Shown here: in pieces, positions 1-64,000 of the stretch
Position numbering within the stretch: the first letter of the stretch is position 1
Layout of the letters: every line of letters starts with the position of its first letter
Assembly (NCBI GenBank): GCA_964637955.1
Contig: CAZWXQ010000001.1
Location: forward strand, 223,447 to 287,446
From: an uncultured Gammaproteobacteria bacterium
GTDB taxonomy: Bacteria > Patescibacteriota > Microgenomatia > Levybacterales > UBA12049
Direction of reading: 5' to 3'
Length of the DNA stretch: 64,000 bases
Notes under the pieces: generated by a model
Told to the model about the DNA's origin: nothing
The model's input: only the letters and a program-made list of their open reading frames with translations
Databases searched by the model: none
Program-made: the position numbers and the translations under genes

Positions 1-222
1 GAAGCATTCTTGGAAAAGACTTTACATCCCGATAATCATGGAAGGGCGGGATTTACACAGACACTTTCAGACATTAATTGGAAAAGAATAGCCCAGCTTC
101 TTAGAAGGGGTAAAATATCACCTGAATTAATAACTATAGAAAGAGATTTTATTGTAAAACCAATATCGCTTCATCCAACTCCAGATAAGAAAGCACCGGA
201 TGTCGACGTTCAGTCTTCTTAA
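1..222 (+). CDS. C-terminal fragment of an unidentified protein running in from upstream of the window
   Basis: Frame is open back to position 1 (no stop before the Met at 10). No recognisable motif. Confidence 0.3.
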   Translation, partial: EAFLEKTLHPDNHGRAGFTQTLSDINWKRIAQLLRRGKISPELITIERDFIVKPISLHPTPDKKAPDVDVQSS

Positions 223-259
223 GTTGGCTAAATAACCTAAGTGTTATAATTTCTCCAGG

Positions 260-565
260 ATGGATGATTTTGTGATCAATTTTAAATCTAGTTTGTGGGT
301 TTGGGATGGCCCAAATCCTTGGTATTTTATAACAGTTCCTGAAAAAGAATCAAAGATTATAAGGGAAAGATTTAGGCATGTTCATAGGGGGTGGGGTTCT
401 GTTCCTGTGACAGTTCAGATAGGTGACAGTACATGGAAAACATCTATATTTTGGGAAAAAGCAGGAACATACATGCTTCCAATTAAAAAAGAAATCAGAA
501 TTAACGAAGATATTAAAGTTGAGCAGAAAATAAAAGTCGCTTTAGAGTTTGAGGAATTGCTTTAA
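260..565 (+). CDS. DUF1905-family small protein
   Basis: 101 aa. Motif pattern (GWGSVPVTVQIGDSTWKTSIF...GTYMLPIKKEIR) matches the DUF1905 fold that is often fused to YdeI/OmdA domains. TATAAT lies 9 nt before the ATG. Confidence 0.55.
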   Translation: MDDFVINFKSSLWVWDGPNPWYFITVPEKESKIIRERFRHVHRGWGSVPVTVQIGDSTWKTSIFWEKAGTYMLPIKKEIRINEDIKVEQKIKVALEFEELL

Positions 566-566
566 A

Positions 567-944
567 TTACTGAGCTGGGGTAGAAGGTGCAGCAGGTTTT
601 GAAGACATCTGTTTTTTTCCACCATATGCGCTACCACCGTATGAAGAAATATCACAGAAAAGTCCAATTCCTATCCAAAGCCAATCCCATCCTGTAATTC
701 CACCTGCAAAACTTGCAACATACATAAGCGTAGTCCATGGGAGAAATGCTACTCCTAATAACCCAAATATTACATTTGGGAAAGCTAGGTTATATCTTGC
801 AGGTTGAAGAAGCCACCAAAATACATTTCCAACTCTTGGGCCACCGATTAATAAAAGTAGAAATCCTAAAAAGAACATAAATAGCAGTATAGCAGTTATA
901 GGCAAATTGTAAAGGCACAAAAAATTATGCCCCCGGAGGGGCAT
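567..944 (-). CDS. small polytopic membrane protein; true start probably at an internal Met
   Basis: Three or four hydrophobic helices. The annotated N-terminus overlaps a perfect 13-bp palindrome (921-950), so the real start is probably the internal Met (MFFLGF...). Confidence 0.4.
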   Translation of the reverse strand: MPLRGHNFLCLYNLPITAILLFMFFLGFLLLLIGGPRVGNVFWWLLQPARYNLAFPNVIFGLLGVAFLPWTTLMYVASFAGGITGWDWLWIGIGLFCDISSYGGSAYGGKKQMSSKPAAPSTPAQ

Positions 945-950
945 AATTTT
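921..950. repeat. perfect 13-bp inverted repeat AAAATTATGCCCC-cgga-GGGGCATAATTTT
   Basis: GC-cored hairpin flanked by A- and T-tracts (bidirectional terminator-like). Overlaps the annotated start of the minus-strand ORF 567-944. Confidence 0.6.
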
Positions 951-1087
951 GTATCATCCTGTGATAACTAATACGCTCTATATTAGGAGTTTATTTAAAA
1001 GCAAACACTAAATGTGTAGTAGTTTGTAAGAATATGTGCAGAATATATCTAATTGCTAACTGATTAGATTGGTACTAGAATCAATTT

Positions 1088-1858
1088 ATGAGCGAAGCAG
1101 ATCCCGGTCAAAAATCTGCTCAGATTTCAGGATCTTTTGATTTATCTAAGCCAGAATTAACACCTCGCCAATTCCAAGCTTTTGATTTTGCGCGAAGTGG
1201 TTGCACTGTCCAGAGCTCAGCTGTTGAACTAGGTGTTGGAGATAGAACTATTGAATATCATCGCTTAGAAGCATTGAAAAGGTTGGGTTTAAATAGCGCA
1301 GCAGATTCAATGGTGGGTTTTGAAAATATATCCGTTGAAATTAGAGAGCCAGATTCTTCATCTCTTGAACCTGTTCCAGTAATAATTCCGATTTATGATA
1401 GTTCATCTTCCTCCTTATCTCCACGACAAAAAGATGTAATAAGTTTAGCTGGAAGCGGGTTATCAAATTCACAAATCGCAGAAAGATTAGGAATTTCTCA
1501 ACACACAGTTGTCCAGCACAGGAGAAGAGCTAGAAGTAAATTGGGTGCAGGAACTATAATGGATGCAGTTTTTATAGCTGTAAGTAAAAGAGAAATTGAT
1601 CCGGAAGATATTGTGCCAGCTGGATTTGATCCAGCCAGATTTAGAAGTTTAAGTCCAAGGCAAAGAGAAGTGTATTGTGCAATAGTTTCAGAAAATGGGT
1701 ATATCCCATATAAAGAGTTAGCTAGAAGATTTGGAATAAAAGAACAGACTTTTAAAAATATAGCAGGTAGGCTATTTAAAAAGTTGGGATTACATGGAAG
1801 AAACCAAGCAGAGGCAGTAAACATTAAAGAAAACCAAGCAGTTATTTTATCGAGCTAG
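1088..1858 (+). CDS. LuxR/GerE-family transcription regulator with three tandem HTH modules
   Basis: Three repeats of L(T/S)PRQ...G.S...IA..LGIS..TV..H...KLG (residues ~25-68, ~110-153, ~188-235). No receiver or ligand domain is visible. Confidence 0.6.
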   Translation: MSEADPGQKSAQISGSFDLSKPELTPRQFQAFDFARSGCTVQSSAVELGVGDRTIEYHRLEALKRLGLNSAADSMVGFENISVEIREPDSSSLEPVPVIIPIYDSSSSSLSPRQKDVISLAGSGLSNSQIAERLGISQHTVVQHRRRARSKLGAGTIMDAVFIAVSKREIDPEDIVPAGFDPARFRSLSPRQREVYCAIVSENGYIPYKELARRFGIKEQTFKNIAGRLFKKLGLHGRNQAEAVNIKENQAVILSS

Positions 1859-2725
1859 TTTAATTTTGCCTGATTTTATGCAGTTCTCGCAGATAATTCC
1901 ATAAACATCATCTTTGCCTTTCCAATAATTCACGAGATTTTCTGAAGTTGCTTCACAGATTCTACATTTGCCGACTACTTTATGATTTTCATCATCAAGA
2001 TTAAATCCCATTGTTTCGCGCCCATCAAAAACTAAGAGTTTGCCTTCGAAATATGTATTGGGATACTTTTCCATAAAAGTCACAATTCCATTTTCGAGTT
2101 GGTAAACATCTTTAAATCCATATTTGATTAATAATCCCGAAGCTGTTTCGCATCTTACGCCGCCGGTGCAGACTGTTACTACGGTTTTATCTTTTAAATT
2201 TGAAATTGATTCAATAGCTTGTGGTACATCGCGGAAATGCCCGAGTCCAGCTGGCCAAATGGAATTTTTAAATCTTCCCACCTCAAATTCATAATCATTT
2301 CGCATGTCTACTACATAAAATTCTCGTCCATTTTCGTACCACTCTTTCAGTTTTTCAGCAGGTAAATGTTTTCCGGTTATAGCGCCACCTTTATTTCCAT
2401 TGACTAACGGACCGAAGTCTTTATTTGGGATTCCTGTGGTTACAATTTCAGGTCTAACTTTTACAGAAAGTTTTCTAAATGCTTTTCCTGTTCCTTCAGA
2501 CTTTTTCCAATTTATTCCTTGGAGTTTGAAATTCTTCTCAGTTAGTTCTATATATTTGTTTGTATTTTCCACGGTTCCTTCAAGCGTTCCGTTTATTCCT
2601 TCCTCAGCAATAATTATTCGTCCCTTTAATCCAAGAGCTTCACAATATGCGCGGTGAATAGTCATGAGTTCCTGCGGTTTCTTAATTTTTACGTACTTAT
2701 AATAAAGTAAAATCTGATATTTCAT
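1847..2725 (-). CDS. trhO: rhodanese-domain tRNA U34 hydroxylase TrhO (UPF0176/YceA family)
   Basis: 292 aa. N-terminal 'YYKY' region, a rhodanese domain with active-site CTGGVRCE, and a C-terminal Cys-rich tail (CRICE...CENC) typical of YceA/TrhO. Confidence 0.8.
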   Translation of the reverse strand: MKYQILLYYKYVKIKKPQELMTIHRAYCEALGLKGRIIIAEEGINGTLEGTVENTNKYIELTEKNFKLQGINWKKSEGTGKAFRKLSVKVRPEIVTTGIPNKDFGPLVNGNKGGAITGKHLPAEKLKEWYENGREFYVVDMRNDYEFEVGRFKNSIWPAGLGHFRDVPQAIESISNLKDKTVVTVCTGGVRCETASGLLIKYGFKDVYQLENGIVTFMEKYPNTYFEGKLLVFDGRETMGFNLDDENHKVVGKCRICEATSENLVNYWKGKDDVYGIICENCIKSGKIKLAR

Positions 2726-2733
2726 GGTTTATA

Positions 2734-3447
2734 TTATAGCCCAGGTTTAGGGTCAATGGAAAGTTCTTGAGTCTCTGTTGCTTGGGGAATCTCAGATTCA
2801 ACCTGAGTAGGCAAGGTATCAACAGGTTTTGCGGTAGTTTCTTTAAAGAATAAAGTTTTCTTTGTAAATGGCCTTTTGCCAGAAGATTCAATTTCAGATT
2901 CTGGAAATCCAAGTAAATTCCAGGTTTCTTCAATTCCTTCAAAGGTAAAATCTCTTGTAGTATTTTCATCTATTCTAAAATGCATTAAGCCATCATCTCC
3001 TCCATATCTTAGCCATAAGCTAAGAGCTTTTAGAAACCACTGATTTATAAGTGCATTCGTAGCATTTGTGGGGAACATTTTAGAAGTCTGAGCTACAAAT
3101 CTTGCTGTATTTGCAGCAAGATTAATAGTAGTTTTAGTATCTGTTTCCATCGTATTTGTATCCAGGTTGAATCTATTTGGATATGGAATCAGGGCAGCAT
3201 CTTTTACCGTTACCGTTAATTCTTCTCCACCAATAGGCTGAACCAGGACTCCTCTGTCAGCAAGAATCCCTGTTTTAATAACTGCTATAGCGGTATCGAC
3301 TGGATCTTTCTTTTCTCCAATTAAATTATCATACACGCTGGATGGCATTTCTAATTTTTGGTCTCCAAGAACTAAAATTTGATCGCGATCTCTATAAAAT
3401 CCTGCATTTATTAATCCATCTGATGGTTGTGGGTTTTCTACGCTCAT
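2734..3447 (-). CDS. hypothetical protein
   Basis: 237 aa ORF co-oriented with and 66 bp downstream of ORF 3514-4125. No recognisable motif. Confidence 0.4.
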   Translation of the reverse strand: MSVENPQPSDGLINAGFYRDRDQILVLGDQKLEMPSSVYDNLIGEKKDPVDTAIAVIKTGILADRGVLVQPIGGEELTVTVKDAALIPYPNRFNLDTNTMETDTKTTINLAANTARFVAQTSKMFPTNATNALINQWFLKALSLWLRYGGDDGLMHFRIDENTTRDFTFEGIEETWNLLGFPESEIESSGKRPFTKKTLFFKETTAKPVDTLPTQVESEIPQATETQELSIDPKPGL

Positions 3448-3513
3448 AAGGAGGGAATTATAGCATAAAAGGTTGATATTTAATTATAAACAAGGGGTTT
3501 AGAGTGCCTTTAA

Positions 3514-4125
3514 TTATTTTGAAGAGTTTGCCATTTGGTATTCGTAACTTGAGACTCTGTTACCGATATCATAAAGTCTTTTTCTTTGATTATAGTCTAA
3601 GTCACCTTCATGTATACCAGCAAGTCTGATTAATACTTGAGCTCTTCTTAATGCTTCGTTTTCTCTAGTAGTTAATTGGTGGTCTTCTCTTTTTTCACCA
3701 TGTCTTAATATGAGTTCAATTCTAGTTGAAATTGATTGAATATCTCCACCGAGTGATGCCATAAGTTCTACTGGAGTTTGAATTGGAGAAGATCCATCGA
3801 GTGGCGTATAGATTGGTTCGCCATTTTGGAATTGCGCTTCTGCTATTAACTCCATAGATTCTTGTACTTGTGATCTACCTAGTCTAACGCCTCTGCCATG
3901 CTCCTTTACTCTATCAAATTGTATTAATGCTTCTGCACTTTGTTGATTTCTTCTAAGATTTTTGTGATCTTGAATAACATTTCTTGCTCCCAATACTCCA
4001 AATACTGCTGCGCTAAGTAATCTTCCTTGAACAAGATCGGCGCCAGCAATACCAAATAATGCTGCATTAAAAGCATCGCTGCTGTAGTTTGCGACAATAT
4101 TTCCTGTTGTTTCTTTAAGTCCCAT
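3514..4125 (-). CDS. hypothetical protein
   Basis: 203 aa ORF, probable operon partner of 2734-3447. No recognisable motif. Confidence 0.4.
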   Translation of the reverse strand: MGLKETTGNIVANYSSDAFNAALFGIAGADLVQGRLLSAAVFGVLGARNVIQDHKNLRRNQQSAEALIQFDRVKEHGRGVRLGRSQVQESMELIAEAQFQNGEPIYTPLDGSSPIQTPVELMASLGGDIQSISTRIELILRHGEKREDHQLTTRENEALRRAQVLIRLAGIHEGDLDYNQRKRLYDIGNRVSSYEYQMANSSK

Positions 4126-4172
4126 AGGCGCATATTATACAATATGTTTGCAAATATTATTTAAATTTAATT

Positions 4173-4676
4173 ATGGGTAAAAAAGTAATTGTGAGTGACA
4201 AAATGCAGGATGGATATATATATGAGCTTACTGAGCCGATGGGAAAAAACTTCGACCCAGAATTTAAACCAGAACTTACTCCTAAGGAAATGTTGAAATT
4301 AGGTGTCTTTGGAGGACGGTATATGACTGATTGTAAAGATGAGTTTCCGAGTGACTGGTTTATGGAAGCCAAGCTAGATCCACATGGTCCTGATAAAAAT
4401 TTGAATTTTTTTAAGGTTAATGCGTCTCAGCCACTCGACGTTTGGATTAAAAATGGATGGGTAAGAGCCCAGGATCCTAGGGGTTGGTTTCAGTGGTATT
4501 GCCGTTATTATATGGGTAGGCGATGCGCAGATGATCCGAGGCAAATATCAAGGTGGAAGGCGATAAAACGTCATATTTCTCAAGTAAAAAGAAATTGTCA
4601 TAAAGGTGACCTTTCTTGTAGACCTCGTCAACGCCAAGCGATTCTCCATTGGGCATATGACTCCCGAAAGATTTGA
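4173..4676 (+). CDS. conserved hypothetical Trp/Arg-rich protein
   Basis: 167 aa with many aromatic/basic residues (GWFQWYCRYYMGRR, KRHISQVKRNCHK). Possibly nucleic-acid binding. Family not recognised. Confidence 0.4.
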   Translation: MGKKVIVSDKMQDGYIYELTEPMGKNFDPEFKPELTPKEMLKLGVFGGRYMTDCKDEFPSDWFMEAKLDPHGPDKNLNFFKVNASQPLDVWIKNGWVRAQDPRGWFQWYCRYYMGRRCADDPRQISRWKAIKRHISQVKRNCHKGDLSCRPRQRQAILHWAYDSRKI

Positions 4677-4828
4677 CACGTTCGATGACAAGTTCCCTGA
4701 TTAAATCAGTGTTAATTTGCGATGGAACTTGTCTCTTTTGTGTCTGCACGTTATTGTAAGAATATAAGCTCAAATTTTTGGTAAGCGTGCTTGACAATTG
4801 ATTCGTATTTTCCCAATACTATATATTA

Positions 4829-5497
4829 ATGCCTCTATCAAAACGTAAAAGAAAAAAACAGGCTGATTTTGCCAAAAACGCGATATTACTACTTTCTGGA
4901 ATGGTAATAGGAATTCTCATAATTCTATTAATCTATCCAAATAAAGAAATTGTTTCGTCCGAGTTTAAAGAAGGTGGAAATGAAATAAATAATACTTTTT
5001 CTTCGGGCGATTCTAGAATAGATGATTATTTTGCTTTTAAAATAATAGCGCCAAAAGAATATTTGGCAACTACAGATCAAATGCTTTCAAGTTACCTGAC
5101 CCAAGGAGGAATGGCGCCGCCGCGTCTAGTATTAAATAAAAATCATCAAATCATGGGAACAGATAATGGTGATTTTATAGGTAAGGTTTGGAGCTACAAT
5201 GCGAATGATTGCATAAGTATTTGGACAACTGGTGGATTGTCGTCAATTGAGCAGTGGCTTGATTTACCAAGTCTTGAGATAGGTGAGCTTTCAGGAAAAG
5301 AGACTATCAAATCCGGGACAAGAAATGTTGATTTGTATAATTTGAAGCTTAAAAACGGGAATATATTTGTAGCATTTATGCCAATAAAAAATAATTTTTC
5401 TACCTCTTATTTTTTCAGAACGTGTAATCAGAATAATAAAGAGGACCTAGTAAATGTAATTAAATCTCTCAAGCTTCGAATCGACGGCGGAATCTGA
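4829..5497 (+). CDS. N-terminally membrane-anchored hypothetical protein
   Basis: A basic N-terminus is followed by one TM helix (ILLLSGMVIGILIILLI), then a soluble domain. Confidence 0.4.
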   Translation: MPLSKRKRKKQADFAKNAILLLSGMVIGILIILLIYPNKEIVSSEFKEGGNEINNTFSSGDSRIDDYFAFKIIAPKEYLATTDQMLSSYLTQGGMAPPRLVLNKNHQIMGTDNGDFIGKVWSYNANDCISIWTTGGLSSIEQWLDLPSLEIGELSGKETIKSGTRNVDLYNLKLKNGNIFVAFMPIKNNFSTSYFFRTCNQNNKEDLVNVIKSLKLRIDGGI

Positions 5498-5520
5498 GCC
5501 TCAAATGCTATAATTGCATC

Positions 5521-6039
5521 ATGAATAATATAAATATTTCCGAAGCAGCTCCTGAAGACGCAGTGGGAATTCAAAAAGTTCAAAGAGAAACATGGATGTG
5601 TACTTATCCAAATGAAAAGCTCGGTATAACCCCAAAAGATATTGAAGAAAAATTGGATGAAATGCAGATTGGAGGAATTGAGCGCATGATTGGCTATATT
5701 AATGATAAAAACTCAAGAATATTTGTTGCAAAAGACAAGGACACCGTTGTGGCTTATATTGGCGCATATAAATCAAAAGAAGAGAATAAGCTTGCGGCAT
5801 TGTATGTATTAAGTAGCTATCACAATCAAGGGATTGGGACAAGACTCATGGAAAAAGTTTTAGATTTTCTAGGGGAAGACAAAAAAATAACTCTTGATGT
5901 TACTTCATATAATACGCAAGCAATTGAATTTTATAAGAAATTTGGATTTATAGAAATCGGACCAACGCATTCGAAATATTCTGTTCTACCAAGCGGAAAA
6001 GAGTTGCCAGATATAGGAATGGTAAGATTAGCAGCATGA
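5521..6039 (+). CDS. GNAT-family N-acetyltransferase
   Basis: Acetyl-CoA binding motif region (ALYVLSSYHNQGIGTRLMEKVLDFL...AIEFYKKFGF). TATAAT lies 6 nt before the ATG. Confidence 0.75.
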   Translation: MNNINISEAAPEDAVGIQKVQRETWMCTYPNEKLGITPKDIEEKLDEMQIGGIERMIGYINDKNSRIFVAKDKDTVVAYIGAYKSKEENKLAALYVLSSYHNQGIGTRLMEKVLDFLGEDKKITLDVTSYNTQAIEFYKKFGFIEIGPTHSKYSVLPSGKELPDIGMVRLAA

Positions 6040-6293
6040 CTATTGAAGAAAGATTAGAACAAATTGAGTCCAGAAACTCTAAAGTTGAGATGGATAAAGC
6101 TTGGGAAGGAAGCTGGACTAGAAAAATATTGATCGCAATCTTCACTTATTTGGCGATCGCGCTTTATTTGAAGTATATCGTGGAAATTGATCCGTGGATA
6201 AATGCGATTGTTCCTGCTGTGGGTTTTCTATTATCCACTTTAACTTTACCTTACTTTAAGCAGTTCTGGTCAACTTATATTTATAAAAAGTGA
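6036..6293 (+). CDS. small membrane protein
   Basis: 85 aa with two hydrophobic helices. Overlaps neighbouring genes by 4 nt on each side (operon-like). Confidence 0.35.
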   Translation: MTIEERLEQIESRNSKVEMDKAWEGSWTRKILIAIFTYLAIALYLKYIVEIDPWINAIVPAVGFLLSTLTLPYFKQFWSTYIYKK

Positions 6294-6811
6294 ATATGAG
6301 TAAATACGTTTTTAAGCCTTACGAAAGATTTTTCCCCGAACTATTTGAGGTCGAAAAAATGAGGCTGTCTAGATATTTGACAGGAGAATATGAAATTCAT
6401 CATGTAGGAAGCACTGCTGTTCCAGGTCTCGGAGGAAAAGGAATAATAGACATTTATACAGTAGCGGATAGGCAGGATTTGGTAAGAATTTCAGATGAAG
6501 TTATAAAAGCTGGATACATGTACAGGCCAAGAGTGAGTGCTGACCAGCATGTATTTCATGTAATTGATTTGCCAGATCCCGTTGAGGGGATTCGTCGCTA
6601 TCACATGCACTTAAGTCATCCCCTAGCTCCAGATTTTACTGCGGCTATAAAATTCAGGGATTATTTAAGAACGCATCCGCAGGACCTACAAAAATATGCA
6701 GATATTAAAATGAGAGCTGCCGAGGAAGCAAATGAAAACAAAGAAGTTTACATGGGCATAAAATCACCGGTTATGGAAGAAATAATTGAAAAAGCTATGA
6801 AAGAAAATTAG
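6290..6811 (+). CDS. GrpB-family nucleotidyltransferase-fold protein (UPF0157)
   Basis: HHVGSTAVPGLGGKGIIDI motif characteristic of the GrpB family (dephospho-CoA kinase-associated). Confidence 0.75.
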   Translation: MNMSKYVFKPYERFFPELFEVEKMRLSRYLTGEYEIHHVGSTAVPGLGGKGIIDIYTVADRQDLVRISDEVIKAGYMYRPRVSADQHVFHVIDLPDPVEGIRRYHMHLSHPLAPDFTAAIKFRDYLRTHPQDLQKYADIKMRAAEEANENKEVYMGIKSPVMEEIIEKAMKEN

Positions 6812-6851
6812 CGTATTGAAAAAATGAGATTTTTAGAGTAAAACTAGTTTT

Positions 6852-7292
6852 ATGGACGAAGTACAATCATCAGAAGCGCCCAAGAAATCTAAAGATAAAA
6901 ATAAGTTACTGATGATAGTTGGAGTCATAATATTGTTAGTTATTCTTGGCGGAGGATTTTTCTTGTTTAAGAATTATTCTAATTCTTCTAAATCCGGATC
7001 TGAAGAAAGAGCAATTCCCACAAGCGTAACTGTTGGTAAAATAGAAAAAAATTATACTTGTAGTGATGACAAAACCATCGTTGCGATATTTAATAATGAT
7101 ACAGATATGAGCGCAGACATAGCGCTTTCGGATGGGAGTACGATGAATTTGCCGCATGTTGAGGCCGCAAGTGGAGCGAAATATGCAAATGAAGATGAAA
7201 GCGTCATATTCTGGACTCAAGGAAATGAAGCTTTTCTTGAGCAAGATGGTAAAGAGACATATTCTGATTGTGTAATTAAACCCTCAACCTAA
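6852..7292 (+). CDS. MliC-like (membrane-bound lysozyme inhibitor of C-type lysozyme) protein, TM-anchored
   Basis: N-terminal TM helix. Core matches the MliC pattern: Y.C.D.K...A.F.....A...LSDG....LP...ASGAKY......FW.QG.EA.L....G.....C. Confidence 0.6.
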   Translation: MDEVQSSEAPKKSKDKNKLLMIVGVIILLVILGGGFFLFKNYSNSSKSGSEERAIPTSVTVGKIEKNYTCSDDKTIVAIFNNDTDMSADIALSDGSTMNLPHVEAASGAKYANEDESVIFWTQGNEAFLEQDGKETYSDCVIKPST

Positions 7293-7320
7293 ATTTATTT
7301 ACCTGCTATAATTTCCTCAA

Positions 7321-7767
7321 ATGAAAAAAGGTGTTGATTACATTGGTGTTGGCGTAGGTGCTGCTTTATTTAAAGATGGAAAAGTTTTCTTGGCTCATCG
7401 TGGTCCAAAAGCCAAAAATGAAAGAAACACATGGGAGATTCCAGGAGGTGGTGTGGAGTTTGGTGAGACATTTGAGAATGCATTGAAGCGTGAAATTAAA
7501 GAAGAGATTGGGGTTGAGATTGAGATAGTAGAGCTTCTTGGAATTTGTGATCATATTATTCCAGATGAAAAGCAACATTGGGTTTCACCTACTTATATTT
7601 GCAAAATAATTAAAGGAGAGCCGAAGATTCTTGAGCCTGAGAAATGTGATCAAATAGGTTGGTTTACTCTAAAAGAAACAGAAAACATGTCTATTTCACT
7701 TGTTACACAGCATGATATTAGAATATTGAAAGAAAAATTCCCAAAAGGTTTGCCTACAGATTTATAG
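7321..7767 (+). CDS. NUDIX hydrolase
   Basis: Nudix box GGGVEFGETFENALKREIKEEIGVEI. TATAAT lies 8 nt before the ATG. Confidence 0.8.
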   Translation: MKKGVDYIGVGVGAALFKDGKVFLAHRGPKAKNERNTWEIPGGGVEFGETFENALKREIKEEIGVEIEIVELLGICDHIIPDEKQHWVSPTYICKIIKGEPKILEPEKCDQIGWFTLKETENMSISLVTQHDIRILKEKFPKGLPTDL

Positions 7768-7785
7768 TGTTATAATCTTCAGGCT

Positions 7786-8139
7786 ATGGAAGACGCTGAG
7801 TTCGAGAAATTATTAATCGAAGCCTTGGATTCACTTCCTCCGCAGTTTGCAAAAAGAATGGAAAATGTTTCAGTTACTTTTGCAGATGAGCCCACTATTT
7901 ATCAACTCAGAAAAATGAAGCTTCCACCATGGGCTTTGATGTTTGGGCTTTATGAGGGTGTTCCGTTGACAAGGAGAAGTGGGAATTATTCAGGTTTTTT
8001 GCCAGATAAGATTACTATTTTTAAAAATGCAATTCTGCGCGTAGCTGATACTCCTGAAAAAATTAAAGCGCAAGTTCGCTCTACAGTTATACACGAGATT
8101 GGTCATCATTTCGGTTTAACTGATGAACAGATGAAATAA
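7786..8139 (+). CDS. small zincin-like metallopeptidase-family protein (PF06262/DUF1025-like)
   Basis: 117 aa with C-terminal HEIGHHFGL (HExxH). Its last 42 bp are duplicated at 8887-8928. Confidence 0.7.
   Translation: MEDAEFEKLLIEALDSLPPQFAKRMENVSVTFADEPTIYQLRKMKLPPWALMFGLYEGVPLTRRSGNYSGFLPDKITIFKNAILRVADTPEKIKAQVRSTVIHEIGHHFGLTDEQMK
8098..8139 (+). repeat. direct repeat, copy 1: native 3' end of the zincin peptidase gene
   Basis: 42 bp. 39/42 nt match 8887-8928 and all three mismatches are synonymous in the zincin reading frame. Confidence 0.85.
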
Positions 8140-8185
8140 GTCCTATAGTTTATTTTCGCCTCAAAATCTGATATAATCTCCTGTT

Positions 8186-8878
8186 ATGTCACCTGATTTT
8201 AGAGAAGCAAAGCTTCCGACAGTTACACTTGAGAGGGCATTGATTGAAACATCAAGTAGTCCAAAAAAGATTTATCGTGGATTAAGTGCAATCGATGTAG
8301 CAAATTTTCAACCTGACATAGATGAAGTTATCAATTACTCATTAATTCATCCTAGTAGACATGAAGCAGCAAAACTAATTTATCTAGATCCTGAAGGAAG
8401 AATCTCATTTTCCAAGTTAATTGAAGGAGGAGAAAATTTTGTAGATACACCAGATCCTGATTTGCGGAGATCAATACTTCTGGGAAGAAGAACAATTGCA
8501 AGAGTGCACAGTCATCCTTTGGGTACAGATTTTAGCTTGAGTGATCTAGCTAGTTTATTGACTAAACCATCATTGCCTGCATCAAATACTGCGAAGTTAT
8601 TAGTAACGCCAGATAGAATATCAATCGCATTTCGAGGTGAAAATACTCCAGGGTTTAGTTTTTATGAAGCGAAGAGATTAGCAGAGAGATTAGATTTATT
8701 ATTAGAAAGATTGATTCAGGAATATAGGACTCCTGAGATAACACAAGAAGAATTTGTTCGACTTGTTTTGGGAATTCACAGATCAGCAATTGAGTCAATG
8801 ATTAGTCAATTCGATATCCAAATTTTTGAAGGCTATAGAAGTGAAAGACTTTTACAAAGAGTTCGTGCAAAAGCATAA
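8186..8878 (+). CDS. hypothetical protein with a JAMM/MPN-like H-x-H...S..D motif; sits inside a repeat-bounded insertion
   Basis: 230 aa. VHSHPLGTDFSLSD resembles the JAMM metal-binding motif (spacing off by one), with Glu upstream. TATAATCTCCTGTT precedes the ATG (leaderless design). Confidence 0.4.
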   Translation: MSPDFREAKLPTVTLERALIETSSSPKKIYRGLSAIDVANFQPDIDEVINYSLIHPSRHEAAKLIYLDPEGRISFSKLIEGGENFVDTPDPDLRRSILLGRRTIARVHSHPLGTDFSLSDLASLLTKPSLPASNTAKLLVTPDRISIAFRGENTPGFSFYEAKRLAERLDLLLERLIQEYRTPEITQEEFVRLVLGIHRSAIESMISQFDIQIFEGYRSERLLQRVRAKA

Positions 8879-8886
8879 AAGAACAA

Positions 8887-8928
8887 GTTGGTCATCATTT
8901 CGGTTTAACTGATGAGCAGATGAAGTAA
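8887..8928 (+). repeat. direct repeat, copy 2: orphan copy of the zincin gene 3' end including the stop codon
   Basis: Encodes VGHHFGLTDEQMK* against the native IGHHFGLTDEQMK*. Lies just downstream of inserted ORF 8186-8878. Confidence 0.85.
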
Positions 8929-8929
8929 T

Positions 8930-9178
8930 TTAGATTGTTTCATCTGCTATTTCTTCGTATTCGGTTACAGTTTTTTTAACCCTGCCTCCTTTTGTGCCTA
9001 TTAATCCAGATATGTTGTTGTATCTGTCTGAATTGTTGTATTTAACAATAGCCCAGAAACCAAGAACCATAACTGCAATTATAACCACAGCCCAGAAAAA
9101 CTCCGTTGGAGTTATTCCCAAAGCAGTTGAAATAGAATCCGTTTGCGGAATAGTATTTACTGATTGTGCAAGTTTCAT
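8930..9178 (-). CDS. small membrane protein
   Basis: 82 aa with one central TM helix. Strong SD (AAGGAGGTG) 5 nt upstream on the minus strand. Confidence 0.45.
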   Translation of the reverse strand: MKLAQSVNTIPQTDSISTALGITPTEFFWAVVIIAVMVLGFWAIVKYNNSDRYNNISGLIGTKGGRVKKTVTEYEEIADETI

Positions 9179-9484
9179 AATTTCACCTCCTTAGAAATCT
9201 CTTAGTAAACGGAGTGAGCTTTAGAGTTTCTTATACTTAGATCAAAGATCTAAGTATCGAATCTTAATGAACACTCTAACTAAGGATATTAGATTTTCTC
9301 TTAAGTTCAAAACTTAAGAAGAACTGTGACTATATTAACTTTTTAACTGCTAAATGCAGCAAGAGTGAGGTAATAAATTGGTATGAAAAATGGAAAATTT
9401 ATGTCTATGAATAATTTCATACCCAGAGTAATACAACTATTCAAATTTAGTTATTCTGCAGTAAGGCTAACCCATTTTACCTAT

Positions 9485-9513
9485 TGACAGGCCTAGAGTT
9501 AGCATGATATAAA
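9485..9513 (+). promoter_or_regulatory. sigma70-like promoter upstream of rpoB (TTGACA-N17-TATAAA)
   Basis: TTGACA at 9485-9490, a 17-nt spacer, TATAAA at 9508-9513. Confidence 0.5.
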
Positions 9514-9554
9514 CGTATTACTTTAAGACAAAATTCCTTTTTAATTAAAGGGTT

Positions 9555-9578
9555 GATGCACCTGCGTGCATTTTTTTG
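9555..9578 (+). terminator. leader hairpin plus U-tract between the promoter and the rpoB start (putative attenuator)
   Basis: ATGCAC-ctgc-GTGCAT stem-loop followed by TTTTTTT, about 28 nt before the rpoB ATG. No upstream + strand gene for it to terminate. Confidence 0.5.
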
Positions 9579-9605
9579 TCGATATAAACTGCCCGCTATA
9601 ACTAA

Positions 9606-12600
9606 ATGCCGAAAGCTGATATTAAAGACAACAAGCAAATAGCACGAGAGGACTGGGGGAAAAAGTTTCCTGTACTTCCAGAACTTGATCTTTTGACCAT
9701 TCAGAAAGAATCATATGAATGGTTTGAAGAGCACGGAATTGGTGAAGTATTGCAAGAAATTTCTCCTATCGAGGATTTCACAGGTAAAAACTGGACTCTC
9801 ACTCTTAAAGATTACAGAATTGGTAAGGCTACGAATACGCCTCAACTGTGTTTAATTAAAGGCCTTACATTCGATGCTCCTCTTTACGCAAAAGCAACAC
9901 TCCTAAATAAAAAAACTGAAGCAGAAATAGATCAAGAAGTTTTCCTTGGAGATATTCCAAAGATGACAGAGCGAGGAACATTCATCGTTAATGGAATTGA
10001 AAGAGCAATCGTAAACCAGCTTGTTCGATCACCTGGAGTATTCTTTACAGCAACTCAGGACGTAGTTACAGGTCAAACTCTTTATACAGCTGAAATTAGA
10101 CCAGTTCATGGATCATGGCTCGAATTTACAACCACAAGATATGAAACAATTACTGTAAAGATTGATCGCAGAAGAAAGTTTTTAGCTTCAACTTTCCTTA
10201 GAGCTATTGGTGTTTCAGATAATGATTTAATAAGAGAAAAATTCAGAGATGTAGAAGCTGATGGCAAAACTAGTTATATAAATAATACTCTTACAAAGGA
10301 TGAAACAGGTTCACAAAATGAAGCTCTTATCGAAATCTTTAAAAAGATGCATCCAGGAGAACCAGTAGTTATTGATAAGGTTAAAGAAAATTTCTTTGGA
10401 ATGTTCTTTAACAATAGAAGATATGATCTCGGAGATGTCGGACGTTATAAAATTAACAAGAAATTAAAAGATATTCCTGGATTTAATCCAACTGAAGAGA
10501 GAATTCTTACTATTGAAGATATCATCGCTACCATCTCCTTCCTTATTGAGCTATCAAAAGGTAGAGACGGCGTTGATGATATTGATTCACTAGCAAACAG
10601 AAGAGTTCGAAGAGTTGGAGAATTAGTTGCTTCTACTGCATTCAGAGTTGGAGTGCTTAGGCTTGAAAGAAGTATTAAGGAAAGAATGTCACTTATTACT
10701 CCAGAAGTTCCTGTCACAGTCGCAGGACTTATTAATGCCAGACCTATTATGGCCTCAATTAATGAATTCTTCAGAACCTCTCAGCTCTCAACCATCCTCG
10801 ATCAAACAAATCCACTTTCAGAAATTGATAATCTTAACCGCTTAACTGTGATGGGAACAGGTGGAATTAGTCGAGAAAGAGCAGCATTCTCTATTCGTGA
10901 TATTAACTCCAGTCAGTACGGTAGGATTTGTCCTATCAGAAGTCCCGAGGGTCCAAACATTGGTTTGGTTACATATTTAGCTTTATATACCAAAGTAAAT
11001 AAGTATGGATTCTTGGAATCTCCATATAGAAAAGTTGAGCACAATGGTAAGGTTTCAAGAGCAACTGATCAAATTGAATATATGGCTGCAGATGATGAGC
11101 GCGAGCATTATGTAACTCATTCTGGAGTATTAAATGACGATCAAACAATAACTCATGAAAGAGTTCCTGCTAGATATAAGGGTGAATTTATTGAGATTGA
11201 TAAAGAAAAGATTGAATATATCGATGTTGTTCCTCGACAAGTTGTAGGAACAGCAGCATCTCTTATTCCTTTTGTTTCGCATGATGAAGCAAATAGAGCG
11301 CTCATGGGAACTCATATGCAGAGTCAGGCAGTTCCACTTGTGCAGCCACATTCTCCTATTGTTGGAACTGGTATGGAAAAAACAGTCTCACAGGTTATGG
11401 GAAGAGTATTTTATGCACCTGAAGATGGAGAGATTGAATATGCAGATGGAGATAGAGTAGATTTCGTAGGAAAAAGTGGAAAAGTTTCATATAAAGTAGA
11501 TTCATTCCAAAGAACTTCTCAAGCTACTGCATACACTCAAAGAACAATGGTAGAGAGTGGACAAAAAGTTAAAAAAGGAGACCTTCTCGTTGATGGTCCT
11601 TCATCTGAAAATGGTGAATTAGCACTTGGACAAAATTTACTTATCGCATATGCATCATATGATGGACTTGGATACGAAGACGCTATCGTTATTTCAGATA
11701 AATTAGTAAAAAAAGATGTTTTATCTTCAATTCATATTGAAAAATATGAAGCAGCAGTTGTTGAAACTAAATTAGGACCTGAAGAAACAACAAGAGACAT
11801 TCCAAATGTAGGAGAAGATCAGCTTTTGAACTTAGATGAAGACGGAATCGTAGTAGTTTCATCTGAAGTTGGACCTGGAGATATTCTTGTTGGAAAGATT
11901 GCACCAAAGGGTGAAACTGAACTTACTGCAGAAGAAAGACTTCTTCGCGCTATTTTCGGAGAGCAAGCAAGGGAAGTTAGGGATACATCGCTTAGAATGC
12001 CAAATGGAGAAAGAGGAACAGTTATTTCAGTTCAAATTCTTGATCGCAAAAAAGGTGATGAGCTAGAGCCAGGATGTTTGCGCAAAATTATCGTTGAAGT
12101 AGCGCAGTTCAGACATGTTGTAGTAGGAGATAAGCTCGCTGGAAGACATGGAAACAAAGGAGTTATTTCTAGAATCGTTCCAGAAGTTGACATGCCATAT
12201 CTCGAAGATGGAACTCCAGTTGATATTATCATTTCACCTATTTCAGTACTTGCTCGTATGAACCTTGGTCAGCTTCTTGAAGCTCATCTTGGTTGGGCAG
12301 CGCTAACTCAGAATAAAAAAGTAGGAGTCCCAGTATTCGAAGAAGTTCATGAATCAAACATTGTAAATGAGCTTAAGAGTGCAGGACTTCCTGAAAATGG
12401 AAAAACCAAGCTTTATGATGCTAGAACTGGAGAACTTTATGAGAACTCAGTTGTGGTTGGAGTAAGTTACATAATGAAGCTTATACACATGGTTGAGGAT
12501 AAGACTCATGCAAGAAGTACAGGACCATATTCATTAGTTACTCAGCAGCCACTCGGTGGAAAAGCACAAATGGGAGGCCAGCGTCTTGGGGAGATGGAGG

Positions 12601-13016
12601 TTTGGGCATTAGAATCTCACAGAGCACGTTATACTCTTCAGGAAATGTTAACAATTAAATCAGATGATGTAGTAGGTCGTGCAAAAGCTTTTGAGGCTAT
12701 TGTTAAGGGAACAAGTATCCCAACGCCAAAAGTTCCTGAGTCATTTAAGGTTCTTATTAAAGAATTACAAGCTCTGGGTTTAAATGTTGTACCAATGGGT
12801 GCTACAATTACACCTGAACCTACGATGGTTGAGCCACTAGCGGATGCAAAAATTGATGAAAAAGTAGAACAAGATGCAAAAGAAATGGAGCAAGAGCTAG
12901 GTGGAGAATCAAATGAAATGACAAATGAAGGCGGAGTTGAAGATGTTCCATCTCCAGAAGATTTGAAAGATGAAACATTAGACGAAGCAGAGGAGGCATT
13001 AAATGGACAAGAATAA
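9606..13016 (+). CDS. rpoB: DNA-directed RNA polymerase subunit beta
   Basis: 1136 aa with conserved beta-subunit blocks throughout (e.g. GDKLAGRHGNKGVIS, rifampicin-region motifs). Confidence 0.97.
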   Translation: MPKADIKDNKQIAREDWGKKFPVLPELDLLTIQKESYEWFEEHGIGEVLQEISPIEDFTGKNWTLTLKDYRIGKATNTPQLCLIKGLTFDAPLYAKATLLNKKTEAEIDQEVFLGDIPKMTERGTFIVNGIERAIVNQLVRSPGVFFTATQDVVTGQTLYTAEIRPVHGSWLEFTTTRYETITVKIDRRRKFLASTFLRAIGVSDNDLIREKFRDVEADGKTSYINNTLTKDETGSQNEALIEIFKKMHPGEPVVIDKVKENFFGMFFNNRRYDLGDVGRYKINKKLKDIPGFNPTEERILTIEDIIATISFLIELSKGRDGVDDIDSLANRRVRRVGELVASTAFRVGVLRLERSIKERMSLITPEVPVTVAGLINARPIMASINEFFRTSQLSTILDQTNPLSEIDNLNRLTVMGTGGISRERAAFSIRDINSSQYGRICPIRSPEGPNIGLVTYLALYTKVNKYGFLESPYRKVEHNGKVSRATDQIEYMAADDEREHYVTHSGVLNDDQTITHERVPARYKGEFIEIDKEKIEYIDVVPRQVVGTAASLIPFVSHDEANRALMGTHMQSQAVPLVQPHSPIVGTGMEKTVSQVMGRVFYAPEDGEIEYADGDRVDFVGKSGKVSYKVDSFQRTSQATAYTQRTMVESGQKVKKGDLLVDGPSSENGELALGQNLLIAYASYDGLGYEDAIVISDKLVKKDVLSSIHIEKYEAAVVETKLGPEETTRDIPNVGEDQLLNLDEDGIVVVSSEVGPGDILVGKIAPKGETELTAEERLLRAIFGEQAREVRDTSLRMPNGERGTVISVQILDRKKGDELEPGCLRKIIVEVAQFRHVVVGDKLAGRHGNKGVISRIVPEVDMPYLEDGTPVDIIISPISVLARMNLGQLLEAHLGWAALTQNKKVGVPVFEEVHESNIVNELKSAGLPENGKTKLYDARTGELYENSVVVGVSYIMKLIHMVEDKTHARSTGPYSLVTQQPLGGKAQMGGQRLGEMEVWALESHRARYTLQEMLTIKSDDVVGRAKAFEAIVKGTSIPTPKVPESFKVLIKELQALGLNVVPMGATITPEPTMVEPLADAKIDEKVEQDAKEMEQELGGESNEMTNEGGVEDVPSPEDLKDETLDEAEEALNGQE

Positions 13017-16000
13017 AAAAATGAAAGATATTAGTATATTGGATTTCCAAAGTCTTAAGATTTTATTGGCTGGAGAAAAAGATATTTTAGAGTGGAGTTA
13101 TGGCGAGGTTACAAAGCCTGAGACTATTAACTACAGAACTCTTAGACCAGAAAAAGATGGACTTTTCGACGAAAGAATATTTGGTCCTACAAAGGATTGG
13201 GAATGTTATTGTGGAAAATATAAGAGAATCCGCTACAGAGGAATAATCTGCGATAAATGTGGAGTAGAAGTTACACTTTCTCGTGTTAGACGTGAAAGAA
13301 TGGGTCATATTGAGCTCGCAGCACCAGTTGCACACGTTTGGTACTTCAAGGGTTCAAGTTCATCTTTGTCTTTAATCTTAGACATGAGTCAAAAAGACCT
13401 CGAATCTGTAATTTATTATGCATCTTATTTAGTTACCGGAATTGAAGATGATAAGAAAAAGAAAGCTATTGAAGACTTTGCAGTAAATATTGAAGATAGA
13501 AAAAATAAGCTTAAGAAGGATTCTGAAACTGAAGAAGCAGACATTAATAATGAAATTGACGAAAAGTTAAAGGAAGCAGCAAAAGCAAATGAAGAACAAA
13601 AGGGACTCATGGAACAGGAATTAGAGCTTCAAAGAAAACAAAGATTAGCTAGAATTTCAGATAGAGTAGCCGCTGAAAGTAAGAAAATTGATGAAATTTC
13701 TGATGCTCTTATGACTCTCGTTAAGTCATTAAAGCCAGGTTCAGTTCTTTCTGAAGATGAATACTTTAAAGTTTTAGAATATGATATCCCAGTTTTCTTC
13801 ACATTTAAGACTGGCGCAGAAGGACTTCTAGAGTTAATTCAAAAAGTAAATATTGACGATTTAATCGTTGATTTAAGAAAAGAAGTAGAAAAATCTAAAG
13901 GACAGAAATATCTAAAACTCATTAAGCGCTTGAGATTACTTGAAGTTATAAGAAAAGCTGGAGTTGCTCCAAAAGACATGGTTTATAAAGCTCTCCCAGT
14001 TATTCCACCAGATCTTAGACCTATGGTTCAGTTATCAGGAGGAAGATTTGCGACTTCAGATTTGAACGATTTGTATCGACGCGTAATTAATAGAAATAAT
14101 CGCTTGAAGCATTTGATGTCTCTTGGTGCTCCTGAAATCATTCTTAGAAATGAAAAAAGAATGCTTCAAGAATCAGTTGATTCACTTATTGACGCATCTC
14201 AGCGTGGAACACAAGTAGTTGCTTCACCGTTAAGATCACTTTCAGATATGCTTAGAGGAAAACAAGGTAGATTTAGGCAGAATCTTCTTGGAAAAAGAGT
14301 TGATTATTCAGGAAGGTCAGTTATCGTTGTAGGACCTGATTTGAAATTATCTGAGTGCGGACTTCCAAAAGAGATGGCGCTTGAAATGTTTAAGCCATTT
14401 GTTCTCCGTGAAGTAATTGTTCGTGGATTTGCTCCAAACATTAAGTCAGCAAAAAGATTTATTGAGAAGAGACCACCAGAGGTTTTTGATATTCTTGAAG
14501 AAATCACAAAAAATCATCCAGTTCTTCTTAACCGCGCTCCTACCTTGCATAAGTTAGGTATTCAAGCTTTCTATCCAAAGCTTATCGAAGGAGCTGCGAT
14601 CCAATTACATCCTTGTGTTTGTAAAGGTTATAATGCGGATTTTGATGGAGATCAGATGGCTGTTCATATTCCTTTGTCAGATAATGCACAAAAAGAAGCT
14701 ATTGAGCTCATGCTTCCGCGCGAAAATCTCTTAAAGCCTGCTGATGGAGCTCCAATCACGCTTCCAGATAAGGAAATGGCAATCGGAATTTTTTATCTCA
14801 CAACTATGGATGAAGCCTTGAGGCTTAGTGAAGAGGATCAAAAATATTTCAGCAATATAAATGATGCATTGCTCGGATATTCAATGAAAATAGTTGATCT
14901 CAGAGAGCCAATTAAAGTAAAAATTGCTGATGAAGTTTTAGAAACAACTATTGGCAGACTCATGCTTAATGAGCATTTGCCAGAGAAGCTTGGTTTCATT
15001 AATGAACCTATAAAAGCATCTGGAATTAAGAAGCTCGTAACTCGCGCAATGGGTGTTGCAAATTCACTAGAGGTTGAAGAGCTTATCGATAGAGTAAAAA
15101 CTCTTGGATTCTACGGCTCAACAGTTTCAGGAATCTCAGTTTCTGTTTTTGATACAGCGCTCGTTGCCGAAAAGCAGGAAATTATTGACGGCGCAGAAGG
15201 AAAAATTAGCGAAATCGATACCGAATATCAAAAAGGTTTAATCACAAACGAAGAGAGAAAAAGACTTTCAAATGATGTTTGGCTTAAAACTACAGAAAAA
15301 ATCGCTGATATGACTTGGGATCTTCTAACTCCAGGAAATGTGATTAGAACTATTATCGATTCTGAAGGAGCTCGTGCAGGAAAAGAACAGCTCAAGCAAC
15401 TTTCTGCTATGAGAGGTCTTATTCTTGATCCGCTTGGAAAGATCGTAGAACTTCCTATTAAATCTAATTTCCGTGAAGGTTTATCTATTTTTGAATACGT
15501 AGCTTCAGCTAGAGGATCTAGAAAAGGTTTGACTGACTCAGCACTTAAGACAGCAAACGCAGGATATTTGACTAGAAGACTAGTAGATGTTTCTCATGAC
15601 ATGATCGTGCGCGAAGAAGATTGTGGAACTAAAAAAGGAGTAACTGTAGTAGCAGTAGATCCTGAAAGAACAGCATCATTTGCAGATAGATTGGTAGGAA
15701 GAACAGCAGTAGAGGCGATAATTGGAAAAGATAAGAAGACTATCGTAAAAGCTAATGAAGAGATTTCAGAAGAGCAAGCACTTGAGATCGTTAGAAATGA
15801 TATTGAAGAAGCAGTAGTTAGATCAGCAATCACTTGTGAACTCAGATATGGAATTTGTGCAGCATGTTATGGCTGGGATTTCTCAGTAAAGAGAAGAGTT
15901 GCTCTTGGAGTACCAGTAGGAGTTGTTGCAGCGCAATCGATTGGAGAGCCTGGAACTCAGCTTACCATGCGTGTTAGACATTTCGGAGGAGTTGTTATGA

Positions 16001-16785
16001 GTGACGTGACTCAAGGTTTGCCACGTGTTGAAGAATTATTCGAAATGAGAACACCTAAAGCCCTTTCACCAATCGCAGAGCTTACAGGAAAACTTACTAT
16101 TGAAACAAATGAAGATGGATATCTTCTTAAAGTTACAACTCATAGAAAGCCTGCAGAAGAAAGAGAATATTTTGTTCCACTAGCTTCAAACTTAAACGTA
16201 GAAGATGGTCAGGAAGTTAAAATGGGAACTCAATTTGCACAGGGATACTTAGATCCTAAAGAAGTTCTTAAGATTACAGGACTCTTTGATGCACAGAAGT
16301 ATGTAATAACAGAAGCTCAAAAGGTTTATGAATCACAGGGAATCCCAATTAATGATAAGCATTTTGAAGTAATTCTTAGAAAAATGAGTGATAAAGTAGT
16401 AGTCGAAACAGTTGGAGATACTACGCTCATTCCTGGAGACTTTATTACAAGAACCAGATTTGAGGAAATGAATGCTGAGATTCTAAGTCAGGGTGGAGAG
16501 CCAGCAACTGCAAGACAAACTATTCTTGGAGTAACTAAATCATCTCTATTCTCAGATTCATGGCTTTCAGCTGCATCATTCCAGGAAACAACAAAAGTTC
16601 TCACTGAAGCATCTCTTGAAGGCGCAGAAGACAAGCTTATCGGACTCAAAGAAAATGTTATTATTGGACGACTTATTCCAGTTGCAGGAATTGAACCTGT
16701 TGAAGAAGCAAACAATTTTGTGGAAGTTTCTGCCCCTGCTACACAAGAATCGCCAGTTGAAGCACCAGCTTCAGATGCGGTATAA
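13003..16785 (+). CDS. rpoC: DNA-directed RNA polymerase subunit beta'
   Basis: 1260 aa with the NADFDGDQMAVH catalytic motif and an N-terminal zinc-binding region. Overlaps rpoB by 14 nt. Confidence 0.97.
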   Translation: MDKNKKMKDISILDFQSLKILLAGEKDILEWSYGEVTKPETINYRTLRPEKDGLFDERIFGPTKDWECYCGKYKRIRYRGIICDKCGVEVTLSRVRRERMGHIELAAPVAHVWYFKGSSSSLSLILDMSQKDLESVIYYASYLVTGIEDDKKKKAIEDFAVNIEDRKNKLKKDSETEEADINNEIDEKLKEAAKANEEQKGLMEQELELQRKQRLARISDRVAAESKKIDEISDALMTLVKSLKPGSVLSEDEYFKVLEYDIPVFFTFKTGAEGLLELIQKVNIDDLIVDLRKEVEKSKGQKYLKLIKRLRLLEVIRKAGVAPKDMVYKALPVIPPDLRPMVQLSGGRFATSDLNDLYRRVINRNNRLKHLMSLGAPEIILRNEKRMLQESVDSLIDASQRGTQVVASPLRSLSDMLRGKQGRFRQNLLGKRVDYSGRSVIVVGPDLKLSECGLPKEMALEMFKPFVLREVIVRGFAPNIKSAKRFIEKRPPEVFDILEEITKNHPVLLNRAPTLHKLGIQAFYPKLIEGAAIQLHPCVCKGYNADFDGDQMAVHIPLSDNAQKEAIELMLPRENLLKPADGAPITLPDKEMAIGIFYLTTMDEALRLSEEDQKYFSNINDALLGYSMKIVDLREPIKVKIADEVLETTIGRLMLNEHLPEKLGFINEPIKASGIKKLVTRAMGVANSLEVEELIDRVKTLGFYGSTVSGISVSVFDTALVAEKQEIIDGAEGKISEIDTEYQKGLITNEERKRLSNDVWLKTTEKIADMTWDLLTPGNVIRTIIDSEGARAGKEQLKQLSAMRGLILDPLGKIVELPIKSNFREGLSIFEYVASARGSRKGLTDSALKTANAGYLTRRLVDVSHDMIVREEDCGTKKGVTVVAVDPERTASFADRLVGRTAVEAIIGKDKKTIVKANEEISEEQALEIVRNDIEEAVVRSAITCELRYGICAACYGWDFSVKRRVALGVPVGVVAAQSIGEPGTQLTMRVRHFGGVVMSDVTQGLPRVEELFEMRTPKALSPIAELTGKLTIETNEDGYLLKVTTHRKPAEEREYFVPLASNLNVEDGQEVKMGTQFAQGYLDPKEVLKITGLFDAQKYVITEAQKVYESQGIPINDKHFEVILRKMSDKVVVETVGDTTLIPGDFITRTRFEEMNAEILSQGGEPATARQTILGVTKSSLFSDSWLSAASFQETTKVLTEASLEGAEDKLIGLKENVIIGRLIPVAGIEPVEEANNFVEVSAPATQESPVEAPASDAV

Positions 16786-16836
16786 TACCTATTCAGTAAC
16801 TAGTCATTAGAAGCTAGTTGCTGCTAACTAAAGAAT

Positions 16837-17271
16837 ATGCCAACATTATCACAATTAACAAAAAAGGGTAGAACAAAGAAAATAAAGAAGGTTAGAGTAA
16901 CTGGTCTTAGGAAAGCTTACAATGCTAAGGACAGAATCTATACTGAATATAATTCTCCTCAAAAAAGAGGCGTAGTGACGTTGGTTAAAACAATGACTCC
17001 TAGAAAGCCTAATTCAGCACTTAGAAAAGTAGCTCGTGTTAAGCTCTCAAATAGAACTGAGGTTACAGCATATATCATGGGAGAAGGTCATTCTCTTTCT
17101 GAGCACGGAATCGTTTTAGTTAGAGGTGGAAGAACAAAAGATTTGGCAGGAGTAAAATATCACATAGTTCGAGGAAAATTCGATCTCGCAGGAGTTGAAG
17201 GTAGAAAATCGAGTAGAAGTAAATATGGAGCAAAGAAAGGACAAGGAGGAGCTAAAGCTGCTGCAGCCTAA
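16837..17271 (+). CDS. rpsL: 30S ribosomal protein S12 (with a C-terminal Lys/Ala/Gly extension)
   Basis: [15 protein letters not shown]...VRGG motifs. About 20 aa of extra C-terminal tail. Confidence 0.95.
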
Positions 17272-17277
17272 TAATAT

Positions 17278-17751
17278 ATGAGACATTCTAAAGTAAGTAA
17301 AAGAAGAGACATACAAGAAGATGCAGTTTATAATAGTATTATAGTCAGTAAGCTCATAAATAATATTATGCGAGATGGTAAAAAAACCGTTGCTGCAAAT
17401 GTAGTTTATGACACTTTTGATATCTTGGCTAAAAAAGAAGACCCTCTTTCTCTTTTTGAAAAAGCTATTCAGAATGTAGGACCTAAGACTGAAATTAAGG
17501 CTAGAAGAGTAGGTGGAGCATCCTATCAAATCCCTATCGAAGTAAGAGGAGAAAGAAGAACTGCGCTAGCTTTAAGATGGATTATTGAGGCATCTCGTGC
17601 AAAATCAAACAAAGATTTCCATACTTTTCCAGAAAAACTCGCCGATGAAATCATGTCAGCATCAAATAATGAAGGAGCAGCTATTAAAAAGAGAGATAAT
17701 GTACATAGAATGGCAGACGCAAACAAAGCTTTCTCTCACTTCAGAATATAA
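17278..17751 (+). CDS. rpsG: 30S ribosomal protein S7
   Basis: ASYQIPIEVRGERRTALALRWII motif. Its last 42 bp are duplicated at 18196-18238. Confidence 0.95.
   Translation: MRHSKVSKRRDIQEDAVYNSIIVSKLINNIMRDGKKTVAANVVYDTFDILAKKEDPLSLFEKAIQNVGPKTEIKARRVGGASYQIPIEVRGERRTALALRWIIEASRAKSNKDFHTFPEKLADEIMSASNNEGAAIKKRDNVHRMADANKAFSHFRI
17710..17751 (+). repeat. direct repeat, copy 1: native 3' end of rpsG
   Basis: Matches 18196-18238 with only synonymous differences; both copies encode (M/L)ADANKAFSHFRI*. Confidence 0.85.
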
Positions 17752-17770
17752 TTCTCCCACCCGTTTAATT

Positions 17771-18136
17771 ATGGATCGTTTAGAAGATAGAAATCGAGCC
17801 TCTGAAATAGAATTTAAGAAAAGATCTCATTTTGCTCTTGTTAAGACTACTCTAGTCGCAGTCAAAAGTATGGAGGGTTTTGAAGGGTCTGCAAATATGA
17901 AAGATGCAGTGTTAAAGAGGGCATTATATTATGCTACTTTAGCTTTGCCTTCTCATGTTTCATATCTTGATTTAGGGGATGGAGCTGTGTTTGAAAGAAC
18001 ACCAGATCAGCTGAAAAATATTCCTGAAGAACAACGACAAGGATGGGATTTAAAAAAACTTGATTTGTATGCTGCGGAATTGGCTCAAAGTTTAAATATG
18101 GATTGGACGCCATTTTATCCATCAAATCTTAATTAA
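17771..18136 (+). CDS. hypothetical protein inside the insertion between rpsG and its orphan 3'-end copy
   Basis: 121 aa starting at the first ATG after the rpsG stop. The 17585 start in the ORF track overlaps rpsG out of frame and is rejected. Confidence 0.4.
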   Translation: MDRLEDRNRASEIEFKKRSHFALVKTTLVAVKSMEGFEGSANMKDAVLKRALYYATLALPSHVSYLDLGDGAVFERTPDQLKNIPEEQRQGWDLKKLDLYAAELAQSLNMDWTPFYPSNLN

Positions 18137-18195
18137 GAATTATTAAAAATCTAAAGTATTTAATTAGGTAAATAATAGACTGAAAATAATCGTAA

Positions 18196-18238
18196 ATTGG
18201 CAGACGCTAACAAGGCCTTCTCCCACTTCAGAATCTAA
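18196..18238 (+). repeat. direct repeat, copy 2: orphan synonymous copy of the rpsG 3' end including the stop codon
   Basis: Encodes LADANKAFSHFRI* with 6 synonymous substitutions relative to 17710-17751. Confidence 0.85.
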
Positions 18239-18283
18239 GTTTGACTTTTGTTCAATATCTTTTCTCGTTTAAGTTAATTTCAA

Positions 18284-18832
18284 TTAAGATTTAGGACCTC
18301 TTCTTTTTAGGAGTTTAAGCAGGGGAAGATAGGGATTTAGGGCGTCGGAATTTTGCATGATTTGTCTTTTTGCATCACTACCAACTTTACATTTAAGCAT
18401 TCCCATCAAGGCTTGTCCAACCTGCTCAGAGGCGTTGAAAGCTCTGTCTGTAAGTATGTCTCCATGATGTCCATCAAATAGATCCTTGAGCATGGTTGTG
18501 TATAAATTTAAAATTTCGCTCAGACCTTCTCCTGGGGGATTTGGTGTATACCAAGAGTAGCAGTTATTCCATAAGCCAATTACTCTTTCGCCTCTTGATG
18601 ATGGACTCAGATCTGAGAGATTGGTCAGGTCTACACGATCCTCTTTATATGTGCCATCTAGTCCACCTTCGTATGCCATGCTTGCTCCTAAATTAAATTG
18701 TGTAGCAAGAGTAGTATTTAAAACTTTTACGATTAAAGGATGCTCTGGAATAGGAGAGATGGTAGTCGCCATAACTCTTTGATTGCCTGAATCTATAGTA
18801 TATATGCCCGGTCTTCCTTCATATTCAATCAT
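18284..18832 (-). CDS. hypothetical protein
   Basis: 182 aa. Minus-strand TTGTTT-N17-TATAAT sits 8 nt before the ATG. Moderately acidic, GC-richer than the core genes. Confidence 0.4.
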   Translation of the reverse strand: MIEYEGRPGIYTIDSGNQRVMATTISPIPEHPLIVKVLNTTLATQFNLGASMAYEGGLDGTYKEDRVDLTNLSDLSPSSRGERVIGLWNNCYSWYTPNPPGEGLSEILNLYTTMLKDLFDGHHGDILTDRAFNASEQVGQALMGMLKCKVGSDAKRQIMQNSDALNPYLPLLKLLKRRGPKS

Positions 18833-18940
18833 AATCAGGTATTATAGTCACTTAATTACTCATAAACAAGCCTTAACTATCAAATTATTCATAATCCTAT
18901 AGTTGAAGTTTGTTTTTAATTTCTATATAATTCCTCAGTT

Positions 18941-19879
18941 ATGATTGAAGCTCTAGAAAGAGAATTGGTTCCTCCTGAAAAACCTAGATTTTGGTGGGGA
19001 GAAGACTTAGTTTCTGCAGGATACGAGCAAACAGTTTTTGGTTCAAGTGAAACAACTGAAATTGCTGTTTTTCCTCAGGGGGACAGTTTTCCGACTGATG
19101 GAAAAATCCTTGGAACATCAATTGCGACTAAAAGCAGAATTGCACAATGGGGTGGCGAGGTGGTTCAGAGTGGAGTTGTAAAAATTGCGCAGGCCAGCGA
19201 AGAATCACAGACGCTCCAATATCAAAAAGAAGCTAGGGTTCTAATGAAAAGTCATACTGGAAATAATCTTATAATTCCTCCGAATACGCCATTATTTGGT
19301 TTGTATTCTCAAGGACCAGCTATAGTTGGAGAAGAGTTATATGAAATGGTGGGAAGCGGTAAGGACATTGATATTGAGGGAAAGAGAGGAAGGGCATGGG
19401 ATTTTGTATATGAAAATCCATATAAGAAAAAAGTTGAAGAAATTATCGGTATCGCAAATGAAATCGATAATACTAATAGATGGTATATTCCAAGAGGAAT
19501 AGATTTGAACCTAAAAGATTTGACAAATGCAGGTAGGGATTATAGAAAAGTAGTAAACCGTCCATATGTCGATGTCAAAAGAGGTGAGGCTACAGATATT
19601 TGGTTTGGTGAGCTTCGTGGACTTAAGTTGAGCCGCAGGGTGGCAATTGAAATCGCTAAGCCAATTGTGCCAAAGCTAGCTGTGGCTGCAGATGTTAAAA
19701 AAATGGAAGAGCAAAGAATTTATCCGAATGGAAGACATATCGGAGCAAGGCTTCTTCATCCAGGGTCAGGATTAAATAATCCTGAAGGCTGGCCAATACG
19801 AGTTGAAATTGATACAAGAGGTTCAGTTCAAAAACCAGGAGCTGTTATTTTCCGTGTTATGCGTGCAGAGACTATTTAG
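18941..19879 (+). CDS. hypothetical protein
   Basis: 312 aa, divergent from 18284-18832. TATAAT lies 9 nt before the ATG. Confidence 0.4.
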   Translation: MIEALERELVPPEKPRFWWGEDLVSAGYEQTVFGSSETTEIAVFPQGDSFPTDGKILGTSIATKSRIAQWGGEVVQSGVVKIAQASEESQTLQYQKEARVLMKSHTGNNLIIPPNTPLFGLYSQGPAIVGEELYEMVGSGKDIDIEGKRGRAWDFVYENPYKKKVEEIIGIANEIDNTNRWYIPRGIDLNLKDLTNAGRDYRKVVNRPYVDVKRGEATDIWFGELRGLKLSRRVAIEIAKPIVPKLAVAADVKKMEEQRIYPNGRHIGARLLHPGSGLNNPEGWPIRVEIDTRGSVQKPGAVIFRVMRAETI

Positions 19880-19882
19880 CAA

Positions 19883-20116
19883 TTGACAATTCATGATTTA
19901 AGACATATATTCGGATTTGTGGAAAAATTTACTAAGACTGTTTCAGAAGCTATATTAAGTCTTCCACCTTCCCCTTTTATTGCTGGAGAACAAATGGCTG
20001 CGCTTGTAAAAATTAAAAAGCCGAAGGATCCAAAAGTTTTACGTGTAGATTCTGAAGTTGAATTAAGTTCTGTAACAATTGTTGTACCTAAAAAGGCGCA
20101 GCTACAGGGAATTTAA
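19883..20116 (+). CDS. doubtful small ORF (needs a TTG start)
   Basis: 77 aa. Its only in-frame start at this position is TTG. Confidence 0.2.
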   Translation: MTIHDLRHIFGFVEKFTKTVSEAILSLPPSPFIAGEQMAALVKIKKPKDPKVLRVDSEVELSSVTIVVPKKAQLQGI

Positions 20117-20665
20117 ATGAAAAGTTTTTATGCGAAAGATCGAGGCCAATGGCGTGATTGGTTAGCCGCAAATCATGATAAGGAGGCTGAAATTTGGCTA
20201 ATCTATTATAAAATAGCCTCTGGAAAACCATTCGTGAGCTATAATGACGCAGTTGAAGAAGCGATTTGTTTTGGGTGGATTGACTCCACTCAGCGCCCAA
20301 GAGATAGCGAAAGCTATATGCAGAGATTTAGTCCACGAAAAGATTCTAAAAATTGGTCTGAATTAAATAAAGAAAGATCAAGAAAATTAATTAAGAATAA
20401 GCAAATGACTCCGTTTGGTTTAAAAATGTTAGAAGGAATTGATCTTTCATATCAGCCAATTGTTTTATCATCCGAAATTGAAGCTGCTTTAAAATCAGAT
20501 TCAGAAGTATGGACAAATTGGAATAAATTTGATCATGTATATCAAAGGCTTCGTATAGGCTATATTTTAGAAGGTAAACGTCAGGGAAAAGAAGAGTTCG
20601 ATCGACGACTTAATTCATTTATTAAAGCTACTAAGAAAAATAAAAAGATCGGGACAATCATTTAG
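20117..20665 (+). CDS. YdeI/OmpD-associated (OmdA) family protein
   Basis: Pattern W..WL..NH.....IW......G....SY.DAVEEAICFGWIDS......QRFSPRK..S.WS is typical of PF13376. Confidence 0.6.
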   Translation: MKSFYAKDRGQWRDWLAANHDKEAEIWLIYYKIASGKPFVSYNDAVEEAICFGWIDSTQRPRDSESYMQRFSPRKDSKNWSELNKERSRKLIKNKQMTPFGLKMLEGIDLSYQPIVLSSEIEAALKSDSEVWTNWNKFDHVYQRLRIGYILEGKRQGKEEFDRRLNSFIKATKKNKKIGTII

Positions 20666-20792
20666 GTTGTTTTAGCTCGAAAGGTCTAGTATTTAAAGAC
20701 TGGGAAGGACTTATGACAGGTGTATATATAAAAACTTTATTTTTTGCCTTTATCTATTGACAAAGAATTTCATTAGATCTACTTTATAATTA

Positions 20793-22295
20793 ATGAGGAA
20801 ATTAATTTTTTCTGCTTTTTCGATTATTTTTCTAGCTTTAGTTTTTGTTCCTGATAGCTTGGCTGCAACTACTTCAACCCTTCTTCCAACAGCTGATGGA
20901 GCATACTCTCAATTCACACCAAAAAGCGGATCAGTACATTACACTCAGGTAGACGAGGCATCATGTAATGGAAATACTGATCATAATAGAACTACAGTAG
21001 TTGGATCAAGAGACTCTTATATTGTTTCACTGTCTTCGATACCAAATAATTCTACGATAACTCAAATATCATTAACTCCTTGCGCGTCAAGAAATTCAAC
21101 TGGTGGTGTAAATCCTCAATTAGATTTATTTTATCGATTAAATGGTGTTAATAGTGCAGATGCGGGCGCATATTCACTTACCGGCACAGCTCCGATTGAT
21201 TTATTATCAACAAATTTTTCAGGGCTTTCGATTGTAAAAACTGTTTCAACAACTCTTGAAGTAGGAGCAGTCTTAACTTCAAGTACAAAGGGGGTAAAGC
21301 TAGGTAGATTAGCGACTGTTATAACTTATACTCTTCCCTCACCAACTGCAACTACAAGTAGCGCTACGAATGTAATGACTAGCGGATCATCTTCATCAGC
21401 AACTCTTAATTCTATAGTCAATCCAAATGGAGTAAGTACTAGTGTATTTTATCGTTATGGTTTATCAAACGTAGAATGTAGTTCTTTGACTTCATCAACA
21501 AGCGCTGTTGCCATTGGATCTGGAACTTCTAGTGTTAGTCCTAATGCAACCAGCGTAGGGTCTCTTAACCCCGCTACCACATATTATTTCTGTGCTGTTG
21601 GGACGAGTGCAAGTGGAACTTCATATGGAAATGTACTTTCGTTCGTTACTCCTGGTTCAGCTCCGACAGTTACGACTAATACTGCAACAGATTTATCTAC
21701 GAACTCAGCGATTCTTAATTCGACCGTTAATCCAAACGGAGTCTCGACTTCAGTGAGTTACAAATATGGTACTGTAAATACAACTTGTGATTTACTTTCC
21801 TCATCGACAAGCGCAACTGCTATTGGATCAGGAACATCTGATTTAACGCCTAATGCGAAAAGTGTTGGGTCACTAAGTCCTTCTACTGCATATTATTTCT
21901 GTGCAGTGGGAACTAGCTCAAGTGGCACAGCATACGGTAATGTAATTTTATTTACAACTTCTGCTCTTCCAATTGCTCCGACTGTTACCACAAATGATGC
22001 TACCGAGTTGGCTGTAGTTGGTTCATCTGCTTCGGCAAGTTTAAATTCAACAGTTAACCCTAACGGCACTAGTACAACTGTTAGATATAGATATGGTACT
22101 ATAAATACTGCTTGCAGTGCTTTGGGTAATCAGACCTCAGTAGTCAATATTGGTTCAGGAAGTCTAGATGTTTCTCCCAACACTAGGTCTATTGGTTTTT
22201 TGCCAAAAAATACAACTTTCTATTTCTGTGCAGTAGCAGCCAATTCTGTTGGAACTACATACGGAAATGTCCTCTCCTTTACAACTCTCCCATAA
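20793..22295 (+). CDS. secreted protein with an N-terminal signal peptide and three tandem Fn3-like repeats
   Basis: Signal peptide FLALVFVPDSLAA. Three ~100-aa repeats share NPNG.ST...Y.YG...C...IGSG......YYFCAV.....GT.YGNV. Likely cell-surface protein. Confidence 0.6.
   Translation: MRKLIFSAFSIIFLALVFVPDSLAATTSTLLPTADGAYSQFTPKSGSVHYTQVDEASCNGNTDHNRTTVVGSRDSYIVSLSSIPNNSTITQISLTPCASRNSTGGVNPQLDLFYRLNGVNSADAGAYSLTGTAPIDLLSTNFSGLSIVKTVSTTLEVGAVLTSSTKGVKLGRLATVITYTLPSPTATTSSATNVMTSGSSSSATLNSIVNPNGVSTSVFYRYGLSNVECSSLTSSTSAVAIGSGTSSVSPNATSVGSLNPATTYYFCAVGTSASGTSYGNVLSFVTPGSAPTVTTNTATDLSTNSAILNSTVNPNGVSTSVSYKYGTVNTTCDLLSSSTSATAIGSGTSDLTPNAKSVGSLSPSTAYYFCAVGTSSSGTAYGNVILFTTSALPIAPTVTTNDATELAVVGSSASASLNSTVNPNGTSTTVRYRYGTINTACSALGNQTSVVNIGSGSLDVSPNTRSIGFLPKNTTFYFCAVAANSVGTTYGNVLSFTTLP
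21340..22295 (+). repeat. three tandem ~310-bp coding repeats (Fn3-like modules)
   Basis: Protein-level periodicity is clear. DNA copies have diverged (estimated 60-70% identity by eye). Confidence 0.6.
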
Positions 22296-22345
22296 ATTAA
22301 AACTTATAGTTTGATTTTTGATTTCCTAGCTTGTAAAATATAGCT

Positions 22346-22885
22346 ATGACTGTAGATACAAGACCTGATCAAATGAATTTTGGTCTTCTGGATCCCGGAA
22401 ATATCGATCTTGATCCTGAAGTAATTGAGCATAGGCGTATTCAAGTTATTATTAATGGTGCAGTAATGGGACTTGATAATCCCAATATTCCAAATAGACT
22501 TTTGATGGATTCAGATCCATTGCCTACTATCACATATGATGAGATTAAAGATTATGGTGCATTTCTTCATGAAACAGAGGGTGGAAATAAGATTTTAGTT
22601 GTGACGCAAAATCCAGACGCATTAAAATCTCCAGAAGTAGTGCTCACAGAATTAAGAGAAAGAGCGGCAAGAAGGATAAATGGCATTGGAAGACTTACTT
22701 TTTTAAGAGCAGGAGAGGTGATGCCTCAGCTAGAGCGAGATAAGGGTAATGCTGGGACTTTGTTAAAAGAAACGAAAAGATTTGGTAGGGATAGTGGACA
22801 TGAGTATTTGGGCACGGTTCAAATTATGCAGGCTGCAGCTGGAGAAATGCCTTTTGTTCCTTACTTACCCCCTGTACAAAAATAA
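22346..22885 (+). CDS. hypothetical protein
   Basis: 179 aa acidic ORF; the last gene of the rpsG|fusA island. Confidence 0.4.
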   Translation: MTVDTRPDQMNFGLLDPGNIDLDPEVIEHRRIQVIINGAVMGLDNPNIPNRLLMDSDPLPTITYDEIKDYGAFLHETEGGNKILVVTQNPDALKSPEVVLTELRERAARRINGIGRLTFLRAGEVMPQLERDKGNAGTLLKETKRFGRDSGHEYLGTVQIMQAAAGEMPFVPYLPPVQK

Positions 22886-22970
22886 ATAAACTTAATCTTC
22901 TAGATTCTAAGAAAAATTTATGGTATACTCATTTAGCTTCCAATTGGGAAGCTTTTTTAAAGATTAAACT

Positions 22971-25106
22971 ATGGCAGATTCAGCAAACAGACATTTTGAT
23001 TTAGCAAAAATCCGAAACATCGGAATTATCGCGCACATTGATGCGGGAAAGACTACTACTACCGAGCGCATTCTTTACTACACAGGAAAAACCCATAAGA
23101 TTGGTGATATCGACGAAGGAAATACAGTCATGGACTGGATGAAGGAAGAAAGAGAGCGCGGAATTACTATCGTTTCTGCTGCTACTACAGCATTTTGGTC
23201 TCCAACAGATGGTTCTCAAAAAGGAATTGAACACAGATTTAATATCATCGATACTCCTGGTCACGTAGACTTTACAGCTGAAGTTGAGCGTTCGCTTCGT
23301 GTTCTCGATGGTGGCATTACAGTTCTTGATGCAGAAGAAGGAGTACAGTCTCAGTCAGAAACTGTTTGGAGACAGGCAGACAAATATAAAGTTCCAAGAC
23401 TTTGTTTCGTTAATAAAATGGATAAGCTTGGAGCAGATTTCTTAGCTACAGTTAAGTCTATTGAAGATAGACTTGGCGCTAACACAGCTATCATGGTACT
23501 TCCAATTGGTTCTGAGCAAACATACGTTGGAAATGTAGATCTTCTTACAAGAAAAGCTATCAGATGGGGCGGAGATGAACTTGGTGCAACTTACGAAGTA
23601 AATGATGACATTCCTTCGGAAATGAAAGATCAAGTTGAAGAATATAGAAAAAAACTTATTGAGAAAATTTCAGAGACAGATGACACTCTTCTTGAAAAAT
23701 ATTTAAACGGCGAAGAATTTAGCGTAGAAGAGCTTAGAAAAGCACTTCGTGCAGCAGTTATTGCTTATAAATTAGTACCTATTTATGCAGGAACTTCTCT
23801 TAGAAACAAAGGCGTACAGCCACTTCTTGATGCTGTTGTAGAATATCTTCCTAGCCCAGTAGATCTAAAAGAAGTTGTAGGATTAAATCCAAAAACAGAA
23901 GCAGAAGAGAAAAGACTTCTTGTTGAAGATGCTCCTCTATCAGGATTAGCATTTAAAATTCAGAATGATCCACACGTAGGAAAGCTTACATTTTATAGAG
24001 TTTATTCAGGAAAAATCCAGGCTGGAAGCTATATTTATAATTCAACAAAAGATGTAAAAGAGCGTGTTGGACGACTTCTTTTAATGCATTCAAATCAAAG
24101 AGAAGAAATCCAAGAAGCATATGCAGGTGAAATTGTAGCTGTAGTTGGACTTAAAGATACTATTACCGGAGACACGCTTTGTGATGAAGCAAATCCAATT
24201 ATTCTTGAAAAAATTTCGTTCCCAGAGCCAATTATTTCACTTGCAATTGAGCCAAAAACTAAATCAGATCAGGAAAAACTAGGTTTAGCTTTGAAGAGGC
24301 TTATGGATGAAGATCCTACATTCCAAGTTAAAACTAACCATGAGACAGGTCAGACTATTATCTCAGGTGTTGGAGAATTACAGCTCGAGGTTAAAGTAAA
24401 TACTATGAAAAATGATTTCGGAGTAGAAGCAAACGTTGGAGCTCCTCAAGTAGCTTATAAAGAAACAGTAAAAACTGAAGCAACAGGAGAAGGAAAATAT
24501 ATCAGACAGTCCGGAGGACGCGGTCAATATGGTCATTGCTGGCTCAGAATTAAACCAAAACCAAGAGGAGAAGGAAATGAATTTATAGACGCTATCAAGG
24601 GTGGAGCTATTCCTGCAGAATTCGTTAAAGCTATCGAAAAAGGTATCAAAGAATCAGAGGAAAATGGAATTTACCTTGGATATCCAGTAGTAGATATGAG
24701 CGTAGAAGTTTATGATGGATCATTCCATGAGGTCGATTCTAGTGAAATGTCATTTAAAATCGCAGCAAGTAAAGCTCTTCAAGCAGCTGCACAGAACGCA
24801 GGACTTACACTTCTTGAGCCTATTATGAAAGTAGAAGTTACAACTCCAAGTGAATTCTTGGGGGATGTTATCGGAGATCTTTCAAGTAAGAGAGCTCAGA
24901 TTTCAGGCACTGAGGACAAAGGAAAAGCGACTATCATTAAAGCATTAGTTCCATTATCAGAATTATCTGGTTATGCGACAGTTCTAAGAAGTATGACACA
25001 AGGAAGAGCAACTCCGTACATGGAAGCATCACATTATGATGAAGTTCCTGCTAGTATTCAGGCTCAAATGAAAGCCGCATCTACCTTCACTGGAAGAGTT
25101 GAATAA
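22971..25106 (+). CDS. fusA: elongation factor G
   Basis: GTPase motifs AHIDAGKTT, DTPGHVDF, NKMD, plus conserved domains II-V. Confidence 0.97.
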   Translation: MADSANRHFDLAKIRNIGIIAHIDAGKTTTTERILYYTGKTHKIGDIDEGNTVMDWMKEERERGITIVSAATTAFWSPTDGSQKGIEHRFNIIDTPGHVDFTAEVERSLRVLDGGITVLDAEEGVQSQSETVWRQADKYKVPRLCFVNKMDKLGADFLATVKSIEDRLGANTAIMVLPIGSEQTYVGNVDLLTRKAIRWGGDELGATYEVNDDIPSEMKDQVEEYRKKLIEKISETDDTLLEKYLNGEEFSVEELRKALRAAVIAYKLVPIYAGTSLRNKGVQPLLDAVVEYLPSPVDLKEVVGLNPKTEAEEKRLLVEDAPLSGLAFKIQNDPHVGKLTFYRVYSGKIQAGSYIYNSTKDVKERVGRLLLMHSNQREEIQEAYAGEIVAVVGLKDTITGDTLCDEANPIILEKISFPEPIISLAIEPKTKSDQEKLGLALKRLMDEDPTFQVKTNHETGQTIISGVGELQLEVKVNTMKNDFGVEANVGAPQVAYKETVKTEATGEGKYIRQSGGRGQYGHCWLRIKPKPRGEGNEFIDAIKGGAIPAEFVKAIEKGIKESEENGIYLGYPVVDMSVEVYDGSFHEVDSSEMSFKIAASKALQAAAQNAGLTLLEPIMKVEVTTPSEFLGDVIGDLSSKRAQISGTEDKGKATIIKALVPLSELSGYATVLRSMTQGRATPYMEASHYDEVPASIQAQMKAASTFTGRVE

Positions 25107-25182
25107 TTTTATATCCACACATATACTATAGTTTATGAATCTCAATTTCGATTTTTCGAAATTTACTTTATAGAAAATTTTT

Positions 25183-26637
25183 ATGCATAAAAAATTTACT
25201 AATATAACAGAAGCTTTAAATCAAACTACTAGAAAAAGTATACGCTGGTGTACGCCATCAATTGATGTAGACAATGAAAAAGTAAAAAATATTTACGAGA
25301 GCGATATGTCGGTGTCGCTCGAAGGTTTAGGTTTTCCTACGGAACCATCAGGAATATTTCTTGAAGCATATGAAAAAGCTGCAAATGCATACGGAAGCGA
25401 CAAAACACTTTTTTCCGTAAATGGATCGACTGGTGGAAATTTTATTATTCTTAGATCACTTGCAAAGCAAATTCCCAACATTAGAATTTTAGCACAAAGG
25501 AATATACATAAATCAGTTCTTAATGCATGTCAAGATTATGGAATTAATCTTCTTTTTGTTGATGCACATATAGATTCACATCTTCAAATATTTTTACCAA
25601 ATTCTATAAAGGAAATTACTCAAGCAATTCAAAAGACAAAGCCACATGTTTTCTTAATTACGAATCCAACCTATGAAGGCTTATCAGTTGATCTTAAAAA
25701 ATTGATTAAAGCTATCCGATTAATTAATCCAAAAATAATAATTTACATTGAAGAAGCATGGGGTTCGCATCTTGTTTTTTCAGATCAACTTCCAGTTTCA
25801 GCAATGCAGGCAGGGGCCGATATTTGTGTCCAAAGTACTCATAAGCAAGGGGGATCTCTTCAGCAGGGGGCAATGATACATTGGAACGAAGAGAGAGTTG
25901 ATTCGAGTTTGCTTGTGGAGTCTTATCGAAATCTTTCTACATCAAGCCCATCATACATATTATTGGCATCAATTGATGCTTCGCGTGAACAGATGGAAAA
26001 AAATGGTGATAAGATAATTGAAAGATCTCTTAAAATTGCTAAAAAACTTTCAAATGAACTAGATTTGATTTCAGGATTTAGAGTCATTAAATTGGAAAAT
26101 TTGAAAAAGAAATCAAATTCTATTTTTGATAAAGACGAAACAAAAGTTATACTAGATGTTTCTAAATCAGGACATACAGGCTTTGAGTTATCTAAAATTC
26201 TTGAGGAGAAATACAATATCATCGTTGAAAAGTATAATGCTACGAGCATTTTGTTTTTAGTGCCATTTCAGGCAAAAGAAGATAATGTTAAAAAAACAAT
26301 TAAAGCATTAAAAGAAATAATTAATGATTTTACACCAGTTCAAAAAATAGTTATTCCGCCACTTCTTGAAATTCCTACAAATGTATCTAGAATTTTAGAA
26401 CTTGGTGAAGTTGCAAAATTATTTCAAAATCAGATCGAAAAAATTCCATTAGCTGAAGCTAAAGGGAGAATATCCGCTGAAAATATTACACCATATCCAC
26501 CTGGTATTCCAACAACTATTCAGGGGGAAGAGTTCACAGCCAAATCAATATCTTTTTATCAAAATATCCATAATTATCCAAATAGTCATGTTCTAGCTCA
26601 TGATACAACTCTCCAGACAGTTCTTGTGGTAAAGTAA
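25183..26637 (+). CDS. PLP-dependent Orn/Lys/Arg decarboxylase-family enzyme
   Basis: 484 aa. S-T-H-K (VQSTHKQGGS) PLP-lysine motif of the PF01276 major domain, with overall fold-type I architecture. Confidence 0.7.
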   Translation: MHKKFTNITEALNQTTRKSIRWCTPSIDVDNEKVKNIYESDMSVSLEGLGFPTEPSGIFLEAYEKAANAYGSDKTLFSVNGSTGGNFIILRSLAKQIPNIRILAQRNIHKSVLNACQDYGINLLFVDAHIDSHLQIFLPNSIKEITQAIQKTKPHVFLITNPTYEGLSVDLKKLIKAIRLINPKIIIYIEEAWGSHLVFSDQLPVSAMQAGADICVQSTHKQGGSLQQGAMIHWNEERVDSSLLVESYRNLSTSSPSYILLASIDASREQMEKNGDKIIERSLKIAKKLSNELDLISGFRVIKLENLKKKSNSIFDKDETKVILDVSKSGHTGFELSKILEEKYNIIVEKYNATSILFLVPFQAKEDNVKKTIKALKEIINDFTPVQKIVIPPLLEIPTNVSRILELGEVAKLFQNQIEKIPLAEAKGRISAENITPYPPGIPTTIQGEEFTAKSISFYQNIHNYPNSHVLAHDTTLQTVLVVK

Positions 26638-26644
26638 ATTTAAT

Positions 26645-27541
26645 ATGGGAATATTTTTCGCAATTCTTTCCCCTGCAATATTTGGCGTAAATAATTTCAT
26701 AGATAAATTTTTATTAGAAAAAAATAACATAAGTCCAATCGTAATGACTATTTACGGTGGTATTTTTGCTTGCGTTGCTGGATTTTTAGTATTTTTGTTA
26801 ACAGGATATTATCCAGTTGATGCAAAGTCGTTATTTATTTTAATTTCGTCAGGATTTTTAACGACAATGTATCTTTTTCCGTATTATAAAGCTCTTGATC
26901 TTGATGAGGCATCAAATGTTGTACCACTCTTTCAATTTTATCCAATATTTGTATTAATTTTAAGCCTTTTTCTTTTAAATGAGCAATTTTCTTTAATTCA
27001 ATATTTTGGATGCGCGCTTATTATTGGAGCTGGATTTTTGTTATCTGTTGAGAAAGCAGACAGAAAAATTTTCAGACTTAGAAAATCTTTCTACTATATG
27101 ATGCTCTCTTGCTTACTTTTTGCTGTTGCTCAAGTTTTATATAAATTTGGAGTAGAGGAAGTTCCTTTCTGGAACACGCTTCCATACGAGGCATTAGGAA
27201 TTGCGATTGGCGCAATTGTGGTAGCGCTATACAAGAGAAATTATAAGCAATTTATTCATGAAACAAAAAAGTTTAAAAAAAATGTTTTCGTTTATCTTTC
27301 AATAAACGAATTCGTTTATATTTTAGCTAGGTATACAGGATATTTTGCTTTGTCATTGTTAACTGTTGGAATTGTAAGTATATTAGCAGGGCTGCAGCCT
27401 TTATTTGTGTTAATTTATGGAATCATTTTGTCTATCTGGTTCCCATATATTCTTAAGGAAGTGATAACTAAAAAAACTGTGAGTTTAAAATTATTTTCAA
27501 TTCTAATAATAATTTTAGGATCTTTCTTTATTTTCTATTAA
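26645..27541 (+). CDS. EamA/DMT-superfamily transporter
   Basis: 298 aa with about 10 TM helices in two repeated halves. Confidence 0.7.
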   Translation: MGIFFAILSPAIFGVNNFIDKFLLEKNNISPIVMTIYGGIFACVAGFLVFLLTGYYPVDAKSLFILISSGFLTTMYLFPYYKALDLDEASNVVPLFQFYPIFVLILSLFLLNEQFSLIQYFGCALIIGAGFLLSVEKADRKIFRLRKSFYYMMLSCLLFAVAQVLYKFGVEEVPFWNTLPYEALGIAIGAIVVALYKRNYKQFIHETKKFKKNVFVYLSINEFVYILARYTGYFALSLLTVGIVSILAGLQPLFVLIYGIILSIWFPYILKEVITKKTVSLKLFSILIIILGSFFIFY

Positions 27542-28432
27542 TTTTTGCTTGGATTCACTATCAACTGAATCTAGAAATTTGGCAACTTCACTCATATACA
27601 GTTCAGGTTCTTCAAGATGCGCCATATGGGCACTTCTTTTAAATACGATCATCATTGATCCAGGGGTTCTTTCCTGAAAACTTTGAAGTGTGCTTGGTCT
27701 AACTTCATCATTTGCTCCACAGGTGTAAAGGACAGGGCAATTAATTTCCCCAAGTCTATCTAGTACGCTAAACCCAACAAGATTTCCTGTAGGATTATAT
27801 TCAGAATCGCCCCACATCGTTTCATAAACTGTGCTTCCGAATTCTTCTTCTGCCTCAGCGATCACAGGAAGGTTAGATGCGGTTCCATATCCAAATAAAG
27901 TATCAAATGCTGATTTAAATTCATCATCTGCTTGATTTCCACTTGTCTCATGGAGAAGATTAGCTAGATCTACTGCATCTCTTCTGAAAATTTCGGTATC
28001 AATTAATGGGCTTGCAAGTACTGCGCTAGCAATCCCAGCTGGTTTGTTATCGATTAGATATTTAGCTACAACACTTGCTCCATACGAGTGTCCAAGTAAA
28101 TGAATATCTTTTACTCCAAATTTCTTTCTTAATTCAAATATTAATTTATCTAATTCTTCAACAGATCGTTCTATTGTCCAAAGCGATGGATCATCAGGTT
28201 TATCGGAATTTCCACATCCTAATTGATCGTATAATATGACTGGTCTTTCATGTTTGGTGTGCATTTCTGTTAATGGATCAAGATAGCGAGTAAATCCTGG
28301 TCCTCCATGAACAATGAGTAGGGGTGGTGTTTCTGAAGGAACTCCTATGGCTTCATACCAAACTTTACCTTTATCAAGTTGAAGAGCTCCTTCGATTCTG
28401 TCAATTTCTATTGGTCCTTCTTCAGTAGCCAT
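27515..28432 (-). CDS. alpha/beta-hydrolase, proline iminopeptidase-like (S33)
   Basis: HGGPG oxyanion motif, GHSYG nucleophile elbow, C-terminal His. Confidence 0.75.
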   Translation of the reverse strand: MATEEGPIEIDRIEGALQLDKGKVWYEAIGVPSETPPLLIVHGGPGFTRYLDPLTEMHTKHERPVILYDQLGCGNSDKPDDPSLWTIERSVEELDKLIFELRKKFGVKDIHLLGHSYGASVVAKYLIDNKPAGIASAVLASPLIDTEIFRRDAVDLANLLHETSGNQADDEFKSAFDTLFGYGTASNLPVIAEAEEEFGSTVYETMWGDSEYNPTGNLVGFSVLDRLGEINCPVLYTCGANDEVRPSTLQSFQERTPGSMMIVFKRSAHMAHLEEPELYMSEVAKFLDSVDSESKQKLIENKERS

Positions 28433-28454
28433 ATGTTAAATAAATTATGAAATA

Positions 28455-29363
28455 TTATAGTTCTGTTATTGTATATTTTTTAAGATAATAAACAGGGCGC
28501 CATAATTGTTTAGCTTTTTTAAGTCCTGGAATTCCTAAATCTTGTTCAAAGTTTATATATTCACATCCTAAATCTTTTAGATGCTTCGCAGTTAGATGAT
28601 TCAAGTAAGCATATATTCCTTCAAATGAAGAATCGCCTTTTTCAAAAGTAATTAGTGCATATTTTTCTTGAAGCGCATGATACGTAGAAAATCCAACTAA
28701 TTTATTATCCACATATACTCCAAATGAAAAAATATTTAGCACATTTGTTAGTTCAAAGAGTTTTTTAATTGCTGTAAGCTCAGTTATAGTTTCTTTTCTA
28801 TCTCGGCCCTTTTGTTCTTCCCAAACATAAAACAAATTTTCTATTTCTTTCTGCACATCTTCGTCATTGATATCTAATGTTTTGACATTATGATTTGGAT
28901 AAAGTCTGTTGAATCTATTGATTAGATTTCTTTTATCATAATATTTTTTTCCTTCTAAGCTTGCGATTTCGTCAACGGAAAGAATGTAATCAAAACTATT
29001 TGGATCATCCTGTACTAAAAACTGATTTTCCAAAAAGCCTTCTTTAGAAAAATTTACTTCAGGGACAAGAAACAACTTATTGCCTAATCCTTCATCTTTG
29101 CTTTTTTTGATTAGTGTGCTAACTGTATTTATTAAGTTATTACACCCAAGAAAAGAATAAAATAAATTACCCGTTAAGAAATCTTGAATTTTTATTACCA
29201 GATTGTCATTTAATATTGAAATTGAATTTAATTTTTTTTCATCATAGGTCCATAAACTTACAAATTCAAAATCATTAAAAGGAGGGAATTTATTGTTTAA
29301 AATTTCTATATCATGAAAATCGCTTAATTCTATTTTTTTGGAATCAGGAAATAATGGCAACAT
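28455..29363 (-). CDS. DUF2156 (phosphatidylglycerol lysyltransferase C-terminal-like, GNAT-fold) protein
   Basis: 302 aa. Pattern ...DYILSVDEIASLEGKKYYDKRNLINRF......ENLFYVWEEQK resembles stand-alone LPG-synthase-C domains. Confidence 0.5.
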   Translation of the reverse strand: MLPLFPDSKKIELSDFHDIEILNNKFPPFNDFEFVSLWTYDEKKLNSISILNDNLVIKIQDFLTGNLFYSFLGCNNLINTVSTLIKKSKDEGLGNKLFLVPEVNFSKEGFLENQFLVQDDPNSFDYILSVDEIASLEGKKYYDKRNLINRFNRLYPNHNVKTLDINDEDVQKEIENLFYVWEEQKGRDRKETITELTAIKKLFELTNVLNIFSFGVYVDNKLVGFSTYHALQEKYALITFEKGDSSFEGIYAYLNHLTAKHLKDLGCEYINFEQDLGIPGLKKAKQLWRPVYYLKKYTITEL

Positions 29364-29417
29364 TTCGTAATTCTATTATACTTGACTTTATTTTAAAAGT
29401 AAGTATAAGCTAAATGT

Positions 29418-30236
29418 ATGATGGAAACTATAAAAAGAGATTTTGCTACTATAGTCGCTATCATCTTCTTTTCTTTATATACTCTTTGGTTTATTTTTTT
29501 CCATTTACCGGGAATAAATCCAGGCTCACAGTTCGATTGGTTTACAGTAAGTTATGGATTGATCGCAGTTTGGGGTGCAATTTGGGGAATCATTATAGCT
29601 AGGAAATGGGGAGGGTTTAAAAGCGTTATAGGTAAATCATTGATTTTCTTTTCACTTGGCCTTGCTCTTCAAGAGGTTGGTCAAATCGGCTATACCTACT
29701 ATATTTATTTTTTACACGTAGAAGTTCCTTATCCATCATGGGGTGATATTGCTTTTTATGGAAGTATACCATGTTATATTTTTGCTGTAATATACTTAGC
29801 TAAAGCCGCTGGAATTCGGATATCGCTTAAGTCTTTTAGAAATAAGATATCAGCAATTATTATACCTACGTTAATATTAATTGGTTCATATCTAATATTT
29901 TTACAGGGATATGAATTTGATTGGTCACAACCACTAACAGTTATTATAGATTTTGGAGCACCATTATTACAGGCAGTATATATCTCCCTTGCACTTTTAA
30001 CTTATATCCTCACAAGAGGCATGCTTGGTGGTGTTATGAGACCAAAAGTTTTATTTATATTAGTTGCGCTCCTTGCGCAATATATTGCTGATTGGACATT
30101 TCTTTATCAAGCAAGTCGTGGGACATGGTCAGTTAGTGGAATAAATGATTATATGTTTTTTGTTTCATATTTTCTAATGACGATAGCGTTACTTCAATTT
30201 GGATCAATATATAATAAGTTAAAAGTTAAGAGTTAA
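29418..30236 (+). CDS. polytopic membrane protein (7-8 TM) immediately upstream of a soluble histidine kinase
   Basis: Hydrophobic helices throughout. TTGACT-N16-TATAAG lies 8 nt before the ATG. Confidence 0.45.
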   Translation: MMETIKRDFATIVAIIFFSLYTLWFIFFHLPGINPGSQFDWFTVSYGLIAVWGAIWGIIIARKWGGFKSVIGKSLIFFSLGLALQEVGQIGYTYYIYFLHVEVPYPSWGDIAFYGSIPCYIFAVIYLAKAAGIRISLKSFRNKISAIIIPTLILIGSYLIFLQGYEFDWSQPLTVIIDFGAPLLQAVYISLALLTYILTRGMLGGVMRPKVLFILVALLAQYIADWTFLYQASRGTWSVSGINDYMFFVSYFLMTIALLQFGSIYNKLKVKS

Positions 30237-30238
30237 AC

Positions 30239-30517
30239 ATGGACATTTACGCCCAAATGGCCACAAAAATAATTAAAGAGCAGGAGTCTATAATAGGCCC
30301 GATTGCACTTGAACAAGCGAAAAAAGTGAACGGGTTAAATGTAGATTGGCAAAAAAAAGAAGTAATAATTGCTGGTGATGAATCGGCAATCCTAGAAAAG
30401 CTTGTAGAGCAGTATCAGCATTTATTTGGTCAAACTTCAGTCGAAGTTTGTCGTGACGCTATAAAAGGAATAAGAGCGGATGTCCCTCCAGAGAAGATGC
30501 CTCCTTTACTGAAATAA
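30239..30517 (+). CDS. small hypothetical protein
   Basis: 92 aa, packed tightly between the membrane protein and the kinase. Confidence 0.35.
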   Translation: MDIYAQMATKIIKEQESIIGPIALEQAKKVNGLNVDWQKKEVIIAGDESAILEKLVEQYQHLFGQTSVEVCRDAIKGIRADVPPEKMPPLLK

Positions 30518-30541
30518 GCCCAAAGTCTATAATTATTTACA

Positions 30542-32110
30542 ATGCCCGATTCACCAATACCTTCTGGCGGTTTAAATAGTCAGCTTATTTCATCTACAGC
30601 AGCTCCTGCTGATGATATGACGCATATAACCCAGGAAATGTATAAGAAAAACTCTGAGTTAAACGATAGAAATAAAACCCTAGCCCTACTTAGAAAAATA
30701 GATGAAATTGTTTTAAGTGAAGTAACTGACCCTAAGCATATTTCACAAAATGTATCTAATTTGCTTGTCGAGGAAGAATTTAGATTAATTGCTGTTCTAG
30801 TAAGACATGATTCACTTCTTTCTCCACTCGCGATTGCTACTTCTGAGAAAAATGCAGTCATAAATAGATATGGACCTGATAGATTTCTTGAATCTTCGAT
30901 TTCGTTTCTAGATAAAACAAATATATTAATCAAATCCGTTGATGAAAAAAAGAAAATTGTTTTAGATAGTTTTGTCGGAGTTTTGGGTAAAAGTTTTTCG
31001 CCTGAAGAGGAATCCGGAATCCAAAAGGAGACTGGAGTTAAATCAGTTCTTTTGTACCCTGTGATTGTAAGAAATGAGCCAATTGGACTTCTTATTATTG
31101 GAATTTCTGAAGCAGAGGTAGAGCTCTCGGCATATAAAAGAGATTTGATTGATCGTTTAGCTGGGGTAACTGGAATTGCTCTCGATAATGCACTTCTTTA
31201 TCAGTCCATTCAGGAGGCAAATGTAAGACTTGAGCAGCTGGATAAACTTAAAGATGAGTTCGTATCTTTGGCTTCTCATGAGCTTCGTACTCCTATGACT
31301 GTTATAAAAAGTTATATCTGGATGTTTTTACACAAAAAAGGAGATTCTTTGGAGCCTAAAGAAAGAGAATATTTGGAAAGAGCATATTCCTCAACGGAAA
31401 GACTGATAAAACTTGTTAATGACATGCTTAATGTTTCACGCATTGAATCTGGAAGACTAAAGCTTGAGATGAAAGATCTGGACATAGTAAAACTTGTGAC
31501 AACTATCGTTGAGGAATTGGTCCCAAGAGCTCAAGAATTAGGCTTAAAATTAACGCTAACTAAGCCAACGACCGGCGTAAAAACTTTAAATGGTGACACA
31601 GATAGAATCGAACAAATTCTTATTAATTTTATTGGTAACTCTTTGAAGTTTACTCCTCCTGGAGGCTCGATATTAGTTAAATTAGAAGCTCGGGAATCAG
31701 ATGTCTTGATTAGCATTTCAGATACTGGTCGAGGAATAAAGAAGGAAGATTTGCATAAATTATTCCAGAAATTTGGAATGATAAGTAGCGCTTATCTTCA
31801 AAAGAACATTAATCAAGGTTCAGGTTTGGGCTTGTATCTATCTAAATCTCTTATTGAATTACATGGAGGTCGGGTAAAAGTGGAATCGGCTGGAGAAAAT
31901 AAAGGATCCACGTTTAGTTTCACTATTCCATATAATGAAAATAAACCTCATCAGGAAGCTGATGTATTGCCAGCAGTATCGGGTGCTACTAATGTAGTGG
32001 CCACAGGAGCTGTTGGAGCAATAGAAGCGACTGGAGCCCCTAAAGGAGCTGCGCTTGCAGGGGTTGTTGGTACGACTACTGTGGAATCTTCTTCAGTCGG
32101 AGTTAGATAG
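30542..32110 (+). CDS. cytoplasmic GAF-domain sensor histidine kinase
   Basis: No TM helix. H-box LASHELRTPMTV, N/G1/G2 boxes (ISDTGRGI, GSGLGLYLS). Ala/Gly/Thr/Val-rich 50-aa C-terminal tail. Confidence 0.85.
   Translation: MPDSPIPSGGLNSQLISSTAAPADDMTHITQEMYKKNSELNDRNKTLALLRKIDEIVLSEVTDPKHISQNVSNLLVEEEFRLIAVLVRHDSLLSPLAIATSEKNAVINRYGPDRFLESSISFLDKTNILIKSVDEKKKIVLDSFVGVLGKSFSPEEESGIQKETGVKSVLLYPVIVRNEPIGLLIIGISEAEVELSAYKRDLIDRLAGVTGIALDNALLYQSIQEANVRLEQLDKLKDEFVSLASHELRTPMTVIKSYIWMFLHKKGDSLEPKEREYLERAYSSTERLIKLVNDMLNVSRIESGRLKLEMKDLDIVKLVTTIVEELVPRAQELGLKLTLTKPTTGVKTLNGDTDRIEQILINFIGNSLKFTPPGGSILVKLEARESDVLISISDTGRGIKKEDLHKLFQKFGMISSAYLQKNINQGSGLGLYLSKSLIELHGGRVKVESAGENKGSTFSFTIPYNENKPHQEADVLPAVSGATNVVATGAVGAIEATGAPKGAALAGVVGTTTVESSSVGVR
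31951..32110. other. 160-bp convergent antisense overlap of histidine-kinase and response-regulator coding tails
   Basis: The same GC-rich, GCN/ACN/GTN-codon DNA is open in both orientations and encodes Ala/Gly/Thr/Val/Pro-rich tails on both proteins. Confidence 0.6.
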
Positions 32111-32469
32111 GTTTTGAGTTCGTTTACCAAGCTCCCCGGAGTTATTTGACTTTTAATAAAATATCCGTCACCCAGCTGAAGCGCTTCTTTAATTTCTTCA
32201 TCTTTATCTAGATTTGTTAAGAAAACAATTTTTTTATTTGGTTTTAATGAATTTTCGGTTTTAATTTTTCGCATAATCTCGAGGCCATTCATTTTAGGTA
32301 AGATTATGTCTAGAATTATTAGGTCATAGCCACCATGCTTAACTTTATTATATCCTTCTTCACCATCAGCAGCTGTATCTACGCTATATCCTTGTTCAAT
32401 TAGAATTTCTTGATAGAGTTCTCTTAGATATTGTTCATCCTCAACTAAGAGTATCAGCGTCTGATTCAT
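31951..32469 (-). CDS. receiver-only (CheY-like) response regulator with a low-complexity C-terminal tail
   Basis: REC domain (LLVEDEQ...DLIILDIILPKMNG...KIVFLT...K). The tail is encoded antisense to the kinase tail. Confidence 0.8.
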   Translation of the reverse strand: MNQTLILLVEDEQYLRELYQEILIEQGYSVDTAADGEEGYNKVKHGGYDLIILDIILPKMNGLEIMRKIKTENSLKPNKKIVFLTNLDKDEEIKEALQLGDGYFIKSQITPGSLVNELKTYLTPTEEDSTVVVPTTPASAAPLGAPVASIAPTAPVATTLVAPDTAGNTSAS

Positions 32470-32559
32470 AAATTTATCGTAACATGATTAATATTCAAAT
32501 TCAATGAAACTTAAAATAATCATTGACAACACAGCCTAATTATTATTCACTTAATATAT

Positions 32560-33174
32560 ATGTCAAAAAAGCTGTCCAAAAGCGGAAAAAAAGCAAATAA
32601 AAATTTAATTAGCATTGTTTCTCCGCGTATTTTATTTCTTTCAGTTTTTACAGTTATTATTTTTGTAGTAGGATTTTATTTTTTAGAAGGGAAAACAAAC
32701 CAGGATGTTAAGGGAGATTCAGATTCAACAATCTCTACTGTAGATCAAACTTTAGAAGAAGATAATGGGAAGTTTGTGATTAGTATTAATACTTTTAATG
32801 ATAATGATAAGAACGGAAAATGGAATAAGAAAAGCTATGGAACTAAAGGAGAAGAACAATGTCTTACCGGAAGTTTTGTTGTTTCAGCGGATAACGTTGA
32901 GTATACAGCAGTAACAAGTAGGCCAAAAAACAATAAATGGTGCAATCCTGGCATTATTAAGATTGATTTAGGTAAAGGAAGAGATCCTTTTAAATGTGTT
33001 GATTTGGTATTTAAAGGAAAAAAGGATGGATCCTGGGTAGCAACTGGTATAACTTATTTTGATGGAGAAAAATTAATAATTAAAAAAGGAAAAGCTAAAG
33101 CAAAAATCTGCCCGATGGGAATTTTGGAAAGTTCTGTATATGCAGCAGCTGATTTCGGACTTCACAAAAAATAA
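32560..33174 (+). CDS. membrane-anchored secreted protein, paralogue A
   Basis: 204 aa. Basic N-terminus (MSKKLSKSGKKANK) plus a TM helix. The C-terminus ...AADFGLHKK parallels that of the next gene. Confidence 0.45.
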   Translation: MSKKLSKSGKKANKNLISIVSPRILFLSVFTVIIFVVGFYFLEGKTNQDVKGDSDSTISTVDQTLEEDNGKFVISINTFNDNDKNGKWNKKSYGTKGEEQCLTGSFVVSADNVEYTAVTSRPKNNKWCNPGIIKIDLGKGRDPFKCVDLVFKGKKDGSWVATGITYFDGEKLIIKKGKAKAKICPMGILESSVYAAADFGLHKK

Positions 33175-33177
33175 TTT

Positions 33178-33789
33178 ATGCCACAAAAACTTTCTAAAAG
33201 CAGAAAAAAAGCTGTTAAATCAACAAAAACTAAAAAACAAAAATCTTTTTTAAATAGATTTTTCACATTTCCTGTAATTGCAATTATAGCTTTCGCTGCT
33301 CTTTCGACATTTACACTTTATAAAGTTACAGAGCCATCGAAAAATGTCCTAGGGGTATCAACAAGCGATTATATGCTTGTTAATCAAACTGAAAAAGCCA
33401 ATATTATAAAGTCGGCAAAGACTTCAGGAGAGACTCCTCCAACTTTCCATTACATACATGTATTTAAGGATGCAAATAATAATGGCAAAAGAGGAACAGT
33501 TGAAGATTGTCTTGATAAAACAGTTACACTTGTTGTAAACAATAAGGAAAGAACAGCATGGGCTTGCAATGATATAACAATTTACACCAAAAACAGATAT
33601 GCGACTATAACCTTAAAGGCAGTTTCAGGCTATAAATTTATTGGGTTAACTTATAAAGATAGTACGACTGGATCAGGCTCAGTGACTAAGTTAAATGGAG
33701 CTAATTCCATATATGTAAAAGGAATTCCAACCGGCTATCCTCAGGCATATTACTATACAGCTATTGATTTTGGTGTTCATAAGAAATAA
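33178..33789 (+). CDS. membrane-anchored secreted protein, paralogue B
   Basis: 203 aa. N-terminus MPQKLSKSRKKAVK plus a TM helix. C-terminus ...AIDFGVHKK. Conserved Cys positions. Confidence 0.45.
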   Translation: MPQKLSKSRKKAVKSTKTKKQKSFLNRFFTFPVIAIIAFAALSTFTLYKVTEPSKNVLGVSTSDYMLVNQTEKANIIKSAKTSGETPPTFHYIHVFKDANNNGKRGTVEDCLDKTVTLVVNNKERTAWACNDITIYTKNRYATITLKAVSGYKFIGLTYKDSTTGSGSVTKLNGANSIYVKGIPTGYPQAYYYTAIDFGVHKK

Positions 33790-33809
33790 GCCTCTGGTAT
33801 AATAGCCAC

Positions 33810-34139
33810 ATGGCAAAAAAGAAACCATCTCCGTTTGGATACTATTTCAAATATCTTGATGAGATCGATAAAGGTAAAAAAGATTCAAAAGAATTCGGTT
33901 CAATACTGATTCTTAGTCTCGTGGAAGAGATTGGAGAGATGAGCCGAGCATATTTGGCAAAACACGGCAGGAAAGGGAGTAATATCGCAGCGCAGGAAGA
34001 TGAAACCTATAGACAAGAACTCGGAGATATTTTGGTCGGAATTCTAAGACTTGCCCGCGTTAAGCATATAAATCTTCACGAAGCCATGATGTATTCGCTA
34101 AAAAAGATAGAGAAAAGAAAAAAAGAACCGAAAAGATAA
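33810..34139 (+). CDS. MazG-like nucleotide pyrophosphohydrolase
   Basis: EEIGEMSRAYL...ELGDILVGILRLA metal-binding helices. TATAAT lies 6 nt before the ATG. Confidence 0.7.
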   Translation: MAKKKPSPFGYYFKYLDEIDKGKKDSKEFGSILILSLVEEIGEMSRAYLAKHGRKGSNIAAQEDETYRQELGDILVGILRLARVKHINLHEAMMYSLKKIEKRKKEPKR

Positions 34140-34140
34140 A

Positions 34141-34169
34141 TTGATAATTTAAGGCTTATAGCGTATAAT
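34141..34169 (+). promoter_or_regulatory. consensus promoter TTGATA-N17-TATAAT, 8 nt before the ATG of ORF 34178
   Basis: Perfect -10 box and a near-consensus -35. Implies a leaderless transcript. Confidence 0.5.
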
Positions 34170-34177
34170 CCTGCAAC

Positions 34178-34675
34178 ATGGCTTTTAAAGGAGAATTACA
34201 AACAATAATACCTGGAGTTACTTGGAGGAGGGAAACTAAGCTTGAGGTAGAAGGTCGCGTAAGTGTTGCAGAATCCAGGCTTGAGACAGCGACTCATGCG
34301 CATATTTCCTCAATGGAAAGATTTACACAAGCTAGTTCGCAAGAAGCTTTAAGCGCTCTGCTTATTCAAAGGCACACTTTTGCTAATCGTGCAAATGCTG
34401 CGTCTTCTAGAGACCTAGATTCCAGGAGGAGGTTGCAATTACACTTAGGTTCTCATCGCATCCCTTTTATTCCTGATTTAAGAGGAATTTTAAAAAGAGA
34501 TAGGAGAATCGAGAATTCACCTTTGAAAACACAGGATGAGGGAATTGATTTTGCAGAATTTGTTCTCGGTGAGGCCGATGAATTTAGTGAAGCTTTGGCT
34601 TTAGGTGGCGATGAAGGATTGAAAGATTTAGTAGTTCAGGATCATGAAATTGCAATAGAGCTTAGATCTGAATAG
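34178..34675 (+). CDS. acidic orphan ORF
   Basis: 165 aa with no minus-strand alternative. GC-richer than the core genes. Coding status unproven. Confidence 0.3.
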   Translation: MAFKGELQTIIPGVTWRRETKLEVEGRVSVAESRLETATHAHISSMERFTQASSQEALSALLIQRHTFANRANAASSRDLDSRRRLQLHLGSHRIPFIPDLRGILKRDRRIENSPLKTQDEGIDFAEFVLGEADEFSEALALGGDEGLKDLVVQDHEIAIELRSE

Positions 34676-34687
34676 TTAAAATATCTC

Positions 34688-34716
34688 TTGACGATGTTTA
34701 AGTATAAAACTATAAT
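34688..34716 (+). promoter_or_regulatory. promoter TTGACG-N17-TATAAT, 6 nt before the ATG of ORF 34723
   Basis: Shares the AAAATAYCTCTTGACGA upstream element with the tuf promoter at 35106. Confidence 0.5.
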
Positions 34717-34722
34717 CCGCTC

Positions 34723-35097
34723 ATGAACCCACATTTAGAAAGATTAGCATCACTTAGTCCTATTAAGTTAAGGCAAGAAAGTCTTTCTTCTGTAACACAT
34801 CGAACATCTACTCAGCTTATGCGATCTGAAGAACTGGATCATGAATTGCAACAGATTTCTTATGTCTCATCTTTTGATCTAGATCCTGAGTTAGAAGAGG
34901 ATGCGCAAGATTTAAGAATTGAAGCAATTGCCTTGGATGAAGCGCTTAGTAAAGGTCCAATAAGGCGGATTGATCTTGTTGTATTTGGACGAAGAGTTAG
35001 GACTGTTCATGAAATTCCTTTATCTGAATCTCGAGACAGAGAGGGAGAGCCGCTTCCTCCTACGCAAGTTTTTCCAGAGCAAGGTCTTAGATATTAA
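34723..35097 (+). CDS. acidic orphan ORF
   Basis: 124 aa. Composition similar to 34178-34675. Confidence 0.3.
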   Translation: MNPHLERLASLSPIKLRQESLSSVTHRTSTQLMRSEELDHELQQISYVSSFDLDPELEEDAQDLRIEAIALDEALSKGPIRRIDLVVFGRRVRTVHEIPLSESRDREGEPLPPTQVFPEQGLRY

Positions 35098-35105
35098 AAT
35101 ACCTC

Positions 35106-35134
35106 TTGACGACTTTTTAGAAATATTGTATTAT
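35106..35134 (+). promoter_or_regulatory. tuf promoter TTGACG-N17-TATTAT
   Basis: Preceded by the AAAATACCTCTTGACGA element repeated from 34678. A 5'UTR of about 35 nt leads to tuf. Confidence 0.5.
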
Positions 35135-35175
35135 GCTTTTACCATCAAAAATAACTGGTGGTATTTTTTTGAATT

Positions 35176-36357
35176 ATGGCAGATACATACCAAAGAACAA
35201 AACCACACGTCAACATCGGAACAATCGGTCACGTTGACCACGGAAAGACTACAACTACAGCAGCTATTGCTACCGTGCTTTCAAAAGCAGGTGGAGCAAA
35301 AGCTATGAAGTATGAAGATATTGATAATGCTCCAGAAGAAAAAGCTCGTGGAGTCACAATTAATATTACCCACGTAGAATACGAAACAGAAAACAGACAT
35401 TATGCTCACATTGATGCTCCAGGACATGCAGATTACATAAAGAACATGATTACAGGAGCAGCACAAATGGACGGAGCTATCTTAGTTGTTTCAGCTCCAG
35501 ACGGACCTATGCCTCAGACCAGAGAACATATCCTTCTTGCAAAGCAAGTTGGAGTTCCAGCAATTGTAGTTTGGCTTAACAAAGTAGATATGGTTCAAGA
35601 TGCAGAACTTCTTGATCTCGTTGAAATGGAAGTAAGAGAGCTCTTAACTAAATATGAATATCCTGGAGATAGCGTAACTATCGTAAGAGGATCAGCTCTT
35701 AAAGCGCTCGAGGGAGATGCAGAAGCAGAAAAGCAAATCCTAGAGCTCATGGCAGCTGTTGATAAAGATATCCCTACTCCAGTTAGAGACACAGCAAAGC
35801 CATTCTTAATGCCTGTTGAAGACGTTTTCTCTATCAAAGGAAGAGGAACAGTTGTAACAGGAAGAATTGAAAGAGGAATGGTTAAGATCAACGAAGCTGT
35901 AGAAATCGTTGGAATTAATCCAACACAAAATACAGTTGTAACTGGAGTAGAAATGTTCCATAAGATGCTTGATGAAGGTCAAGCTGGAGATAATGTAGGA
36001 GTTCTAATTAGAGGAATTGAAAAAGATCAAGTTGAAAGAGGACAGGTTCTTGCTAAGCCAGGATCTATTACTCCTCACACAGAATTTGAAGCAGAAATTT
36101 ACATTCTCACAAAAGAAGAAGGCGGACGTCACACTCCTTTCTTCACAGGATATAGACCACAATTTTATGTAAGAACGACAGATGTAACTGGAGAAGCAAC
36201 ACTTCCAAGTGGAGTAGAAATGGTTATGCCTGGAGATAGTACAAAAATGACAGTAAAACTTATTGCTCCAATCGCTCTCGAAGAGGGAGTAAGATTCGCT
36301 GTTCGTGAAGGTGGAAAGACTGTTGGAGCAGGAGTTGTAACAAAAGTTATCAAATAA
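35176..36357 (+). CDS. tuf: elongation factor Tu
   Basis: [14 protein letters not shown] (as DAPGHADY), NKVD motifs; 393 aa. Confidence 0.97.
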
Positions 36358-36406
36358 GTACGCCCAGCAAGCTCAATATGAGCTTTGCACTTTGATTTTT
36401 TAGTAT

Positions 36407-36715
36407 ATGCCAAAAGGAAGAATTCGTGTTCGCTTAAAGAGCTACGACGCTAGAGTCATCGACGCTAGTTGTCAGCAAATATTAGATACGGCCATCAGGA
36501 CCGGAGCTAAGGTAGTGGGCCCAATTCCTTTACCTACTAAAAGATCAGTCTACGCAGTAAATAAATCCCCTTTCATCGATAAAGATGCTAGAGACCATTT
36601 CCAAATTAAAGTTCATAAAAGACTTATCGATATAGTTTCTCCTACAGAGAAGACTATGGATAGTCTTGGTCACCTCGAACTCCCAGCAGGAGTAAATATC
36701 GAAATTAGAATGTAG
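36407..36715 (+). CDS. rpsJ: 30S ribosomal protein S10
   Basis: IRVRLKSYDARVID...GPIPLPT...DKDARDHFQIKVHKRLIDIV.PTEKT aligns well to bacterial S10. Confidence 0.95.
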   Translation: MPKGRIRVRLKSYDARVIDASCQQILDTAIRTGAKVVGPIPLPTKRSVYAVNKSPFIDKDARDHFQIKVHKRLIDIVSPTEKTMDSLGHLELPAGVNIEIRM

Positions 36716-36719
36716 TTTT

Positions 36720-37055
36720 TCAGAAGGACTCTGGTCTGGAGGGTCGGTGTTGTTCTTGATAACGATCATAAGTTTCTTTTCTCCAAACTTCTAATTCTTG
36801 TCCATCACTCATTGGAGCACCAGCCAAATATCTAAATCTATCTACAGTCATAGCGCTTTCGGGATCATAGCTAACCCCATCAGCCACTGCATTCAAAATT
36901 GGATCTATTAAGCCTACTTTGCCTCCGGAAAGTCGCATGAACTCAGTCATAAGCTCAGGAAGGATTGTTATTTGTAAATCAACTACTTCTCTCGCTTCAA
37001 CTAGTGTCCAAACTCTTTCATTTGGCGTTAGATCATCAGTCATATTTTCAGGCAT
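36720..37055 (-). CDS. hypothetical protein
   Basis: 111 aa. Minus-strand TTGACT-N17-TACAAT lies 2 nt before the ATG. Confidence 0.35.
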   Translation of the reverse strand: MPENMTDDLTPNERVWTLVEAREVVDLQITILPELMTEFMRLSGGKVGLIDPILNAVADGVSYDPESAMTVDRFRYLAGAPMSDGQELEVWRKETYDRYQEQHRPSRPESF

Positions 37056-37176
37056 TTATTGTACTACTTATAAACATTGAAGTCAACCTATAGTGTATTT
37101 TTGGAATAAACATTGGAATAAACATGCAACTATTCAATAGTTTGACTTTATTATTTGAATACTTTATAGTCCCCAC

Positions 37177-37746
37177 ATGAATATTGTTGAGATAGGTCCG
37201 GGACTTTTACCTATTCACGAGCGTTCCGATGTGGTTAGGGATGCTGTGCGAGCTGGAACGTATACTGCAGTAGAGATATCTAAAGACAAAACGCATCCAT
37301 CAGTATGGGAAATGGTTAATGGGAGATTTATTGAAGCAGATATAAATAGAAGTCTTCCTTTAAAGCGAGAATCCATAGATCAAATATGGTTAATGAATGT
37401 ATTCGGGGGTTTTACTTTTGTGCCAAGAGTTAGCAGAAACGGAAGAACAACGACTTGGAGTTTAGGTTATGATGGGGTATTTCGTAAACTAGCTAGAGCT
37501 GTAAGGCCGGGTGGTCAGATAATTATAGGAGAGACATATACTCCTACTCCGATTGGTAATTTAGATTTTTCAGAATTCGGATTGGAAACAGAATTATTTA
37601 TCGACGAAAGATTTCATGAATTTAAAGAAAGATATGGTTTTCATTCACATGAACATAAATATGAGAGCAAAAGAGAAAAACCTTATTTTCTTGTATTAAC
37701 AAAACCAGATGCACCCACACCTCTTTCCGAAGCGCCCGCATTATAA
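37177..37746 (+). CDS. probable class I SAM-dependent methyltransferase
   Basis: Motif I VEIGPG, acidic end of beta2 (AVEIS), motif II EADI, and VRPGGQIII. TTGACT-N17-TATAGT lies 6 nt before the ATG. Confidence 0.5.
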   Translation: MNIVEIGPGLLPIHERSDVVRDAVRAGTYTAVEISKDKTHPSVWEMVNGRFIEADINRSLPLKRESIDQIWLMNVFGGFTFVPRVSRNGRTTTWSLGYDGVFRKLARAVRPGGQIIIGETYTPTPIGNLDFSEFGLETELFIDERFHEFKERYGFHSHEHKYESKREKPYFLVLTKPDAPTPLSEAPAL

Positions 37747-37828
37747 TACTTCTGAAATAACTGGTCCCAAAAAATATATTCAGTGATTTCTGATTGACAC
37801 TTAGGATAGCCTTGATATAATTGCATTC

Positions 37829-38410
37829 ATGGCTGCAAGAAAAATTATTCAGGCAGGAGATCCTAGGCTTAAATCAATCAATAGAATTATAAGAGATGTT
37901 GATTCTCTTGAGACAAAAAAACTTATCAAGGATCTGACTTCCTCAATGTATAAGGCTGATTTAATTGGAATTGCCTCAAATCAAATCGGAGAAAATCGAA
38001 CTGTATTTCTAACACATCCTAGATCCACAAAAGCCAGAAAATTGGGTAAAACAGATGATTTAAGAGTATATATAAATCCACATTATAACTATGTTTCGCC
38101 GAATCAGAGTCTTATTTATGAAGGTTGTGGTAGTGTGGGAGAAATTTTTGGGCCCGTTTTGCGTCCTAGTGAGATTGAGATTTTTGCATTAAATGAAAAA
38201 GGAGAAAAATTTAGCCTCAGATGTAATGGAATTTTAGCTCGTGTCATTCAGCATGAGATGGATCACTTGAATGGAATAGAGTTTCTTGAGAAAGTTAGTG
38301 ATTACTCAAAAATAATTAACAAAAAGTTTTATAGAAAAAATATTAGGAATTCGCAGCTTCAGATGGAAAACTCTCAAGTTACTAAAATTGATTATTTTTT
38401 GGTAAAATAA
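37829..38410 (+). CDS. def: peptide deformylase
   Basis: Motifs GIASNQIG, EGCGS, QHEMDHLNG. TTGACA-N17-TATAAT lies 7 nt before the ATG. Confidence 0.85.
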   Translation: MAARKIIQAGDPRLKSINRIIRDVDSLETKKLIKDLTSSMYKADLIGIASNQIGENRTVFLTHPRSTKARKLGKTDDLRVYINPHYNYVSPNQSLIYEGCGSVGEIFGPVLRPSEIEIFALNEKGEKFSLRCNGILARVIQHEMDHLNGIEFLEKVSDYSKIINKKFYRKNIRNSQLQMENSQVTKIDYFLVK

Positions 38411-38415
38411 AATAT

Positions 38416-38580
38416 ATGGCAAAGGTAAATCGTGAGTGGCATAAAGAGCACAGAATGCCTAAAAATGCTACAACGCAGCAAAGACTCAAGTGGCATTTGA
38501 TTCATGCCAAAGAATGCGCATGCCGAGAAATGCCCGCCAAGCTTCAGAGGTTAATATCAGATAAATCTACCAAAAAATAA
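38416..38580 (+). CDS. unannotated 54-aa His/Cys-rich small ORF
   Basis: MAKVNREWHKEHRMPKNATTQQRLKWHLIHAKECACREMPAKLQRLISDKSTKK. Paired His and Cys residues suggest metal binding. Fills an otherwise empty 230-bp gap. Confidence 0.3.
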   Translation: MAKVNREWHKEHRMPKNATTQQRLKWHLIHAKECACREMPAKLQRLISDKSTKK

Positions 38581-38686
38581 GTTTTGCTATTCATTAGTTT
38601 TTCTTAGGATTGCCTTTCACTTCACTCAAGTTTTATCCGCTTAGTGCGTTCGGGATCTCCATTCGCTTCGCTCATGGTGTATAATT

Positions 38687-39120
38687 TTCTCATGAAGATT
38701 CAACAAGGTGCAGTGAGCGCCATAATTCTGGATGAAGACGACCAGATTTTATTCTTAAGAAGATCTAAAACTGATGATTTTATGCCTGGAAGTTGGGATA
38801 TTCCAGGTGGTGGCCTGGATTATGGCGAGGAGCCGGAGGCAGGTTTGAGGCGTGAAGTGATGGAAGAAACTGGCCTAAAAATTGAAATACTTGAAATTTT
38901 AACAGTAAGTACTTATTTTATGGGCGAAGTCCAGAGGATAGAAATTACATATCTTTGCAACGCAATTGATGAACATAGATTGAAATTAAGTAGTGAGCAT
39001 ACTGACTATGCATGGATTTGGGCAGGAGAAAGCGAAAGGATTAGTTCATTGAATCTTAATAGTTATATTCAAAAAATTGCTGATATTGCCATAAAAATTG
39101 CAATAGAAAGATCTTTTTAA
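38687..39120 (+). CDS. NUDIX hydrolase (start moved to the ATG 6 nt after TATAAT)
   Basis: Nudix box GGGLDYGEEPEAGLRREVMEETGL. The 38644 start in the ORF track would place the -10 box inside the coding region. Confidence 0.75.
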
Positions 39121-39162
39121 TTAGCTTTAATCTCGAGGCTAAATGCGGTATAATCTCCTCTC

Positions 39163-39738
39163 ATGTCATTTGAAAGATTTAGAATATATAGCTCTTCTGA
39201 TTCCGGTTATTATACAAGGGGAAAAGAAAAACCTAGGCCATTATTAACGGACGAATTTGCGCAACAAATTTTTGCTGTAAGTCAGCATCTTGATGATGAA
39301 TTGCCTGTGGCGAGTCTAATAGCATATTCAGAAGATAAGAGGAAATTATTTAAAAACCAGATAGCAAGGGAGATAGCCATAAGAAATGGTCGTGCAAAAA
39401 ATATACCAAGCTCAAACCTTGAGCAGATAGAAAATAATGCTTTGGCAATTGATGCTTTAAAGTTAAGATTGGGTCGATTAGATTCGCTTCCTTTAGCTCC
39501 AGACATATGGGCCGATTTGTTTATACCCGGATCTGAAATTGAGCTTGATATTCCTCAAAAAAAAGTTTTGATGGATGCTATAACTGGCACGCTAAAGATT
39601 CCAAATGCAAAATTTACAAATAAATGGGTGGATTCTCAAAATACTGTTTACAATTTAAGATTAATCGATGATTCTTCGGAATTTCCACAAGACCCAAGGC
39701 TACCTCGTACAAGAATATTTCTAGCAAAAGCATTTTAA
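39163..39738 (+). CDS. hypothetical protein
   Basis: 191 aa. GGTATAATCTCCTCTC-ATG is almost identical to the element before ORF 8186. Confidence 0.35.
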   Translation: MSFERFRIYSSSDSGYYTRGKEKPRPLLTDEFAQQIFAVSQHLDDELPVASLIAYSEDKRKLFKNQIAREIAIRNGRAKNIPSSNLEQIENNALAIDALKLRLGRLDSLPLAPDIWADLFIPGSEIELDIPQKKVLMDAITGTLKIPNAKFTNKWVDSQNTVYNLRLIDDSSEFPQDPRLPRTRIFLAKAF

Positions 39739-39798
39739 TAATTTTAATTTCAAAAAACATATTGCTTTTATAACTAAAAGCCAATATAATTTCCCCTT

Positions 39799-40254
39799 GT
39801 GACTAATAAAGAGAGTTTAAAATCTAAAATAGAATTTAACCCTCATGATAATCCGGATAGCTATTTTGCAGAACTTACTTCATGGGAAATTGCTGACAAT
39901 ACTTTAATGTTTGCCAGATCAGCTGAATTAAGTCCTGAGGATAAGGCTAAGGGATTAAGAAGGACTGTTCAGGCAAGCTTTGAATATGAAGGCGAGCATA
40001 TAGGAATGATTTTTGAGGCTGTTGGTAAAAATCCAGATAGAATAATTATTCAGGGAGGAAGTCTTGCAGAGGGTCATGAAAATCCTACTATGTTTAATTA
40101 TGTAATAACCAAAGGGGCTGTAGTGAATGGCTCAGAAGCTGAGGTCAGCAAAGATGAGCAATCTAGAGTTAAGTCTTTATTAGCTCGTGCAAATCTGCAA
40201 ATTGCTATTCGAAATCCATTTCATGATTCCTCAAAAACTTCTCAGTCTGCATAA
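39799..40254 (+). CDS. hypothetical protein (GTG start in the ORF track)
   Basis: 151 aa. TATAAT lies 8 nt upstream. Start codon uncertain. Confidence 0.3.
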   Translation: MTNKESLKSKIEFNPHDNPDSYFAELTSWEIADNTLMFARSAELSPEDKAKGLRRTVQASFEYEGEHIGMIFEAVGKNPDRIIIQGGSLAEGHENPTMFNYVITKGAVVNGSEAEVSKDEQSRVKSLLARANLQIAIRNPFHDSSKTSQSA

Positions 40255-40280
40255 TATTATGCTTGCAGATAAGATTAGCT

Positions 40281-41108
40281 CTACGAAGATTTAAAGTAGC
40301 CACCGGTAGCTATTTCTTCAAGTTTGGCAACTCCAGCAAGTAATGTTAATTGGCTATCAACATGATCTAAATTTTTGGGAGTAAGTCTGTGACTTGTTTC
40401 AGTTATAACTCTATCAATTAATGGGCCAGTTGTTTTGGAGCTTCTTCCTAATATTTTTTCGCGCTTCGAATATTGTAATTCTGTAGCATTTCCCGGAGCC
40501 CTAAAATACATTATTTCATCAGATGGTCTATTTAAAGTAATCAAATTTCGAAAGTATCCTGATTTATCTACTCCTCTTAGGGATGTATAGGCGGATAGCA
40601 TTGCTTCTGATACGGCCTTTTCAAGGCCGCCATCGTGAGTTGCTTTTAGGAAATTCATTATTGGACTAAATAAAGCTATATATAGATCATTGCTTGAAAA
40701 ACTTCTTTTGGAATTTGTGAGTGATACTTTTAAGCCTTGCTGAATTTCTGATGAACATTCAACTTCAGCTTCGTTTAGTGTCGAAAACAGCAATCCTAAA
40801 GTAGCAGCGACTGCAAAACCTTCTACATCATCATTCGTTTTTAATTGAGGTAGATCTGCTTGAAAAATTACCCATTCAGGATTTTGAATCCCAGTATCTT
40901 TTAGAACAGGACCAAATCCCCATTCTCTATCAGGATTGGGTGGAGTAAATATTCTAGGTAAGTCTAGTCTTTCTCTAATACTATCTGTTTGCTCTGCTTG
41001 GAAATCTGAAGCAGAAGGAATAATTGATTTGTTAACTGCGACTTGAATCGCGCCTGGCTCTGCAGCTAAGCGGTATCTTGCTGGACTTCCTTCGGTAAGC
41101 TTGCTCAT
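40281..41108 (-). CDS. hypothetical protein
   Basis: 275 aa. Minus-strand TTGATT-N17-TATAAT lies 5 nt before the ATG. Local similarity to ORF 8186 (FRAPGNATELQYSKRE vs FRGENTPGFSFYEAKR). Confidence 0.4.
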   Translation of the reverse strand: MSKLTEGSPARYRLAAEPGAIQVAVNKSIIPSASDFQAEQTDSIRERLDLPRIFTPPNPDREWGFGPVLKDTGIQNPEWVIFQADLPQLKTNDDVEGFAVAATLGLLFSTLNEAEVECSSEIQQGLKVSLTNSKRSFSSNDLYIALFSPIMNFLKATHDGGLEKAVSEAMLSAYTSLRGVDKSGYFRNLITLNRPSDEIMYFRAPGNATELQYSKREKILGRSSKTTGPLIDRVITETSHRLTPKNLDHVDSQLTLLAGVAKLEEIATGGYFKSS

Positions 41109-41226
41109 GATGATGGATTATAGATTTTTGTTTATTTAAAATCAAATTTAGAAAGCATATTTTTATTTCTATTTCTTGTATTTGCATACGATTGACAATT
41201 AAATTAGCTTTTGAAAAGATGAAATT

Positions 41227-42657
41227 GTGGAGGATATTTCAGTTTCTGATAAACTCAAAGAGAAAAGTGGAAAAAAAAGATTATCAAATATTGCTTATCA
41301 ACGTCACTTTAAGTTAGTTTTTTCAGGAATTATTATAATAAATGTTATTTTAATTCTTTTATTTCTTTTCCTCCGATCCGATATGTATAGGCTTTCAAAA
41401 ACCGTAATAGTAAATAGTTCACAAAATACGAATGATAGTGTTGATTTTCCAGTAATAAAAACAAGTAAATTAGTTTTAGAAAAAGGAAGAGTTTTAATAA
41501 CAAACGACTGCGATTATGAGTCGAAGTTTATATGTAAGCTTTACATTCAAAATAGAGATGGAAATAATAAAGTAGATTTACTTAGCGTATTTGATTATTC
41601 AAAAGGTGATGCTGCAGGGAATTTCGAAGGATTAAAGCTTGAGGGGAATGTAGGTAAAAATCTAGTATACTCAGAAACATATTATGCAAAAAAGTCATCA
41701 GATAATCAACCTATCTACAAAAATACATTAGGTTATATTAATTTAGTAAATGGTAAAAAAACTTTAATTGAAAACTTGACTCAATGGTCGGATTCTAAAA
41801 AACAAAACGAAGTAGGTGAAAAAGGAGTAATAATCCAAATTATTCCAATTGAAGAAAGAAATTCTGTAGTTTATTCTTTAAGTGAAGACGATAAATATTA
41901 TATAAAGGAATATAATTTCGATACAAAAGAAACAAAAATTGTAGTTGATAGTAGTAAGTTGCAGCCCGAGCCAAATTTTTATAATAATCTCCTAGAGGTT
42001 AATGAAGAATCAGATGCTTCACGCCAAAGGACAGTTTACTTGCTTCCTCCGCCTGTCGTAATTCATCAATTGGGTAAAGATATAATTGTGCTTAAGTTGA
42101 TTACTGGAGGAATCGGTAAAACAAAAAGAATAGATCTTGCTACGGGTAAATATTTTGATTATTCTTTTATTCCAAACAAGCTAAGTAATATAGTTAGTAA
42201 TGGTGAAAAAATTGCTTATACCTATATAAATTCCTCTGGATATGAAGTTCTGGAGGTTGTTGAAGCAAGAGATAATAAAAGATTAGTGATCTATAAAAGA
42301 TTATCAGCCGATAATTTAGGAATCATTAAATTTGGTTTTATGGGAAATATTTTATTATTTCAAGAATCCCCAGGTAAAATTTTCGCCTGGAATAGTAATC
42401 TATATTCATCAAGTTCTCAGTCTGATTTTGATTCAATTAATGAGCAATTTTATGAAGAAAGTCAAAATTATAGAAAAAATAATAACAATTTAGATAACTT
42501 ATTTATTCTTTCTAGAAATGTATATAATGGTAGTTTTTCGCAAGATAAACACACTTTAGCTAAATTGGTATTTGAAAATAGAAATAAAACCTTCAAAATA
42601 GAAGAATCAAAAGCATTTTCTACAACCGCAAAAGATTCGATGTTAATTAAATGGTGA
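41227..42657 (+). CDS. large N-terminally anchored Asn/Lys-rich protein
   Basis: 476 aa with a single N-terminal TM helix. GTG start in the ORF track. Confidence 0.4.
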   Translation: MEDISVSDKLKEKSGKKRLSNIAYQRHFKLVFSGIIIINVILILLFLFLRSDMYRLSKTVIVNSSQNTNDSVDFPVIKTSKLVLEKGRVLITNDCDYESKFICKLYIQNRDGNNKVDLLSVFDYSKGDAAGNFEGLKLEGNVGKNLVYSETYYAKKSSDNQPIYKNTLGYINLVNGKKTLIENLTQWSDSKKQNEVGEKGVIIQIIPIEERNSVVYSLSEDDKYYIKEYNFDTKETKIVVDSSKLQPEPNFYNNLLEVNEESDASRQRTVYLLPPPVVIHQLGKDIIVLKLITGGIGKTKRIDLATGKYFDYSFIPNKLSNIVSNGEKIAYTYINSSGYEVLEVVEARDNKRLVIYKRLSADNLGIIKFGFMGNILLFQESPGKIFAWNSNLYSSSSQSDFDSINEQFYEESQNYRKNNNNLDNLFILSRNVYNGSFSQDKHTLAKLVFENRNKTFKIEESKAFSTTAKDSMLIKW

Positions 42658-42688
42658 GACTTATCTATCCTCTTGTATTTGCATAAGA

Positions 42689-43516
42689 TTGACAATTATT
42701 TACGCATTAAATACATTATTCTTAGTGGCTAAAAATAAAATATCTTCAGAGAGAAATTATTTAAAAATTTTTATTGGGCTTTTTATAGCAATATTTTTGA
42801 TTGTAATTCCTGTGATTTTTTACCCATATAGCAAAAATTCAATAAACGTAATTCCAGCTGGAATAATAGTATTTATCGATCAAGGTGATGTGGTTGTAAA
42901 AAAAGATGGACTAACAAATAAGATAACTAACTGGGGATATAATTCCGATCCTGTTTTGTCACCAGATAAAACTAAGATTGCATTTATATCGAAGTCAGAA
43001 GAAACTCTAAATGCTGAAAAAAATCCAACAGGATTTATACCTAGTTCATCGAACATTTGGATAATCGATATCGATGGTCATAATGCTAAAAAATTAACAG
43101 ATCATATAGATTTCGTTGGGAGAGATAATTTACGTTGGTTAGAAAATAATCGTTTGATTTATTCAGAAGGTGAGGATTCAGTGCGATTATATGATTTAGA
43201 AGCAGAAGAGATAACGACCTTGATGGGTCCAGTTGAGCCTGTTCCTGGCTGCGTTGATGCTTGCGGATATTCAACTTCATTTAAATATACGCCTGATAAT
43301 AAGTTACTGGTTTGGATTCTTTCTTCTGATGGAGAAGGATCAAAGATGCGAGTACTAAATCTGGGAGATTTTAGCACTAAAGAGGTAGATCTTCCTTTTG
43401 GTTATATCTCTGAGCTACATGTTGATAATCAGTTTTTAACAGGAGTTGTATTAAATTATGTTGATAATATTACCTCAAATTTAAAGGTTGATTTAAGAAC
43501 TGCAACCATTCAATAA
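42689..43516 (+). CDS. membrane-anchored PD40/TolB-like beta-propeller repeat protein
   Basis: N-terminal TM helix. Repeated (S/T)PD.(K/N)...F.S......IW..D.DG.N...LT blades. Confidence 0.45.
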   Translation: MTIIYALNTLFLVAKNKISSERNYLKIFIGLFIAIFLIVIPVIFYPYSKNSINVIPAGIIVFIDQGDVVVKKDGLTNKITNWGYNSDPVLSPDKTKIAFISKSEETLNAEKNPTGFIPSSSNIWIIDIDGHNAKKLTDHIDFVGRDNLRWLENNRLIYSEGEDSVRLYDLEAEEITTLMGPVEPVPGCVDACGYSTSFKYTPDNKLLVWILSSDGEGSKMRVLNLGDFSTKEVDLPFGYISELHVDNQFLTGVVLNYVDNITSNLKVDLRTATIQ

Positions 43517-43532
43517 TTTACAACCTATCCTC

Positions 43533-43561
43533 TTGCGCTTAGGCTCGATTTGCTATATAAT
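43533..43561 (+). promoter_or_regulatory. promoter TTGCGC-N17-TATAAT upstream of the rplC operon
   Basis: Preceded by an ATCCTCTTG element also found at 42665 and, loosely, at 41185. Confidence 0.45.
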
Positions 43562-43640
43562 TGGTTCTACAAAATGGCTTTACAAACACAGGAGGTGATA
43601 GCTACATAGTTTAAATTTACAGTTTATTCTTACCTGAATA

Positions 43641-43667
43641 GGCGACACTATGTGGTCGCTTTTTTTG
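43641..43667 (+). terminator. hairpin plus U-tract 20 nt before the rplC ATG (terminator or leader attenuator)
   Basis: GGCGACAC-ta-TGTGGTCGC followed by TTTTTTT. Confidence 0.55.
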
Positions 43668-43687
43668 TTATCTGAGCCTAAAAAAAT

Positions 43688-44614
43688 ATGCAATCATTAA
43701 TAGGAATTAAAAAAGTACAAAGTCAAAGATTTTTGGAAAACGGAAAAAGAATTCCGGTTACCCTTATTGATGTTAAGGACAATACTGTCGTAGCGCTCCT
43801 TTCGCTCGAAAAAAACAAATACCAAGCTGTACAGCTTGGTTTTAGTATGAAAAAGAAAGCAAATAAAGCAGAACTCGGACACGCAAAAGGGGCAAAATTA
43901 GAAAAGGCCCCTAAATTTTTGCGTGAAGTTAGAATAGTAGATGATTCTGAAACACTTCCAGAGATTGGAGCAGTTCTCAGTCCTTCAGAGGTTTTTGCTC
44001 CTGGAGATATCGTAAACATAAGTGGTGTCTCAAAAGGAAAAGGATTCCAGGGAGGAATGAAGAAGCATAATTTTAATGGTGGACCAAAAACTCATGGTCA
44101 GTCAGACAGATGGAGAGCGCCAGGATCAATTGGTCAGGGTACTACTCCAGGAAGAGTTTATAAAGGTAAGAGAATGGCAGGAAGAATGGGAGTAGATAGT
44201 GTTACTGTAGAAAATTTAGAGATCGTAGATGTTACAAATGATGGTGTGCTTATAGTTAAAGGATTAGTTCCAGGAATCATAAATAGTATGGTTATGGTTA
44301 AAAAAGTAGGAGAAGATAAAAAGTTTGTACCTCTCCAAAAAACACCAGAACAATTAGAAGCTGAAGAAAAAGAAAGATTTGAAGCGGAATCCGTTCGGCA
44401 AGCTCAGGAGGCAGAGCTCGCTGCTGCTGCAAAGGCTGCAGAAGAAGCCGCTAAAGAAGCAGAGAAAGCAGCAAAAGAAGAAGCAGCTGAGGAAGCAAAA
44501 GATTCAACAGGAGAAGTAAAAGTAAATGATGCAGTAGAGTCTGACGAAGCAGCTCCAATAGAGGAAGTAACTGAAACTGAAAATAAAGAAGGAGAAGAAG
44601 ATGGCAACAAGTAA
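43688..44614 (+). CDS. rplC: 50S ribosomal protein L3 with an ~95-aa Glu/Ala/Lys-rich C-terminal extension
   Basis: L3 core (GVSKGKGFQG...KTHGQSDRWRAPGSIG) followed by a low-complexity tail. Confidence 0.95.
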   Translation: MQSLIGIKKVQSQRFLENGKRIPVTLIDVKDNTVVALLSLEKNKYQAVQLGFSMKKKANKAELGHAKGAKLEKAPKFLREVRIVDDSETLPEIGAVLSPSEVFAPGDIVNISGVSKGKGFQGGMKKHNFNGGPKTHGQSDRWRAPGSIGQGTTPGRVYKGKRMAGRMGVDSVTVENLEIVDVTNDGVLIVKGLVPGIINSMVMVKKVGEDKKFVPLQKTPEQLEAEEKERFEAESVRQAQEAELAAAAKAAEEAAKEAEKAAKEEAAEEAKDSTGEVKVNDAVESDEAAPIEEVTETENKEGEEDGNK

Positions 44615-45395
44615 AGCTGTAAAAGCAGAAAAAACAACAAAAGCAGCTCCTAAAAAAGCAGCGGTTAAAAAAATTGAAACTAAAAAAGGTGAAGCAGTAA
44701 AAAGTACAGCAGCTGTAAAAGCTCCTGCATCTAAATCTGCTGGACTCTCTGTTCCCATGTATGACAGTAAAGGTGCTAAAAATGGAACATTTGATTTACC
44801 AAAAGAAGTTTTTGGAGCAAAAATAAATGATGCAATTATGGCACAAGCTGTAAGAGTATATCTTGCTAATCAAAGACAAGGAAATGCTCATGCAAAAACC
44901 AGAGGAGAAATCGATTTAACTAAAAAGAAATGGTTTAGGCAAAAAGGTACAGGAAGAGCAAGACATGGAGCCCAGAGTGCTCCTATTTTTGTAGGTGGAG
45001 GAGTAGCTCATGGACCTAGAGCTCATGACTTTTCACTTTCTATGCCACAAAAGATGAGAAAGGCAGCTTTAATTTCAGCTCTTTCCCAAAAAGCAAAAGA
45101 TGGGGAAATTACAGTAGTTTCAGGATTTTCAAATATTGAACCAAAGACAAAAATTATGAGTCAAGCACTCATTAAAATCACAGATGATAAAAAAAGAAAA
45201 TCAAAAGTTTTATTTATTACATCAGGAGCTCCAAAAGAGCTTTCAAATGTATACAGGGCAGGTAAAAATATTAAAAATGTGAATATTATGAGTGCAAATC
45301 TTTTAAATACATATGAAGTGTTAAAGCATAAAAATTTACTTATTATGAAAGAATCAGTAGAAGTTTTGACAGGAGGTTCTGCAAAGCAGAATTAA
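44601..45395 (+). CDS. rplD: 50S ribosomal protein L4 with a Lys/Ala-rich N-terminal extension
   Basis: L4 core (RQGNAHAKTRGEI...GTGRARHG). Overlaps rplC by 14 nt. Confidence 0.95.
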   Translation: MATSKAVKAEKTTKAAPKKAAVKKIETKKGEAVKSTAAVKAPASKSAGLSVPMYDSKGAKNGTFDLPKEVFGAKINDAIMAQAVRVYLANQRQGNAHAKTRGEIDLTKKKWFRQKGTGRARHGAQSAPIFVGGGVAHGPRAHDFSLSMPQKMRKAALISALSQKAKDGEITVVSGFSNIEPKTKIMSQALIKITDDKKRKSKVLFITSGAPKELSNVYRAGKNIKNVNIMSANLLNTYEVLKHKNLLIMKESVEVLTGGSAKQN

Positions 45396-45399
45396 TCAA

Positions 45400-45690
45400 A
45401 TGAGTGTTTTAATTTCACCATTAATTACAGAGAAATCGATGATAGATGCGGGAAACGGAAAATTTACTTTTCGAGTCTATAAAACTGCAAATAAAACAGA
45501 AATTAAAAAAGAAGTTGAGAAGAATTTTTCTGTAAATGTGACTCATATTTCAACAAGTATTTTAAAGGGTAAATCAACAAGAGTTGGAATGAGAAGAACA
45601 GAAAAGGAATTATCAGACACAAAAAAAGCTGTAGTTACTTTAAGAAAGGGTGAAAAAATAGGCCTTTTTGAATTGGGAGACAATAAATAA
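45400..45690 (+). CDS. rplW: 50S ribosomal protein L23
   Basis: 96 aa; L23 fold pattern ([10 protein letters not shown]...[14 protein letters not shown]). Confidence 0.9.
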
Positions 45691-45712
45691 CCTTTCAGGG
45701 TTTAATACATAT

Positions 45713-46453
45713 ATGAAAAAATTAAAAACTATTAGAAAAAAACACTCTGGTAGAAGTTACGGAAAAGTTGTAGTTAGACATCAGGGTGGAGAACATAAGA
45801 GATTTCTTAGAACGATTGATTTTAAGAGAAATAAATTAGGAACTGTAGGAAGAGTTGTTTCTTTGGAATATGATCCAAATAGAACAGCTGATATTGCTCT
45901 TGTGCACTATGCAGATGGAGAAAAAAGATATATAATTGCTCCTCTTGATCTAAAGATTGGAGATAAGATTACTTCAGGTGATGATTCAATTATAAAATCA
46001 GGGAATAGTCTGCCTCTAAATAAAATTCCAGTTGGAACTGTTGTTCATAATGTAGAGATAAATCCTGGTCGAGGAGGTCAGCTTGCAAGAGGTGCAGGAA
46101 CAGGTGCGATTCTTCAAGCAAGAGAAGGAACTTATGTCCATTTGAAGCTTCCTTCAGGGGAAATAAGAAGAGTTCAGGGGAAATGCATGGCAACAGTTGG
46201 AGTTATTTCAAATATTGACTGGAAAAATGAATTCTTTGGAAAAGCTGGAAGAAGAAGAAATATGGGTATACGTCCAACTGTAAGAGGAGTTGCTCAGAAT
46301 CCTAGATCTCATGCTCATGGTGGAGGAGAAGGAAGAAGTGGAATTGGTCTTAAACGCCCAAAGACTTATGCGGGACGACCTGCGTTTGGAAAAACTAGAA
46401 ATCCTAAGAAGTATTCAAATAAATATATTCTTGTTAGAAGGAGTAGTAAGTAA
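45713..46453 (+). CDS. rplB: 50S ribosomal protein L2
   Basis: Start placed at [10 protein letters not shown] just after the rplW stop. Conserved [25 protein letters not shown]. Confidence 0.95.
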
Positions 46454-46455
46454 AT

Positions 46456-46740
46456 ATGGCACGAAGTAGTAAAAAGGGTCCATTTGTGGATCCAAAATTA
46501 GTTAAAAAAGTAATGATGCAAAAAGCAGCTGGAACAAATACGGCAATCAAAACATGGTCTAGAGCATGCCAGATTCCTCCTGAATTTATAGGTCATAACT
46601 TTGCAGTACACAATGGGAAAGCGTTTATAAATGTTTATGTAGTAGAAGGAATGGTTGGGCATAGACTTGGTGAATTCTCGCCAACTAGAACTTTTAGAGG
46701 CCATGGAAGAGTTGTTGCAAGAGAAATAAGTAAGACATAA
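46456..46740 (+). CDS. rpsS: 30S ribosomal protein S19
   Basis: [12 protein letters not shown]...[10 protein letters not shown]. Confidence 0.95.
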
Positions 46741-46754
46741 AAAGGGAAAAATAT

Positions 46755-47192
46755 ATGCAATTAGTAACAAGAATTAACGAAATAAAAACAAGTACAAGAA
46801 AAGTAAGGCTCGTAGCTGATTCTATCAGAGGGCTTAGTATTGATGAGGCACAAGACGCTCTTTCTGTAATTGATAAAAGAGGTGCGCATCATCTTGAAAA
46901 GGCACTTAATAGTGCGGTAGCAAATGCTGTAAATAATGCAAAGCTTGATAAGAGTAATTTAATGATTAAGACAATTGATGTTAACGAAGGAGCATTCTTA
47001 AAAAGATTTAGACCATCAACAAGAGGAAGAATTCATCCTTATAAGAAGAGATCAAGTAATATTAGGATAGTGTTGGAGGAAAAAGTGGCAGCGCCAATAA
47101 AGGTTATAGAAGCACCAGTTAAGAAAGAGAAAAAGAGTTTAATTAAAAAAGAAGAAGTTAAGGCTTCGAATGATAAGGGGGAAAATAAATAA
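46755..47192 (+). CDS. rplV: 50S ribosomal protein L22 (C-terminally extended)
   Basis: L22 core (IRGLSIDEAQDALSV...KRFRPSTRGR) plus a Lys/Glu tail. Confidence 0.9.
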   Translation: MQLVTRINEIKTSTRKVRLVADSIRGLSIDEAQDALSVIDKRGAHHLEKALNSAVANAVNNAKLDKSNLMIKTIDVNEGAFLKRFRPSTRGRIHPYKKRSSNIRIVLEEKVAAPIKVIEAPVKKEKKSLIKKEEVKASNDKGENK

Positions 47193-47840
47193 ATGGGACA
47201 TAAAGTAAATCCAAAATTATTTAGATTAGGACCAGTTTACAATTGGGATTCAAGATGGTTTGATGATAAAAATTATGCTGAAACTTTGCTTGAGGATTAC
47301 AATTTAAGAAAATCTATTACAGAAAGATTAAAAATAGCAGGAGTTTCAACAATATTAATTGAAAGATCTATAAACAGTCTTAGGATTACAGCATTTGTTT
47401 CTAAGCCTGGAATAGTTATCGGAAGAGGTGGAGCAGGTCTTGAAGACCTGAAGAAATTTTTAGTAGCTGAGCTTTTGAAGACTAGAAAAAGTAAAAAGAA
47501 TCTTCCAAAGTTAGACATAAAAATTGAACCAATTAAAGAGCCAAATCTTGATTCATATTTGGTCGCAAGAAATATTGCAGATCAACTGGCTCGAAGAATG
47601 CCGCATAAAAGAGTTATGGGTCAGGCTGTAGAAAGAGCAATGGGCGCAGGAGCGCTCGGAATTAGAGTTGTATTGTCAGGAAGAATTAATGGAGCTGAAA
47701 TAGGAAGACGCGAAAAATTACAGCAAGGCACAGTGCCATTATCAACAATTCGTGAAAATGTAAGTTATGCAAGTTCACCATCATTAACTAAAAAAGGTTA
47801 TATCGGAGTTAAGGTTTGGATTAATACAAAAGGAGAGTAA
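47193..47840 (+). CDS. rpsC: 30S ribosomal protein S3
   Basis: [13 protein letters not shown]...KH domain...[12 protein letters not shown]. Confidence 0.95.
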
Positions 47841-47841
47841 C

Positions 47842-48249
47842 ATGTTAACACCAAAAAGACAAAAATACAGAAAACAATTTAGAGGAAGATTAAAGGGAGT
47901 AGCTTATGCTGGAACTAGAGTTTCATTTGGTGAATATGGATTAATTTCTGAGCAGTCTGGTTGGATATCAGCTCGTGAAATTGAGTCTGCTAGAAGAGCA
48001 ATTACTCATTATACTCAAAGAGGTGGACGTATTTGGATAAGAATTTTTCCAGATAAACCTGTTAGTAAAAAGCCACCTGAGGTAAGAATGGGAAGTGGAA
48101 AAGGAGATATTAACGAGTTCGTAGCGCCAGTTAAGGAAGGTAGAATGCTTTTTGAGATGGCTGGAGTTCCTAAGGATGTTGCGCATGCCGCGCTTAGGCT
48201 TGCATCACATAAATTAAGTGTTAAGTCTAGAATAGTGGATAAGGAATAA
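47842..48249 (+). CDS. rplP: 50S ribosomal protein L16
   Basis: [16 protein letters not shown]...RMGSGKG. Confidence 0.95.
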
Positions 48250-48252
48250 AAT

Positions 48253-48474
48253 ATGAGAATAAAGGAAATATCAGGTAAAGATATAAAAGAATTAAAAGAT
48301 CTATTAAAAGCTAAGAAAAAAGATTTGTTTGATTTAAAGATTGAAAATAAACAAAACAAATTGAAAAACACAAGATCGATCTTTAATTCTAGAAAAGAAA
48401 TTGCTAAAATAATGACTTTAATAAGAGAAAAAGAATTAATTGCGCCAGCTGAGGAGGTAAAAGCAGCTAAGTAA
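48253..48474 (+). CDS. rpmC: 50S ribosomal protein L29
   Basis: 73-aa helical protein in the conserved position between L16 and S17 (LKDLLKAKKKDLFDLK...). Confidence 0.85.
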   Translation: MRIKEISGKDIKELKDLLKAKKKDLFDLKIENKQNKLKNTRSIFNSRKEIAKIMTLIREKELIAPAEEVKAAK

Positions 48475-48490
48475 TTAGTAAAAAATAAAT

Positions 48491-48919
48491 ATGAAAATTT
48501 TTGAAGGAAAAATAATATCAACAGCAATGACCAACACAGTAGTGGTTGAGGTGCTTCGCATAACGCCTCATCCTTTATATAGAAAATTAGTTAAATCGAC
48601 TAAAAAGTATAAAGTAGACACAAATGGAATGAATGATTTAAATGTTGGATCTGTTGTTGAGATTACAGAAATTAAGCCAATGTCTAAAGATAAGTATTTT
48701 AAGGTCACGAAAATTGTTGGAGTTGGAAAGGCTCCTAAGGTTGAGGAGTCAAAAAAACAAGATAAAGAAACAGAAAAAAGTGAAGTTAATATAAAGGCAT
48801 CCGTTCGCCAAGCTCAGGAGGATACACTCAAAGTTGAAGTTAAAGCAAAATCAAAGACTAAAAAAACAATTAAGCCCTCCGAAGCTAAATCTTCGAAGGA
48901 CAAGAAGGAGAATAAATAA
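48491..48919 (+). CDS. rpsQ: 30S ribosomal protein S17 with a Lys/Glu-rich C-terminal extension
   Basis: S17 OB core ([17 protein letters not shown]...HPLYRK.V) plus a tail. Confidence 0.9.
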
Positions 48920-49293
48920 TGGTACAACATAGAAGTATTTTAAAAGTAGCAGATAATTCAGGAGCAAAATCTTTACTAGTTATTCAAGCAAGAAATGGAT
49001 CTAAGAGAAAATTCGGGCATATTGGAGATGTAATTAAATGTGTAGTTAGAGAAGCAGCTCCTGTTGGTCAAGTTAAAGAGTCTGAAATGTGCTTAGCAGT
49101 TTTAGTGAGAAGTAGAAAGGAATATAAAAGAGAAGATGGATCATATATCAGATTTTCTGATAATGCAGCAGTTTTGATAGATAATGCTAAAGACAAAAAT
49201 CCAATTGGAACTCGTATATTCGGACCGATTGCAAGAGAGATTAGAGATAATGGATTTATGAAAATTACAAGTATGGCAGTTGAGGTGTTATAA
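48919..49293 (+). CDS. rplN: 50S ribosomal protein L14
   Basis: [17 protein letters not shown]... Confidence 0.95.
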
Positions 49294-49294
49294 T

Positions 49295-49600
49295 ATGAAG
49301 CTTAAAAGAAATGATGTAGTTGTTATCGTAAGAGGAAAAGACAAAGGTAAAACAGGAAAAATAGAAAAAGTTTTTACGAAAGAACATAAGGTTTTGATTC
49401 CTGGAGTAAATCTTTACAAAAGACATTATAAGTCCAGGCTTCAAAATAAGCCAAGTGAAATTATCGAGATAACTAAGCCATTTGCTGAAAGTAGTGTTGC
49501 ATTGATTTGTCCACATTGCAAAAAGCAGACAAGAGTTGGTTATAAAATTGATAATAAAGAAAAAGTTAGAATATGCAGAAAGTGTAATAAAAAAATATAA
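49295..49600 (+). CDS. rplX: 50S ribosomal protein L24 with a C-terminal C4 zinc-ribbon extension
   Basis: KOW domain (MKLKRNDVVVIVRGKDKGKTGKI) followed by CPHC...CRKC. Start placed at the ATG 7 nt after the GAGGTG SD. Confidence 0.9.
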   Translation: MKLKRNDVVVIVRGKDKGKTGKIEKVFTKEHKVLIPGVNLYKRHYKSRLQNKPSEIIEITKPFAESSVALICPHCKKQTRVGYKIDNKEKVRICRKCNKKI

Positions 49601-49602
49601 TT

Positions 49603-50142
49603 ATGGATAACTTAGCAAATAAATATAATACAAAAATTAAATTAGATCTTAAAAAAGATTTGGATATTAAGAATATTAATGCGGTTCCAAAGCTTACAAA
49701 GATTGTGGTTAACATGGGAGTAAAAGATGCAATTGCAGATAAGAAAAATATAGAGATAGCATCTGGTGTGCTCGCTCAAATTACGGGACAAAAACCAAAA
49801 ATTAACAAAGCAAAAAAATCAATTGCAACATTCAAGCTTCGAGAAGGAGATAAAATAGGAGTTGTGGTGACATTAAGAGGAAAAAGAATGTATGATTTTT
49901 ATTCTAAATTAGTAGGAATCGTTTTGCCAAGAATTCGTGATTTTAGAGGAGTTCCATTGAAGAGTTTTGATGGAAGAGGTAATTATTCATTAGGTTTTTC
50001 AGAAAGTACAGTTTTTGCAGAAATTGATCAGTCAAAAGTTGAAAAAGTTCAAGGAGTTGAGATTACTATAGTTACAACTGCTAGAACAAATGAGGAAGGA
50101 GAGGCACTCTTAAAAGCATTGGGAATGCCTTTTATAAAATAA
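49603..50142 (+). CDS. rplE: 50S ribosomal protein L5
   Basis: Conserved L5 blocks (KIVVNMGV...GQKP...LRG..MYDF). Confidence 0.95.
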
Positions 50143-50143
50143 T

Positions 50144-50329
50144 ATGGCAAAGAAATCAAACGTAGCAAAATTTAATAAGAAACAAAAATTCGCCGTAAGA
50201 CATGTAAATATCTGCAAAATTTGCGGGAGAAGCAGAAGTTATATGAGAAAATTTGGAATTTGTAGAATTTGTTTTAGAGAATTAGCATCGAAAGGAGAAT
50301 TACCAGGCGTAACAAAAGCCAGTTGGTAG
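50144..50329 (+). CDS. rpsN: 30S ribosomal protein S14, zinc-binding type Z
   Basis: 61 aa with CKICGRS...CRIC. Confidence 0.9.
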
Positions 50330-50339
50330 TATCTAAATT

Positions 50340-50732
50340 ATGAATCATTCAGTATCAGATTTTTTAATTAGAATAAAGAACGCAAGCTTAGCTAGAAGAA
50401 AAGAAGTAGAATTGCCATTCTCAAAAATTAATATGGAGATCGGTAAAGTGTTAAAAAAAGAGGGATATCTTGAGGAAATTAAAGAAGTTAAAGATGGAAA
50501 TAAAAGAACTCTTAAAGCAGTGATTTCTTATGAAAAAAGAAATCCTGTCATGGCGAATGTAATTGTAATTTCAAAACCATCCCTTAGAGTTTATAAGCCA
50601 TCAAAGTCAATAAAAGATATAGAAATTAGAGGAAGACACAGCGTAGTGCTTTCTACCAGTCAAGGAGTAATGACTGGAAAAGACGCAAAGAAAAAAGGAA
50701 TAGGAGGAGAAATATTGTTCGAAATTTGGTAA
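50340..50732 (+). CDS. rpsH: 30S ribosomal protein S8
   Basis: DFLIRIKNASLARR...G.LSTS.G.MT.K.A...GIGGE.L..IW. Confidence 0.95.
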   Translation: MNHSVSDFLIRIKNASLARRKEVELPFSKINMEIGKVLKKEGYLEEIKEVKDGNKRTLKAVISYEKRNPVMANVIVISKPSLRVYKPSKSIKDIEIRGRHSVVLSTSQGVMTGKDAKKKGIGGEILFEIW

Positions 50733-50775
50733 ATTTATTACCCGATTTTATAAAGAGCAATAAAATTATACAAAT

Positions 50776-51333
50776 ATGTCAAAAATAGCTAAAATACCAG
50801 TAGAAATAAAACCAGGTACTCAAGTTTCAATAGTTGAGGGTGAGGTTAAGGTAATTGGACCAAAAGGAAATTTAAGCTTTAAAATTCCAAACGGAGTTGT
50901 GGTGAAAATTGAAGAGGATAAAGTTTTAGTTTCTCAGGCAAATGAAAACGTAAATGCAAGAGCTCTTTCTGGTTTAACTCGTGCATACATAGCAAATATG
51001 GTTAAAGGAACGACTGATGGATTTACTAAGAAACTTGAATTAACTGGAGTTGGTTATAGAGCGCAGGCATCTGGAAATAGTTTAACTCTAAATGTTGGAT
51101 ATTCACATCCGGTTATAATTAAAGCTGATCAATCAATTGTATTTACAGTTGAAGAAAACGTAATTACAGTGTCTGGAATCGATAAAGCATTGGTTGGAGA
51201 TGTTGCAGCTAAAGTAAGAGACGTTAGACCACCGGAGCCATATAAAGGAAAAGGAATTAAATATCAAGGCGAATATATTAGAAGAAAAGTTGGTAAAGCA
51301 GCTAAGGCAGTCGGAGGAGCTGGAGCTAAATAA
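50776..51333 (+). CDS. rplF: 50S ribosomal protein L6
   Basis: SKIAKIPVEI...GYSHPV...PEPYKGKGI.Y.GE. Confidence 0.95.
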   Translation: MSKIAKIPVEIKPGTQVSIVEGEVKVIGPKGNLSFKIPNGVVVKIEEDKVLVSQANENVNARALSGLTRAYIANMVKGTTDGFTKKLELTGVGYRAQASGNSLTLNVGYSHPVIIKADQSIVFTVEENVITVSGIDKALVGDVAAKVRDVRPPEPYKGKGIKYQGEYIRRKVGKAAKAVGGAGAK

Positions 51334-51335
51334 TT

Positions 51336-51668
51336 ATGAATGAACAAAAATTAAGAAGACAAACTAGAACTAGGAATAATATTAAGTCATTAGATAGAGT
51401 AAGAGTTTCTGTGTATAGATCAAATAAATATATCTCAGCTCAGATTATTGATGACGTAAAAAATGTTACTATTGTTGGTGTTTCTGAAAAACATCTAAAG
51501 ACTAAGGGTACAAAGACAGAAAAAGCAAAAGCACTAGGTTTACTTTTGGCAGAAAAAGCAAAAGCTAAAAAAGTTACAAAGGTAGTTTTTGATAGAGGTA
51601 GTTATGCATATCATGGGAGAGTTAAGAGTATGGCAGAAGGATTAAGAGAAGGAGGATTGGAATTCTAA
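51336..51668 (+). CDS. rplR: 50S ribosomal protein L18
   Basis: R.RVSV.RSNK.I.AQIIDD......FDRG.Y.YHGRV.A.A.G.REGGL.F. Confidence 0.9.
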   Translation: MNEQKLRRQTRTRNNIKSLDRVRVSVYRSNKYISAQIIDDVKNVTIVGVSEKHLKTKGTKTEKAKALGLLLAEKAKAKKVTKVVFDRGSYAYHGRVKSMAEGLREGGLEF

Positions 51669-51669
51669 A

Positions 51670-52176
51670 ATGGCAGATGCAAATTTTGTAAATCAAATAG
51701 ATAGAAGACAGGACGAGTTTGAAGAGAAAATCGTTCAGGTAAGTCGTGTTTCTAAAAAAACAAAAGGTGGAAATAAGATTGGTTTTTCAGCCCTAGCTGT
51801 TGTTGGAGATGGAAAAGGAAGAGTAGGAGTTGGGCTTGGAAAAGCTCCAGATGTTTCAGCAGCCATAAGAAAAGGAGTTTTAACAGCAAAGAAAAATCTA
51901 GTAGAAGTACCAATTATTAATGGAACAATTCCATTTGAATTCTATATAAAGCTTGGAGCTGCAAAGGTTTTAATTAAGCCAGCACCTCCTGGATCAGGTG
52001 TAATTGCTGGAGGAGCTGTAAGAAGTGTAGTTACAGCAGCTGGAATTCATAATATTTCTTCAAAGGTTTTAGGAACTAAGAATAAGCCAAGTAATGTTTA
52101 TGCAACCATCGAAGCATTAAGACTTTTATCTGAGAGATATAAGAGAGAAGAGGAGAGAAAAAATGGCGTTAAATAA
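51670..52176 (+). CDS. rpsE: 30S ribosomal protein S5
   Basis: VSRV.K..KGG....F.ALAVVGDG.GRVG.G.GKA..V..AI.KG. Confidence 0.95.
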   Translation: MADANFVNQIDRRQDEFEEKIVQVSRVSKKTKGGNKIGFSALAVVGDGKGRVGVGLGKAPDVSAAIRKGVLTAKKNLVEVPIINGTIPFEFYIKLGAAKVLIKPAPPGSGVIAGGAVRSVVTAAGIHNISSKVLGTKNKPSNVYATIEALRLLSERYKREEERKNGVK

Positions 52177-52603
52177 TTTACCAAAAGTAAAAAGTAAATC
52201 TAAAAAAAGACTTGGTCAGGGGCATGGATCTGGACGTGTTAAAACATCAGGACGAGGCACTAAAGGTCAGCATGCAAGAAATAAAGTTCCAGCTCATTTT
52301 GAAGGAGGAGCTCTTCCGTTAACAAAAAGAATACCATATCTAAGAGGAAAAGGAAGAAATAAAAGCTTCAGACCAACTCCACTTATTGTAAACATTAAAT
52401 ACATAAGTGGTCTTCCAAAAAATTCTGTAGTAGACTTAGATTTGTTAGTTAAAAGCAGAATTGTAAAAGAAGCAGATGCTAAAAAATTTGGCGTTAAAAT
52501 ATTGGGAGATGGAGAAATAGCACAAGCTTTAATAATAAAGCTTCCAATCTCGAAAAGTGCAGCTAACAAAATTGAAAAAGCCGGCGGTAAAATCGAACTT
52601 TAA
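52163..52603 (+). CDS. rplO: 50S ribosomal protein L15 (directly follows S5; no L30 gene between them)
   Basis: KRLGQGHGSGRVKTSGRGTKGQ.AR. Overlaps rpsE by 14 nt, so rpmD is absent. Confidence 0.9.
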   Translation: MALNNLPKVKSKSKKRLGQGHGSGRVKTSGRGTKGQHARNKVPAHFEGGALPLTKRIPYLRGKGRNKSFRPTPLIVNIKYISGLPKNSVVDLDLLVKSRIVKEADAKKFGVKILGDGEIAQALIIKLPISKSAANKIEKAGGKIEL

Positions 52604-53890
52604 ATGGAAAATCTCTTAAGTTTATTTAGAAACAGTTTCAGGGCGCCTGATGTAAGACGCAAAATTCTTTTTACAGCTTTAATTCTCGTAATCTTTAGAG
52701 TCTTCGCTCATATCCCCGTAGCTGGAGTTAACCTCGATCAGCTTAAAGCATTGTTCGCACAGAATCAATTCTTGGGACTTCTTGATATTTTTTCAGGTGG
52801 AACGCTATCTAATTTTTCAGTAATGGCACTTGGACTTAATCCTTACATTAATGCATCTATTATTATGCAGCTTGGAACGCTGGTATTTCCTAAGCTTGAA
52901 GCTATGCAAAAAGAGGGAGAATCAGGACGACAAAAAATTAATCAATACACAAGATATCTTACAGTACCATTAGCAGCAGTTCAGGCTGTCGGAATGTATG
53001 CTCTTCTCAAGAGTCAGGGAATAGTTATTATGACTACTCCACTTGAGATAATAACATTTATTCTCACCATGGTTGCTGGAACTATGCTTTTGGTTTGGCT
53101 TGGAGAACTTATCACAGAAAAAGGTGTTGGAAATGGAATATCAATTATTATCTTTGCAGGAATTGTAGGAAGACTTCCTGTTATGCTCGGTCAGACATTC
53201 TCAACTGCAGGATCACAAAATCTATTTAATTTACTTGGCTTTGCTGCAATGGGTCTTGCTGTAATAGCATCGATAGTTGTAGTAAATGAAGCTACTCGAA
53301 AAGTTGTAGTAAATTATGCAAGAAGGGTTAGGGGAAATAAAATGTATGGTGGTCAGTCGACGTATTTACCTCTTAGGTTAAATCAAGCAGGAGTAATTCC
53401 GATTATTTTTGCTGTTTCACTAATGCTTTTGCCAAGTTTAATTGCAAATTTCTTAACAGCGTCATCGAATCCTGCGATTCAAAAAATGGCAGCACAAATC
53501 ACAATTTGGTTTAACCCGAATGGTCTGTTTTATAATGGGCTTTATTTTGGCTTAGTAGTTGTATTTACTTTTTTCTATACAGCGGTAGTATTTAACCCTA
53601 AGAAAATAGCCGATGAAATCCAAAAATATGGTGGTTTTATTCCTGGTGTTAGACCAGGTGCTCCGACTGCAAAATACCTTAATTATATTCTAGTTAGAAT
53701 TACGCTTGCTGGTGCGATATTTTTAGGTCTTATTGCCATCCTTCCAAGTATACTTAGAGTAGCCACAAATGTTCAAACTTTATCAGTTGGTGGAACAGGA
53801 ATGTTAATAGTTGTGTCAGTGGTGCTGGAAACCATTAAATCAATTGAAGCGCAATTAGTAATGAGAAATTACGAAGGTTATCAGAAGTAA
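52604..53890 (+). CDS. secY: preprotein translocase subunit SecY
   Basis: 428 aa with 10 TM helices. Conserved [17 protein letters not shown] and a C-terminal plug/hinge. Confidence 0.95.
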
Positions 53891-53914
53891 ATCTTAAAGA
53901 AAGGAGTATTTTTA

Positions 53915-54451
53915 ATGAAAATTATTTTAATAGGAATTCAAGGAGCGGGAAAATCAACACAAGGTAATATATTATCAGAACAGCTAGGAATTCCCTATCT
54001 TTCTACCGGGCATATTTTCCGCGAAATGGCTAAAGAAAAAACTAAGATTGGAAGATACTTAAAAGAAGTAATGAATTCAGGTGCACTTATTCCCGACGAA
54101 ACAACGCTAGATATTGTTTCAGATTATCTTAAGCGTTCTGAATATGAAAAAGGTTACATTATGGATGGATTTCCAAGAACTACAAAGCAGGCTGAAGCTT
54201 TTGAAAATGGCATTGATAAAGTAATCTATCTTAAAGTTTCTGATAAAGAAGCATTGTGGAGACTTGCTTACAGAATAGATGATAGAGAAGATTCAACATT
54301 AGTTGCAATTCGCAAAAGAATAGAATTATTCCATGAAGTTACAAAGCCAGTCATTGAATGGTATAGAAGTAAAGGTTTGTTGATTGAAGTAAATGGCGAA
54401 GAAGCCATTGAAGAGATATCAAAGAAAATATTATCTTCAATTAAGAAATAA
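53915..54451 (+). CDS. adk: adenylate kinase, short-LID type
   Basis: P-loop GIQGAGKSTQ, GYIMDGFPRT. 178 aa with no Cys4 LID insert. Confidence 0.9.
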   Translation: MKIILIGIQGAGKSTQGNILSEQLGIPYLSTGHIFREMAKEKTKIGRYLKEVMNSGALIPDETTLDIVSDYLKRSEYEKGYIMDGFPRTTKQAEAFENGIDKVIYLKVSDKEALWRLAYRIDDREDSTLVAIRKRIELFHEVTKPVIEWYRSKGLLIEVNGEEAIEEISKKILSSIKK

Positions 54452-54457
54452 TACTTC

Positions 54458-55153
54458 ATGAATAAAGGATTTGCTATTGCAATCGATGGTCCCGTAGCTT
54501 CAGGTAAAGGTACTCTTGCACCATATTTAGCAAAGGAACTTGATGGATTCTATCTAGATACAGGCGCTATGTATAGATGCGTTGCTCTTTACATCTTGGA
54601 AAATAATATAGATCCGAATGATAAAGATGAAGTTGAAAAAATTGTTAAAGATCTCGCTATCGACTTTAGAGATGGAGAAACTTTTTTAAATGGTGAGGAT
54701 GTAAGTGAGAAGATTAGAACAGGAGAGGTAAGTAGAGTTGTTCCCTTGGCAGTTGGTTATGAAGGAGTTAGACGCGAGTTAATAGCAAAGCAAAGAGAAA
54801 TTGCCAGAAAAAATATGGAAGAAGGAAGAACTGTGGTCGTAGAAGGGCGAGACATAGCTACAATAGTTTTACCTGATGCCAAATTTAAACTTTATCTAAC
54901 TGCGAACGTAGAAGAAAGAGCGAAGAGAAGACATCTGCAGATGAAAGCTCTAGGAGAAGAGGTTTATTTTGAAACAGTTCTTGAAGATGTAAGGCAAAGA
55001 GACAAGCGGGATATTGAGGTGAATAAAACATTGGTTAGTGATCCACAAGGATTTGGTTATGAAATCCTTGATAACAGTGGATATACTCAAGAGGAAACTC
55101 TAAATAAAGCAATTGAGATGTTAAGACAGAAAGGATTATATGGTTCACATTAA
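54458..55153 (+). CDS. cmk: cytidylate kinase
   Basis: IAIDGPVASGKGT P-loop and conserved cmk blocks. Unusually inserted between adk and map. Confidence 0.9.
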   Translation: MNKGFAIAIDGPVASGKGTLAPYLAKELDGFYLDTGAMYRCVALYILENNIDPNDKDEVEKIVKDLAIDFRDGETFLNGEDVSEKIRTGEVSRVVPLAVGYEGVRRELIAKQREIARKNMEEGRTVVVEGRDIATIVLPDAKFKLYLTANVEERAKRRHLQMKALGEEVYFETVLEDVRQRDKRDIEVNKTLVSDPQGFGYEILDNSGYTQEETLNKAIEMLRQKGLYGSH

Positions 55154-55901
55154 AACAAAAGAAGAAATAGAAATTATGCGTTATGGAGGAAATATTCTTT
55201 CCGAAGTGCTATGGGAAGTAATGGATTTTATTAAGCCAGGTGTAACTGAAATTGAAGTTGATGCTTTGGCCGATAAACTAATTATCGAAAAAGGTGGAGA
55301 AGTCGGATTTAGAAGAGTTGAAGGATACAAATATGCGACATGTATTTCAACAAATAATGTAGTTGTTCACGGAATCCCTACAGATTATAAGCTAAAAGAA
55401 GGAGATATTATCGGAGTTGATTGCGGAGTTTTTTATAAAGGGTTTAATACTGATATGTCACACAGTGTTGTGGTTGGTAAATCAAGCAAAAATCCCGAAG
55501 TAGATAAATTTCTTGAAGTGGGAGAAAAAGCGTTAAATGAAGCAATTAAACAGGCTAAAATAGGAAATAGAATAGGTAATATCTCAAAAACCATCCAAGA
55601 TATTGTTGAGATAGAAAATGGCTATTCGATCGTACGTTCCTTAATTGGTCATGGGGTTGGTCGTGATCTTCATGAAGATCCTGAAGTTCCAGGTTTTCTT
55701 CACGGGAAAATTGAAAAAACCCCAGTTTTAAAAGAAGGTATGACTATCGCGATCGAAGTAATTTATAATATGGGCGAGCCAGATGTGTCATTTTACAATA
55801 AGGATGGATGGACAATAGGCACAACTGATGGTAGTTTATCAGGTCTTTTTGAGCGAACTATTGCGGTAACTCAAAAAGGTCCTGAGATTTTGACAAAATA
55901 A
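55140..55901 (+). CDS. map: methionine aminopeptidase type I
   Basis: Metal ligands in DIIGVDCGVFYKGFNTDMSHS...HGVGRDLHE...AIEVIYN. Confidence 0.9.
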   Translation: MVHIKTKEEIEIMRYGGNILSEVLWEVMDFIKPGVTEIEVDALADKLIIEKGGEVGFRRVEGYKYATCISTNNVVVHGIPTDYKLKEGDIIGVDCGVFYKGFNTDMSHSVVVGKSSKNPEVDKFLEVGEKALNEAIKQAKIGNRIGNISKTIQDIVEIENGYSIVRSLIGHGVGRDLHEDPEVPGFLHGKIEKTPVLKEGMTIAIEVIYNMGEPDVSFYNKDGWTIGTTDGSLSGLFERTIAVTQKGPEILTK

Positions 55902-55910
55902 GGCTACCCG

Positions 55911-55939
55911 TTGATCTTTATAGGCTCGTTTGATATAAT
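55911..55939 (+). promoter_or_regulatory. promoter TTGATC-N17-TATAAT upstream of infA
   Basis: Consensus -10 box with 17-nt spacing. Confidence 0.45.
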
Positions 55940-55961
55940 CAGGTTACAAAATATCAAATTT

Positions 55962-55995
55962 CGTCCGCTGGGCGGATGATTTTTGAATTTTTTTT
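55962..55995 (+). terminator. hairpin plus U-rich tract in the infA leader, ending at the ATG
   Basis: CGTCCGC-tgg-GCGGATG (7 bp, one G-U pair) followed by ATTTTTGAATTTTTTTT. Confidence 0.4.
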
Positions 55996-56214
55996 ATGGC
56001 ACATCAAGGGTCAATAGAAGTAGAAGGAAAAGTTTTAGAATCTCTGCCTAATACATTGTTTCGGGTTGAACTGTTTGATGGGAGAATCATACTCTGCCAT
56101 CTTTCAGGAAAAATGAGAATGAATTTCATTAAAATTCTACCTGGAGATAAAGTAAGAGTTGAGATGACCCCGTATGATGAGTCAAAAGGGAGAATAACTT
56201 TTAGAATAAAGTAA
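55996..56214 (+). CDS. infA: translation initiation factor IF-1
   Basis: 72 aa S1-like OB fold: [31 protein letters not shown]...ILPGDKV.VEMTPYD..KGRI.FR. Confidence 0.95.
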
Positions 56215-56230
56215 ATTGGAAGGTTAAAAT

Positions 56231-56344
56231 ATGAAAGTACAAGCAAGCGTAGGACCAAGATGCACAAAATGCAAAATAATTAAAAGACGAGGAGTCGTTA
56301 GGGTTATTTGTGATAATCCAAGACACAAGCAGAGACAAGGTTAA
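56231..56344 (+). CDS. rpmJ: 50S ribosomal protein L36 (too short for the ORF track)
   Basis: [37 protein letters not shown]: C-x2-C...C...H zinc ribbon in the conserved position between infA and rpsM. Confidence 0.85.
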
Positions 56345-56347
56345 TAT

Positions 56348-56737
56348 ATGAGAATTTCAGGAGTAAACTTACCAGACGAAAAAAAATTAAATATAGCGCT
56401 TACTTATATTTATGGAATTGGTAGAAGTAATGTTGTCAATGTTCTTGATGTAGCAAAGGTAGACGGAGATAAAAGAGTAAAAGTTCTTACTGAAGAAGAG
56501 CAAAAAAGAATTCAGCAAGCACTAGAAACATACAAGCTTGAAGGAGATTTAAGAACAGAAGTGAACGAGAACATTAGAAGATTAAAAGATATTCAAGCAT
56601 ATAAAGGAATGAGGCATGCAAGAAACTTGCCAGCACACGGACAAAGAACTAGATCAAATGCTAGAACAAAGAGAGGAAAGAGAGTAACAATTGGAGCTAT
56701 TAAGAAAGAAGTAGCAACAAAAATGGGACTTACTTAA
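56348..56737 (+). CDS. rpsM: 30S ribosomal protein S13
   Basis: MRISGVNLPDEK...ALTYIYGIG. Confidence 0.95.
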   Translation: MRISGVNLPDEKKLNIALTYIYGIGRSNVVNVLDVAKVDGDKRVKVLTEEEQKRIQQALETYKLEGDLRTEVNENIRRLKDIQAYKGMRHARNLPAHGQRTRSNARTKRGKRVTIGAIKKEVATKMGLT

Positions 56738-56746
56738 ATTTAATAT

Positions 56747-57157
56747 ATGGCAAATGCGCAGTCCTCCTCTGGAGGAAAAAAAACAAGTACAAAGAGAAAA
56801 GTAGATAGAGTTACTGAAAACGGTAAGGTTTATATTTCTTCTACTTTTAATAACACTTTAGTAACTATTACCAATAATCGTGGGGAAACTATTGGTTGGA
56901 GTAGTGCTGGAGCATCTGGATTTAAAGGAACTAGAAAATCTACTCCTTTTGCAGCAACAACCGCGATGGAAAATGTTGCTAGAAAAGCAGCAGCAGGTGG
57001 AATGAAAAGTGTTGAAGTTTATATAAAAGGACCAGGTGCTGGTCGTGATTCAGCTCTAAGAGCAATAAAAAGTGCAGGATTGTCTATTTCTCAAATTGCT
57101 GATGTGACACCAATACCGCACAATGGACCAAGAGCAAGTAAGAAAAGAAGAATTTAA
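56747..57157 (+). CDS. rpsK: 30S ribosomal protein S11
   Basis: G..YI.STFNNT.VTIT...G....[17 protein letters not shown]. Confidence 0.95.
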
Positions 57158-57159
57158 TT

Positions 57160-57762
57160 ATGGCAAGATATACTGGACCAAAGCATAGATTAGCAAGAAG
57201 AGAAGGAGTAAATATCCTTGATAAGAGCGCGGCAAGTCTTCAAAGAAGATTAAATATTCCCATGGGACAACATGCAAGAAAGAGAAAAAAGAGAGTATCT
57301 GAGTACGGAGAGCAACTTAGAGAAAAACAAAAAGCAAAAGCAACATACGGTCTTCTCGAAAAACAGTTCAAGAAGATGTTTAAGTATGCTGAATCTCAGA
57401 AAGCGGAAACAGGCGATCTTTTGGTGAGTCTTCTTGAGACTAGGCTTGATAACGTAGTTTATAGGGTAGGTTTTTCAAGATCACGTGCAGGAGCAAGGCA
57501 ATTGGTATCTCACGGACACGTTTTAGTTAATGGTAAAAAAGTAAATATCCCTTCCTATCAGGTCAAGCAAGATGATATTATTACAGTGAGCGATTCATCT
57601 CAGAAGAATCCATTAGTATTACAGGCTATGGAAGAAAGAAAAGATTTTGTGCCATATGTTATGCGTGAAGGAGCTTCGGGAAAACTATTAAGAATTCCAA
57701 AAAAAGAAGATCTAGAGGTCCCTTTCAATACACAACTGATTATTGAATATTATTCAAGATAA
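57160..57762 (+). CDS. rpsD: 30S ribosomal protein S4
   Basis: MARYTGPK.RL.RREG...S4 domain (LE.RLDNVVYR.GF..SR..ARQLVSHGH..VNG.KV.IPS). Confidence 0.95.
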   Translation: MARYTGPKHRLARREGVNILDKSAASLQRRLNIPMGQHARKRKKRVSEYGEQLREKQKAKATYGLLEKQFKKMFKYAESQKAETGDLLVSLLETRLDNVVYRVGFSRSRAGARQLVSHGHVLVNGKKVNIPSYQVKQDDIITVSDSSQKNPLVLQAMEERKDFVPYVMREGASGKLLRIPKKEDLEVPFNTQLIIEYYSR

Positions 57763-57779
57763 TGATACAATAGTTTCTT

Positions 57780-58700
57780 ATGAACGAGCCGAATTTTAAA
57801 ATTATTGAAGTTACTAATACACCAGACTATGGTGAGTTTGTTATAGAACCGCTTGAGCCAGGTTATGGTCACACACTTGGAACAGCACTAAGGAGAGTTC
57901 TTCTTATATCTATTCCAGGAGTTGCTGTATCATCAGTTAAAATAAACGGAGCAAAGCATAGATTCTCAACTCTTCCAGGTCTTAAGGAAAATATTGTTGA
58001 CCTCCTTCTAAATGTAAAAGAACTTAATTTTAAACTCCTAAATTCAAAAGATTCAAGCACAGTTAGACTATCTATAAAAGGACCAGCTACTATTACTGGG
58101 AAAGATTTTGAAGTATCTGAAGATGCAGAAGTAGTAAATGGGGATCATTATATAGGTACTCTTGATAAAAAAGGTAAGCTTGAAATGGAACTTACAATTG
58201 AAAGAGGATATGGTTATTCTCTTTCTGAGGAAAGAAGAGGCGGAGCACTAGGAGTAATTCCAACTGACGCTATTTTTACTCCAATAAGACGCGTAAACTT
58301 TAATGTTTCAGCAACTCGTGTTGGAAGACAAACAAATCTTGATAAGCTTACAATGCAAATTTGGACAAATGGAGTTATCTCTCCAAAAGATGCTCTGGAT
58401 CAGGCTGCAAGAACTCTAACTTCATATTTCCATCAAGTATATGAGCCAAAAGCTGTTGAAGAAGCTGTAAGTGAAGGTGCAAGATCAGATATTCCAGATG
58501 CAACTCTTAAATTAACAATTGATGAATTAGATCTTCCTACTAGAATTTATAATTCACTTAGAAATGGTGGAATTGAAACAATTGGTCAATTGATTGAAGC
58601 TCCGAGAAAAGATCTTATTTCGATGCGCAATATGGGTGGAAAATCAATTTCTATAATCGAGGAAAAACTCAGAGAAAAAGGAATTGAGCTGTCCGCGTAA
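57780..58700 (+). CDS. rpoA: DNA-directed RNA polymerase subunit alpha
   Basis: 306 aa. NTD (GYGHTLGTALRRVLL) and CTD helix-hairpin-helix (LDLPTRIYNSLRNGGIETIGQL). Confidence 0.95.
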   Translation: MNEPNFKIIEVTNTPDYGEFVIEPLEPGYGHTLGTALRRVLLISIPGVAVSSVKINGAKHRFSTLPGLKENIVDLLLNVKELNFKLLNSKDSSTVRLSIKGPATITGKDFEVSEDAEVVNGDHYIGTLDKKGKLEMELTIERGYGYSLSEERRGGALGVIPTDAIFTPIRRVNFNVSATRVGRQTNLDKLTMQIWTNGVISPKDALDQAARTLTSYFHQVYEPKAVEEAVSEGARSDIPDATLKLTIDELDLPTRIYNSLRNGGIETIGQLIEAPRKDLISMRNMGGKSISIIEEKLREKGIELSA

Positions 58701-58839
58701 AATAGGTAGGATTGCTGAGGTCGCTAACAAATTTTCACGCTGCGATCGCGCTTTGAATTTAGTTTAAAGACAAGATACAAGTGCCCGCTGTACTTCGCTT
58801 CGAAAATTTGCCAGCTCCCCGCAATCCTTAATTTTTATA

Positions 58840-59319
58840 ATGAGAAAACAAGTATTTGGTAGAAAATTTAAAAGAGATAAAAATGAAAGGAAAGCCTTAT
58901 TTAGCGGGCTTATTTCTGGTTTGATTTTGAAAGGTAGAATTTCTACAACTCTAGAAAAAGCTAAGGCAGTTCAGGGTGATGCTGAAAAATTAGTTACAAG
59001 AGCAAAAAAAGGTGAAGCAGCTCGAATCGAATTAAAAAAAAGCTTAAAACCTTTTGAAGTTGATAAAATGATTAATCAAATTGCTCCAGTTTTTAAAGAT
59101 AGACCTGGAGGATATACTAGAATTATTAAAACAGGAAAGAGGTTTAGCGATAACGCATCAACTGCTATTCTTGAATGGGTGGAAGTAATTCCGGAAATTG
59201 CAAAACCAGAACCTAAAAAAGCTAAAAAAGAAATAGCAAAACCAGTTGAAAAGAAAACAAGTCGATTAAGTTTGAGAAAGTCAGCTGATAAGAAACCGGC
59301 TAAGAAGGAGACTAAATAA
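58840..59319 (+). CDS. rplQ: 50S ribosomal protein L17 with a Lys-rich C-terminal extension
   Basis: FGRKFKRDKNERKALF..L...LI..GRI.TT..KAK. A 139-bp GC-richer spacer separates it from rpoA. Confidence 0.9.
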   Translation: MRKQVFGRKFKRDKNERKALFSGLISGLILKGRISTTLEKAKAVQGDAEKLVTRAKKGEAARIELKKSLKPFEVDKMINQIAPVFKDRPGGYTRIIKTGKRFSDNASTAILEWVEVIPEIAKPEPKKAKKEIAKPVEKKTSRLSLRKSADKKPAKKETK

Positions 59320-59798
59320 TGCAATCAACTAAAGCATCAGAAATAAAAAGAGAGTGGCACATAATAGATGTAGATGGTAAAGTTTTGGGTCGAGTTTCTA
59401 CCGAAATCGCAGGACTTCTTATGGGAAAAAGTAAGCCAAATTTTGTTAGAAATCTTGATTGTGGTGACTATGTTGTGGTTATTAATTCAAAAAAGATTAA
59501 AGTTACTGGTAAAAAAGAACATGATAAGCTTTACAGAAGACATAGTGGCTATCCAGGAGGGTTCAGAGAAGAAAGATTAGAGGAGCTACGAGCGCGAAAG
59601 CCAAATGATATAATAGTGCACAGTGTTAAGGGGATGCTCCCTCAGAACAAATTAAGAGATCAAATGTTATTAAGACTTAAGATTTTTGAAGGAGCAGAGC
59701 ATGAATATATGGATAAGTTTGGAAAATCCCACTCCGCTAAAGCTTCGGAGGGACAAGTGAAAGAGAAGGGAGAATCTAAGCCAGAGGTTCAGGTTTAG
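59319..59798 (+). CDS. rplM: 50S ribosomal protein L13
   Basis: KREWHIIDVDGKVLGRVSTEIAGLLMGK.KP.F. Confidence 0.95.
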   Translation: MQSTKASEIKREWHIIDVDGKVLGRVSTEIAGLLMGKSKPNFVRNLDCGDYVVVINSKKIKVTGKKEHDKLYRRHSGYPGGFREERLEELRARKPNDIIVHSVKGMLPQNKLRDQMLLRLKIFEGAEHEYMDKFGKSHSAKASEGQVKEKGESKPEVQV

Positions 59799-59807
59799 TT
59801 TTAAGAT

Positions 59808-60287
59808 ATGGCAGTTAAAAATCATGAATTAACAAGCGTAGGTGGAACAAAAAAGTATAAAGACTTTATGTTTGCTGTTGGAAGAAGAAGGGCGGCTGTT
59901 GCTCGAGTTAGAGTGTATTCAAAAATTCCAGATGATTTCAAATTTGGAGAATATTTAGTTAAAAAAGGAGATATGGTAGTAAATGGAAGAAATATTACTG
60001 AATATTTTTCAGGTGCTGCTTCTAAGGCTACATATGAAAAACCTTTAATACTGACAGAATCCTTAAATAAATATTCTATTACCGCTAGAGTTCAAGGTGG
60101 AGGTCCACAGTCGCAGTTGGGAGCATTTGTATTAGGAATGTCTAGAGCTCTTGCAGCAATTGATGAAGCCTCAAAGCCAACTCTTAGAAAAAATGACCTT
60201 TTGACTCGTGACCCACGAGTAAGAGAGAGAAGAAAAGTTGGAATGGGTGGAAAGTCACGTGCAAGAAAGCAGTCTCCAAAGAGATAG
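59808..60287 (+). CDS. rpsI: 30S ribosomal protein S9 (N-terminally extended)
   Basis: GRRRAAVARVRV...GGG..SQLGA...G.SRAL...D......L.K..LLTRDPR..ERRK.G..GKSRARKQSPKR. Confidence 0.9.
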   Translation: MAVKNHELTSVGGTKKYKDFMFAVGRRRAAVARVRVYSKIPDDFKFGEYLVKKGDMVVNGRNITEYFSGAASKATYEKPLILTESLNKYSITARVQGGGPQSQLGAFVLGMSRALAAIDEASKPTLRKNDLLTRDPRVRERRKVGMGGKSRARKQSPKR

Positions 60288-60385
60288 AATTTATCATCAA
60301 TAATTCAGGTTAAATTAGTTGACGTCATTCCCTGCCAAAAAATGCTTTTTATGCCTATAAAAGCTATAATATAAAGGTATAAGAT

Positions 60386-61522
60386 ATGAACCTAAGAAAT
60401 TTTGCGCAAGCTGCTGATAGAAGAAAAGCTCTAGAGAATGATCAAAATAAAACACTTGAAGCTATTGGAAGTTTCACCCTCGATGAATTAGTCGTTTCCT
60501 CAAAAAATTGCGAAAACTTAATAGGTGCAACTCAAGTTCCTCTAGGCGTAGCGGGCCCACTTAAAGTTAAAGGATCTACATTTGAAAATGATTTTTATAT
60601 CCCTCTAGCTACTACAGAAGGAGCATTGGTTGCTTCAGTTAGTCGCGGTTCAAAAGCAATATCCGCATCTGGAGGAGCACATTCATTTGCATATAGAATA
60701 GGTCAAACACGCGGGCCTGTTTTTGAAGTAAGTGCTTTGGAAGAGCAAAAAAAAGTGTATGAGTGGATAATGAATAATGAAAGCAAATTGAAAGACATTT
60801 CAGAGGCCACATCTTCACATTTAAAATATAAAAAACTTAAAGTTAGCGGGCTTTCAAATTATATATTTGTGCGTTTTTATTTTGATACAAAGGATGCCAT
60901 GGGCATGAATATGGTTACTATCGCAACAGATGCTATCTCAAAGCTTATTGAGAAAGAGACAGGAGCACGGCTCATTTCAGTTGCAGGAAATTACGATATT
61001 GATAAAAAGCCTGCATGGATAAATTTTATAAATAATAGAGGTTTTAAAGTTTGGTCAGAAGTTATTTTAACTCGTGATGTTCTTGAGAATGATTTGAAGA
61101 CGAGTGCATCAAAGTTTTTCGATGTTTGGCTTGCGAAATGTATGATTGGGTCTGCTATGAGTGGCTCTTTGGGATTTAACGCTCAGTATGCTAATATTAT
61201 CGCTGGAATATTCATCGCAACGGGTCAGGATCCGGCGCACATTGTAGAAGGAAGCATGGGTATTACGACAGCAAAAGCATTAGATAATGGAGATCTTCAT
61301 GTTAGTATATATTTGCCAGCACTTCAGATTGGAGTGGTTGGTGGAGGAACAAATCTTGGAACTCAAAAAGAAGCTTTAGAGCTGTTAGGAGTAAAAGACG
61401 CTGGAAATGTCGAAAAGTTTGCTGAAATAATTGGAGGAGCGGTTTTAGCTGGAGAAATATCCTTGCTTTCAAGCTTATCTGAAGGTACACTTGCAAAAGC
61501 ACATAAAGAGCTAGGAAGATAG
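60386..61522 (+). CDS. class I (archaeal/eukaryotic-type) HMG-CoA reductase
   Basis: 378 aa. CENLIGATQVPLG, TTEGALVAS, DAMGMNMV and VVGGGTN motifs are class I signatures. Confidence 0.85.
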   Translation: MNLRNFAQAADRRKALENDQNKTLEAIGSFTLDELVVSSKNCENLIGATQVPLGVAGPLKVKGSTFENDFYIPLATTEGALVASVSRGSKAISASGGAHSFAYRIGQTRGPVFEVSALEEQKKVYEWIMNNESKLKDISEATSSHLKYKKLKVSGLSNYIFVRFYFDTKDAMGMNMVTIATDAISKLIEKETGARLISVAGNYDIDKKPAWINFINNRGFKVWSEVILTRDVLENDLKTSASKFFDVWLAKCMIGSAMSGSLGFNAQYANIIAGIFIATGQDPAHIVEGSMGITTAKALDNGDLHVSIYLPALQIGVVGGGTNLGTQKEALELLGVKDAGNVEKFAEIIGGAVLAGEISLLSSLSEGTLAKAHKELGR

Positions 61523-61533
61523 TTAAAAGTTAT

Positions 61534-62571
61534 ATGACAGGAATAGTTGGATACGGAACATACATACCAAAGTTTAGAATAAAGTTAACAGATATTGCTG
61601 ATGTTTGGAAAAAAGATCAGGATGAAATTCTAAATGGATTTAAAGTTACTGAGAAATCAGTTCCGGCATTTGATGAAGATGCTGTAACCATTGGAATCGA
61701 AGCTGGAAAAAACGCTTTTAGTTTGGCAAATATAGATCCAAAAAAAGTTGGATGTGTATATTTTGGTTCAGAAAGTCATCCCTATGCAGTTAATCCTTCG
61801 TCATCAATAGCTGCTGAATATCTAAAAATTGGACCTGATTATATGGCAGCTGATCTTGAATTTGCATGTAAAGCTGCAACAGCAGGAATGCAGATTTCAT
61901 ACGCACTCATTGAAGCTGGAAAAATCGATTACGGACTTACAATTGGAGCTGATACAGCTCAGGGTAAGCCTCATGATGCTCTAGAATATACAGCAGCAAG
62001 CGCAGGAGCAGCTTTTTTACTTGGGAATAAAAAAGAAGAGATAATTGCTGAAATACTAGCATGCTCTTCCTATACATCTGACACGCCTGATTTTTGGAGA
62101 AGAGATGGAATGCGTTATCCTTCTCATTTTGGGAGATTTACTGGAGAGCCTGCGTATTTTATGCATGTAATTAGTGAAGGTAAAAAATTATTGGAAAAAA
62201 GTAAATTAAAACCTACAGACTTTGATTACGGCGTATTTCATATGCCAAATGGAAAATTTCCTAGGCTTGCAGCAAAAAAATTAGGGTTTACCGAAGATCA
62301 AATTGCACCCTCATTGATAGTAGACAAAATTGGAAATCCATATTCTGCATCTTCACTCACTGGTTTGGCAGCAGTCTTAGATATTGCTAAGCCTGGAGCA
62401 AATATATTTTTCGTTTCATATGGTTCAGGAGCCGGCTCTGATGGTTTTATTTTTAAGACAACAAAAAATATTTCAAAGATAAAAAATAAAAGTAAAACAG
62501 TAAATGAGCAAATAGAAAATAAAGAATATATAAGCTATTCACAGTACTTGAAGCAAACACACACTTTATGA
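61534..62571 (+). CDS. archaeal-type HMG-CoA synthase
   Basis: 345 aa. MTGIVGYGTYIPKFRIK N-terminus, active-site Cys in EFACKAATAGM. Length and layout match archaeal HMGS rather than bacterial MvaS. Confidence 0.8.
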   Translation: MTGIVGYGTYIPKFRIKLTDIADVWKKDQDEILNGFKVTEKSVPAFDEDAVTIGIEAGKNAFSLANIDPKKVGCVYFGSESHPYAVNPSSSIAAEYLKIGPDYMAADLEFACKAATAGMQISYALIEAGKIDYGLTIGADTAQGKPHDALEYTAASAGAAFLLGNKKEEIIAEILACSSYTSDTPDFWRRDGMRYPSHFGRFTGEPAYFMHVISEGKKLLEKSKLKPTDFDYGVFHMPNGKFPRLAAKKLGFTEDQIAPSLIVDKIGNPYSASSLTGLAAVLDIAKPGANIFFVSYGSGAGSDGFIFKTTKNISKIKNKSKTVNEQIENKEYISYSQYLKQTHTL

Positions 62572-62614
62572 CCCATTCGACGTACTCAGGGTTGATAGTG
62601 AGTGAAATCGAACT

Positions 62615-63760
62615 ATGAAAATAAACGTTTTAGGCGTAGCAACAACTGAATTTGGAGAGCTTTGGGATAAATCTCCAAGAGCACTTGCAAGGCAAGCTGT
62701 AAAAGAGGCATTGGAAGATGCTAAGATGGATATTTCTAAGATCGATGCGCTTTATGTGGGCAACATGCTTGCCGGAATTTTGGGCAATCAAGCAAACTTA
62801 GGAGCATTATTCGCAGAAGAATTGGGATTATCTGTCCCGGCAGTAAGAGTAGAGGGAGCATGTGCATCTGGCGGATTGGCTCTTAATAGTGCCATTAATA
62901 GTATTTTGTCAGGACAGTATGAAAATGTGTTGGTTCTTGGAGTAGAAAAAATGACTGATTCTAGCCAGGATGACGTTACAACAGGGCTTATGGCGGCAGG
63001 TTCTGATGATGAAAGAATGGCAGGCGCTACTTTTCCGGGAATTTATGCATTAATGGCTCAAGCATATATGGATAAATATAAGGTTACGGAAGAAAATATC
63101 GCAGCTGTTTCAGTAAAAAATCATTATCATGGATCTTTAAATGAAAAAGCGCAATTCAGAAAAGCGATAACTGTAGATGATGTTATGAAGAGTGGCAGAA
63201 TAGCTGATCCATTAAAACTTTTGGATTGCTCTCCAATTTCAGATGGTGCATCAGCTGTGGTAATTAGTAAAAATAAGCCAAGTAAAGGAAAATCAGTCAC
63301 TATTTTAGCAAGTGAAGTAGCGTCCGATACTCTTTCATTGCACGATAGAAAATCATTTGTTTCACTTGATTCAGTAGTTAGGTCTTCTGCTAAGGCATAT
63401 AAGGCTGCTGGGATAAAATCAAAAGACATAGATGTCGCAGAAATACATGATTGTTTTTCTATAGCTGAAGCAATTGCGGTTGAGGATTTGGGTTTTTCTG
63501 AAAGAGGAAAGGGTGCAATCGACATTGAAAAAGGATTAATGACTATTGGAAAAGGAAAGATTATTACAAATCCATCTGGAGGATTGAAAGCTTGTGGACA
63601 TCCTGTAGGAGCGACAGGGATTAAACAAATTGTAGAAATTGCCACTCAACTAAGAAACGGCGCAGGAGAGCGTCAGGTAAAGGGAGCAAAGATAGGGCTT
63701 ACTCATAATGTAGGAGGTTCAGGAGCAGTATCTGTTATCCATATATTATGCAAAGCATAA
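62615..63760 (+). CDS. archaeal-type acetyl-CoA acetyltransferase (thiolase)
   Basis: 381 aa. Catalytic Cys in EGACASGG, C-terminal His/Cys region (GHPVGATG...NVGGSG). Confidence 0.8.
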   Translation: MKINVLGVATTEFGELWDKSPRALARQAVKEALEDAKMDISKIDALYVGNMLAGILGNQANLGALFAEELGLSVPAVRVEGACASGGLALNSAINSILSGQYENVLVLGVEKMTDSSQDDVTTGLMAAGSDDERMAGATFPGIYALMAQAYMDKYKVTEENIAAVSVKNHYHGSLNEKAQFRKAITVDDVMKSGRIADPLKLLDCSPISDGASAVVISKNKPSKGKSVTILASEVASDTLSLHDRKSFVSLDSVVRSSAKAYKAAGIKSKDIDVAEIHDCFSIAEAIAVEDLGFSERGKGAIDIEKGLMTIGKGKIITNPSGGLKACGHPVGATGIKQIVEIATQLRNGAGERQVKGAKIGLTHNVGGSGAVSVIHILCKA

Positions 63761-63863
63761 ATTTAAAATTTGAAATTTTCAATCAAATTAAAATGTCTAA
63801 AACTTAAAAATTTAGAATTAAATATTCATTAAAAATTGAAAACTTAAAATTAAAAATTAAATC

Positions 63864-64000
63864 ATGATTACAACACCAGTAAAGCTTTGGAGAAGACAAA
63901 AAGATGTAGCCAATCATATTGGAAGAGTGGGTGCAATTTTAAATTGGACAATTGTTAGAGTTCCTCCACGTGCATTTCATCACGAGGCTCCGTATCCGAT
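63864..64000 (+). CDS. DUF35 OB-fold protein (archaeal thiolase/HMGS partner), N-terminal part; runs off the window
   Basis: MITTPVKLWRRQKDVANHIGRVGAILNWTIVRVPPRAFHHEAPYP fits the DUF35 OB-fold pattern (G.v.S.T.V...P..F....PY). No N-terminal Zn ribbon is visible. Confidence 0.45.
   Translation, partial: MITTPVKLWRRQKDVANHIGRVGAILNWTIVRVPPRAFHHEAPYP

Follow-up and report, generated by a model that had tools for sequence, protein, structure and literature searches.

The window, the whole stretch of 64,000 nucleotides analysed here, has a GC content of 36% and carries 88 genes with curated starts, among them rpoB, rpoC, rpsL, fusA, tuf, many ribosomal protein genes, rpoA and def. Its RpoB shares up to 87-88% identity with those of Levyibacteriota MAGs. 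The uL30 gene is missing between rpsE and rplO, which abut each other, and this absence is a feature described for CPR (PMC9297842). Judged by these genes, the source is a Candidatus Levybacteria genome (Microgenomates, CPR/Patescibacteria).

TATAAT-type boxes at gene starts

About one-third of the window genes have a TATAAT-type box 6-9 nt 5′ of the ATG (Table 1). This leaderless-type set comprises 28 of the 88 genes; at gap 6-9, 19 of them have an exact box and 9 a near-consensus one. Exact boxes at this gap were found at 19 of 86 curated starts and at 1 of 1993 other ATGs (binomial p 1e-44), and boxes with at least five of six matches at 27 of 86 starts versus 2.4% of controls (p 5e-23); other gap windows held 0-3 genes each. 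When the 40 nt upstream of each of the 88 curated starts were dinucleotide-shuffled in 1000 rounds, 0.5 ± 0.7 exact boxes (at most 3) were obtained against the 19 seen, and 4.8 ± 2.1 near-consensus boxes against 28. About 5 of the 28 calls are thus expected by chance, and those for GrpB and rplF are doubtful. Eighteen of the 25 fully intergenic TATAAT hexamers sit at gap 6-9 from a start. The modal gap is 8 in the window and 6 family-wide, and gaps 9-10 also occur. A generic -35/-10 scan of the window showed no enrichment over shuffles (58 found, 63 expected), so that in such AT-rich DNA the positional signal alone is informative. TTGACA-like hexamers do occur 34-38 nt 5′ of start codons more often than expected (12 versus 2.6, p 2e-5), and the typical layout where a -35 is present is TTG, a 17-nt spacer and the box. 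Six further genes have a TTGACA-like -35 at the leaderless distance with a weak -10 (starts 4829, 6852, 20793, 29418, 32560 and 41227).

A preliminary description had listed 17 genes under the claim that at least 15 have a -10 box 6-9 nt before the ATG. Fourteen have an exact TATAAT there (starts 260, 5521, 7321, 7786, 8186, 33810, 34178, 34723, 37829, NUDIX-b, 39163, 41108(-), 18832(-) and 18941). LuxR 1088 and 37177 are near-consensus with a good -35, and only ORF 36720(-), with a gap of 2, does not fit. The start of NUDIX-b had been placed at 38687; the correct ATG is 38692, with gap 6, as an independent gene call also has it. A Pfam search of the 37177 product, described as a methyltransferase, gave no methyltransferase domain. 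The extended element said to be shared by several genes, TATAATCTCC, was found in both places quoted, at 8172 and 39149. Our analysis adds starts 2725(-), 3447(-), 4125(-), 30542, 39799 (GTG), 19919 (GTG), 22346, 29363(-), 38416 and rpoA 57780.

Table 1. Start-site features in the window (coordinates are window positions; ATG or GTG followed by the start position)
Feature	Position and strand	Layout	Remarks
DUF1905 gene	245..262 +	TGtTATAAT (245-250), 9-nt spacer ttctccagg, ATG 260	Pfam DUF1905 from residue 8
LuxR/GerE gene	1053..1090 +	TTGCTA-N17-TAGAAT (1076-1081)-N6-ATG 1088	near-consensus
UPF0176/rhodanese gene	2723..2738 -	TATAAT (2733-2738)-N7-ATG 2725	box includes TAA stop of upstream gene 2734-3447; layout repeated in 4 related loci; Pfam UPF0176_N from residue 3
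hyp237	3445..3462 -	TGcTATAAT-N9 (tccctcctt)-ATG 3447	
hyp203	4123..4139 -	TATAAT-N8-ATG 4125	divergent intergenic region, 47 nt
GNAT gene	5509..5523 +	TGcTATAAT-N6-ATG 5521	upstream gene ends 23 nt before
NUDIX-a	7307..7323 +	TGcTATAAT-N8 (ttcctcaa)-ATG 7321	28-nt intergenic gap
Zincin_1 gene	7771..7788 +	TGtTATAAT-N9-ATG 7786	18-nt intergenic gap; -35 region within upstream gene; layout kept in 7 related loci, gap 8-10
hyp230	8172..8188 +	TGaTATAAT-CTCCTGTT-ATG 8186	
hyp182	18830..18846 -	TATAAT-N8-ATG 18832	
hyp312	18903..18943 +	TTGAAG-N17-TATAAT (18926-18931)-N9-ATG 18941	gap 9 kept in 4 related loci
hyp65	19883..19921 +	TTGACA-N17-TATATT-N7-GTG 19919	GTG leaderless candidate; OmdA 20117 stop/start coupled to it
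hyp500	20757..20795 +	TTGACA-N17-TACTTT-N7-ATG 20793	strong -35, weak -10
histidine kinase	30528..30544 +	TATAAT-N8-ATG 30542	
MazG	33798..33812 +	TGgTATAAT-N6-ATG 33810	20-nt intergenic gap; gap 6 kept in L016 and L021
hyp165	34141..34180 +	TTGATA-N17-TATAAT-N8-ATG 34178	
hyp124	34688..34725 +	TTGACG-N17-TATAAT-N6-ATG 34723	
hyp111 (ORF 36720)	start 37055 -	TTGACT-N17-TACAAT just 2 nt 5′ of ATG	second ATG at codon 5
hyp189	37142..37179 +	TTGACT-N17-TATAGT-N6-ATG 37177	
def (peptide deformylase)	37794..37831 +	TTGACA-N16-TGaTATAAT (37816-37821)-N7-ATG 37829	Pfam profile position 2 aligned with residue 4
hyp54 small ORF	38403..38418 +	TGgTAAAAT-N7-ATG 38416	box overlaps def stop; 54-aa gene in independent pipeline
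NUDIX-b	38680..38694 +	TATAAT (38680-38685)-N6 (tttctc)-ATG 38692	142-aa product
hyp191	39149..39165 +	TATAAT-CTCCTCTC-ATG 39163	
hyp151	39785..39801 +	TATAAT-N8 (ttcccctt)-GTG 39799	GTG leaderless candidate
hyp275	41106..41122 -	TATAAT-N8-ATG 41108	
rpoA	57743..57782 +	TTGAAT-N17-TGaTACAAT (57766-57771)-N8-ATG 57780	internal promoter 17 nt 3′ of rpsD
hyp82 SD (gene 8930)	9179..9193 -	TAAGGAGGTGA, 4 nt 5′ of ATG 9178	+ strand 9183-9193 = TCACCTCCTTA
rplD SD	44583..44603 +	AAGGAG 6 nt 5′ of ATG 44601	operon-internal example
further rplD-type internal SD sites	rpoC 13003, rpsS 46456, rplP 47842, rpmC 48253, rplN 48919, rplX 49295, rplO 52163, adk 53915, map 55140, rplM 59319		
infA	55911..55998 +	TTGATC-N17-TGaTATAAT (55934-55939), ATG 55996	leadered, SD-less; ~55-nt UTR with hairpin and U-tract
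fusA, infA-type promoter	22921-22929	TGgTATACT	
tuf, infA-type promoter	35106	TTGACG-N17-TATTAT	
rplC, infA-type promoter	43556	TATAAT	
rpsL, infA-type promoter	16781	TATAAT	
rpoB, infA-type promoter	9484	TTGACA-N18-TATAAA	

Operon position and three initiation designs

The leaderless-type genes stand apart by their place in the genome. Twenty-five of the 28 are divergent from their neighbour or at least 16 nt away from it, and so have upstream space of their own, whereas 10 of the 12 strong SD sites belong to genes that start at most 15 nt after the preceding gene (Fisher p 2e-5 for the split at 15 nt). As the preliminary description had it, the listed class lacks Shine-Dalgarno sequences: no SD core of at least 4 nt was found at -18 to -4 in any of the 28. 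Strong SD sites precede 12 of the 88 starts, against 4.5% of control ATGs, and among r-protein genes no more than about one in two has an SD-like site of any sort. SD sites had also been claimed for four individual genes; those of rpsS (AAGGAG), rplX (GAGGTG) and gene 8930 (TAAGGAGGTGA) are clear, but that of rpsC is imperfect (AAGGGGG).

Forty of the 88 genes lack both an SD and a -10 box, and the first genes of the translation units in the window (rpoB, rpsL, fusA, tuf, rplC, infA and rplQ) are leadered and SD-less. There are therefore three initiation designs rather than two: leaderless-type, SD-led, and leadered without SD. Place in the transcription unit separates these classes better than gene function does.

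The preliminary description had opposed leaderless accessory genes to SD-led ribosomal protein genes. In favour of such a split, no first gene of an r-protein or translation-factor unit in the window is leaderless-type, and the 12 strong SD sites precede r-protein genes except for hyp82, adk, map and rpoC. However, the leaderless-type class takes in def and rpoA here and, in relatives, alaS, rpsL, nth, lepA, map, IMPDH, Ala racemase and a class II aaRS; roughly every second r-protein gene lacks an SD; operon position accounts for the split; and D. deserti has both types in all COG classes (PMC4007540). A design that follows function is therefore very improbable.

Conservation and promoter features

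Related Levybacteria were surveyed in 1.37 Mb from 80 genomes for TATAAT followed by an ATG that opens an ORF of at least 80 aa. In line with the enrichment expected from the preliminary description, which holds in the window against both other ATGs and shuffles, the spacing in relatives peaks at gaps 6-10 (47, 33, 25, 27 and 21 cases, against a background of ~3-5). Counted with those of the window, the hits fall into 85 clusters of unrelated proteins and come from 60 of 81 sequences, and the start codons at gaps 6-9 are ATG (150) and GTG (15), with TTG at background. The layout is conserved while the flanking DNA has diverged: alaS is leaderless-type in 34 of 38 related loci and nth in 7 of 7. 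For rpsL this holds in 20 of 62 loci, with a switch in other orthologues to TATAAT and a short GGAGG leader. Further leaderless-type genes in relatives are lepA, map, IMPDH, Ala racemase and a class II aaRS.

The 85 cluster representatives were compared with 1185 other TATAAT sites. An extended TGn is present in 35% versus 7% (p 3e-12), a -35 TTG in 34% versus 10% (p 5e-9) and at least two C within 4 nt 3′ of the box in 41% versus 21% (p 3e-5); position -1 is a pyrimidine in 71% of representatives. The -35 is mostly weak, with at least four of six matches in only 31%. In these features the boxes behave as sigma-70-type promoters would.

Leaderless transcription and alternative readings

With TATAAT 6-9 nt 5′ of the ATG, the mRNA probably begins at the start codon or a few nucleotides from it, and most genes with their own promoter are very probably transcribed as leaderless or near-leaderless mRNAs. 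We infer the exact transcription start and the translation mechanism from box position, co-occurring features, the lack of SD and conservation. A sigma-70-type promoter (TATAAT, often with TGn and/or TTG at -35, 17-nt spacer), with a discriminator rich in pyrimidines and C after it, would lie directly 5′ of the start codon, so that RNA polymerase would start at the A of the ATG or 1-4 nt 5′ of it. The 5′-terminal AUG, rarely GUG, may then recruit the ribosome without SD pairing, by analogy with the leaderless pathway of other bacteria. Operon-internal genes, to which this route would be barred, would use GGAGG-type SD sites or coupling, and the first genes of translation-apparatus operons in the window would use a leader in which a 5′ hairpin is combined with an SD-less tract rich in U and A. 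Many promoters lie within the final codons or the stop codon of the gene before them, and tightly packed genes can thus each be their own unit. Read-through from upstream genes is nevertheless possible, as there are few terminators between them. In 49 mapped bacteria, transcription starts centre 7 nt 3′ of the -10 box (PMC12641261), which fits gap 6, the family-wide mode. The preliminary description had the transcription start coincide with the start codon for a large gene class. Box placement fits a start at or near the ATG, but strict coincidence is presumed from that placement, and with a modal gap of 8 in the window and gaps 9-10 present, some transcripts may have leaders of 1-4 nt.

Other readings of the box account less well for these data. 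The AT-rich genome and its low SD use would also suit an element that acts in the RNA, A/U-rich and non-SD, as a ribosome-binding site or enhancer of leadered or polycistronic transcripts; many boxes follow the previous gene by 18-47 nt without an intervening terminator, and read-through transcripts that hold the box therefore probably exist. However, the sequence matches the sigma-70 -10 hexamer exactly, and the accompanying TGn and TTG/TTGACA at 16-18-nt spacing would be meaningless in RNA. The box is missing, save in three cases, before genes at most 15 nt from their neighbour, whereas motifs of group B are found at internal genes as well (PMC6028130). TATAAT with a -35 also lies 15-126 nt 5′ of the leadered rplC, infA, rpsL and hyp378, a position that leaves it no role but that of a promoter. 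An RNA element is thus hardly more than a slight chance. It is slighter still for real promoters whose true starts lie further downstream, behind ordinary 5′ UTRs, with the choice of the first ATG mimicking leaderless genes. Most of the proteins are hypothetical, with starts assigned from ORFs, and in hyp111 the box is too near the first ATG. Yet Pfam domains start at residues 3-10 in the UPF0176, DUF1905, NUDIX, Def and AlaRS products, independent gene calls concur with the assigned N-termini, and dozens of AlaRS and S12 orthologues share their N-terminal sequence from residue 1 onward. Only ATGs of long ORFs at gaps 6-10 show the enrichment, with none at other gaps, and no SD lies within the first codons. 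Chance pairing of TATAAT and ATG in AT-rich intergenic DNA could be invoked on the GC content of 36% and a generic promoter scan as productive in shuffled as in real sequence; with 19 exact boxes where other ATGs predict 0.04 and shuffles 0.5, and a layout kept in orthologues with diverged flanks, it is refuted by the ATG controls, shuffles and orthologue conservation, and its probability is negligible.

Leaderless starts are a familiar feature of Deinococcus and Actinobacteria; in Deinococcus deserti they have been mapped by experiment, and there are reports of them for Mycobacterium. Our literature search found no report of this design for the Levybacteria lineage. The leaderless transcriptome of D. 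deserti was established by TSS mapping and proteomics (de Groot et al. 2014, PMC4007540), with start codons ATG in 83%, GTG in 17% and TTG in 0.3%. As there, leaderless-type genes in our data lack an SD and leadered ones carry it, the -35 is weak or absent, ATG far exceeds GTG with TTG essentially nil, and leaderless-type genes span all functional classes, translation included. D. deserti is GC-rich; the window, analysed at the sequence level, has a near-perfect TATAAT, frequent TGn and a C/pyrimidine-rich discriminator, and the genome is very compact, with promoters nested in the stop codons and 3′ ends of neighbouring genes.

As characterised in the main text of the GeneMarkS-2 paper (Lomsadze et al. 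2018, PMC6028130), which makes no mention of CPR/Patescibacteria, group C comprises mainly Actinobacteria (e.g. Mycobacterium tuberculosis) and Deinococcus-Thermus, with a Pribnow box 6-8 nt 5′ of the first gene of an operon and an RBS before the others. The predicted architecture of the window is that of group C so described. The share of leaderless operons predicted for that group is 25-50%, and in the window ~46-57% of promoter-proximal genes are leaderless-type; unlike group C, SD use is low here even for internal genes and the SD-less leadered class is prominent. The non-SD motifs of group B (e.g. Bacteroidetes) are described there as preceding first and internal genes alike and as not being promoters. 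The 40 window genes without SD or -10 box, which lie behind A/U-rich sequence, resemble this group, whereas TATAAT is limited to genes that have upstream space to themselves and comes with -35 and TGn features. A transcription start at the start codon is also found in most transcription units of the archaeal group D (Haloferax, Sulfolobus), which differs in having a TATA box ~26 nt upstream and another transcription machinery.

Spacing between -10 boxes and start codons

[quoted passage not shown] We found the exact hexamer at this distance, hereafter the gap, in 14 of the 17 listed cases. The LuxR gene (1088) and the gene at 37177 have a good -35 element but only a near-consensus box, and the case starting at 37055(-) reads TTGACT-N17-TACAAT with merely 2 nt to the ATG. 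The NUDIX gene placed at 38687 has its ATG at 38692, where an independent gene call also puts it. About ten cases had been missed: 2725(-), 3447(-), 4125(-), 30542, rpoA (57780), 22346, 29363(-) and 38416 and, with GTG starts, 19919 and 39799.

Of the 28 near-consensus calls, about 5 may be due to chance. Exact TATAAT at gaps of 6-9 precedes 19 of 86 starts in the window but only one of 1993 other ATGs (binomial p 1e-44), and boxes with at least five of six matches precede 27 of 86 starts compared with 2.4% of control ATGs; other gap windows hold 0-3 genes each. After dinucleotide shuffling, the 40-nt upstream regions of all 88 starts yielded 0.5 +/- 0.7 exact boxes (maximum 3 in 1000). Both strands of the window contain 100 TATAAT sites, 25 of them intergenic, and 18 of these lie at a gap of 6-9 from a start. 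A generic scan of positions 1-20000 for -35/-10 pairs and terminators gave counts not above shuffles in this AT-rich DNA; thus, the information resides in the position of the box and not in promoter-likeness as such.

Accessory genes have few orthologs by synteny (1-8 each among 80 related loci, where only rpoB, rpoC, rpsL and rpsG are widely syntenic around rpoB), so we used an orthology-free scan with clustering instead. This start-agnostic search, which looked for TATAAT followed after a gap by an ATG that opens an ORF of 80 aa or more, was run over the 80 loci (1.37 Mb in total) and peaked at gaps 6-10 (47/33/25/27/21 matches) against a background of about 3-5. That the spacing exceeds background, which the preliminary description had left to be checked, holds in the window and in its relatives. 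A second peak, TATAAT-N21-ATG, was rejected as a coding artefact: its bases are the codons for the active-site motif GYNADFDGDQM of RpoC, repeated by common descent, and it is found in rpoC of the window and of 23 related loci.

Window and relatives together gave 170 matches. These came from 60 of the 81 sequences and grouped into 85 protein clusters unrelated to one another. Representatives of these clusters, compared with 1185 other TATAAT sites, are enriched in the extended TGn element (35% vs 7%, p 3e-12), in a TTG at -35 spaced 16-18 nt from the box (34% vs 10%, p 5e-9) and in a C-rich discriminator (41% vs 21%, p 3e-5), the last of which confirms that the previously noticed TATAATC(T)CC element is a tendency of the whole family. 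The base before the A of the ATG is a pyrimidine in 71% of representatives, in agreement with the Y-1/R+1 start preference of bacterial RNA polymerase (PMC12641261). Hexamers resembling TTGACA cluster in the window 34-38 nt before start codons (12 vs 2.6 expected, p 2e-5), and six additional genes (4829, 6852, 20793, 29418, 32560 and 41227) combine a strong -35 with a weak -10 element. Across 49 mapped species, transcription start sites are centred 7 nt past the -10 box (PMC12641261), which matches the gap of 6 that is modal across window and related loci. The modal gap in the window itself is 8, so leaders of 1-4 nt are possible on some transcripts; these are conventionally still called leaderless (PMC4007540).

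The assigned start codons agree with public-collection gene calls. Pfam domains begin at residues 3-10 of the UPF0176, DUF1905, NUDIX, Def and AlaRS products, and no ORF has a start codon ahead of the chosen one except that of the NUDIX gene at 38692 (in-frame GTG upstream at 38644). Start codons at gaps 6-9 comprise 150 ATG and 15 GTG, with TTG no higher than background, a profile like the pattern verified by start-site mapping in D. deserti (PMC4007540). One GTG case, a 65-aa ORF with TTGACA-N17-TATATT-N7-GTG, ends in a TAA adjoining the ATG of an OmdA-family gene (TAAATG), an arrangement suggestive of translational coupling. The OmdA gene of three relatives (L002, L003 and L008) starts with a TATAAT-N6-ATG of its own.

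Operon position and the leadered translation genes

Twenty-eight of the 88 genes are leaderless-type, that is, with a box at a gap of 6-9, and 25 of these are in divergent orientation, separated from their neighbor by 16 nt or more, or at the window edge. A strong SD site occurs in 12 genes, ten of which (rpoC, rplD, rpsS, rplP, rpmC, rplN, rplX, rplO, map and rplM) lie at most 15 nt behind the previous gene, the other two being adk and hyp82, which encodes a hypothetical 82-aa protein. The two signals never occur on the same gene (Fisher p 2e-5 for the class split in the window), and 40 genes have neither. The division by function drawn in the preliminary description, accessory against ribosomal protein genes, did not hold: def and rpoA are leaderless-type in the window, as are alaS, rpsL, nth, lepA, a map-like M24 peptidase, IMPDH, alanine racemase and a class II aminoacyl-tRNA synthetase in relatives. 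Gene function is not the explanation for the split; the contrast appeared because accessory genes are mostly single-gene units and ribosomal protein genes mostly operon-internal. Twelve leaderless-type genes start merely 5-47 nt behind a co-directional gene, with the -35 region, and sometimes the -10 box too, inside that gene. In five TATAAT boxes, the -10 element shares bases with the upstream TAA stop.

A third design is seen in the window at the first genes of translation units (rpoB, rpsL, fusA, tuf, rplC, infA and rplQ), which are leadered and without SD: a promoter 35-126 nt upstream is followed by a hairpin, an unpaired U/A-rich tract and the ATG. An alternative assignment of tuf, fusA and rpsJ as leaderless genes with weak T-rich boxes was dropped in favor of upstream promoters and hairpin leaders. 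The expectation that translation genes behave differently is partly borne out in the window by this leadered design, but these genes are not SD-led, and rpsL is leaderless in relatives. Fold z-scores of the leaders reach -4.1 (infA) and -2.9 (rpsL). These leader elements could be attenuators, 5' stabilizers or S1-type enhancers; in the six leaders with coordinates the hairpins often precede a U-run and are terminator-like.

Two SD oddities were also observed. Within the rplC leader, some 90 nt upstream of the rplC start codon, AGGAGGTGAT matches the canonical SD consensus over 10 nt. It is followed by no usable start codon and could be left over from an rpsJ start or act as a standby site or a decoy. 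The longest SD of the window, TAAGGAGGTGA, precedes hyp82, whose product is a membrane protein; an in-frame TATAAT-N7-ATG within this gene was judged probably a chance occurrence because it lies inside a transmembrane helix.

Positions of features in the window
Feature	Position (strand)	Remark
rpoB leader	9484-9605	no SD
rpsL leader	16757-16836	no SD
fusA leader	22921-22970	no SD
tuf leader	35106-35175	no SD
rplC leader	43533-43687	no SD before ATG
infA leader	55911-55995	no SD
SD-like match	43590-43599	in rplC leader
TATAAT with upstream TAA stop	2733-2738 (-)	
TATAAT with upstream TAA stop	16781-16786	
TATAAT with upstream TAA stop	17747-17752	
TATAAT with upstream TAA stop	28454-28459 (-)	
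TATAAT with upstream TAA stop	37742-37747	
hyp82	8930-9193 (-)	
TATAAT-N7-ATG in hyp82	9070 (-)	rejected
TATAAT-N21-ATG in rpoC	14629-14658	rejected
65-aa ORF	19919-20119	before OmdA-family gene
Supercluster	9606-60287	begins rpoB-rpoC-rpsL-rpsG
Inserted block	17771-22885	between rpsG and fusA
Inserted block	25183-35097	between fusA and tuf-rpsJ
Inserted block	36720-43516	between tuf-rpsJ and rplC onward
Histidine kinase ORF	30542-32110 (+)	
Response regulator ORF	31951-32469 (-)	
Convergent overlap	31951-32110	160 nt
L3 and L4 genes	43688-45395	308 and 264 aa
rpsE-rplO junction region	51670-52603	no uL30 gene

Conservation and interpretation

The genomes used for comparison are all Levybacteria-like. 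In 34 of 38 loci, alaS has a -10 box 6-11 nt before its start (30 exact, mostly TGCTATAAT), and the flanks are unalignable between loci that keep it. The layout is present at nth in seven of seven loci and is also kept in orthologs of the zincin, UPF0176, MazG and hyp312 (a hypothetical 312-aa protein) genes. A search for AlaRS homologs returned the same clade among the 120 matches listed (lowest identity about 54%), and three of their contigs, when inspected, had a Levybacteria-like neighborhood with rpoB nearby and again TGCTATAAT-N6-9-ATG. The AlaRS proteins of this clade (L035 and the listed P0001-P0120) are only about 595-700 aa in full-length matches, with tRNA-synt_2c and tRNA_SAD the sole domains detected. 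For rpsL, 20 of 62 loci are leaderless-type (TATAAT-N8-10-ATG); others have TATAAT and a 14-25-nt leader containing GGAGG or a long AT-rich leader as in the window. Since these three layouts occur among close relatives (L036, L050, L054, L006 and L051 compared with L017, L027, L029 and L032), the initiation design is switchable for one gene, which toggles in evolution between leaderless, short SD and long SD-less forms.

The best explanation of boxes and starts, as far as sequence can tell, is the known bacterial leaderless architecture, group C of GeneMarkS-2 (PMC6028130); all of its defining features that are testable from sequence were found. This architecture was experimentally verified in D. 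deserti (PMC4007540) and is reported for Mycobacterium in work cited in PMC6028130. The literature searched, with the TM7x start-site study (PMID 35975994) outside its range, contained no report of leaderless genes in CPR/Patescibacteria, including Saccharibacteria and Microgenomates, and a CPR ribosome survey treats loss of the anti-SD for some Parcubacteria only (PMC9297842). We are probably looking at an uncultured lineage of ultra-small genome that relies heavily on SD-independent leaderless initiation, core genes included. A low-GC CPR clade would then join the short list of groups with this architecture, hitherto mainly Actinobacteria and Deinococcus-Thermus, which bears on the ideas that leaderless initiation is ancestral or is favored by reduced translation machinery. 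TGnTATAAT 6-10 nt upstream of an ATG offers a rule by which gene starts and transcription units can be called in Levybacteria genomes.

A broader proposal is speculative and, taken as a whole, rather doubtful: leaderless initiation would be the default for promoter-proximal genes across Levybacteria, possibly wider Microgenomates or CPR, and core genes (alaS, nth, lepA, def, rpoA and in many cases rpsL) would be among them. Promoters would be nested in the last codons or stop of the preceding gene, and a lineage-typical TGnTATAAT-YCC core would fix the A of the ATG as the start. If so, ultra-small bacteria with reduced ribosomes would use the design to streamline their genomes, CPR would be the third major lineage of bacteria whose transcriptome is dominated by leaderless mRNAs, and many CPR starts would be best predicted by promoters rather than ribosome-binding sites.

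Source genome and gene order

The window has a GC content of 36%, and its RpoB is up to 87-88% identical to those of Candidatus Levybacteria/Levyibacteriota MAGs (Microgenomates, CPR/Patescibacteria). It carries rpoB-rpoC-rpsL-rpsG, fusA, tuf-rpsJ and the S10/spc/alpha ribosomal protein cluster, with small, mostly hypothetical genes between them. The usual rpoBC-str-S10-spc-alpha supercluster is interrupted by blocks of mostly hypothetical, mostly leaderless-type genes, and rpsJ is partnered with tuf instead of rplC. No known leaders or RNAs were found in the window with Rfam at gathering thresholds. The rpsE gene overlaps or abuts the start of rplO with no uL30 gene in between, consistent with the CPR-wide loss of uL30 (PMC9297842). 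L3 and L4 are unusually long, L4 having a K/A-rich N-terminal extension, and a histidine kinase ORF and a response regulator ORF overlap convergently.

Follow-up and report, generated by a model that had tools for sequence, protein, structure and literature searches.

How can a small gene come to lie directly behind a conserved gene, enclosed between two copies of that gene's last codons, with the conserved gene itself left intact? The question is raised by a locus in the 64-kb stretch of DNA analysed here (the window), where the 3' end of a zincin-like metallopeptidase gene occurs twice with 39/42 nucleotides alike, as the initial annotation had described (Table 1). By direct reading, the upstream copy is ATT GGT CAT CAT TTC GGT TTA ACT GAT GAA CAG ATG AAA TAA and the downstream copy GTT GGT CAT CAT TTC GGT TTA ACT GAT GAG CAG ATG AAG TAA. 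The three differences are likewise those first described: A/G at base 1, which changes isoleucine to valine, and the synonymous pairs GAA/GAG and AAA/AAG. A repeat search independently recovers the two tails at a spacing of 789, and a 41-mer search with up to 3 mismatches finds just these two sites, against 0.00 in 100 shuffles. The interval between them is filled by a single ORF of 230 aa, also in agreement with the annotation.

Table 1. Features of the zincin and rpsG loci in window coordinates.
Feature	Position	Strand	Evidence or remark
Target gene, 117-aa Zincin_1 metallopeptidase-like, intact	7786..8139	+	Pfam PF06262, E 1.3e-29
Upstream tail copy, IGHHFGLTDEQMK then stop; translated end of the zincin gene now	8098..8139	+	39/42 identical to 8887-8928
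Cassette 5' spacer with -10 box TATAAT (8172-8177)	8140..8185	+	Box 8 nt before ATG
Cargo, 230-aa JAMM/MPN+-like protein (ORF230; E60, H108-S-H110, S117, D120), with C-terminal helical/beta extension	8186..8878	+	
8-nt junction AAGAACAA, cargo stop codon to orphan tail	8879..8886	+	Direct reading
Orphan, untranslated tail copy, VGHHFGLTDEQMK then stop; assigned as resident, displaced 3' end	8887..8928	+	1 nt from convergent gene end
15-bp hairpin plus T-run, orphan 3' half and convergent gene end	8915..8948	.	MFE -18.4 kcal/mol, z -2.8
Convergent 82-aa membrane-like gene, zincin's ancestral downstream neighbour	8930..9178	-	54-70% aa identity to L083, L085-L089 counterparts
Empty zincin site sequence, ...CACGARATYGGNCAYCAYTTYGG...			
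Translated rpsG tail, ADANKAFSHFRI then stop	17713..17751	+	S7 Pfam match, E 1.9e-56; repeat search
rpsG-cassette cargo ORF, 121 aa (ORF121)	17771..18136	+	
Orphan rpsG tail, in-frame stop upstream	18200..18238	+	5 synonymous third-position differences

Which of the two copies is the resident one can be read from related genomes, where the locus runs MliC-NUDIX-zincin-...-rpoB. Five relatives are insert-free at the zincin end (L083, L085/L086, L087/L088, L089 and one JGI contig). Their zincin proteins are 91-96% identical to that of the window, and a convergent gene of ~80 aa lies 1-7 nt past the zincin stop. In the window, it is the orphan tail that lies next to the convergent gene, 1 nt from its end, exactly where the zincin stop lies in L083 and L085-L089, whose genes directly after zincin are 78-82 aa long. 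The downstream flank of the orphan also aligns with the flanks of the empty-site relatives, whereas the upstream copy is followed by cassette sequence rather than by the ancestral downstream context. The orphan thus occupies the ancestral stop context, which argues that it is the resident tail and that the upstream copy came with the cassette. The initial annotation had not named a resident copy; our analysis assigns this role to the downstream orphan. A search for closer empty-site relatives with the exact S7 protein returned the same strain only.

The hairpin at the end of the locus bears on the same point. G8916, which is specific to the orphan copy, pairs with C8947, such that the stem is co-adapted to this copy and supports it as the resident; no hairpin is found after the upstream copy. 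Shorter CAGATGA/TCATCTG stems are present in L083 and L087, and the structure is likely a bidirectional terminator inherited from the ancestral arrangement. The only match to a known RNA between 7700 and 9700 is a sub-threshold miRNA-hairpin match on this terminator. A longer, decayed orphan reaching into the 3' end of the cargo gene (in-frame 'IKEQV') was also considered; it is at chance level (457/500 shuffles), and the alignment of the cargo C-terminus with its own family counts against it.

Between the upstream tail and the cargo ORF lies a short spacer with a -10 box. The layout of TATAAT 8 nt before an ATG occurs 19 times in the window compared to 6.0 expected, with 14/19 at ORF starts, and because of this enrichment the leaderless-type promoter proposed for the cargo ORF in the initial annotation is plausible. 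When aligned with the spacers of two related cassettes described below (L109 and L111), the window spacer beats shuffles (p 0.001-0.005). This similarity is only suggestive, as generic promoter features are common to all of them. A separate possibility, that the cassette promoter is a copy of the rpoB promoter, is unsupported in the window (p 0.96) and marginal in L109 (p 0.04).

The cargo protein has the MPN/JAB alpha-beta fold in structure comparison, with the isopeptidases PfJAMM1, Cap3, AMSH and BilC as its best matches and RadC ranking lower. Among 23 family members, E60, H108, H110 and D120 are at least 90% conserved, and S117 is present. The JAMM-like assignment first made from the sequence is borne out by the fold. 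The candidate metal motif reads H-x-H-x6-S-x2-D, one residue under the canonical spacing (x7). The description of the ORF as an orphan does not hold: 43 clusters other than the one to which it belongs are homologous, and it is therefore not an ORFan. Of the curated JAB-family profiles (Pfam JAB, Prok-JAB, RadC), none matches ORF230, and only 2/23 of its relatives touch Prok-JAB (best E-value 0.063). Compared to JAMM/MPN+ metalloproteases (PfJAMM1, AMSH/Sst2, Rpn11, CBASS Cap3 and Bil BilC) and RadC-type JAB proteins, ORF230 thus has no significant Pfam JAB match, has a loop one residue shorter, adds a family-specific C-terminal extension of ~80 aa, and is encoded alone, without Ubl, E1/E2, CD-NTase or HhH partners. 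It defines a new stand-alone JAMM/MPN family and is a solitary JAMM-type protein, probably an active metalloenzyme. Two distant family members, in L090 and L093, are ordinary stand-alone genes with no flanking repeats. A functional partnership between the zincin and the JAMM-like protein was rejected, as other family members adjoin unrelated genes, and so was a phage or plasmid origin of the cargo, with 0 tblastn matches in 50,697 phage and 72,556 plasmid records. In terms of mobility, the cargo is a passenger and not a proven engine.

The second instance of this structure that had been claimed in the window, at the end of rpsG, is real. Repeat search and alignment give five differences between the two rpsG tails (A/T, A/G, T/C, T/C, A/C), all at third codon positions and all synonymous. 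The rpsG cassette carries a different cargo, ORF121, with no nuclease feature found and a low-confidence structural model that gives generic helical matches only. When the zincin and rpsG cassettes are compared, no end motif or core in common is found beyond chance 7-11-mers, and thus nothing marks a common enzyme site. Such inverted repeats as were found are ordinary.

Differences between tail copies are mostly synonymous: 2/2 internal differences at zincin, 5/5 at rpsG, and 5 synonymous codons versus 1 non-synonymous in L109. Under a null model of in-situ duplication followed by drift, this pattern has P = 0.0044 for rpsG and 3.6e-4 jointly. The synonymous pattern noted initially draws its weight from rpsG and from other genomes; at the zincin locus alone it is not significant (P about 0.08). 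Judged by these substitutions, both tail copies look like genuine gene ends. Two other kinds of element with repeats or cassettes were rejected. A diversity-generating retroelement does not fit, as the substitutions show no specificity for adenines, an A of the gene is replaced by G in the orphan, and a reverse transcriptase is absent; nor does an integron gene cassette, as the cassette has its own promoter, its sole hairpin is the inherited terminator, and there is no intI.

The arrangement is also found in other genomes. In L109/L110, which come from two separate runs and are contigs of <1 kb, a zincin tail is followed by a TATAAT spacer, a JAMM-like ORF with 35% identity to ORF230, and the orphan copy of the tail (EIGH-FGLSDQELR, then stop). 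In L103, the zincin tail is followed by adenylate kinase and Fic genes and then by an orphan, GHHFGLSDAELDQEKGD and stop, with an in-frame stop before it. This orphan, found solely by a looser re-scan, matches the tail at 28/36 nt (null maximum 22), and an accessory/defence islet follows it. The same architecture is probably present at the end of a YceG gene in L111. A 15/18 repeat there, which no other match within 3 kb surpasses, sits precisely at the stop of the cargo; a GIY-YIG gene is near this cassette but outside it. All three zincin duplications (window, L109/L110 and L103) begin within the E-I-G-H codons of HEIGHH, and the JAMM-like gene is the sole constant content of the three cassettes that carry it (window, L109 and L111). 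Each instance is known from one strain only. A degenerate zincin-tail scan of JGI metagenomes gave 13 contigs with one exact match each, and no orphan tails were found at ~76 non-Patescibacteria zincin loci with 6-kb flanks. Recurrence at rpsG and in three other genomes (L109/L110, L103 and, more weakly, L111, with 2/3 at the same zincin end) supports the earlier suggestion that the process is recurrent and targets gene ends, and is not due to chance.

At the zincin gene, a compact unit has been inserted ~41 nt ahead of the stop codon, among the codons for the conserved HEIGHHFG metal motif. It is made up of a replacement gene tail, a promoter spacer of ~46 nt and a single JAMM/MPN-like gene. 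Since the unit brings its own last 13 codons and stop, the zincin gene stays intact, with the resident tail displaced 789 bp downstream as an untranslated orphan that is still predicted to pair in the terminator hairpin with the convergent gene. Insertion, tail replacement and a displaced resident orphan are demonstrated at the zincin gene, and from sequence comparison we infer that the upstream tail copy arrived together with the cassette. Tail and cargo would then form a transferable block that enters a naive genome by recombination with the conserved tail of the target, the gene body and upstream tail acting as the left homology arm and the donor's orphan tail of ~40 nt as the right. Since no recognisable recombinase or nuclease is encoded in any cassette, the most likely route would be host homologous recombination on imported DNA, and the same logic may apply at rpsG here and at zincin and YceG ends elsewhere. 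To this full explanation, of a tail-plus-cargo block inserted via a conserved gene tail, we give even chances. Neither a donor nor an excised circle or intermediate has been seen. If recombination is purely passive, an unexplained illegitimate event is still required for the first appearance of each tail duplication and for the switch of the JAMM cassette between zincin and YceG, and the boundary common to the zincin events could reflect enzyme specificity rather than descent.

Of the alternatives, the one that survives best, though we consider it unlikely, is that these are integrase-dependent elements, mobilised in trans or decayed in the manner of CIMEs, with a site-specific tyrosine or serine recombinase encoded elsewhere using the conserved gene-end sequence as attB. 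The cassettes might then be minimal attL-cargo-attR units left by deletion, or riders on an incoming element. Direct repeats of the target 3' end flank the insert, the gene is intact and related genomes have an empty site, and this is the anatomy of attL/attR in 3'-end-restoring elements such as e14 in icd with its icdC orphan (PMC13626634). Among the targets of ICEs and IMEs are the 3' ends of rpsI, rpmG and rplL, and CIMEs and microCIMEs, which lack an integrase, keep both att sites (PMC7563491); here, too, both att-type repeats are kept and recombination and transfer genes are absent. The three zincin events share one boundary despite different cargo, and the islet behind the L103 orphan is consistent with an integration hotspot. 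On the other hand, no integrase, transposase or homing-endonuclease domain was found in the cassettes or the scanned ORFs of the 64-kb window, and no integrase in the available flanks of L103, L109 and L111. The only ORF of the zincin cassette is JAMM-like, and the rpsG, L103, L109 and L111 cassettes have no integrase or recombinase. The zincin and rpsG repeats have neither a common core sequence nor arm-type repeats, and CIMEs are normally 1.2-13 kb and occur with parent elements. No ICE/IME signature gene was found among the scanned ORFs of the window, nor did any turn up at this site across 20+ related loci.

A second alternative is homing driven by the cargo, in which the JAMM/MPN-like protein (and ORF121 at rpsG) would be a site-specific enzyme that cleaves DNA or promotes recombination. 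It would cut the empty allele at the conserved motif, and double-strand-break repair would copy in the cassette together with its replacement tail. The cassettes share the exact architecture of the mobile ORFs of fungal mitochondria, or mORFs (Allomyces atp6; Glomus atp6/atp9/cox2/nad3; PMC3630166), including the order of gene core, foreign C-terminus, ORF and native C-terminus. The JAMM-like gene alone is constant across the window, L109 and L111 cassettes, the target is the gene's most conserved motif, as is typical of homing enzymes, and RadC-type JAB domains have been suggested to act as nucleases (PMC3239186). However, no LAGLIDADG, GIY-YIG, HNH or other homing endonuclease was found by Pfam, the best structural matches of the JAMM fold are isopeptidases rather than RadC, and ORF121 is without a nuclease feature. 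The L103 and rpsG cassettes have the same architecture without a JAMM gene, and the homologues in L090 and L093 lie outside such contexts. We know of no demonstration of DNA cleavage by any JAB domain. Homing by the cargo is accordingly improbable in our estimation, and we are equally doubtful that the JAMM/MPN-like family is itself the engine of mobility, as a new, non-canonical class of homing enzymes recognising conserved gene-end motifs (zincin HEIGHHFG and the YceG tail) and driving insertion of a replacement tail along with their own gene.

Alternatively, the cases could be unrelated one-off accidents of homology-facilitated illegitimate recombination during horizontal transfer, with nothing targeted. 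One end of a donor fragment would be fixed by homology within the conserved gene, and the opposite end would join illegitimately a few dozen nucleotides before the recipient stop. We regard this reading as improbable. It accounts for the foreign-looking upstream tail and for similarity ending at the stop codon, needs no enzyme, and agrees with cassettes without common end motifs. Yet three independent zincin events would have to agree in their boundary within about 6 nt, both events in the window would have to duplicate about 40 nt, and the same cargo family would have to arrive in three such contexts. Furthermore, the window has 2 cases in 64 kb, whereas ~0.95 Mb from other loci yielded no repeat of a gene tail that convinces.

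An ancient vertical insertion, with 'empty' relatives produced by precise loss via the repeats and orphans kept similar by gene conversion, is very improbable. Precise deletion can take place between direct repeats of 42 bp, and the JAMM-like gene is found at zincin in two lineages with homologous-looking spacers. A non-coding orphan should, however, have decayed while the cargo diverged to 35% identity, and it is still 93% identical to the tail in its own genome, with differences that are synonymous and not random; the window orphan adjoins the 82-aa gene as in empty sites, while the L109 orphan adjoins the rpoB promoter, and several independent precise losses would be needed. Finally, an assembly or binning artefact joining two strains, conceivable for a metagenome-assembled genome in which repeats can cause chimeric joins and raised as a concern in the initial annotation, has a negligible probability, because the entire zincin locus has 100% identity to the window in independent Logan assemblies made from separate runs (SRR14271336 and SRR14271335), the rpsG cassette is also present in two further assemblies, and an intact ORF of a conserved family exactly fills the interval.

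Patescibacteria (CPR) have tiny genomes with few recognisable mobile elements and many small unknown genes that differ among strains. The zincin locus, its rpsG twin and the three loci in other genomes offer a concrete route of gene gain into the last ~14 codons of conserved genes. If this route is general, an orphan tail downstream of a strain-specific gene would be a signature for mapping recent gains and their polarity in metagenomes, and it would flag chimeric 3' ends, which can mislead marker-gene phylogenies such as those of rpsG. It would also pose a choice between passive recombination via 'portable homology arms', an unseen recombinase and a new homing enzyme. Were the last of these true, the cassettes would be the first bacterial chromosomal equivalents of mORFs and the JAMM-like proteins the first JAB enzymes with a proven DNA-directed role.

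When compared to known systems, the most similar in anatomy are e14 and phage 21 in E. coli icd (icdC orphan) and ICEs/IMEs in the 3' ends of rpsI, rpmG, rplL and fda, where the element supplies the last codons and the gene stays intact (PMC13626634; PMC7563491). As here, the resident 3' end comes to lie, untranslated, at the far side of the element, changes between the copies are chiefly conservative or synonymous, and the ends of conserved housekeeping genes, including ribosomal protein genes, are targeted. Those elements, however, are 10-100 kb in length and encode an integrase, whereas the cassettes described here are 0.5-1.9 kb, with one or two cargo genes and no recognisable recombinase. 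The CIMEs/microCIMEs of streptococci also have att-type repeats at a gene 3' end and cargo only, but they are deletion derivatives of ICEs/IMEs that move by accretion with one (PMC7563491). The loci described here show neither a parent element nor an integrase or conjugation gene. In the literature searched, no CIME-type elements are described in Patescibacteria. The mORFs of Allomyces macrogynus (atp6) and Glomus (atp6, atp9, cox2 and nad3) have an identical order of parts, and in them, as here, the native copy agrees with that of relatives, the inserted one is foreign and several genes per genome are hit (PMC3630166). They are mitochondrial and encode LAGLIDADG or GIY-YIG endonucleases with demonstrated activity, whereas the cassettes here lie in a bacterial chromosome and carry a JAMM/MPN-like protein, a 121-aa protein, or a kinase and Fic. 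By this comparison, the closest known systems are e14/phage 21 in icd, CIMEs lacking an integrase and the mobile ORFs of mitochondria, such that the kind of element would be a known one and the form that it takes here a new one.

The zincin-like gene in this window, a member of the Zincin_1 family (PF06262, E = 1.3e-29), is followed by a second copy of its 13 final codons and stop codon. The two copies are identical at 39 of 42 nucleotides, the differences being the first base (I/V) and two synonymous third positions. A repeat search independently recovered the pair with a spacing of 789 nt, and a 41-mer of the tail, allowing up to three mismatches, was found at two sites only (0.00 in shuffles). 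Between the copies lies one ORF of 230 aa, the cargo, with a TATAAT located 8 nt 5′ of its ATG. These analyses confirm the duplication, the three differences and the single ORF as the initial annotation described them and make its leaderless-type promoter plausible, and the earlier instance that it reported at the rpsG end is likewise real. TATAAT lies 7-10 nt 5′ of an ATG 19 times in the window versus 6.0 expected, with 14 of the 19 at ORF starts, so the cargo promoter has the normal layout of this genome, which seems to use leaderless-type promoters as a rule. Elsewhere in the window, a 28-nt promoter-like sequence, TCTTGTATTTGCATA[C/A]GATTGACAATTA, is placed 5′ of two consecutive ORFs, neither with a Pfam match (27/28 nt alike).

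The source of the window is a Levybacteria-like member of the Patescibacteria, and five related genomes (L083, L085/L086, L087/L088, L089 and one JGI contig) encode a zincin protein that is 91-96% identical (80-83% in nucleotides), with the synteny MliC-NUDIX-zincin-…-rpoB retained in 5/5. In all five, the insert-free allele that the initial annotation proposed to seek is present: a convergent gene of 78-85 aa lies 1-7 nt past the zincin stop. Its homolog in the window, an 82-aa ORF (54-70% aa identity), is instead 1 nt away from the untranslated, or orphan, tail, the 3′ flank of which aligns with the relatives. The 3′ half of the orphan pairs with the terminus of the convergent gene in a 15-bp hairpin with a T-run (-18.4 kcal/mol, z -2.8), in which the orphan-specific G8916 pairs with C8947. 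The upstream copy has no comparable hairpin (z 0.2); L083 and L087 have shorter stem equivalents (CAGATGA/TCATCTG), but in the insert-free relatives the hairpin does not reach significance. Because of the convergent-gene context, the aligned downstream flank and the orphan-linked hairpin, we conclude that the empty zincin site is ancestral and that the resident tail survives, displaced, as the orphan, making the insert 789 bp long. The same neighborhood contains a further small gene swap, as L085 has an unrelated 228-aa ORF without a Pfam match in place of the NUDIX gene that otherwise separates MliC from zincin. Ahead of rpoB lies a conserved promoter region, TTGACAGGCCTAGAGTTAGCATGATATAAAC, and then a TACTTTAAGACAAAAT block that is conserved as well; this region has no Rfam match and may be a leader or attenuator.

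The differences between tail copies bear on their origin. At rpsG, all five are synonymous third positions. In a simple model of drift in situ, with the coding copy taking synonymous changes only and the orphan taking all, the probability that every difference is synonymous is 0.0044 at rpsG, 0.08 at zincin by itself and 3.6e-4 for the two loci together. The bias is also present in two loci from other genomes, L109 and L103. Because of this bias, the copies look, from sequence comparison, like the ends of orthologous genes that diverged in separate genomes while constrained by coding and were later joined. With the orphan as the resident copy, the upstream tail would then have travelled with the cargo, a reading that the zincin locus by itself weakly favors. 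In the translated rpsG copy, a synonymous ATA creates a TATAAT spanning the stop codon, which is missing from the orphan (ATC TAA G). The ~5-kb gap between rpsG and fusA contains ORFs with almost no Pfam matches and, since L085 has other genes after S7, represents a second variable hotspot; its 500-aa ORF has three internal direct repeats (period 309-327 nt, 71-77% identical).

When all ORF tails of the window were scanned mechanically, zincin and rpsG were the sole cases, and the same scan of ~0.95 Mb of other fetched loci gave no convincing case. Two similar Lys-rich tails in the ribosomal protein cluster (26/33 nt; one ending ...KASNDKGENK) were rejected as orphans, both being real gene ends. 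The closest cargo homolog, P0127 (35% identity), is found on two sub-1-kb contigs of two runs (L109 and L110), and the two L109 zincin tails are distinguished by five synonymous codon changes, one non-synonymous change and the deletion of one codon. Scanning the zincin loci again under looser criteria gave a third case, on a 444-kb JGI contig (L103; zincin protein 67% identical). Past its zincin stop, this contig carries an adenylate-kinase-like gene, then a Fic gene and, 1.9 kb 3′ of that stop, the orphan GHHFGLSDAELDQEKGD with its stop codon, which is preceded by an in-frame stop and scores 28/36 nt versus a null maximum of 22. Some codons of the L103 orphan (CTC TCC GAC GCC) fit the allele type of another relative, L104. 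All three zincin duplications start inside the E-I-G-H codons of the HEIGHHFG metal motif and finish at the stop codon. The L103 orphan is preceded by a 7-nt tandem repeat (ATTAACC x4) and followed by an accessory islet. Another homolog, P0130 (31% identity to the cargo), is located after a YceG gene in L111, where a repeat matching 15 of the final 18 YceG nucleotides falls right at the cargo stop codon; this best match within 3 kb (P 0.01), at the predicted place, is suggestive of a further gene-end cassette. A GIY-YIG domain gene ~300 nt 3′ of this cassette may encode a free-standing nuclease with a part in mobility, or its position may be coincidental. Orphan tails, which the initial annotation proposed to seek elsewhere in the genome, were found in other genomes at zincin (L109/L110 and L103) and, suggestively, in L111, besides the two cases in the window; every instance comes from a single strain, and L109/L110 are very short contigs. 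Approximately 76 zincin loci of other phyla showed no orphan tail. Each of 13 further metagenomic zincin loci of the clade has one exact tail-pattern match, and their zincin-rpoB interval is variable (empty, a single small gene, or other genes).

The cargo has no match in Pfam or PADLOC, and when 5.8 billion clusters were searched through a word index, the protein itself was the only match. It is nevertheless not the ORFan it was labeled as, since HMMER, run exhaustively against 1.84 billion representatives, gave 44 proteins at E ≤ 1e-3, all ~240 aa, the closest 31-36% identical; no homolog was found in phage and plasmid collections. Residues E60, H108, H110 and D120 are conserved at ≥90% in the family alignment, which also shows a conserved TPxR…FRG motif. 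The AlphaFold model built on this alignment, a check initially suggested, is confident (pLDDT 91.9, pTM 0.87), and the predicted structure places the cargo in the JAMM fold. The original JAMM assignment therefore stands at fold level. The motif is H-x-H-x6-S-x2-D, one residue shorter than the canonical x7 spacing, and no curated JAB profile is significant against the family. This stand-alone JAMM/MPN family is new to profile libraries; its more distant members, in L090 and L093, are ordinary genes standing alone, with no repeats at their flanks.

Coordinates of features in the window and in comparison loci
Locus	Feature	Position	Remarks
Window	NUDIX gene	7321-7767	
L085	228-aa ORF	9290-9976	
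Window	Zincin gene	7786-8139	
Window	Translated zincin tail	8098-8139	ATT GGT CAT CAT TTC GGT TTA ACT GAT GAA CAG ATG AAA TAA
Window	Zincin insert	~8098-8886	Replacement tail, 46-nt spacer with promoter, ORF, 8 nt
Window	Cargo TATAAT	8172-8177	
Window	Cargo ORF	8186-8878	
Window	Orphan zincin tail	8887-8928	GTT GGT … GAG CAG ATG AAG TAA
Window	Hairpin with T-run	8915-8948	
Window	82-aa ORF	8930-9178	
Window	Region before rpoB	9470-9605	Also L084 1690-1840, L109 893-969
Window	Hairpin and T7 run	9555-9572	Immediately 5′ of rpoB
Window	rpsG twin	17278-18238	S7 gene tail repeated around 121-aa ORF (17771-18136) of no assigned function
Window	rpsG tails	17713-17751, 18200-18238	Translated, orphan
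Window	Stop-spanning TATAAT	17747-17752	
Window	rpsG-fusA gap	18239-22970	182 aa (minus strand), then 312 aa, 77 aa, DUF8412/OmdA protein, 500 aa, 179 aa
Window	500-aa ORF	20793-22295	
Window	fusA	22971-25106	
Window	TATAAT-ATG examples	245-262, 7307-7323, 7771-7788, 8172-8188, 18926-18943, 39149-39165	
Window	28-nt sequence	41174-41201, 42671-42698	
Window	ORFs after 28-nt sequence	41227-42657, 42689-43516	
Window	Genes with Lys-rich tails	46755-47192, 48491-48919	
L109	Zincin end	stop 64-66	…VRRTVIHEIGHHFGLSDSELR, stop
L109	Spacer		55 nt, TATAAT 9 nt 5′ of ATG
L109	JAMM-like ORF	122-847	Then 4 nt
L109	Orphan tail	852-891	GAAATCGGCCAC–TTCGGCCTATCCGATCAAGAACTGAGATAA; EIGH-FGLSDQELR, stop; next, rpoB promoter region
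L103	Accessory islet	255-3413	Gp49/HigB-like gene with HTH_3 antitoxin-like gene, DUF3800 gene, 228-aa ORF without assignment, N6/N4 DNA methylase
L111	GIY-YIG gene (93 aa)	1921-2202	

We consider it very probable that these structures reflect a real, recurrent, gene-end-directed insertion. The insertion falls within the final ~41 nt of a conserved gene, and the insert replaces the tail and displaces the resident one. The block of tail, promoter and cargo would move as one unit; the spacers of three JAMM cassettes align above shuffles (p 0.001-0.005), a score inflated by generic promoter features. An existing cassette would bring its own homology arms, a left one made of the gene body with its tail and a right one made of the orphan tail (~40 nt), and ordinary homologous recombination on imported DNA could insert it into any genome sharing the conserved tail. 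A right crossover inside the tail would keep the recipient's own downstream context, as is observed; for each duplication to arise in the first place, and for the switch from zincin to YceG, rare illegitimate events would be needed. Host homologous recombination is the most economical engine, and we give this account as a whole an even chance; neither a donor nor an intermediate was seen among the sequences compared. A trans-acting site-specific recombinase or a decayed integrative element is unlikely, as none of the cassettes, and none of the scanned ORFs of the 64-kb window, encodes a recognizable recombinase or nuclease. Homing driven by the JAMM-like cargo itself is improbable: a nuclease role has been proposed for RadC-type JAB domains (PMC3239186), but the nearest structural relatives are isopeptidases and two cassettes are without a JAMM-like gene. 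That one motif is hit repeatedly, by cassettes whose cargo is in part related and in part unrelated, supports the recurrent mechanism first suggested, and there is little chance that the cases are unrelated accidents. An ancient insertion kept by gene conversion is quite improbable, and an artefact can be dismissed because independent Logan assemblies of separate runs contain a zincin locus 100% identical to the window and also the rpsG cassette.

By analogy, the cassettes would work like several known systems. The e14 element in icd, with its icdC orphan, is the textbook integrase-borne element that restores the 3′ end of its target (PMC13626634), and streptococcal ICEs and IMEs likewise restore the 3′ ends of rpsI, rpmG, rplL and fda (PMC7563491). 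In fungal mitochondrial mobile ORFs, a foreign C-terminus and an endonuclease ORF displace the native C-terminus, in several genes per genome (PMC3630166). The anatomy matches in each case, but the cassettes cannot be assigned to these classes because the defining enzyme, integrase or endonuclease, is absent. CIMEs and microCIMEs, the integrase-less derivatives of ICEs and IMEs (PMC7563491), also match in anatomy, but membership fails because no parent element is seen. Membership tests rejected DGR and integron-cassette identities, and a comparison with polymorphic-toxin orphan modules was likewise discarded. As far as a non-exhaustive literature search shows, miniature, enzyme-less cassettes that insert with a gene tail of their own, as here in Patescibacteria, would be a new form of an already familiar arrangement, and their orphan-tail signature is simple to survey at large scale. 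A specialist would know the logic from the systems above; the surprises are the small size, the missing engine and the host group.

Follow-up and report, generated by a model that had tools for sequence, protein, structure and literature searches.

Why does the gene for ribosomal protein S7 appear to end twice in this genome? The host, an uncultured bacterium of ultra-small type, belongs to a clade of Patescibacteria (CPR) near the Levybacteria, and in the window (the whole 64-kb stretch of DNA that was analysed, with positions counted from its first nucleotide) the gene order leading up to rpsG is rpoB, rpoC, rpsL. The gene itself is intact, and its last codons are nevertheless found again further downstream, on the far side of an unrelated small gene. 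A new self-mobile element is not the favoured reading of this arrangement, which looks like a scar in a gene-swapping hotspot.

The duplicated end of rpsG

The features that surround the duplication are the following.

17278-17751, + strand: rpsG, ribosomal protein S7, 157 aa, intact (Pfam Ribosomal_S7, E 1.9e-56)
17710-17751, + strand: copy A, the functional rpsG 3' end, ...MADANKAFSHFRI and stop (sequence ATGGCAGACGCAAACAAAGCTTTCTCTCACTTCAGAATATAA)
17747-17752, + strand: TATAAT hexamer over the rpsG stop codon, a possible -10 for ORF121 (read from the sequence)
17771-18136, + strand: ORF121, small-protein gene, 121 aa, specific to this genome at this site
18137-18196, + strand: AT-rich spacer from ORF121 to the relic, with five in-frame stops (read from the sequence)
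18197-18238, + strand: copy B, the relic rpsG 3' end, LADANKAFSHFRI and stop (sequence TTGGCAGACGCTAACAAGGCCTTCTCCCACTTCAGAATCTAA), outside every ORF
18241-18246, + strand: TTGACT, apparently what is left of a -35 box, which in relatives trails the rpsG stop or the relic (8-nt match, weak evidence)

The first-pass annotation had reported that the last 42 bp of rpsG recur downstream, and the repeat was confirmed, with 36 of 42 positions identical. Some of its details needed correction: the second copy starts at 18197 rather than 18196, and there are six differences instead of seven, comprising five (not six) third-position synonymous changes and an ATG to TTG change that replaces M by L. The peptide encoded by copy A is conserved in S7 proteins across the clade, and the best match of copy B is the functional tail of lineage L085 (38/42). 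In a repeat search, weak similarity extends to 65 nt (17687-17751 against 18174-18238, 77%), and 5' of the TGG the alignment of both copies takes indels. After the TAA, the window reads G TTTGACTT, compared with TTTCCTCTTTGACTT in L085 and TAATTGACTTCC behind the relic of L220. When the last 48 nt of 76 window genes were scanned against their own downstream 3.5 kb, rpsG scored 57 and one other gene 72, with a median of 20 and a 95th percentile of 28, so that the rpsG repeat exceeds what is expected by chance. The earlier proposal that the second copy has evolved as coding sequence was also borne out, since all five internal differences are synonymous and five random substitutions preserve the peptide in 1.5e-4 of simulated trials (p=1.5e-4).

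The two copies resemble allelic variants of one sequence in a metagenome-assembled genome, as they would if the rpsG alleles of two co-existing strains had been stitched together during metagenome assembly, an artefact that the first-pass annotation had flagged. This is extremely improbable, because the locus is reproduced in two independent Logan assemblies, made from different runs with a different assembler (SRR14271336, 6041/6041 nt identical; SRR14271332, same structure with one mismatch in 2058 nt), and the longest exact run common to both copies, 11 nt, is below any assembler k-mer and too short to mislead a de Bruijn graph. Besides, the copies are separated by 445 nt of unrelated sequence encoding a protein predicted to be well folded, and analogous relics are found in unrelated samples from at least six other lineages. 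A tandem duplication of the whole rpsG gene, suggested by the 487-nt spacing of the copies, close to the gene length, and by ORF121 being in frame with the relic, was rejected, as the identity is no better than at other in-frame offsets and BLASTP returned nothing.

The gene between the copies

ORF121 is a real gene. Its family is sparse, and its fold was modelled with confidence but is uninformative. Both the ORF and the TATAAT previously assigned to it were recovered. No good -35 was found for the hexamer, which lies 18 nt before the ORF121 ATG, the usual distance being 6-10 nt for many genes of this genome. The alignment with its homologs favours the ATG at 17771 over a call of 145 aa. A word-indexed protein search returned only the protein itself, while phmmer retrieved 16 remote homologs of 72-122 aa (the best 37% identical, E 9e-19) and an additional weak match inside a 1382-aa protein. 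The AF2 model (pLDDT 95.6) gave only generic helical-bundle matches and no nuclease match in a structure search, and FusB, considered as a fold match, was discarded (E=2.8, not meaningful). No match was found in Pfam or PHROG, nor any viral or phage match in INPHARED, IMG/VR, and PHROGs. The spacer that follows (18137-18196) shows no significant RNA structure.

Empty sites and the variable rpsG-fusA region

Beyond the relic, the window continues up to fusA as follows.

18284-18832, - strand: ORF182, convergent orphan gene, which makes up the second portion of what the empty sites lack (self match only)
18892-18940, + strand: ancestral post-rpsG flank, TAA TCCTATAGTTGAAG, 17 nt, TATAAT; the ORF312 promoter (promoter-like, 10/12 matches)
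18941-22885, + strand: rest of the variable rpsG-fusA spacer, with ORF312, ORF77, the DUF8412/OmdA gene, the repeat-rich ORF500, and ORF179
20117-20665, + strand: DUF8412/OmdA gene (Pfam OmdA match)
22971-25106, + strand: fusA (EF-G), conserved right flank of the variable region (Pfam EF-G domains)

An insert-free allele, the comparison that the first-pass annotation had called for, exists in L083 and L003, the nearest relatives without the insert, where rpsG runs straight into sequence homologous to the window from position 18892. Homologs of the flank at 18892-18940 lie immediately behind the rpsG stop in these two lineages and behind the relic in L194. Relative to the empty sites, the extra DNA spans 17752-18891 (1.14 kb), where the relic lies in the middle, between ORF121 and ORF182 (minus strand); it is not the discrete 445-bp insert bounded by a repeat that had been described. 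ORF182 matched only itself among 5.8e9 proteins, and had no Pfam or PHROG match and no viral or phage match in INPHARED and PHROGs. A third, decayed relic in front of the ancestral flank at 18892 appeared collinear by eye and was rejected by three tests (p 0.2-0.7).

The junction between rpsG and fusA had been regarded as an unusual insertion target, a view contradicted for this clade by the relatives examined, about 15, all of which hold 0.9-5 kb of differing genes at this place. Both genes, 5.2 kb apart in the window, border the variable region in L003, L004, L083, L088, L092, L215, L220, and the window, and the gene content between them is different in every lineage examined. Some of the genes have counterparts elsewhere: ORF312 is 30% identical to ORF296 of L003 (E 1e-18) and has a 44% match in L194, ORF179 matches a gene of L083 (45%), and ORF500 has homologs in L215 and L092. 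The fusA gene has 82% nucleotide identity to that of L003. No RNA family was matched by an Rfam search of positions 16500-23200. A pattern scan of metagenomes returned mostly S7 of Bacteroidota, with seven useful loci of the clade.

Relic gene ends in related lineages

Relic rpsG ends without ORF121 are found in at least six other lineages, mostly with synonymous-only divergence. They lie 49-104 nt behind the real rpsG stop, and six lineages carry them behind spacers of 20-80 nt, from which it follows that the relic is independent of ORF121. Five genomes (the window, for its five internal differences, L093, L094, L097, and L194) exhibit purely synonymous divergence between functional copy and relic. 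In L093 there are nine nucleotide differences in seven codons, including Ser AGT/TCC and Arg AGA/CGA, and the counts in L094, L097, and L194 are seven, seven, and five, none of them changing an amino acid; over these genomes, the p values of the random-substitution simulation range between 1.5e-4 and less than 5e-6. The relic of L220 is a less clean fit: six of its seven differing nucleotides are synonymous, and at the seventh the functional copy encodes Val and the relic the clade-consensus Ile. In L088 the relic is frameshifted and decayed. Differences between the relics of different lineages are all synonymous as well, and the relic of L194 is identical to the functional tail of L197 (21/21).

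The DNA on the two sides of these relics shows mosaic relationships. Among L094, L194, and L088, functional tail and spacer are 85-90% identical, while the DNA behind the relic is 51-63% identical and different genes lie beyond. The modules upstream and downstream of the relic differ in their relationships among L094, L194, L088, and L093. Relic and flank together match the functional tail and flank of relic-free relatives (L097 with L169, L194 with L003, the window with L085 and L220). In the S7 tree, the relic-bearing lineages are scattered. The rpsG relics have an apparent common start, the TGG located 41 nt before the end of the stop codon. The spacers of the relatives hold no cassette; they contain an inverted repeat, short and GC-rich, and the relic starts with the 3' arm of this repeat. 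A dispersed hairpin element of the MITE or REP type was considered and rejected, as this inverted repeat occurs only at this site among the loci compared and its folding energies are ordinary.

A second case at a metallopeptidase gene

The highest score in the tail scan belongs to the Zincin_1 gene, located in the same window.

7786-8139, + strand: Zincin_1 metallopeptidase-like gene (Pfam PF06262, E 1.3e-29)
8099-8139, + strand: copy A2, the last 41 nt of the Zincin_1 gene (repeat D8)
8141-8176: promoter-like flank of ORF230's own, TCCTATAG... TATAAT
8186-8878, + strand: ORF230, orphan gene (no Pfam match; singleton cluster)
8888-8928, + strand: copy B2, the relic Zincin_1 3' end (39/41 identical, both differences synonymous)
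8930-9178, - strand: convergent membrane-like ORF of 82 aa, its stop 1 nt from the relic stop

The region 7786-9178 thus repeats the layout seen at rpsG, namely gene, orphan ORF, gene-end relic, and convergent gene. The longest identical run of the two Zincin_1 copies is 28 nt. The empty site is represented by L201, where ORF230, the relic, and the 82-aa ORF are missing and the promoter region of rpoB comes immediately after Zincin_1. That the window holds another such case, at a gene that is not ribosomal, shows the process to be general in this genome. No other strong case of a gene-end relic was found among the 209 loci scanned. ORF230 has no viral or phage match in INPHARED and IMG/VR, the two window inserts and their ends share no motif, and neither ORF121 nor ORF182 nor ORF230 was found outside this genome in the searches run.

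Origin of the relics

The best explanation, held with about even confidence, is that recombination left the relic at 18197-18238 as a scar where rpsG borders the hypervariable cassette region reaching to fusA, a hotspot in which cassettes are exchanged between two conserved genes. The best class of mechanism remains the one put forward by the first-pass annotation, capture from a related strain facilitated by homology. How recombination proceeded, in which direction DNA was transferred, and that relics are refreshed are all inferred. The conserved flanks would anchor recombination events that bring in DNA of related lineages time and again; if the left junction came to lie within the 3' end of rpsG and was not resolved cleanly, only products with a complete rpsG would survive. 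Such products may arise from a single crossover of a circle through short homology, or from a join with one homologous and one illegitimate end, and either would leave two ends in tandem, one functional and the other truncated, and the imported DNA would lie between the two or beyond them. The proposed origin of the two ends from different rpsG alleles would explain why the copies differ at synonymous sites only. The relic could then act as left homology arm for later swaps of downstream cassettes, a reuse that would keep relics fresh and their 5' boundary fixed. In the window, ORF121 separates the functional end from the relic, and ORF182 would have been inserted just behind the relic.

Several observations sit uneasily with a recombination scar. 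The start of the rpsG relics is fixed, and random illegitimate joins should vary in length, so that the model needs one founding event followed by reuse; the Zincin_1 relic likewise measures 40-41 nt, which requires a coincidence for the second locus. The lack of a cassette in the relatives' spacers means that the founding event may have been a local complex duplication and not an import. The codon choices of the relic match the own functional copy in L220, L194, L088, and the window, a hint of origin in situ, and no donor with ORF121 beside rpsG was found in the searches run.

The last 41 nt may instead have been copied by a local complex duplication and the downstream copy preserved for the neighbouring gene, which would use it upstream of its promoter, around its translation start, or, if convergent, as its 3' UTR. 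The coding copy, relieved of double duty, would have drifted synonymously toward A/T, and ORF121 would have been inserted later. This is possible, though on the whole unlikely. A template switch could yield both the short inverted repeat and the direct repeat. The shared 5' boundary of all rpsG relics and its coincidence with the 3' arm of the inverted repeat speak for this reading. The relics retain G/C-ending codons (TTC TCC CAC TTC in 4/6) where functional copies have A/T-ending ones, a pattern also present at the Zincin_1 locus. In relatives, the next gene has its -35 box or its start codon right against the relic, and in L169 and L216 the next gene begins 6 nt past the real rpsG stop. Moreover, AGT CAT is found in both the relic and the own functional copy of L220, and the inverted repeats of L094 and L088 differ by one paired change, C-G to T-A. 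A non-coding element, however, is not expected to accumulate only synonymous differences between lineages, including Ser AGT versus TCC. Both window relics precede the 3' end of a convergent gene, leaving no promoter to serve, RNA structure is not significant on either strand, and the relic of L088 has decayed by frameshift. Finally, the relic co-varies with the downstream and not with the upstream module.

Site-specific integration would make the copies attL and attR of small CIME-like cassettes lacking an integrase, which carry a replacement gene end, like elements that integrate at the 3' ends of tRNA or protein genes, and are moved in trans by a tyrosine recombinase encoded elsewhere. Direct repeats of the target gene 3' end do flank the inserts (17710-17751/18197-18238 and 8099-8139/8888-8928), and their 41-42 nt fall within the 12-54 bp of the ICE repeats at rplL, rpsI, guaA, and similar genes (PMC4701971). 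The lineages share one 5' boundary, each window repeat starts at a TGG after AGA(A/T), and empty sites are known (L083 and L003, and L201 for Zincin_1). Against this, no integrase is encoded in the inserts or in the 43 ORFs scanned of the 64-kb window, the two targets share only AGAWTGG at the boundary, and the repeats are 5-14% diverged without a long identical core, the longest run being 11 nt at rpsG and 28 nt at Zincin_1. The copies of the relatives are separated by 20-80 nt only, no cargo recurs at another site or genome in the searches run, and the insert ends share neither a motif nor an inverted repeat. Integration of this kind is therefore judged decidedly unlikely. Other element classes found no footing either, in agreement with the earlier remark that integrase, homing-endonuclease motif, and inverted repeats are missing. 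Pfam and PHROG revealed no endonuclease domain in the insert, and the Rfam search of 16500-23200 no match, in line with the absence of a homing endonuclease, intron, or intein. There is no transposase among the 43 ORFs and there are no terminal inverted repeats; the 41-nt duplication with synonymous-only divergence also contrasts with the target-site duplication of a transposon, which is short and identical at birth. The insert ends lack the inverted repeat (attC) of an integron cassette, and no integron integrase occurs among the window ORFs scanned.

A further and improbable reading is that the streamlined genomes of CPR bacteria add single orphan genes by a route not yet described, in which a cassette would enter about 41 nt before a resident stop and bring or generate a recoded replacement end, turning the displaced end into a reusable landing pad, by means of a trans-acting recombinase or a defined template switch. 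If so, neither the host gene nor the genes packed closely around it would be disrupted, and the two independent cases of 40-41 nt in 64 kb, together with the boundary fixed across lineages, would reflect mechanism and not coincidence.

Translation of the relic, whether from a small ORF of its own or by ribosomes that continue from rpsG through readthrough, frameshifting, or hopping, with selection at the protein level, would account for relics conserved at that level, for the in-frame L093 relic with TTG after the stop, and for the TTG that opens the window relic, but is scarcely credible, given a frame relative to rpsG that varies (+1 in the window, L094, L088, and L220; 0 in L093; +2 in L194 and L097), an L194 relic without start codon behind an in-frame stop, the 445 nt and five in-frame stops intervening in the window, and the lack of a visible ribosome-binding site.

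Relation to known systems

The proposed recombination scar shares features with several described systems. The minimal mobile elements (MMEs) of Neisseria and the integration hotspots of Oliveira et al. 2017 have in common with it conserved flanks, differing whole-gene cassettes, and no mobility genes (PMC3082526, PMC5635113), and hotspots without mobile elements show recombination at the flanking core genes (PMC5635113). Natural competence has been shown in Saccharibacteria, which like the host belong to the CPR (PMC10633639). The site differs in lying inside the otherwise conserved str operon, and descriptions of MMEs mention no truncated end of a flanking gene, whereas such a relic is present here and recurs across lineages. 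Homology-facilitated illegitimate recombination (HFIR), as defined in PMC3240628, likewise adds foreign DNA without a recombinase during transformation or conjugation, by one homologous anchor and one illegitimate join. Its joins are expected at varied positions with microhomology, in contrast to the boundary here, which stays at about 41 nt throughout many lineages, as it does at the second gene.

ICE, IME, and CIME of streptococci, which insert at the 3' ends of housekeeping genes (rplL, rpsI, rpmG, guaA) by tyrosine integrases, also create exact direct repeats of the gene end and leave the gene intact. Here, by contrast, no integrase was found among the 43 window ORFs, the inserts measure 0.02-0.75 kb and hold no more than one ORF, divergence of the repeats is confined to synonymous sites, and the cargoes are unrelated and unique.

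Campbell-type insertion-duplication of circular DNA gives the order gene, repeat, insert, repeat, downstream sequence, and is reversible through the repeats. The layout matches exactly, and the process would need circular intermediates as well as recombination on about 41 nt of 86-95% identity.

Implications

CPR bacteria have tiny, dense genomes with many lineage-specific orphan genes, and how such genes enter without breaking their neighbours is poorly documented. In this clade, genes turn over rapidly within the conserved str operon, where new ones can be added while an essential gene stays complete, its last 13 codons being either duplicated or replaced. The displaced gene ends remain in place and turn up repeatedly; they are easy search targets, and they are the reason for the odd overlapping ORFs that gene callers place here. 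Relics of this kind could be used to mark, date, and trace cassette exchange and, if the fixed length of 41 nt is mechanistic, could point to a new insertion process.

The rpsG end and its second copy

The final 42 nt of rpsG, the functional copy, recur at 18197-18238, where 36/42 positions are identical. The first-pass annotation had noticed this second, partial end (hereafter the relic), but placed its start one base too early, at 18196, and counted seven nucleotide differences instead of six, of which five are synonymous third-position changes and one is ATG to TTG. The features of the region are the following, with open reading frames (ORFs) named by their length in amino acids:

9606-13016, rpoB
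13003-16785, rpoC
16837-17271, rpsL
17278-17751, rpsG (Pfam Ribosomal_S7, E 1.9e-56)
17771-18136, ORF121, first feature after rpsG
18197-18238, relic
18284-18832, ORF182, convergent, after the relic
22971-25106, fusA, 5.2 kb downstream of rpsG

From ORF182 to fusA the order is ORF312, ORF77, a DUF8412/OmdA gene, the repeat-rich ORF500, and ORF179. Within ORF500 (20793-22295) an internal repeat of about 309-327 nt occurs in three diverged copies, and L215 and L092, two loci of relatives, have homologs with other repeat numbers between rpsG and fusA.

When the final 48 nt of 76 genes were compared with the 3.5 kb downstream of each, the rpsG tail was one of only two outliers (score 57; median 20, 95th percentile 28). 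The window structure around the relic is present, with the same sequence, in two independent Logan assemblies of different runs (SRR14271336 and SRR14271332). A graph-assembly artefact is very unlikely, since the longest exact run common to both copies is only 11 nt. No tRNA genes were found in the rpsG-fusA surroundings, no Rfam match within 16500-23200, and no recombinase among the 43 window ORFs scanned, in line with the initial statement that no integrase is present.

A search of 5.8 billion proteins returned only self matches for ORF121 and ORF182. An exhaustive phmmer search with ORF121 gave 16 remote homologs of 72-122 aa with conserved motifs, plus one weak match in a 1382-aa protein, and the homolog alignment yielded an AlphaFold model (m97dbd2bc2ef3) of very high confidence (pLDDT 95.6). 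On these grounds ORF121 is a real gene; for its fold there is no informative structural match. The family, of about 110-120 aa with the motifs LP..V..LDLGDG and R(Q/E)TWDL.R.DQYAA, is without counterpart in Pfam, PHROG and PDB, and just 16 sequences sufficed for such a confident AF2 model.

Gene turnover between rpsG and fusA

The host is a Patescibacterium whose nearest named S7 proteins belong to Levybacteria. In every relative examined the genes after rpsG differ:

L083: ORF296, ORF95, DUF8412, ORF179
L088: ORF80, DUF8412
L092: ORF411, DUF8412, ORF284, ORF170
L215: HAD hydrolase, DUF8412, ORF181, ORF291
L220: two DUF8412 genes
L085: ORF163 and a reverse gene (contig stops before fusA)

The junction is therefore a turnover hotspot in this clade, and not the unusual insertion target that the first-pass annotation took it for. 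The insert-free site which that annotation proposed to seek in relatives exists in L003 and L083, where TCCTATAGTTGAAG...TATAAT and the ORF296 gene directly follow the rpsG stop. Window positions 18892-19879 carry the same TCCTATAGTTGAAG...TATAAT flank and ORF312, a homolog of ORF296, so that the extra window DNA is 17752-18891, with the relic in its middle.

The window has just two exact occurrences of the 10-mer TCCTATAGTT (8141-8150 and 18895-18904), both right behind a stop codon and just upstream of a -35 box whose gene is inserted or variable (ORF230, ORF312). The motif is also present in L003, L083, and L194.

A second case at the Zincin_1 gene

The same arrangement is found upstream of rpoB (whole locus 7786-9178):

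7786-8139, Zincin_1 gene, followed by a promoter-like flank
8186-8878, ORF230, orphan gene
8888-8928, Zincin_1 relic, a 41-nt end copy (39/41 identical, both differences synonymous)

A convergent 82-aa ORF has its stop 1 nt past this relic; a convergent gene lies behind the relic in both window cases. At the synonymous differences of both pairs, A/T in the functional copy stands against G/C in the relic. In L201, Zincin_1 directly adjoins the rpoB promoter region, which makes this locus an empty site. ORF230 has no Pfam match; it contains HSHPLGTDFSLSD, by eye like a JAB/MPN metalloprotease motif.

rpsG relics in other lineages

A partial second rpsG end is also found in L093, L094, L194, L097, and L220, 49-104 nt past the real stop, and in decayed form in L088. 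The spacers between stop and relic measure 20-80 nt and contain a short GC-rich inverted repeat, the 3' arm of which is the relic start, with a folding energy that is not significant. This repeat (L088 1113-1139, L094 881-907; also in L194, L097, L220, and L093) differs between L094 and L088 by one paired C-G to T-A change, and its loop is larger by about 57 nt in L097. The relics apparently all share one starting point, the TGG that lies 41 nt ahead of the stop codon's end.

In five genomes all differences between functional copy and relic are synonymous, including codon-family switches (Ser AGT/TCC, Arg AGR/CGN), with simulated p from 1.5e-4 to below 5e-6. In L220, 6/7 differing nucleotides are synonymous; at the seventh the functional copy encodes Val and the relic keeps the consensus Ile. 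Relics of different lineages also differ from one another synonymously, and that of L194 is identical to the functional tail of L197. Functional tail and spacer share 85-90% identity among L094, L194, and L088; past the relic, identity is only 51-63% and different genes come next. The relic with its flank resembles the functional tail and flank of relic-free relatives, and lineages with a relic are scattered over the S7 tree.

The S7 proteins of many close relatives (P0007-P0018, P0033, P0047, and others) carry a 4-14-residue insertion after "...ILAK", reaching 161-171 aa versus 157 aa in the window, which means that a universal ribosomal protein is polymorphic in length at an internal site.

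Other features of the window

The str/S10 gene order is interrupted repeatedly (22971-46453). Unrelated genes, among them those for a decarboxylase, EamA, a hydrolase, LPG synthase, and a histidine kinase, fill about 10 kb between fusA and tuf (35176-36357), and about 7 kb separate rpsJ (36407-36715) from rplC (43688-44614). At 32560-33789 lies a tandem pair of paralogous genes of about 204 aa each, 78% identical at their 5' ends and without Pfam match. The ends of L22 and S17 (47145-47192 and 48872-48919), genes recognised from their sequences and not via domain search, encode similar K/E-rich extensions (...SNDKGENK* and ...SKDKKENK*), alike also at the DNA level (tail-scan score 38). In front of many genes a TATAAT lies just 6-10 nt from the start codon, and a C/T-rich stretch comes next (for example at 260, 5521, 7321, 7786, 8186, 18941, 33810, 34178, 34723, 37829, 39163, and 39799), which hints that mRNAs with no leader or a very short one are widespread in the organism.

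Origin of the relics

If the two copies had started out identical and the relic had evolved neutrally, about 40% of differences would be expected at synonymous sites; instead, 7/7 internal differences of the two window cases are synonymous (p about 0.002, our own estimate). This coding-type divergence rules out a simple local duplication with neutral decay afterwards; the first-pass annotation had likewise argued against a purely local duplication. Its interpretation holds in part: the divergence of the copies as coding sequence stands, and the unusual target gives way to the hotspot.

The best fit to the data, to which we give about an even chance, is that the relic is a scar which recombination left in a hotspot where cassettes are exchanged, because flanks are conserved, cassettes differ, mobility genes are missing, modules are mosaic, and relics co-vary with the downstream module. 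The main rival, an in-situ duplication whose relic is under nucleotide-level constraint, accounts for the fixed boundary and the G/C retention in relics, but leaves unexplained the synonymous differences among relics and the convergent genes that the window relics face; we consider it unlikely. A decayed att-flanked element is more doubtful still: repeats of 12-54 bp at gene 3' ends are known (PMC4701971) and the geometry matches, but there is no integrase among the 43 ORFs scanned, no shared core, and no recurring cargo. That the relic is translated is highly improbable, given inconsistent frames and missing start codons.

The rpsG-fusA hotspot can be likened to minimal mobile elements and hotspots (PMC3082526, PMC5635113). 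Such a scar would be left by either a single crossover at short homology or homology-facilitated illegitimate recombination (PMC3240628), and natural competence has been demonstrated in one CPR group (PMC10633639). Random joins do not predict the fixed 41-nt boundary or the cassette-free spacers of relatives, which point to a single founding event, for which a template-switch duplication is one possibility. The gene-end relic is best read as the mark of a recombination hotspot, a reading that does not account for the 40-41-nt length or the non-decay of relics; in later swaps the relic may have served as the homology arm.
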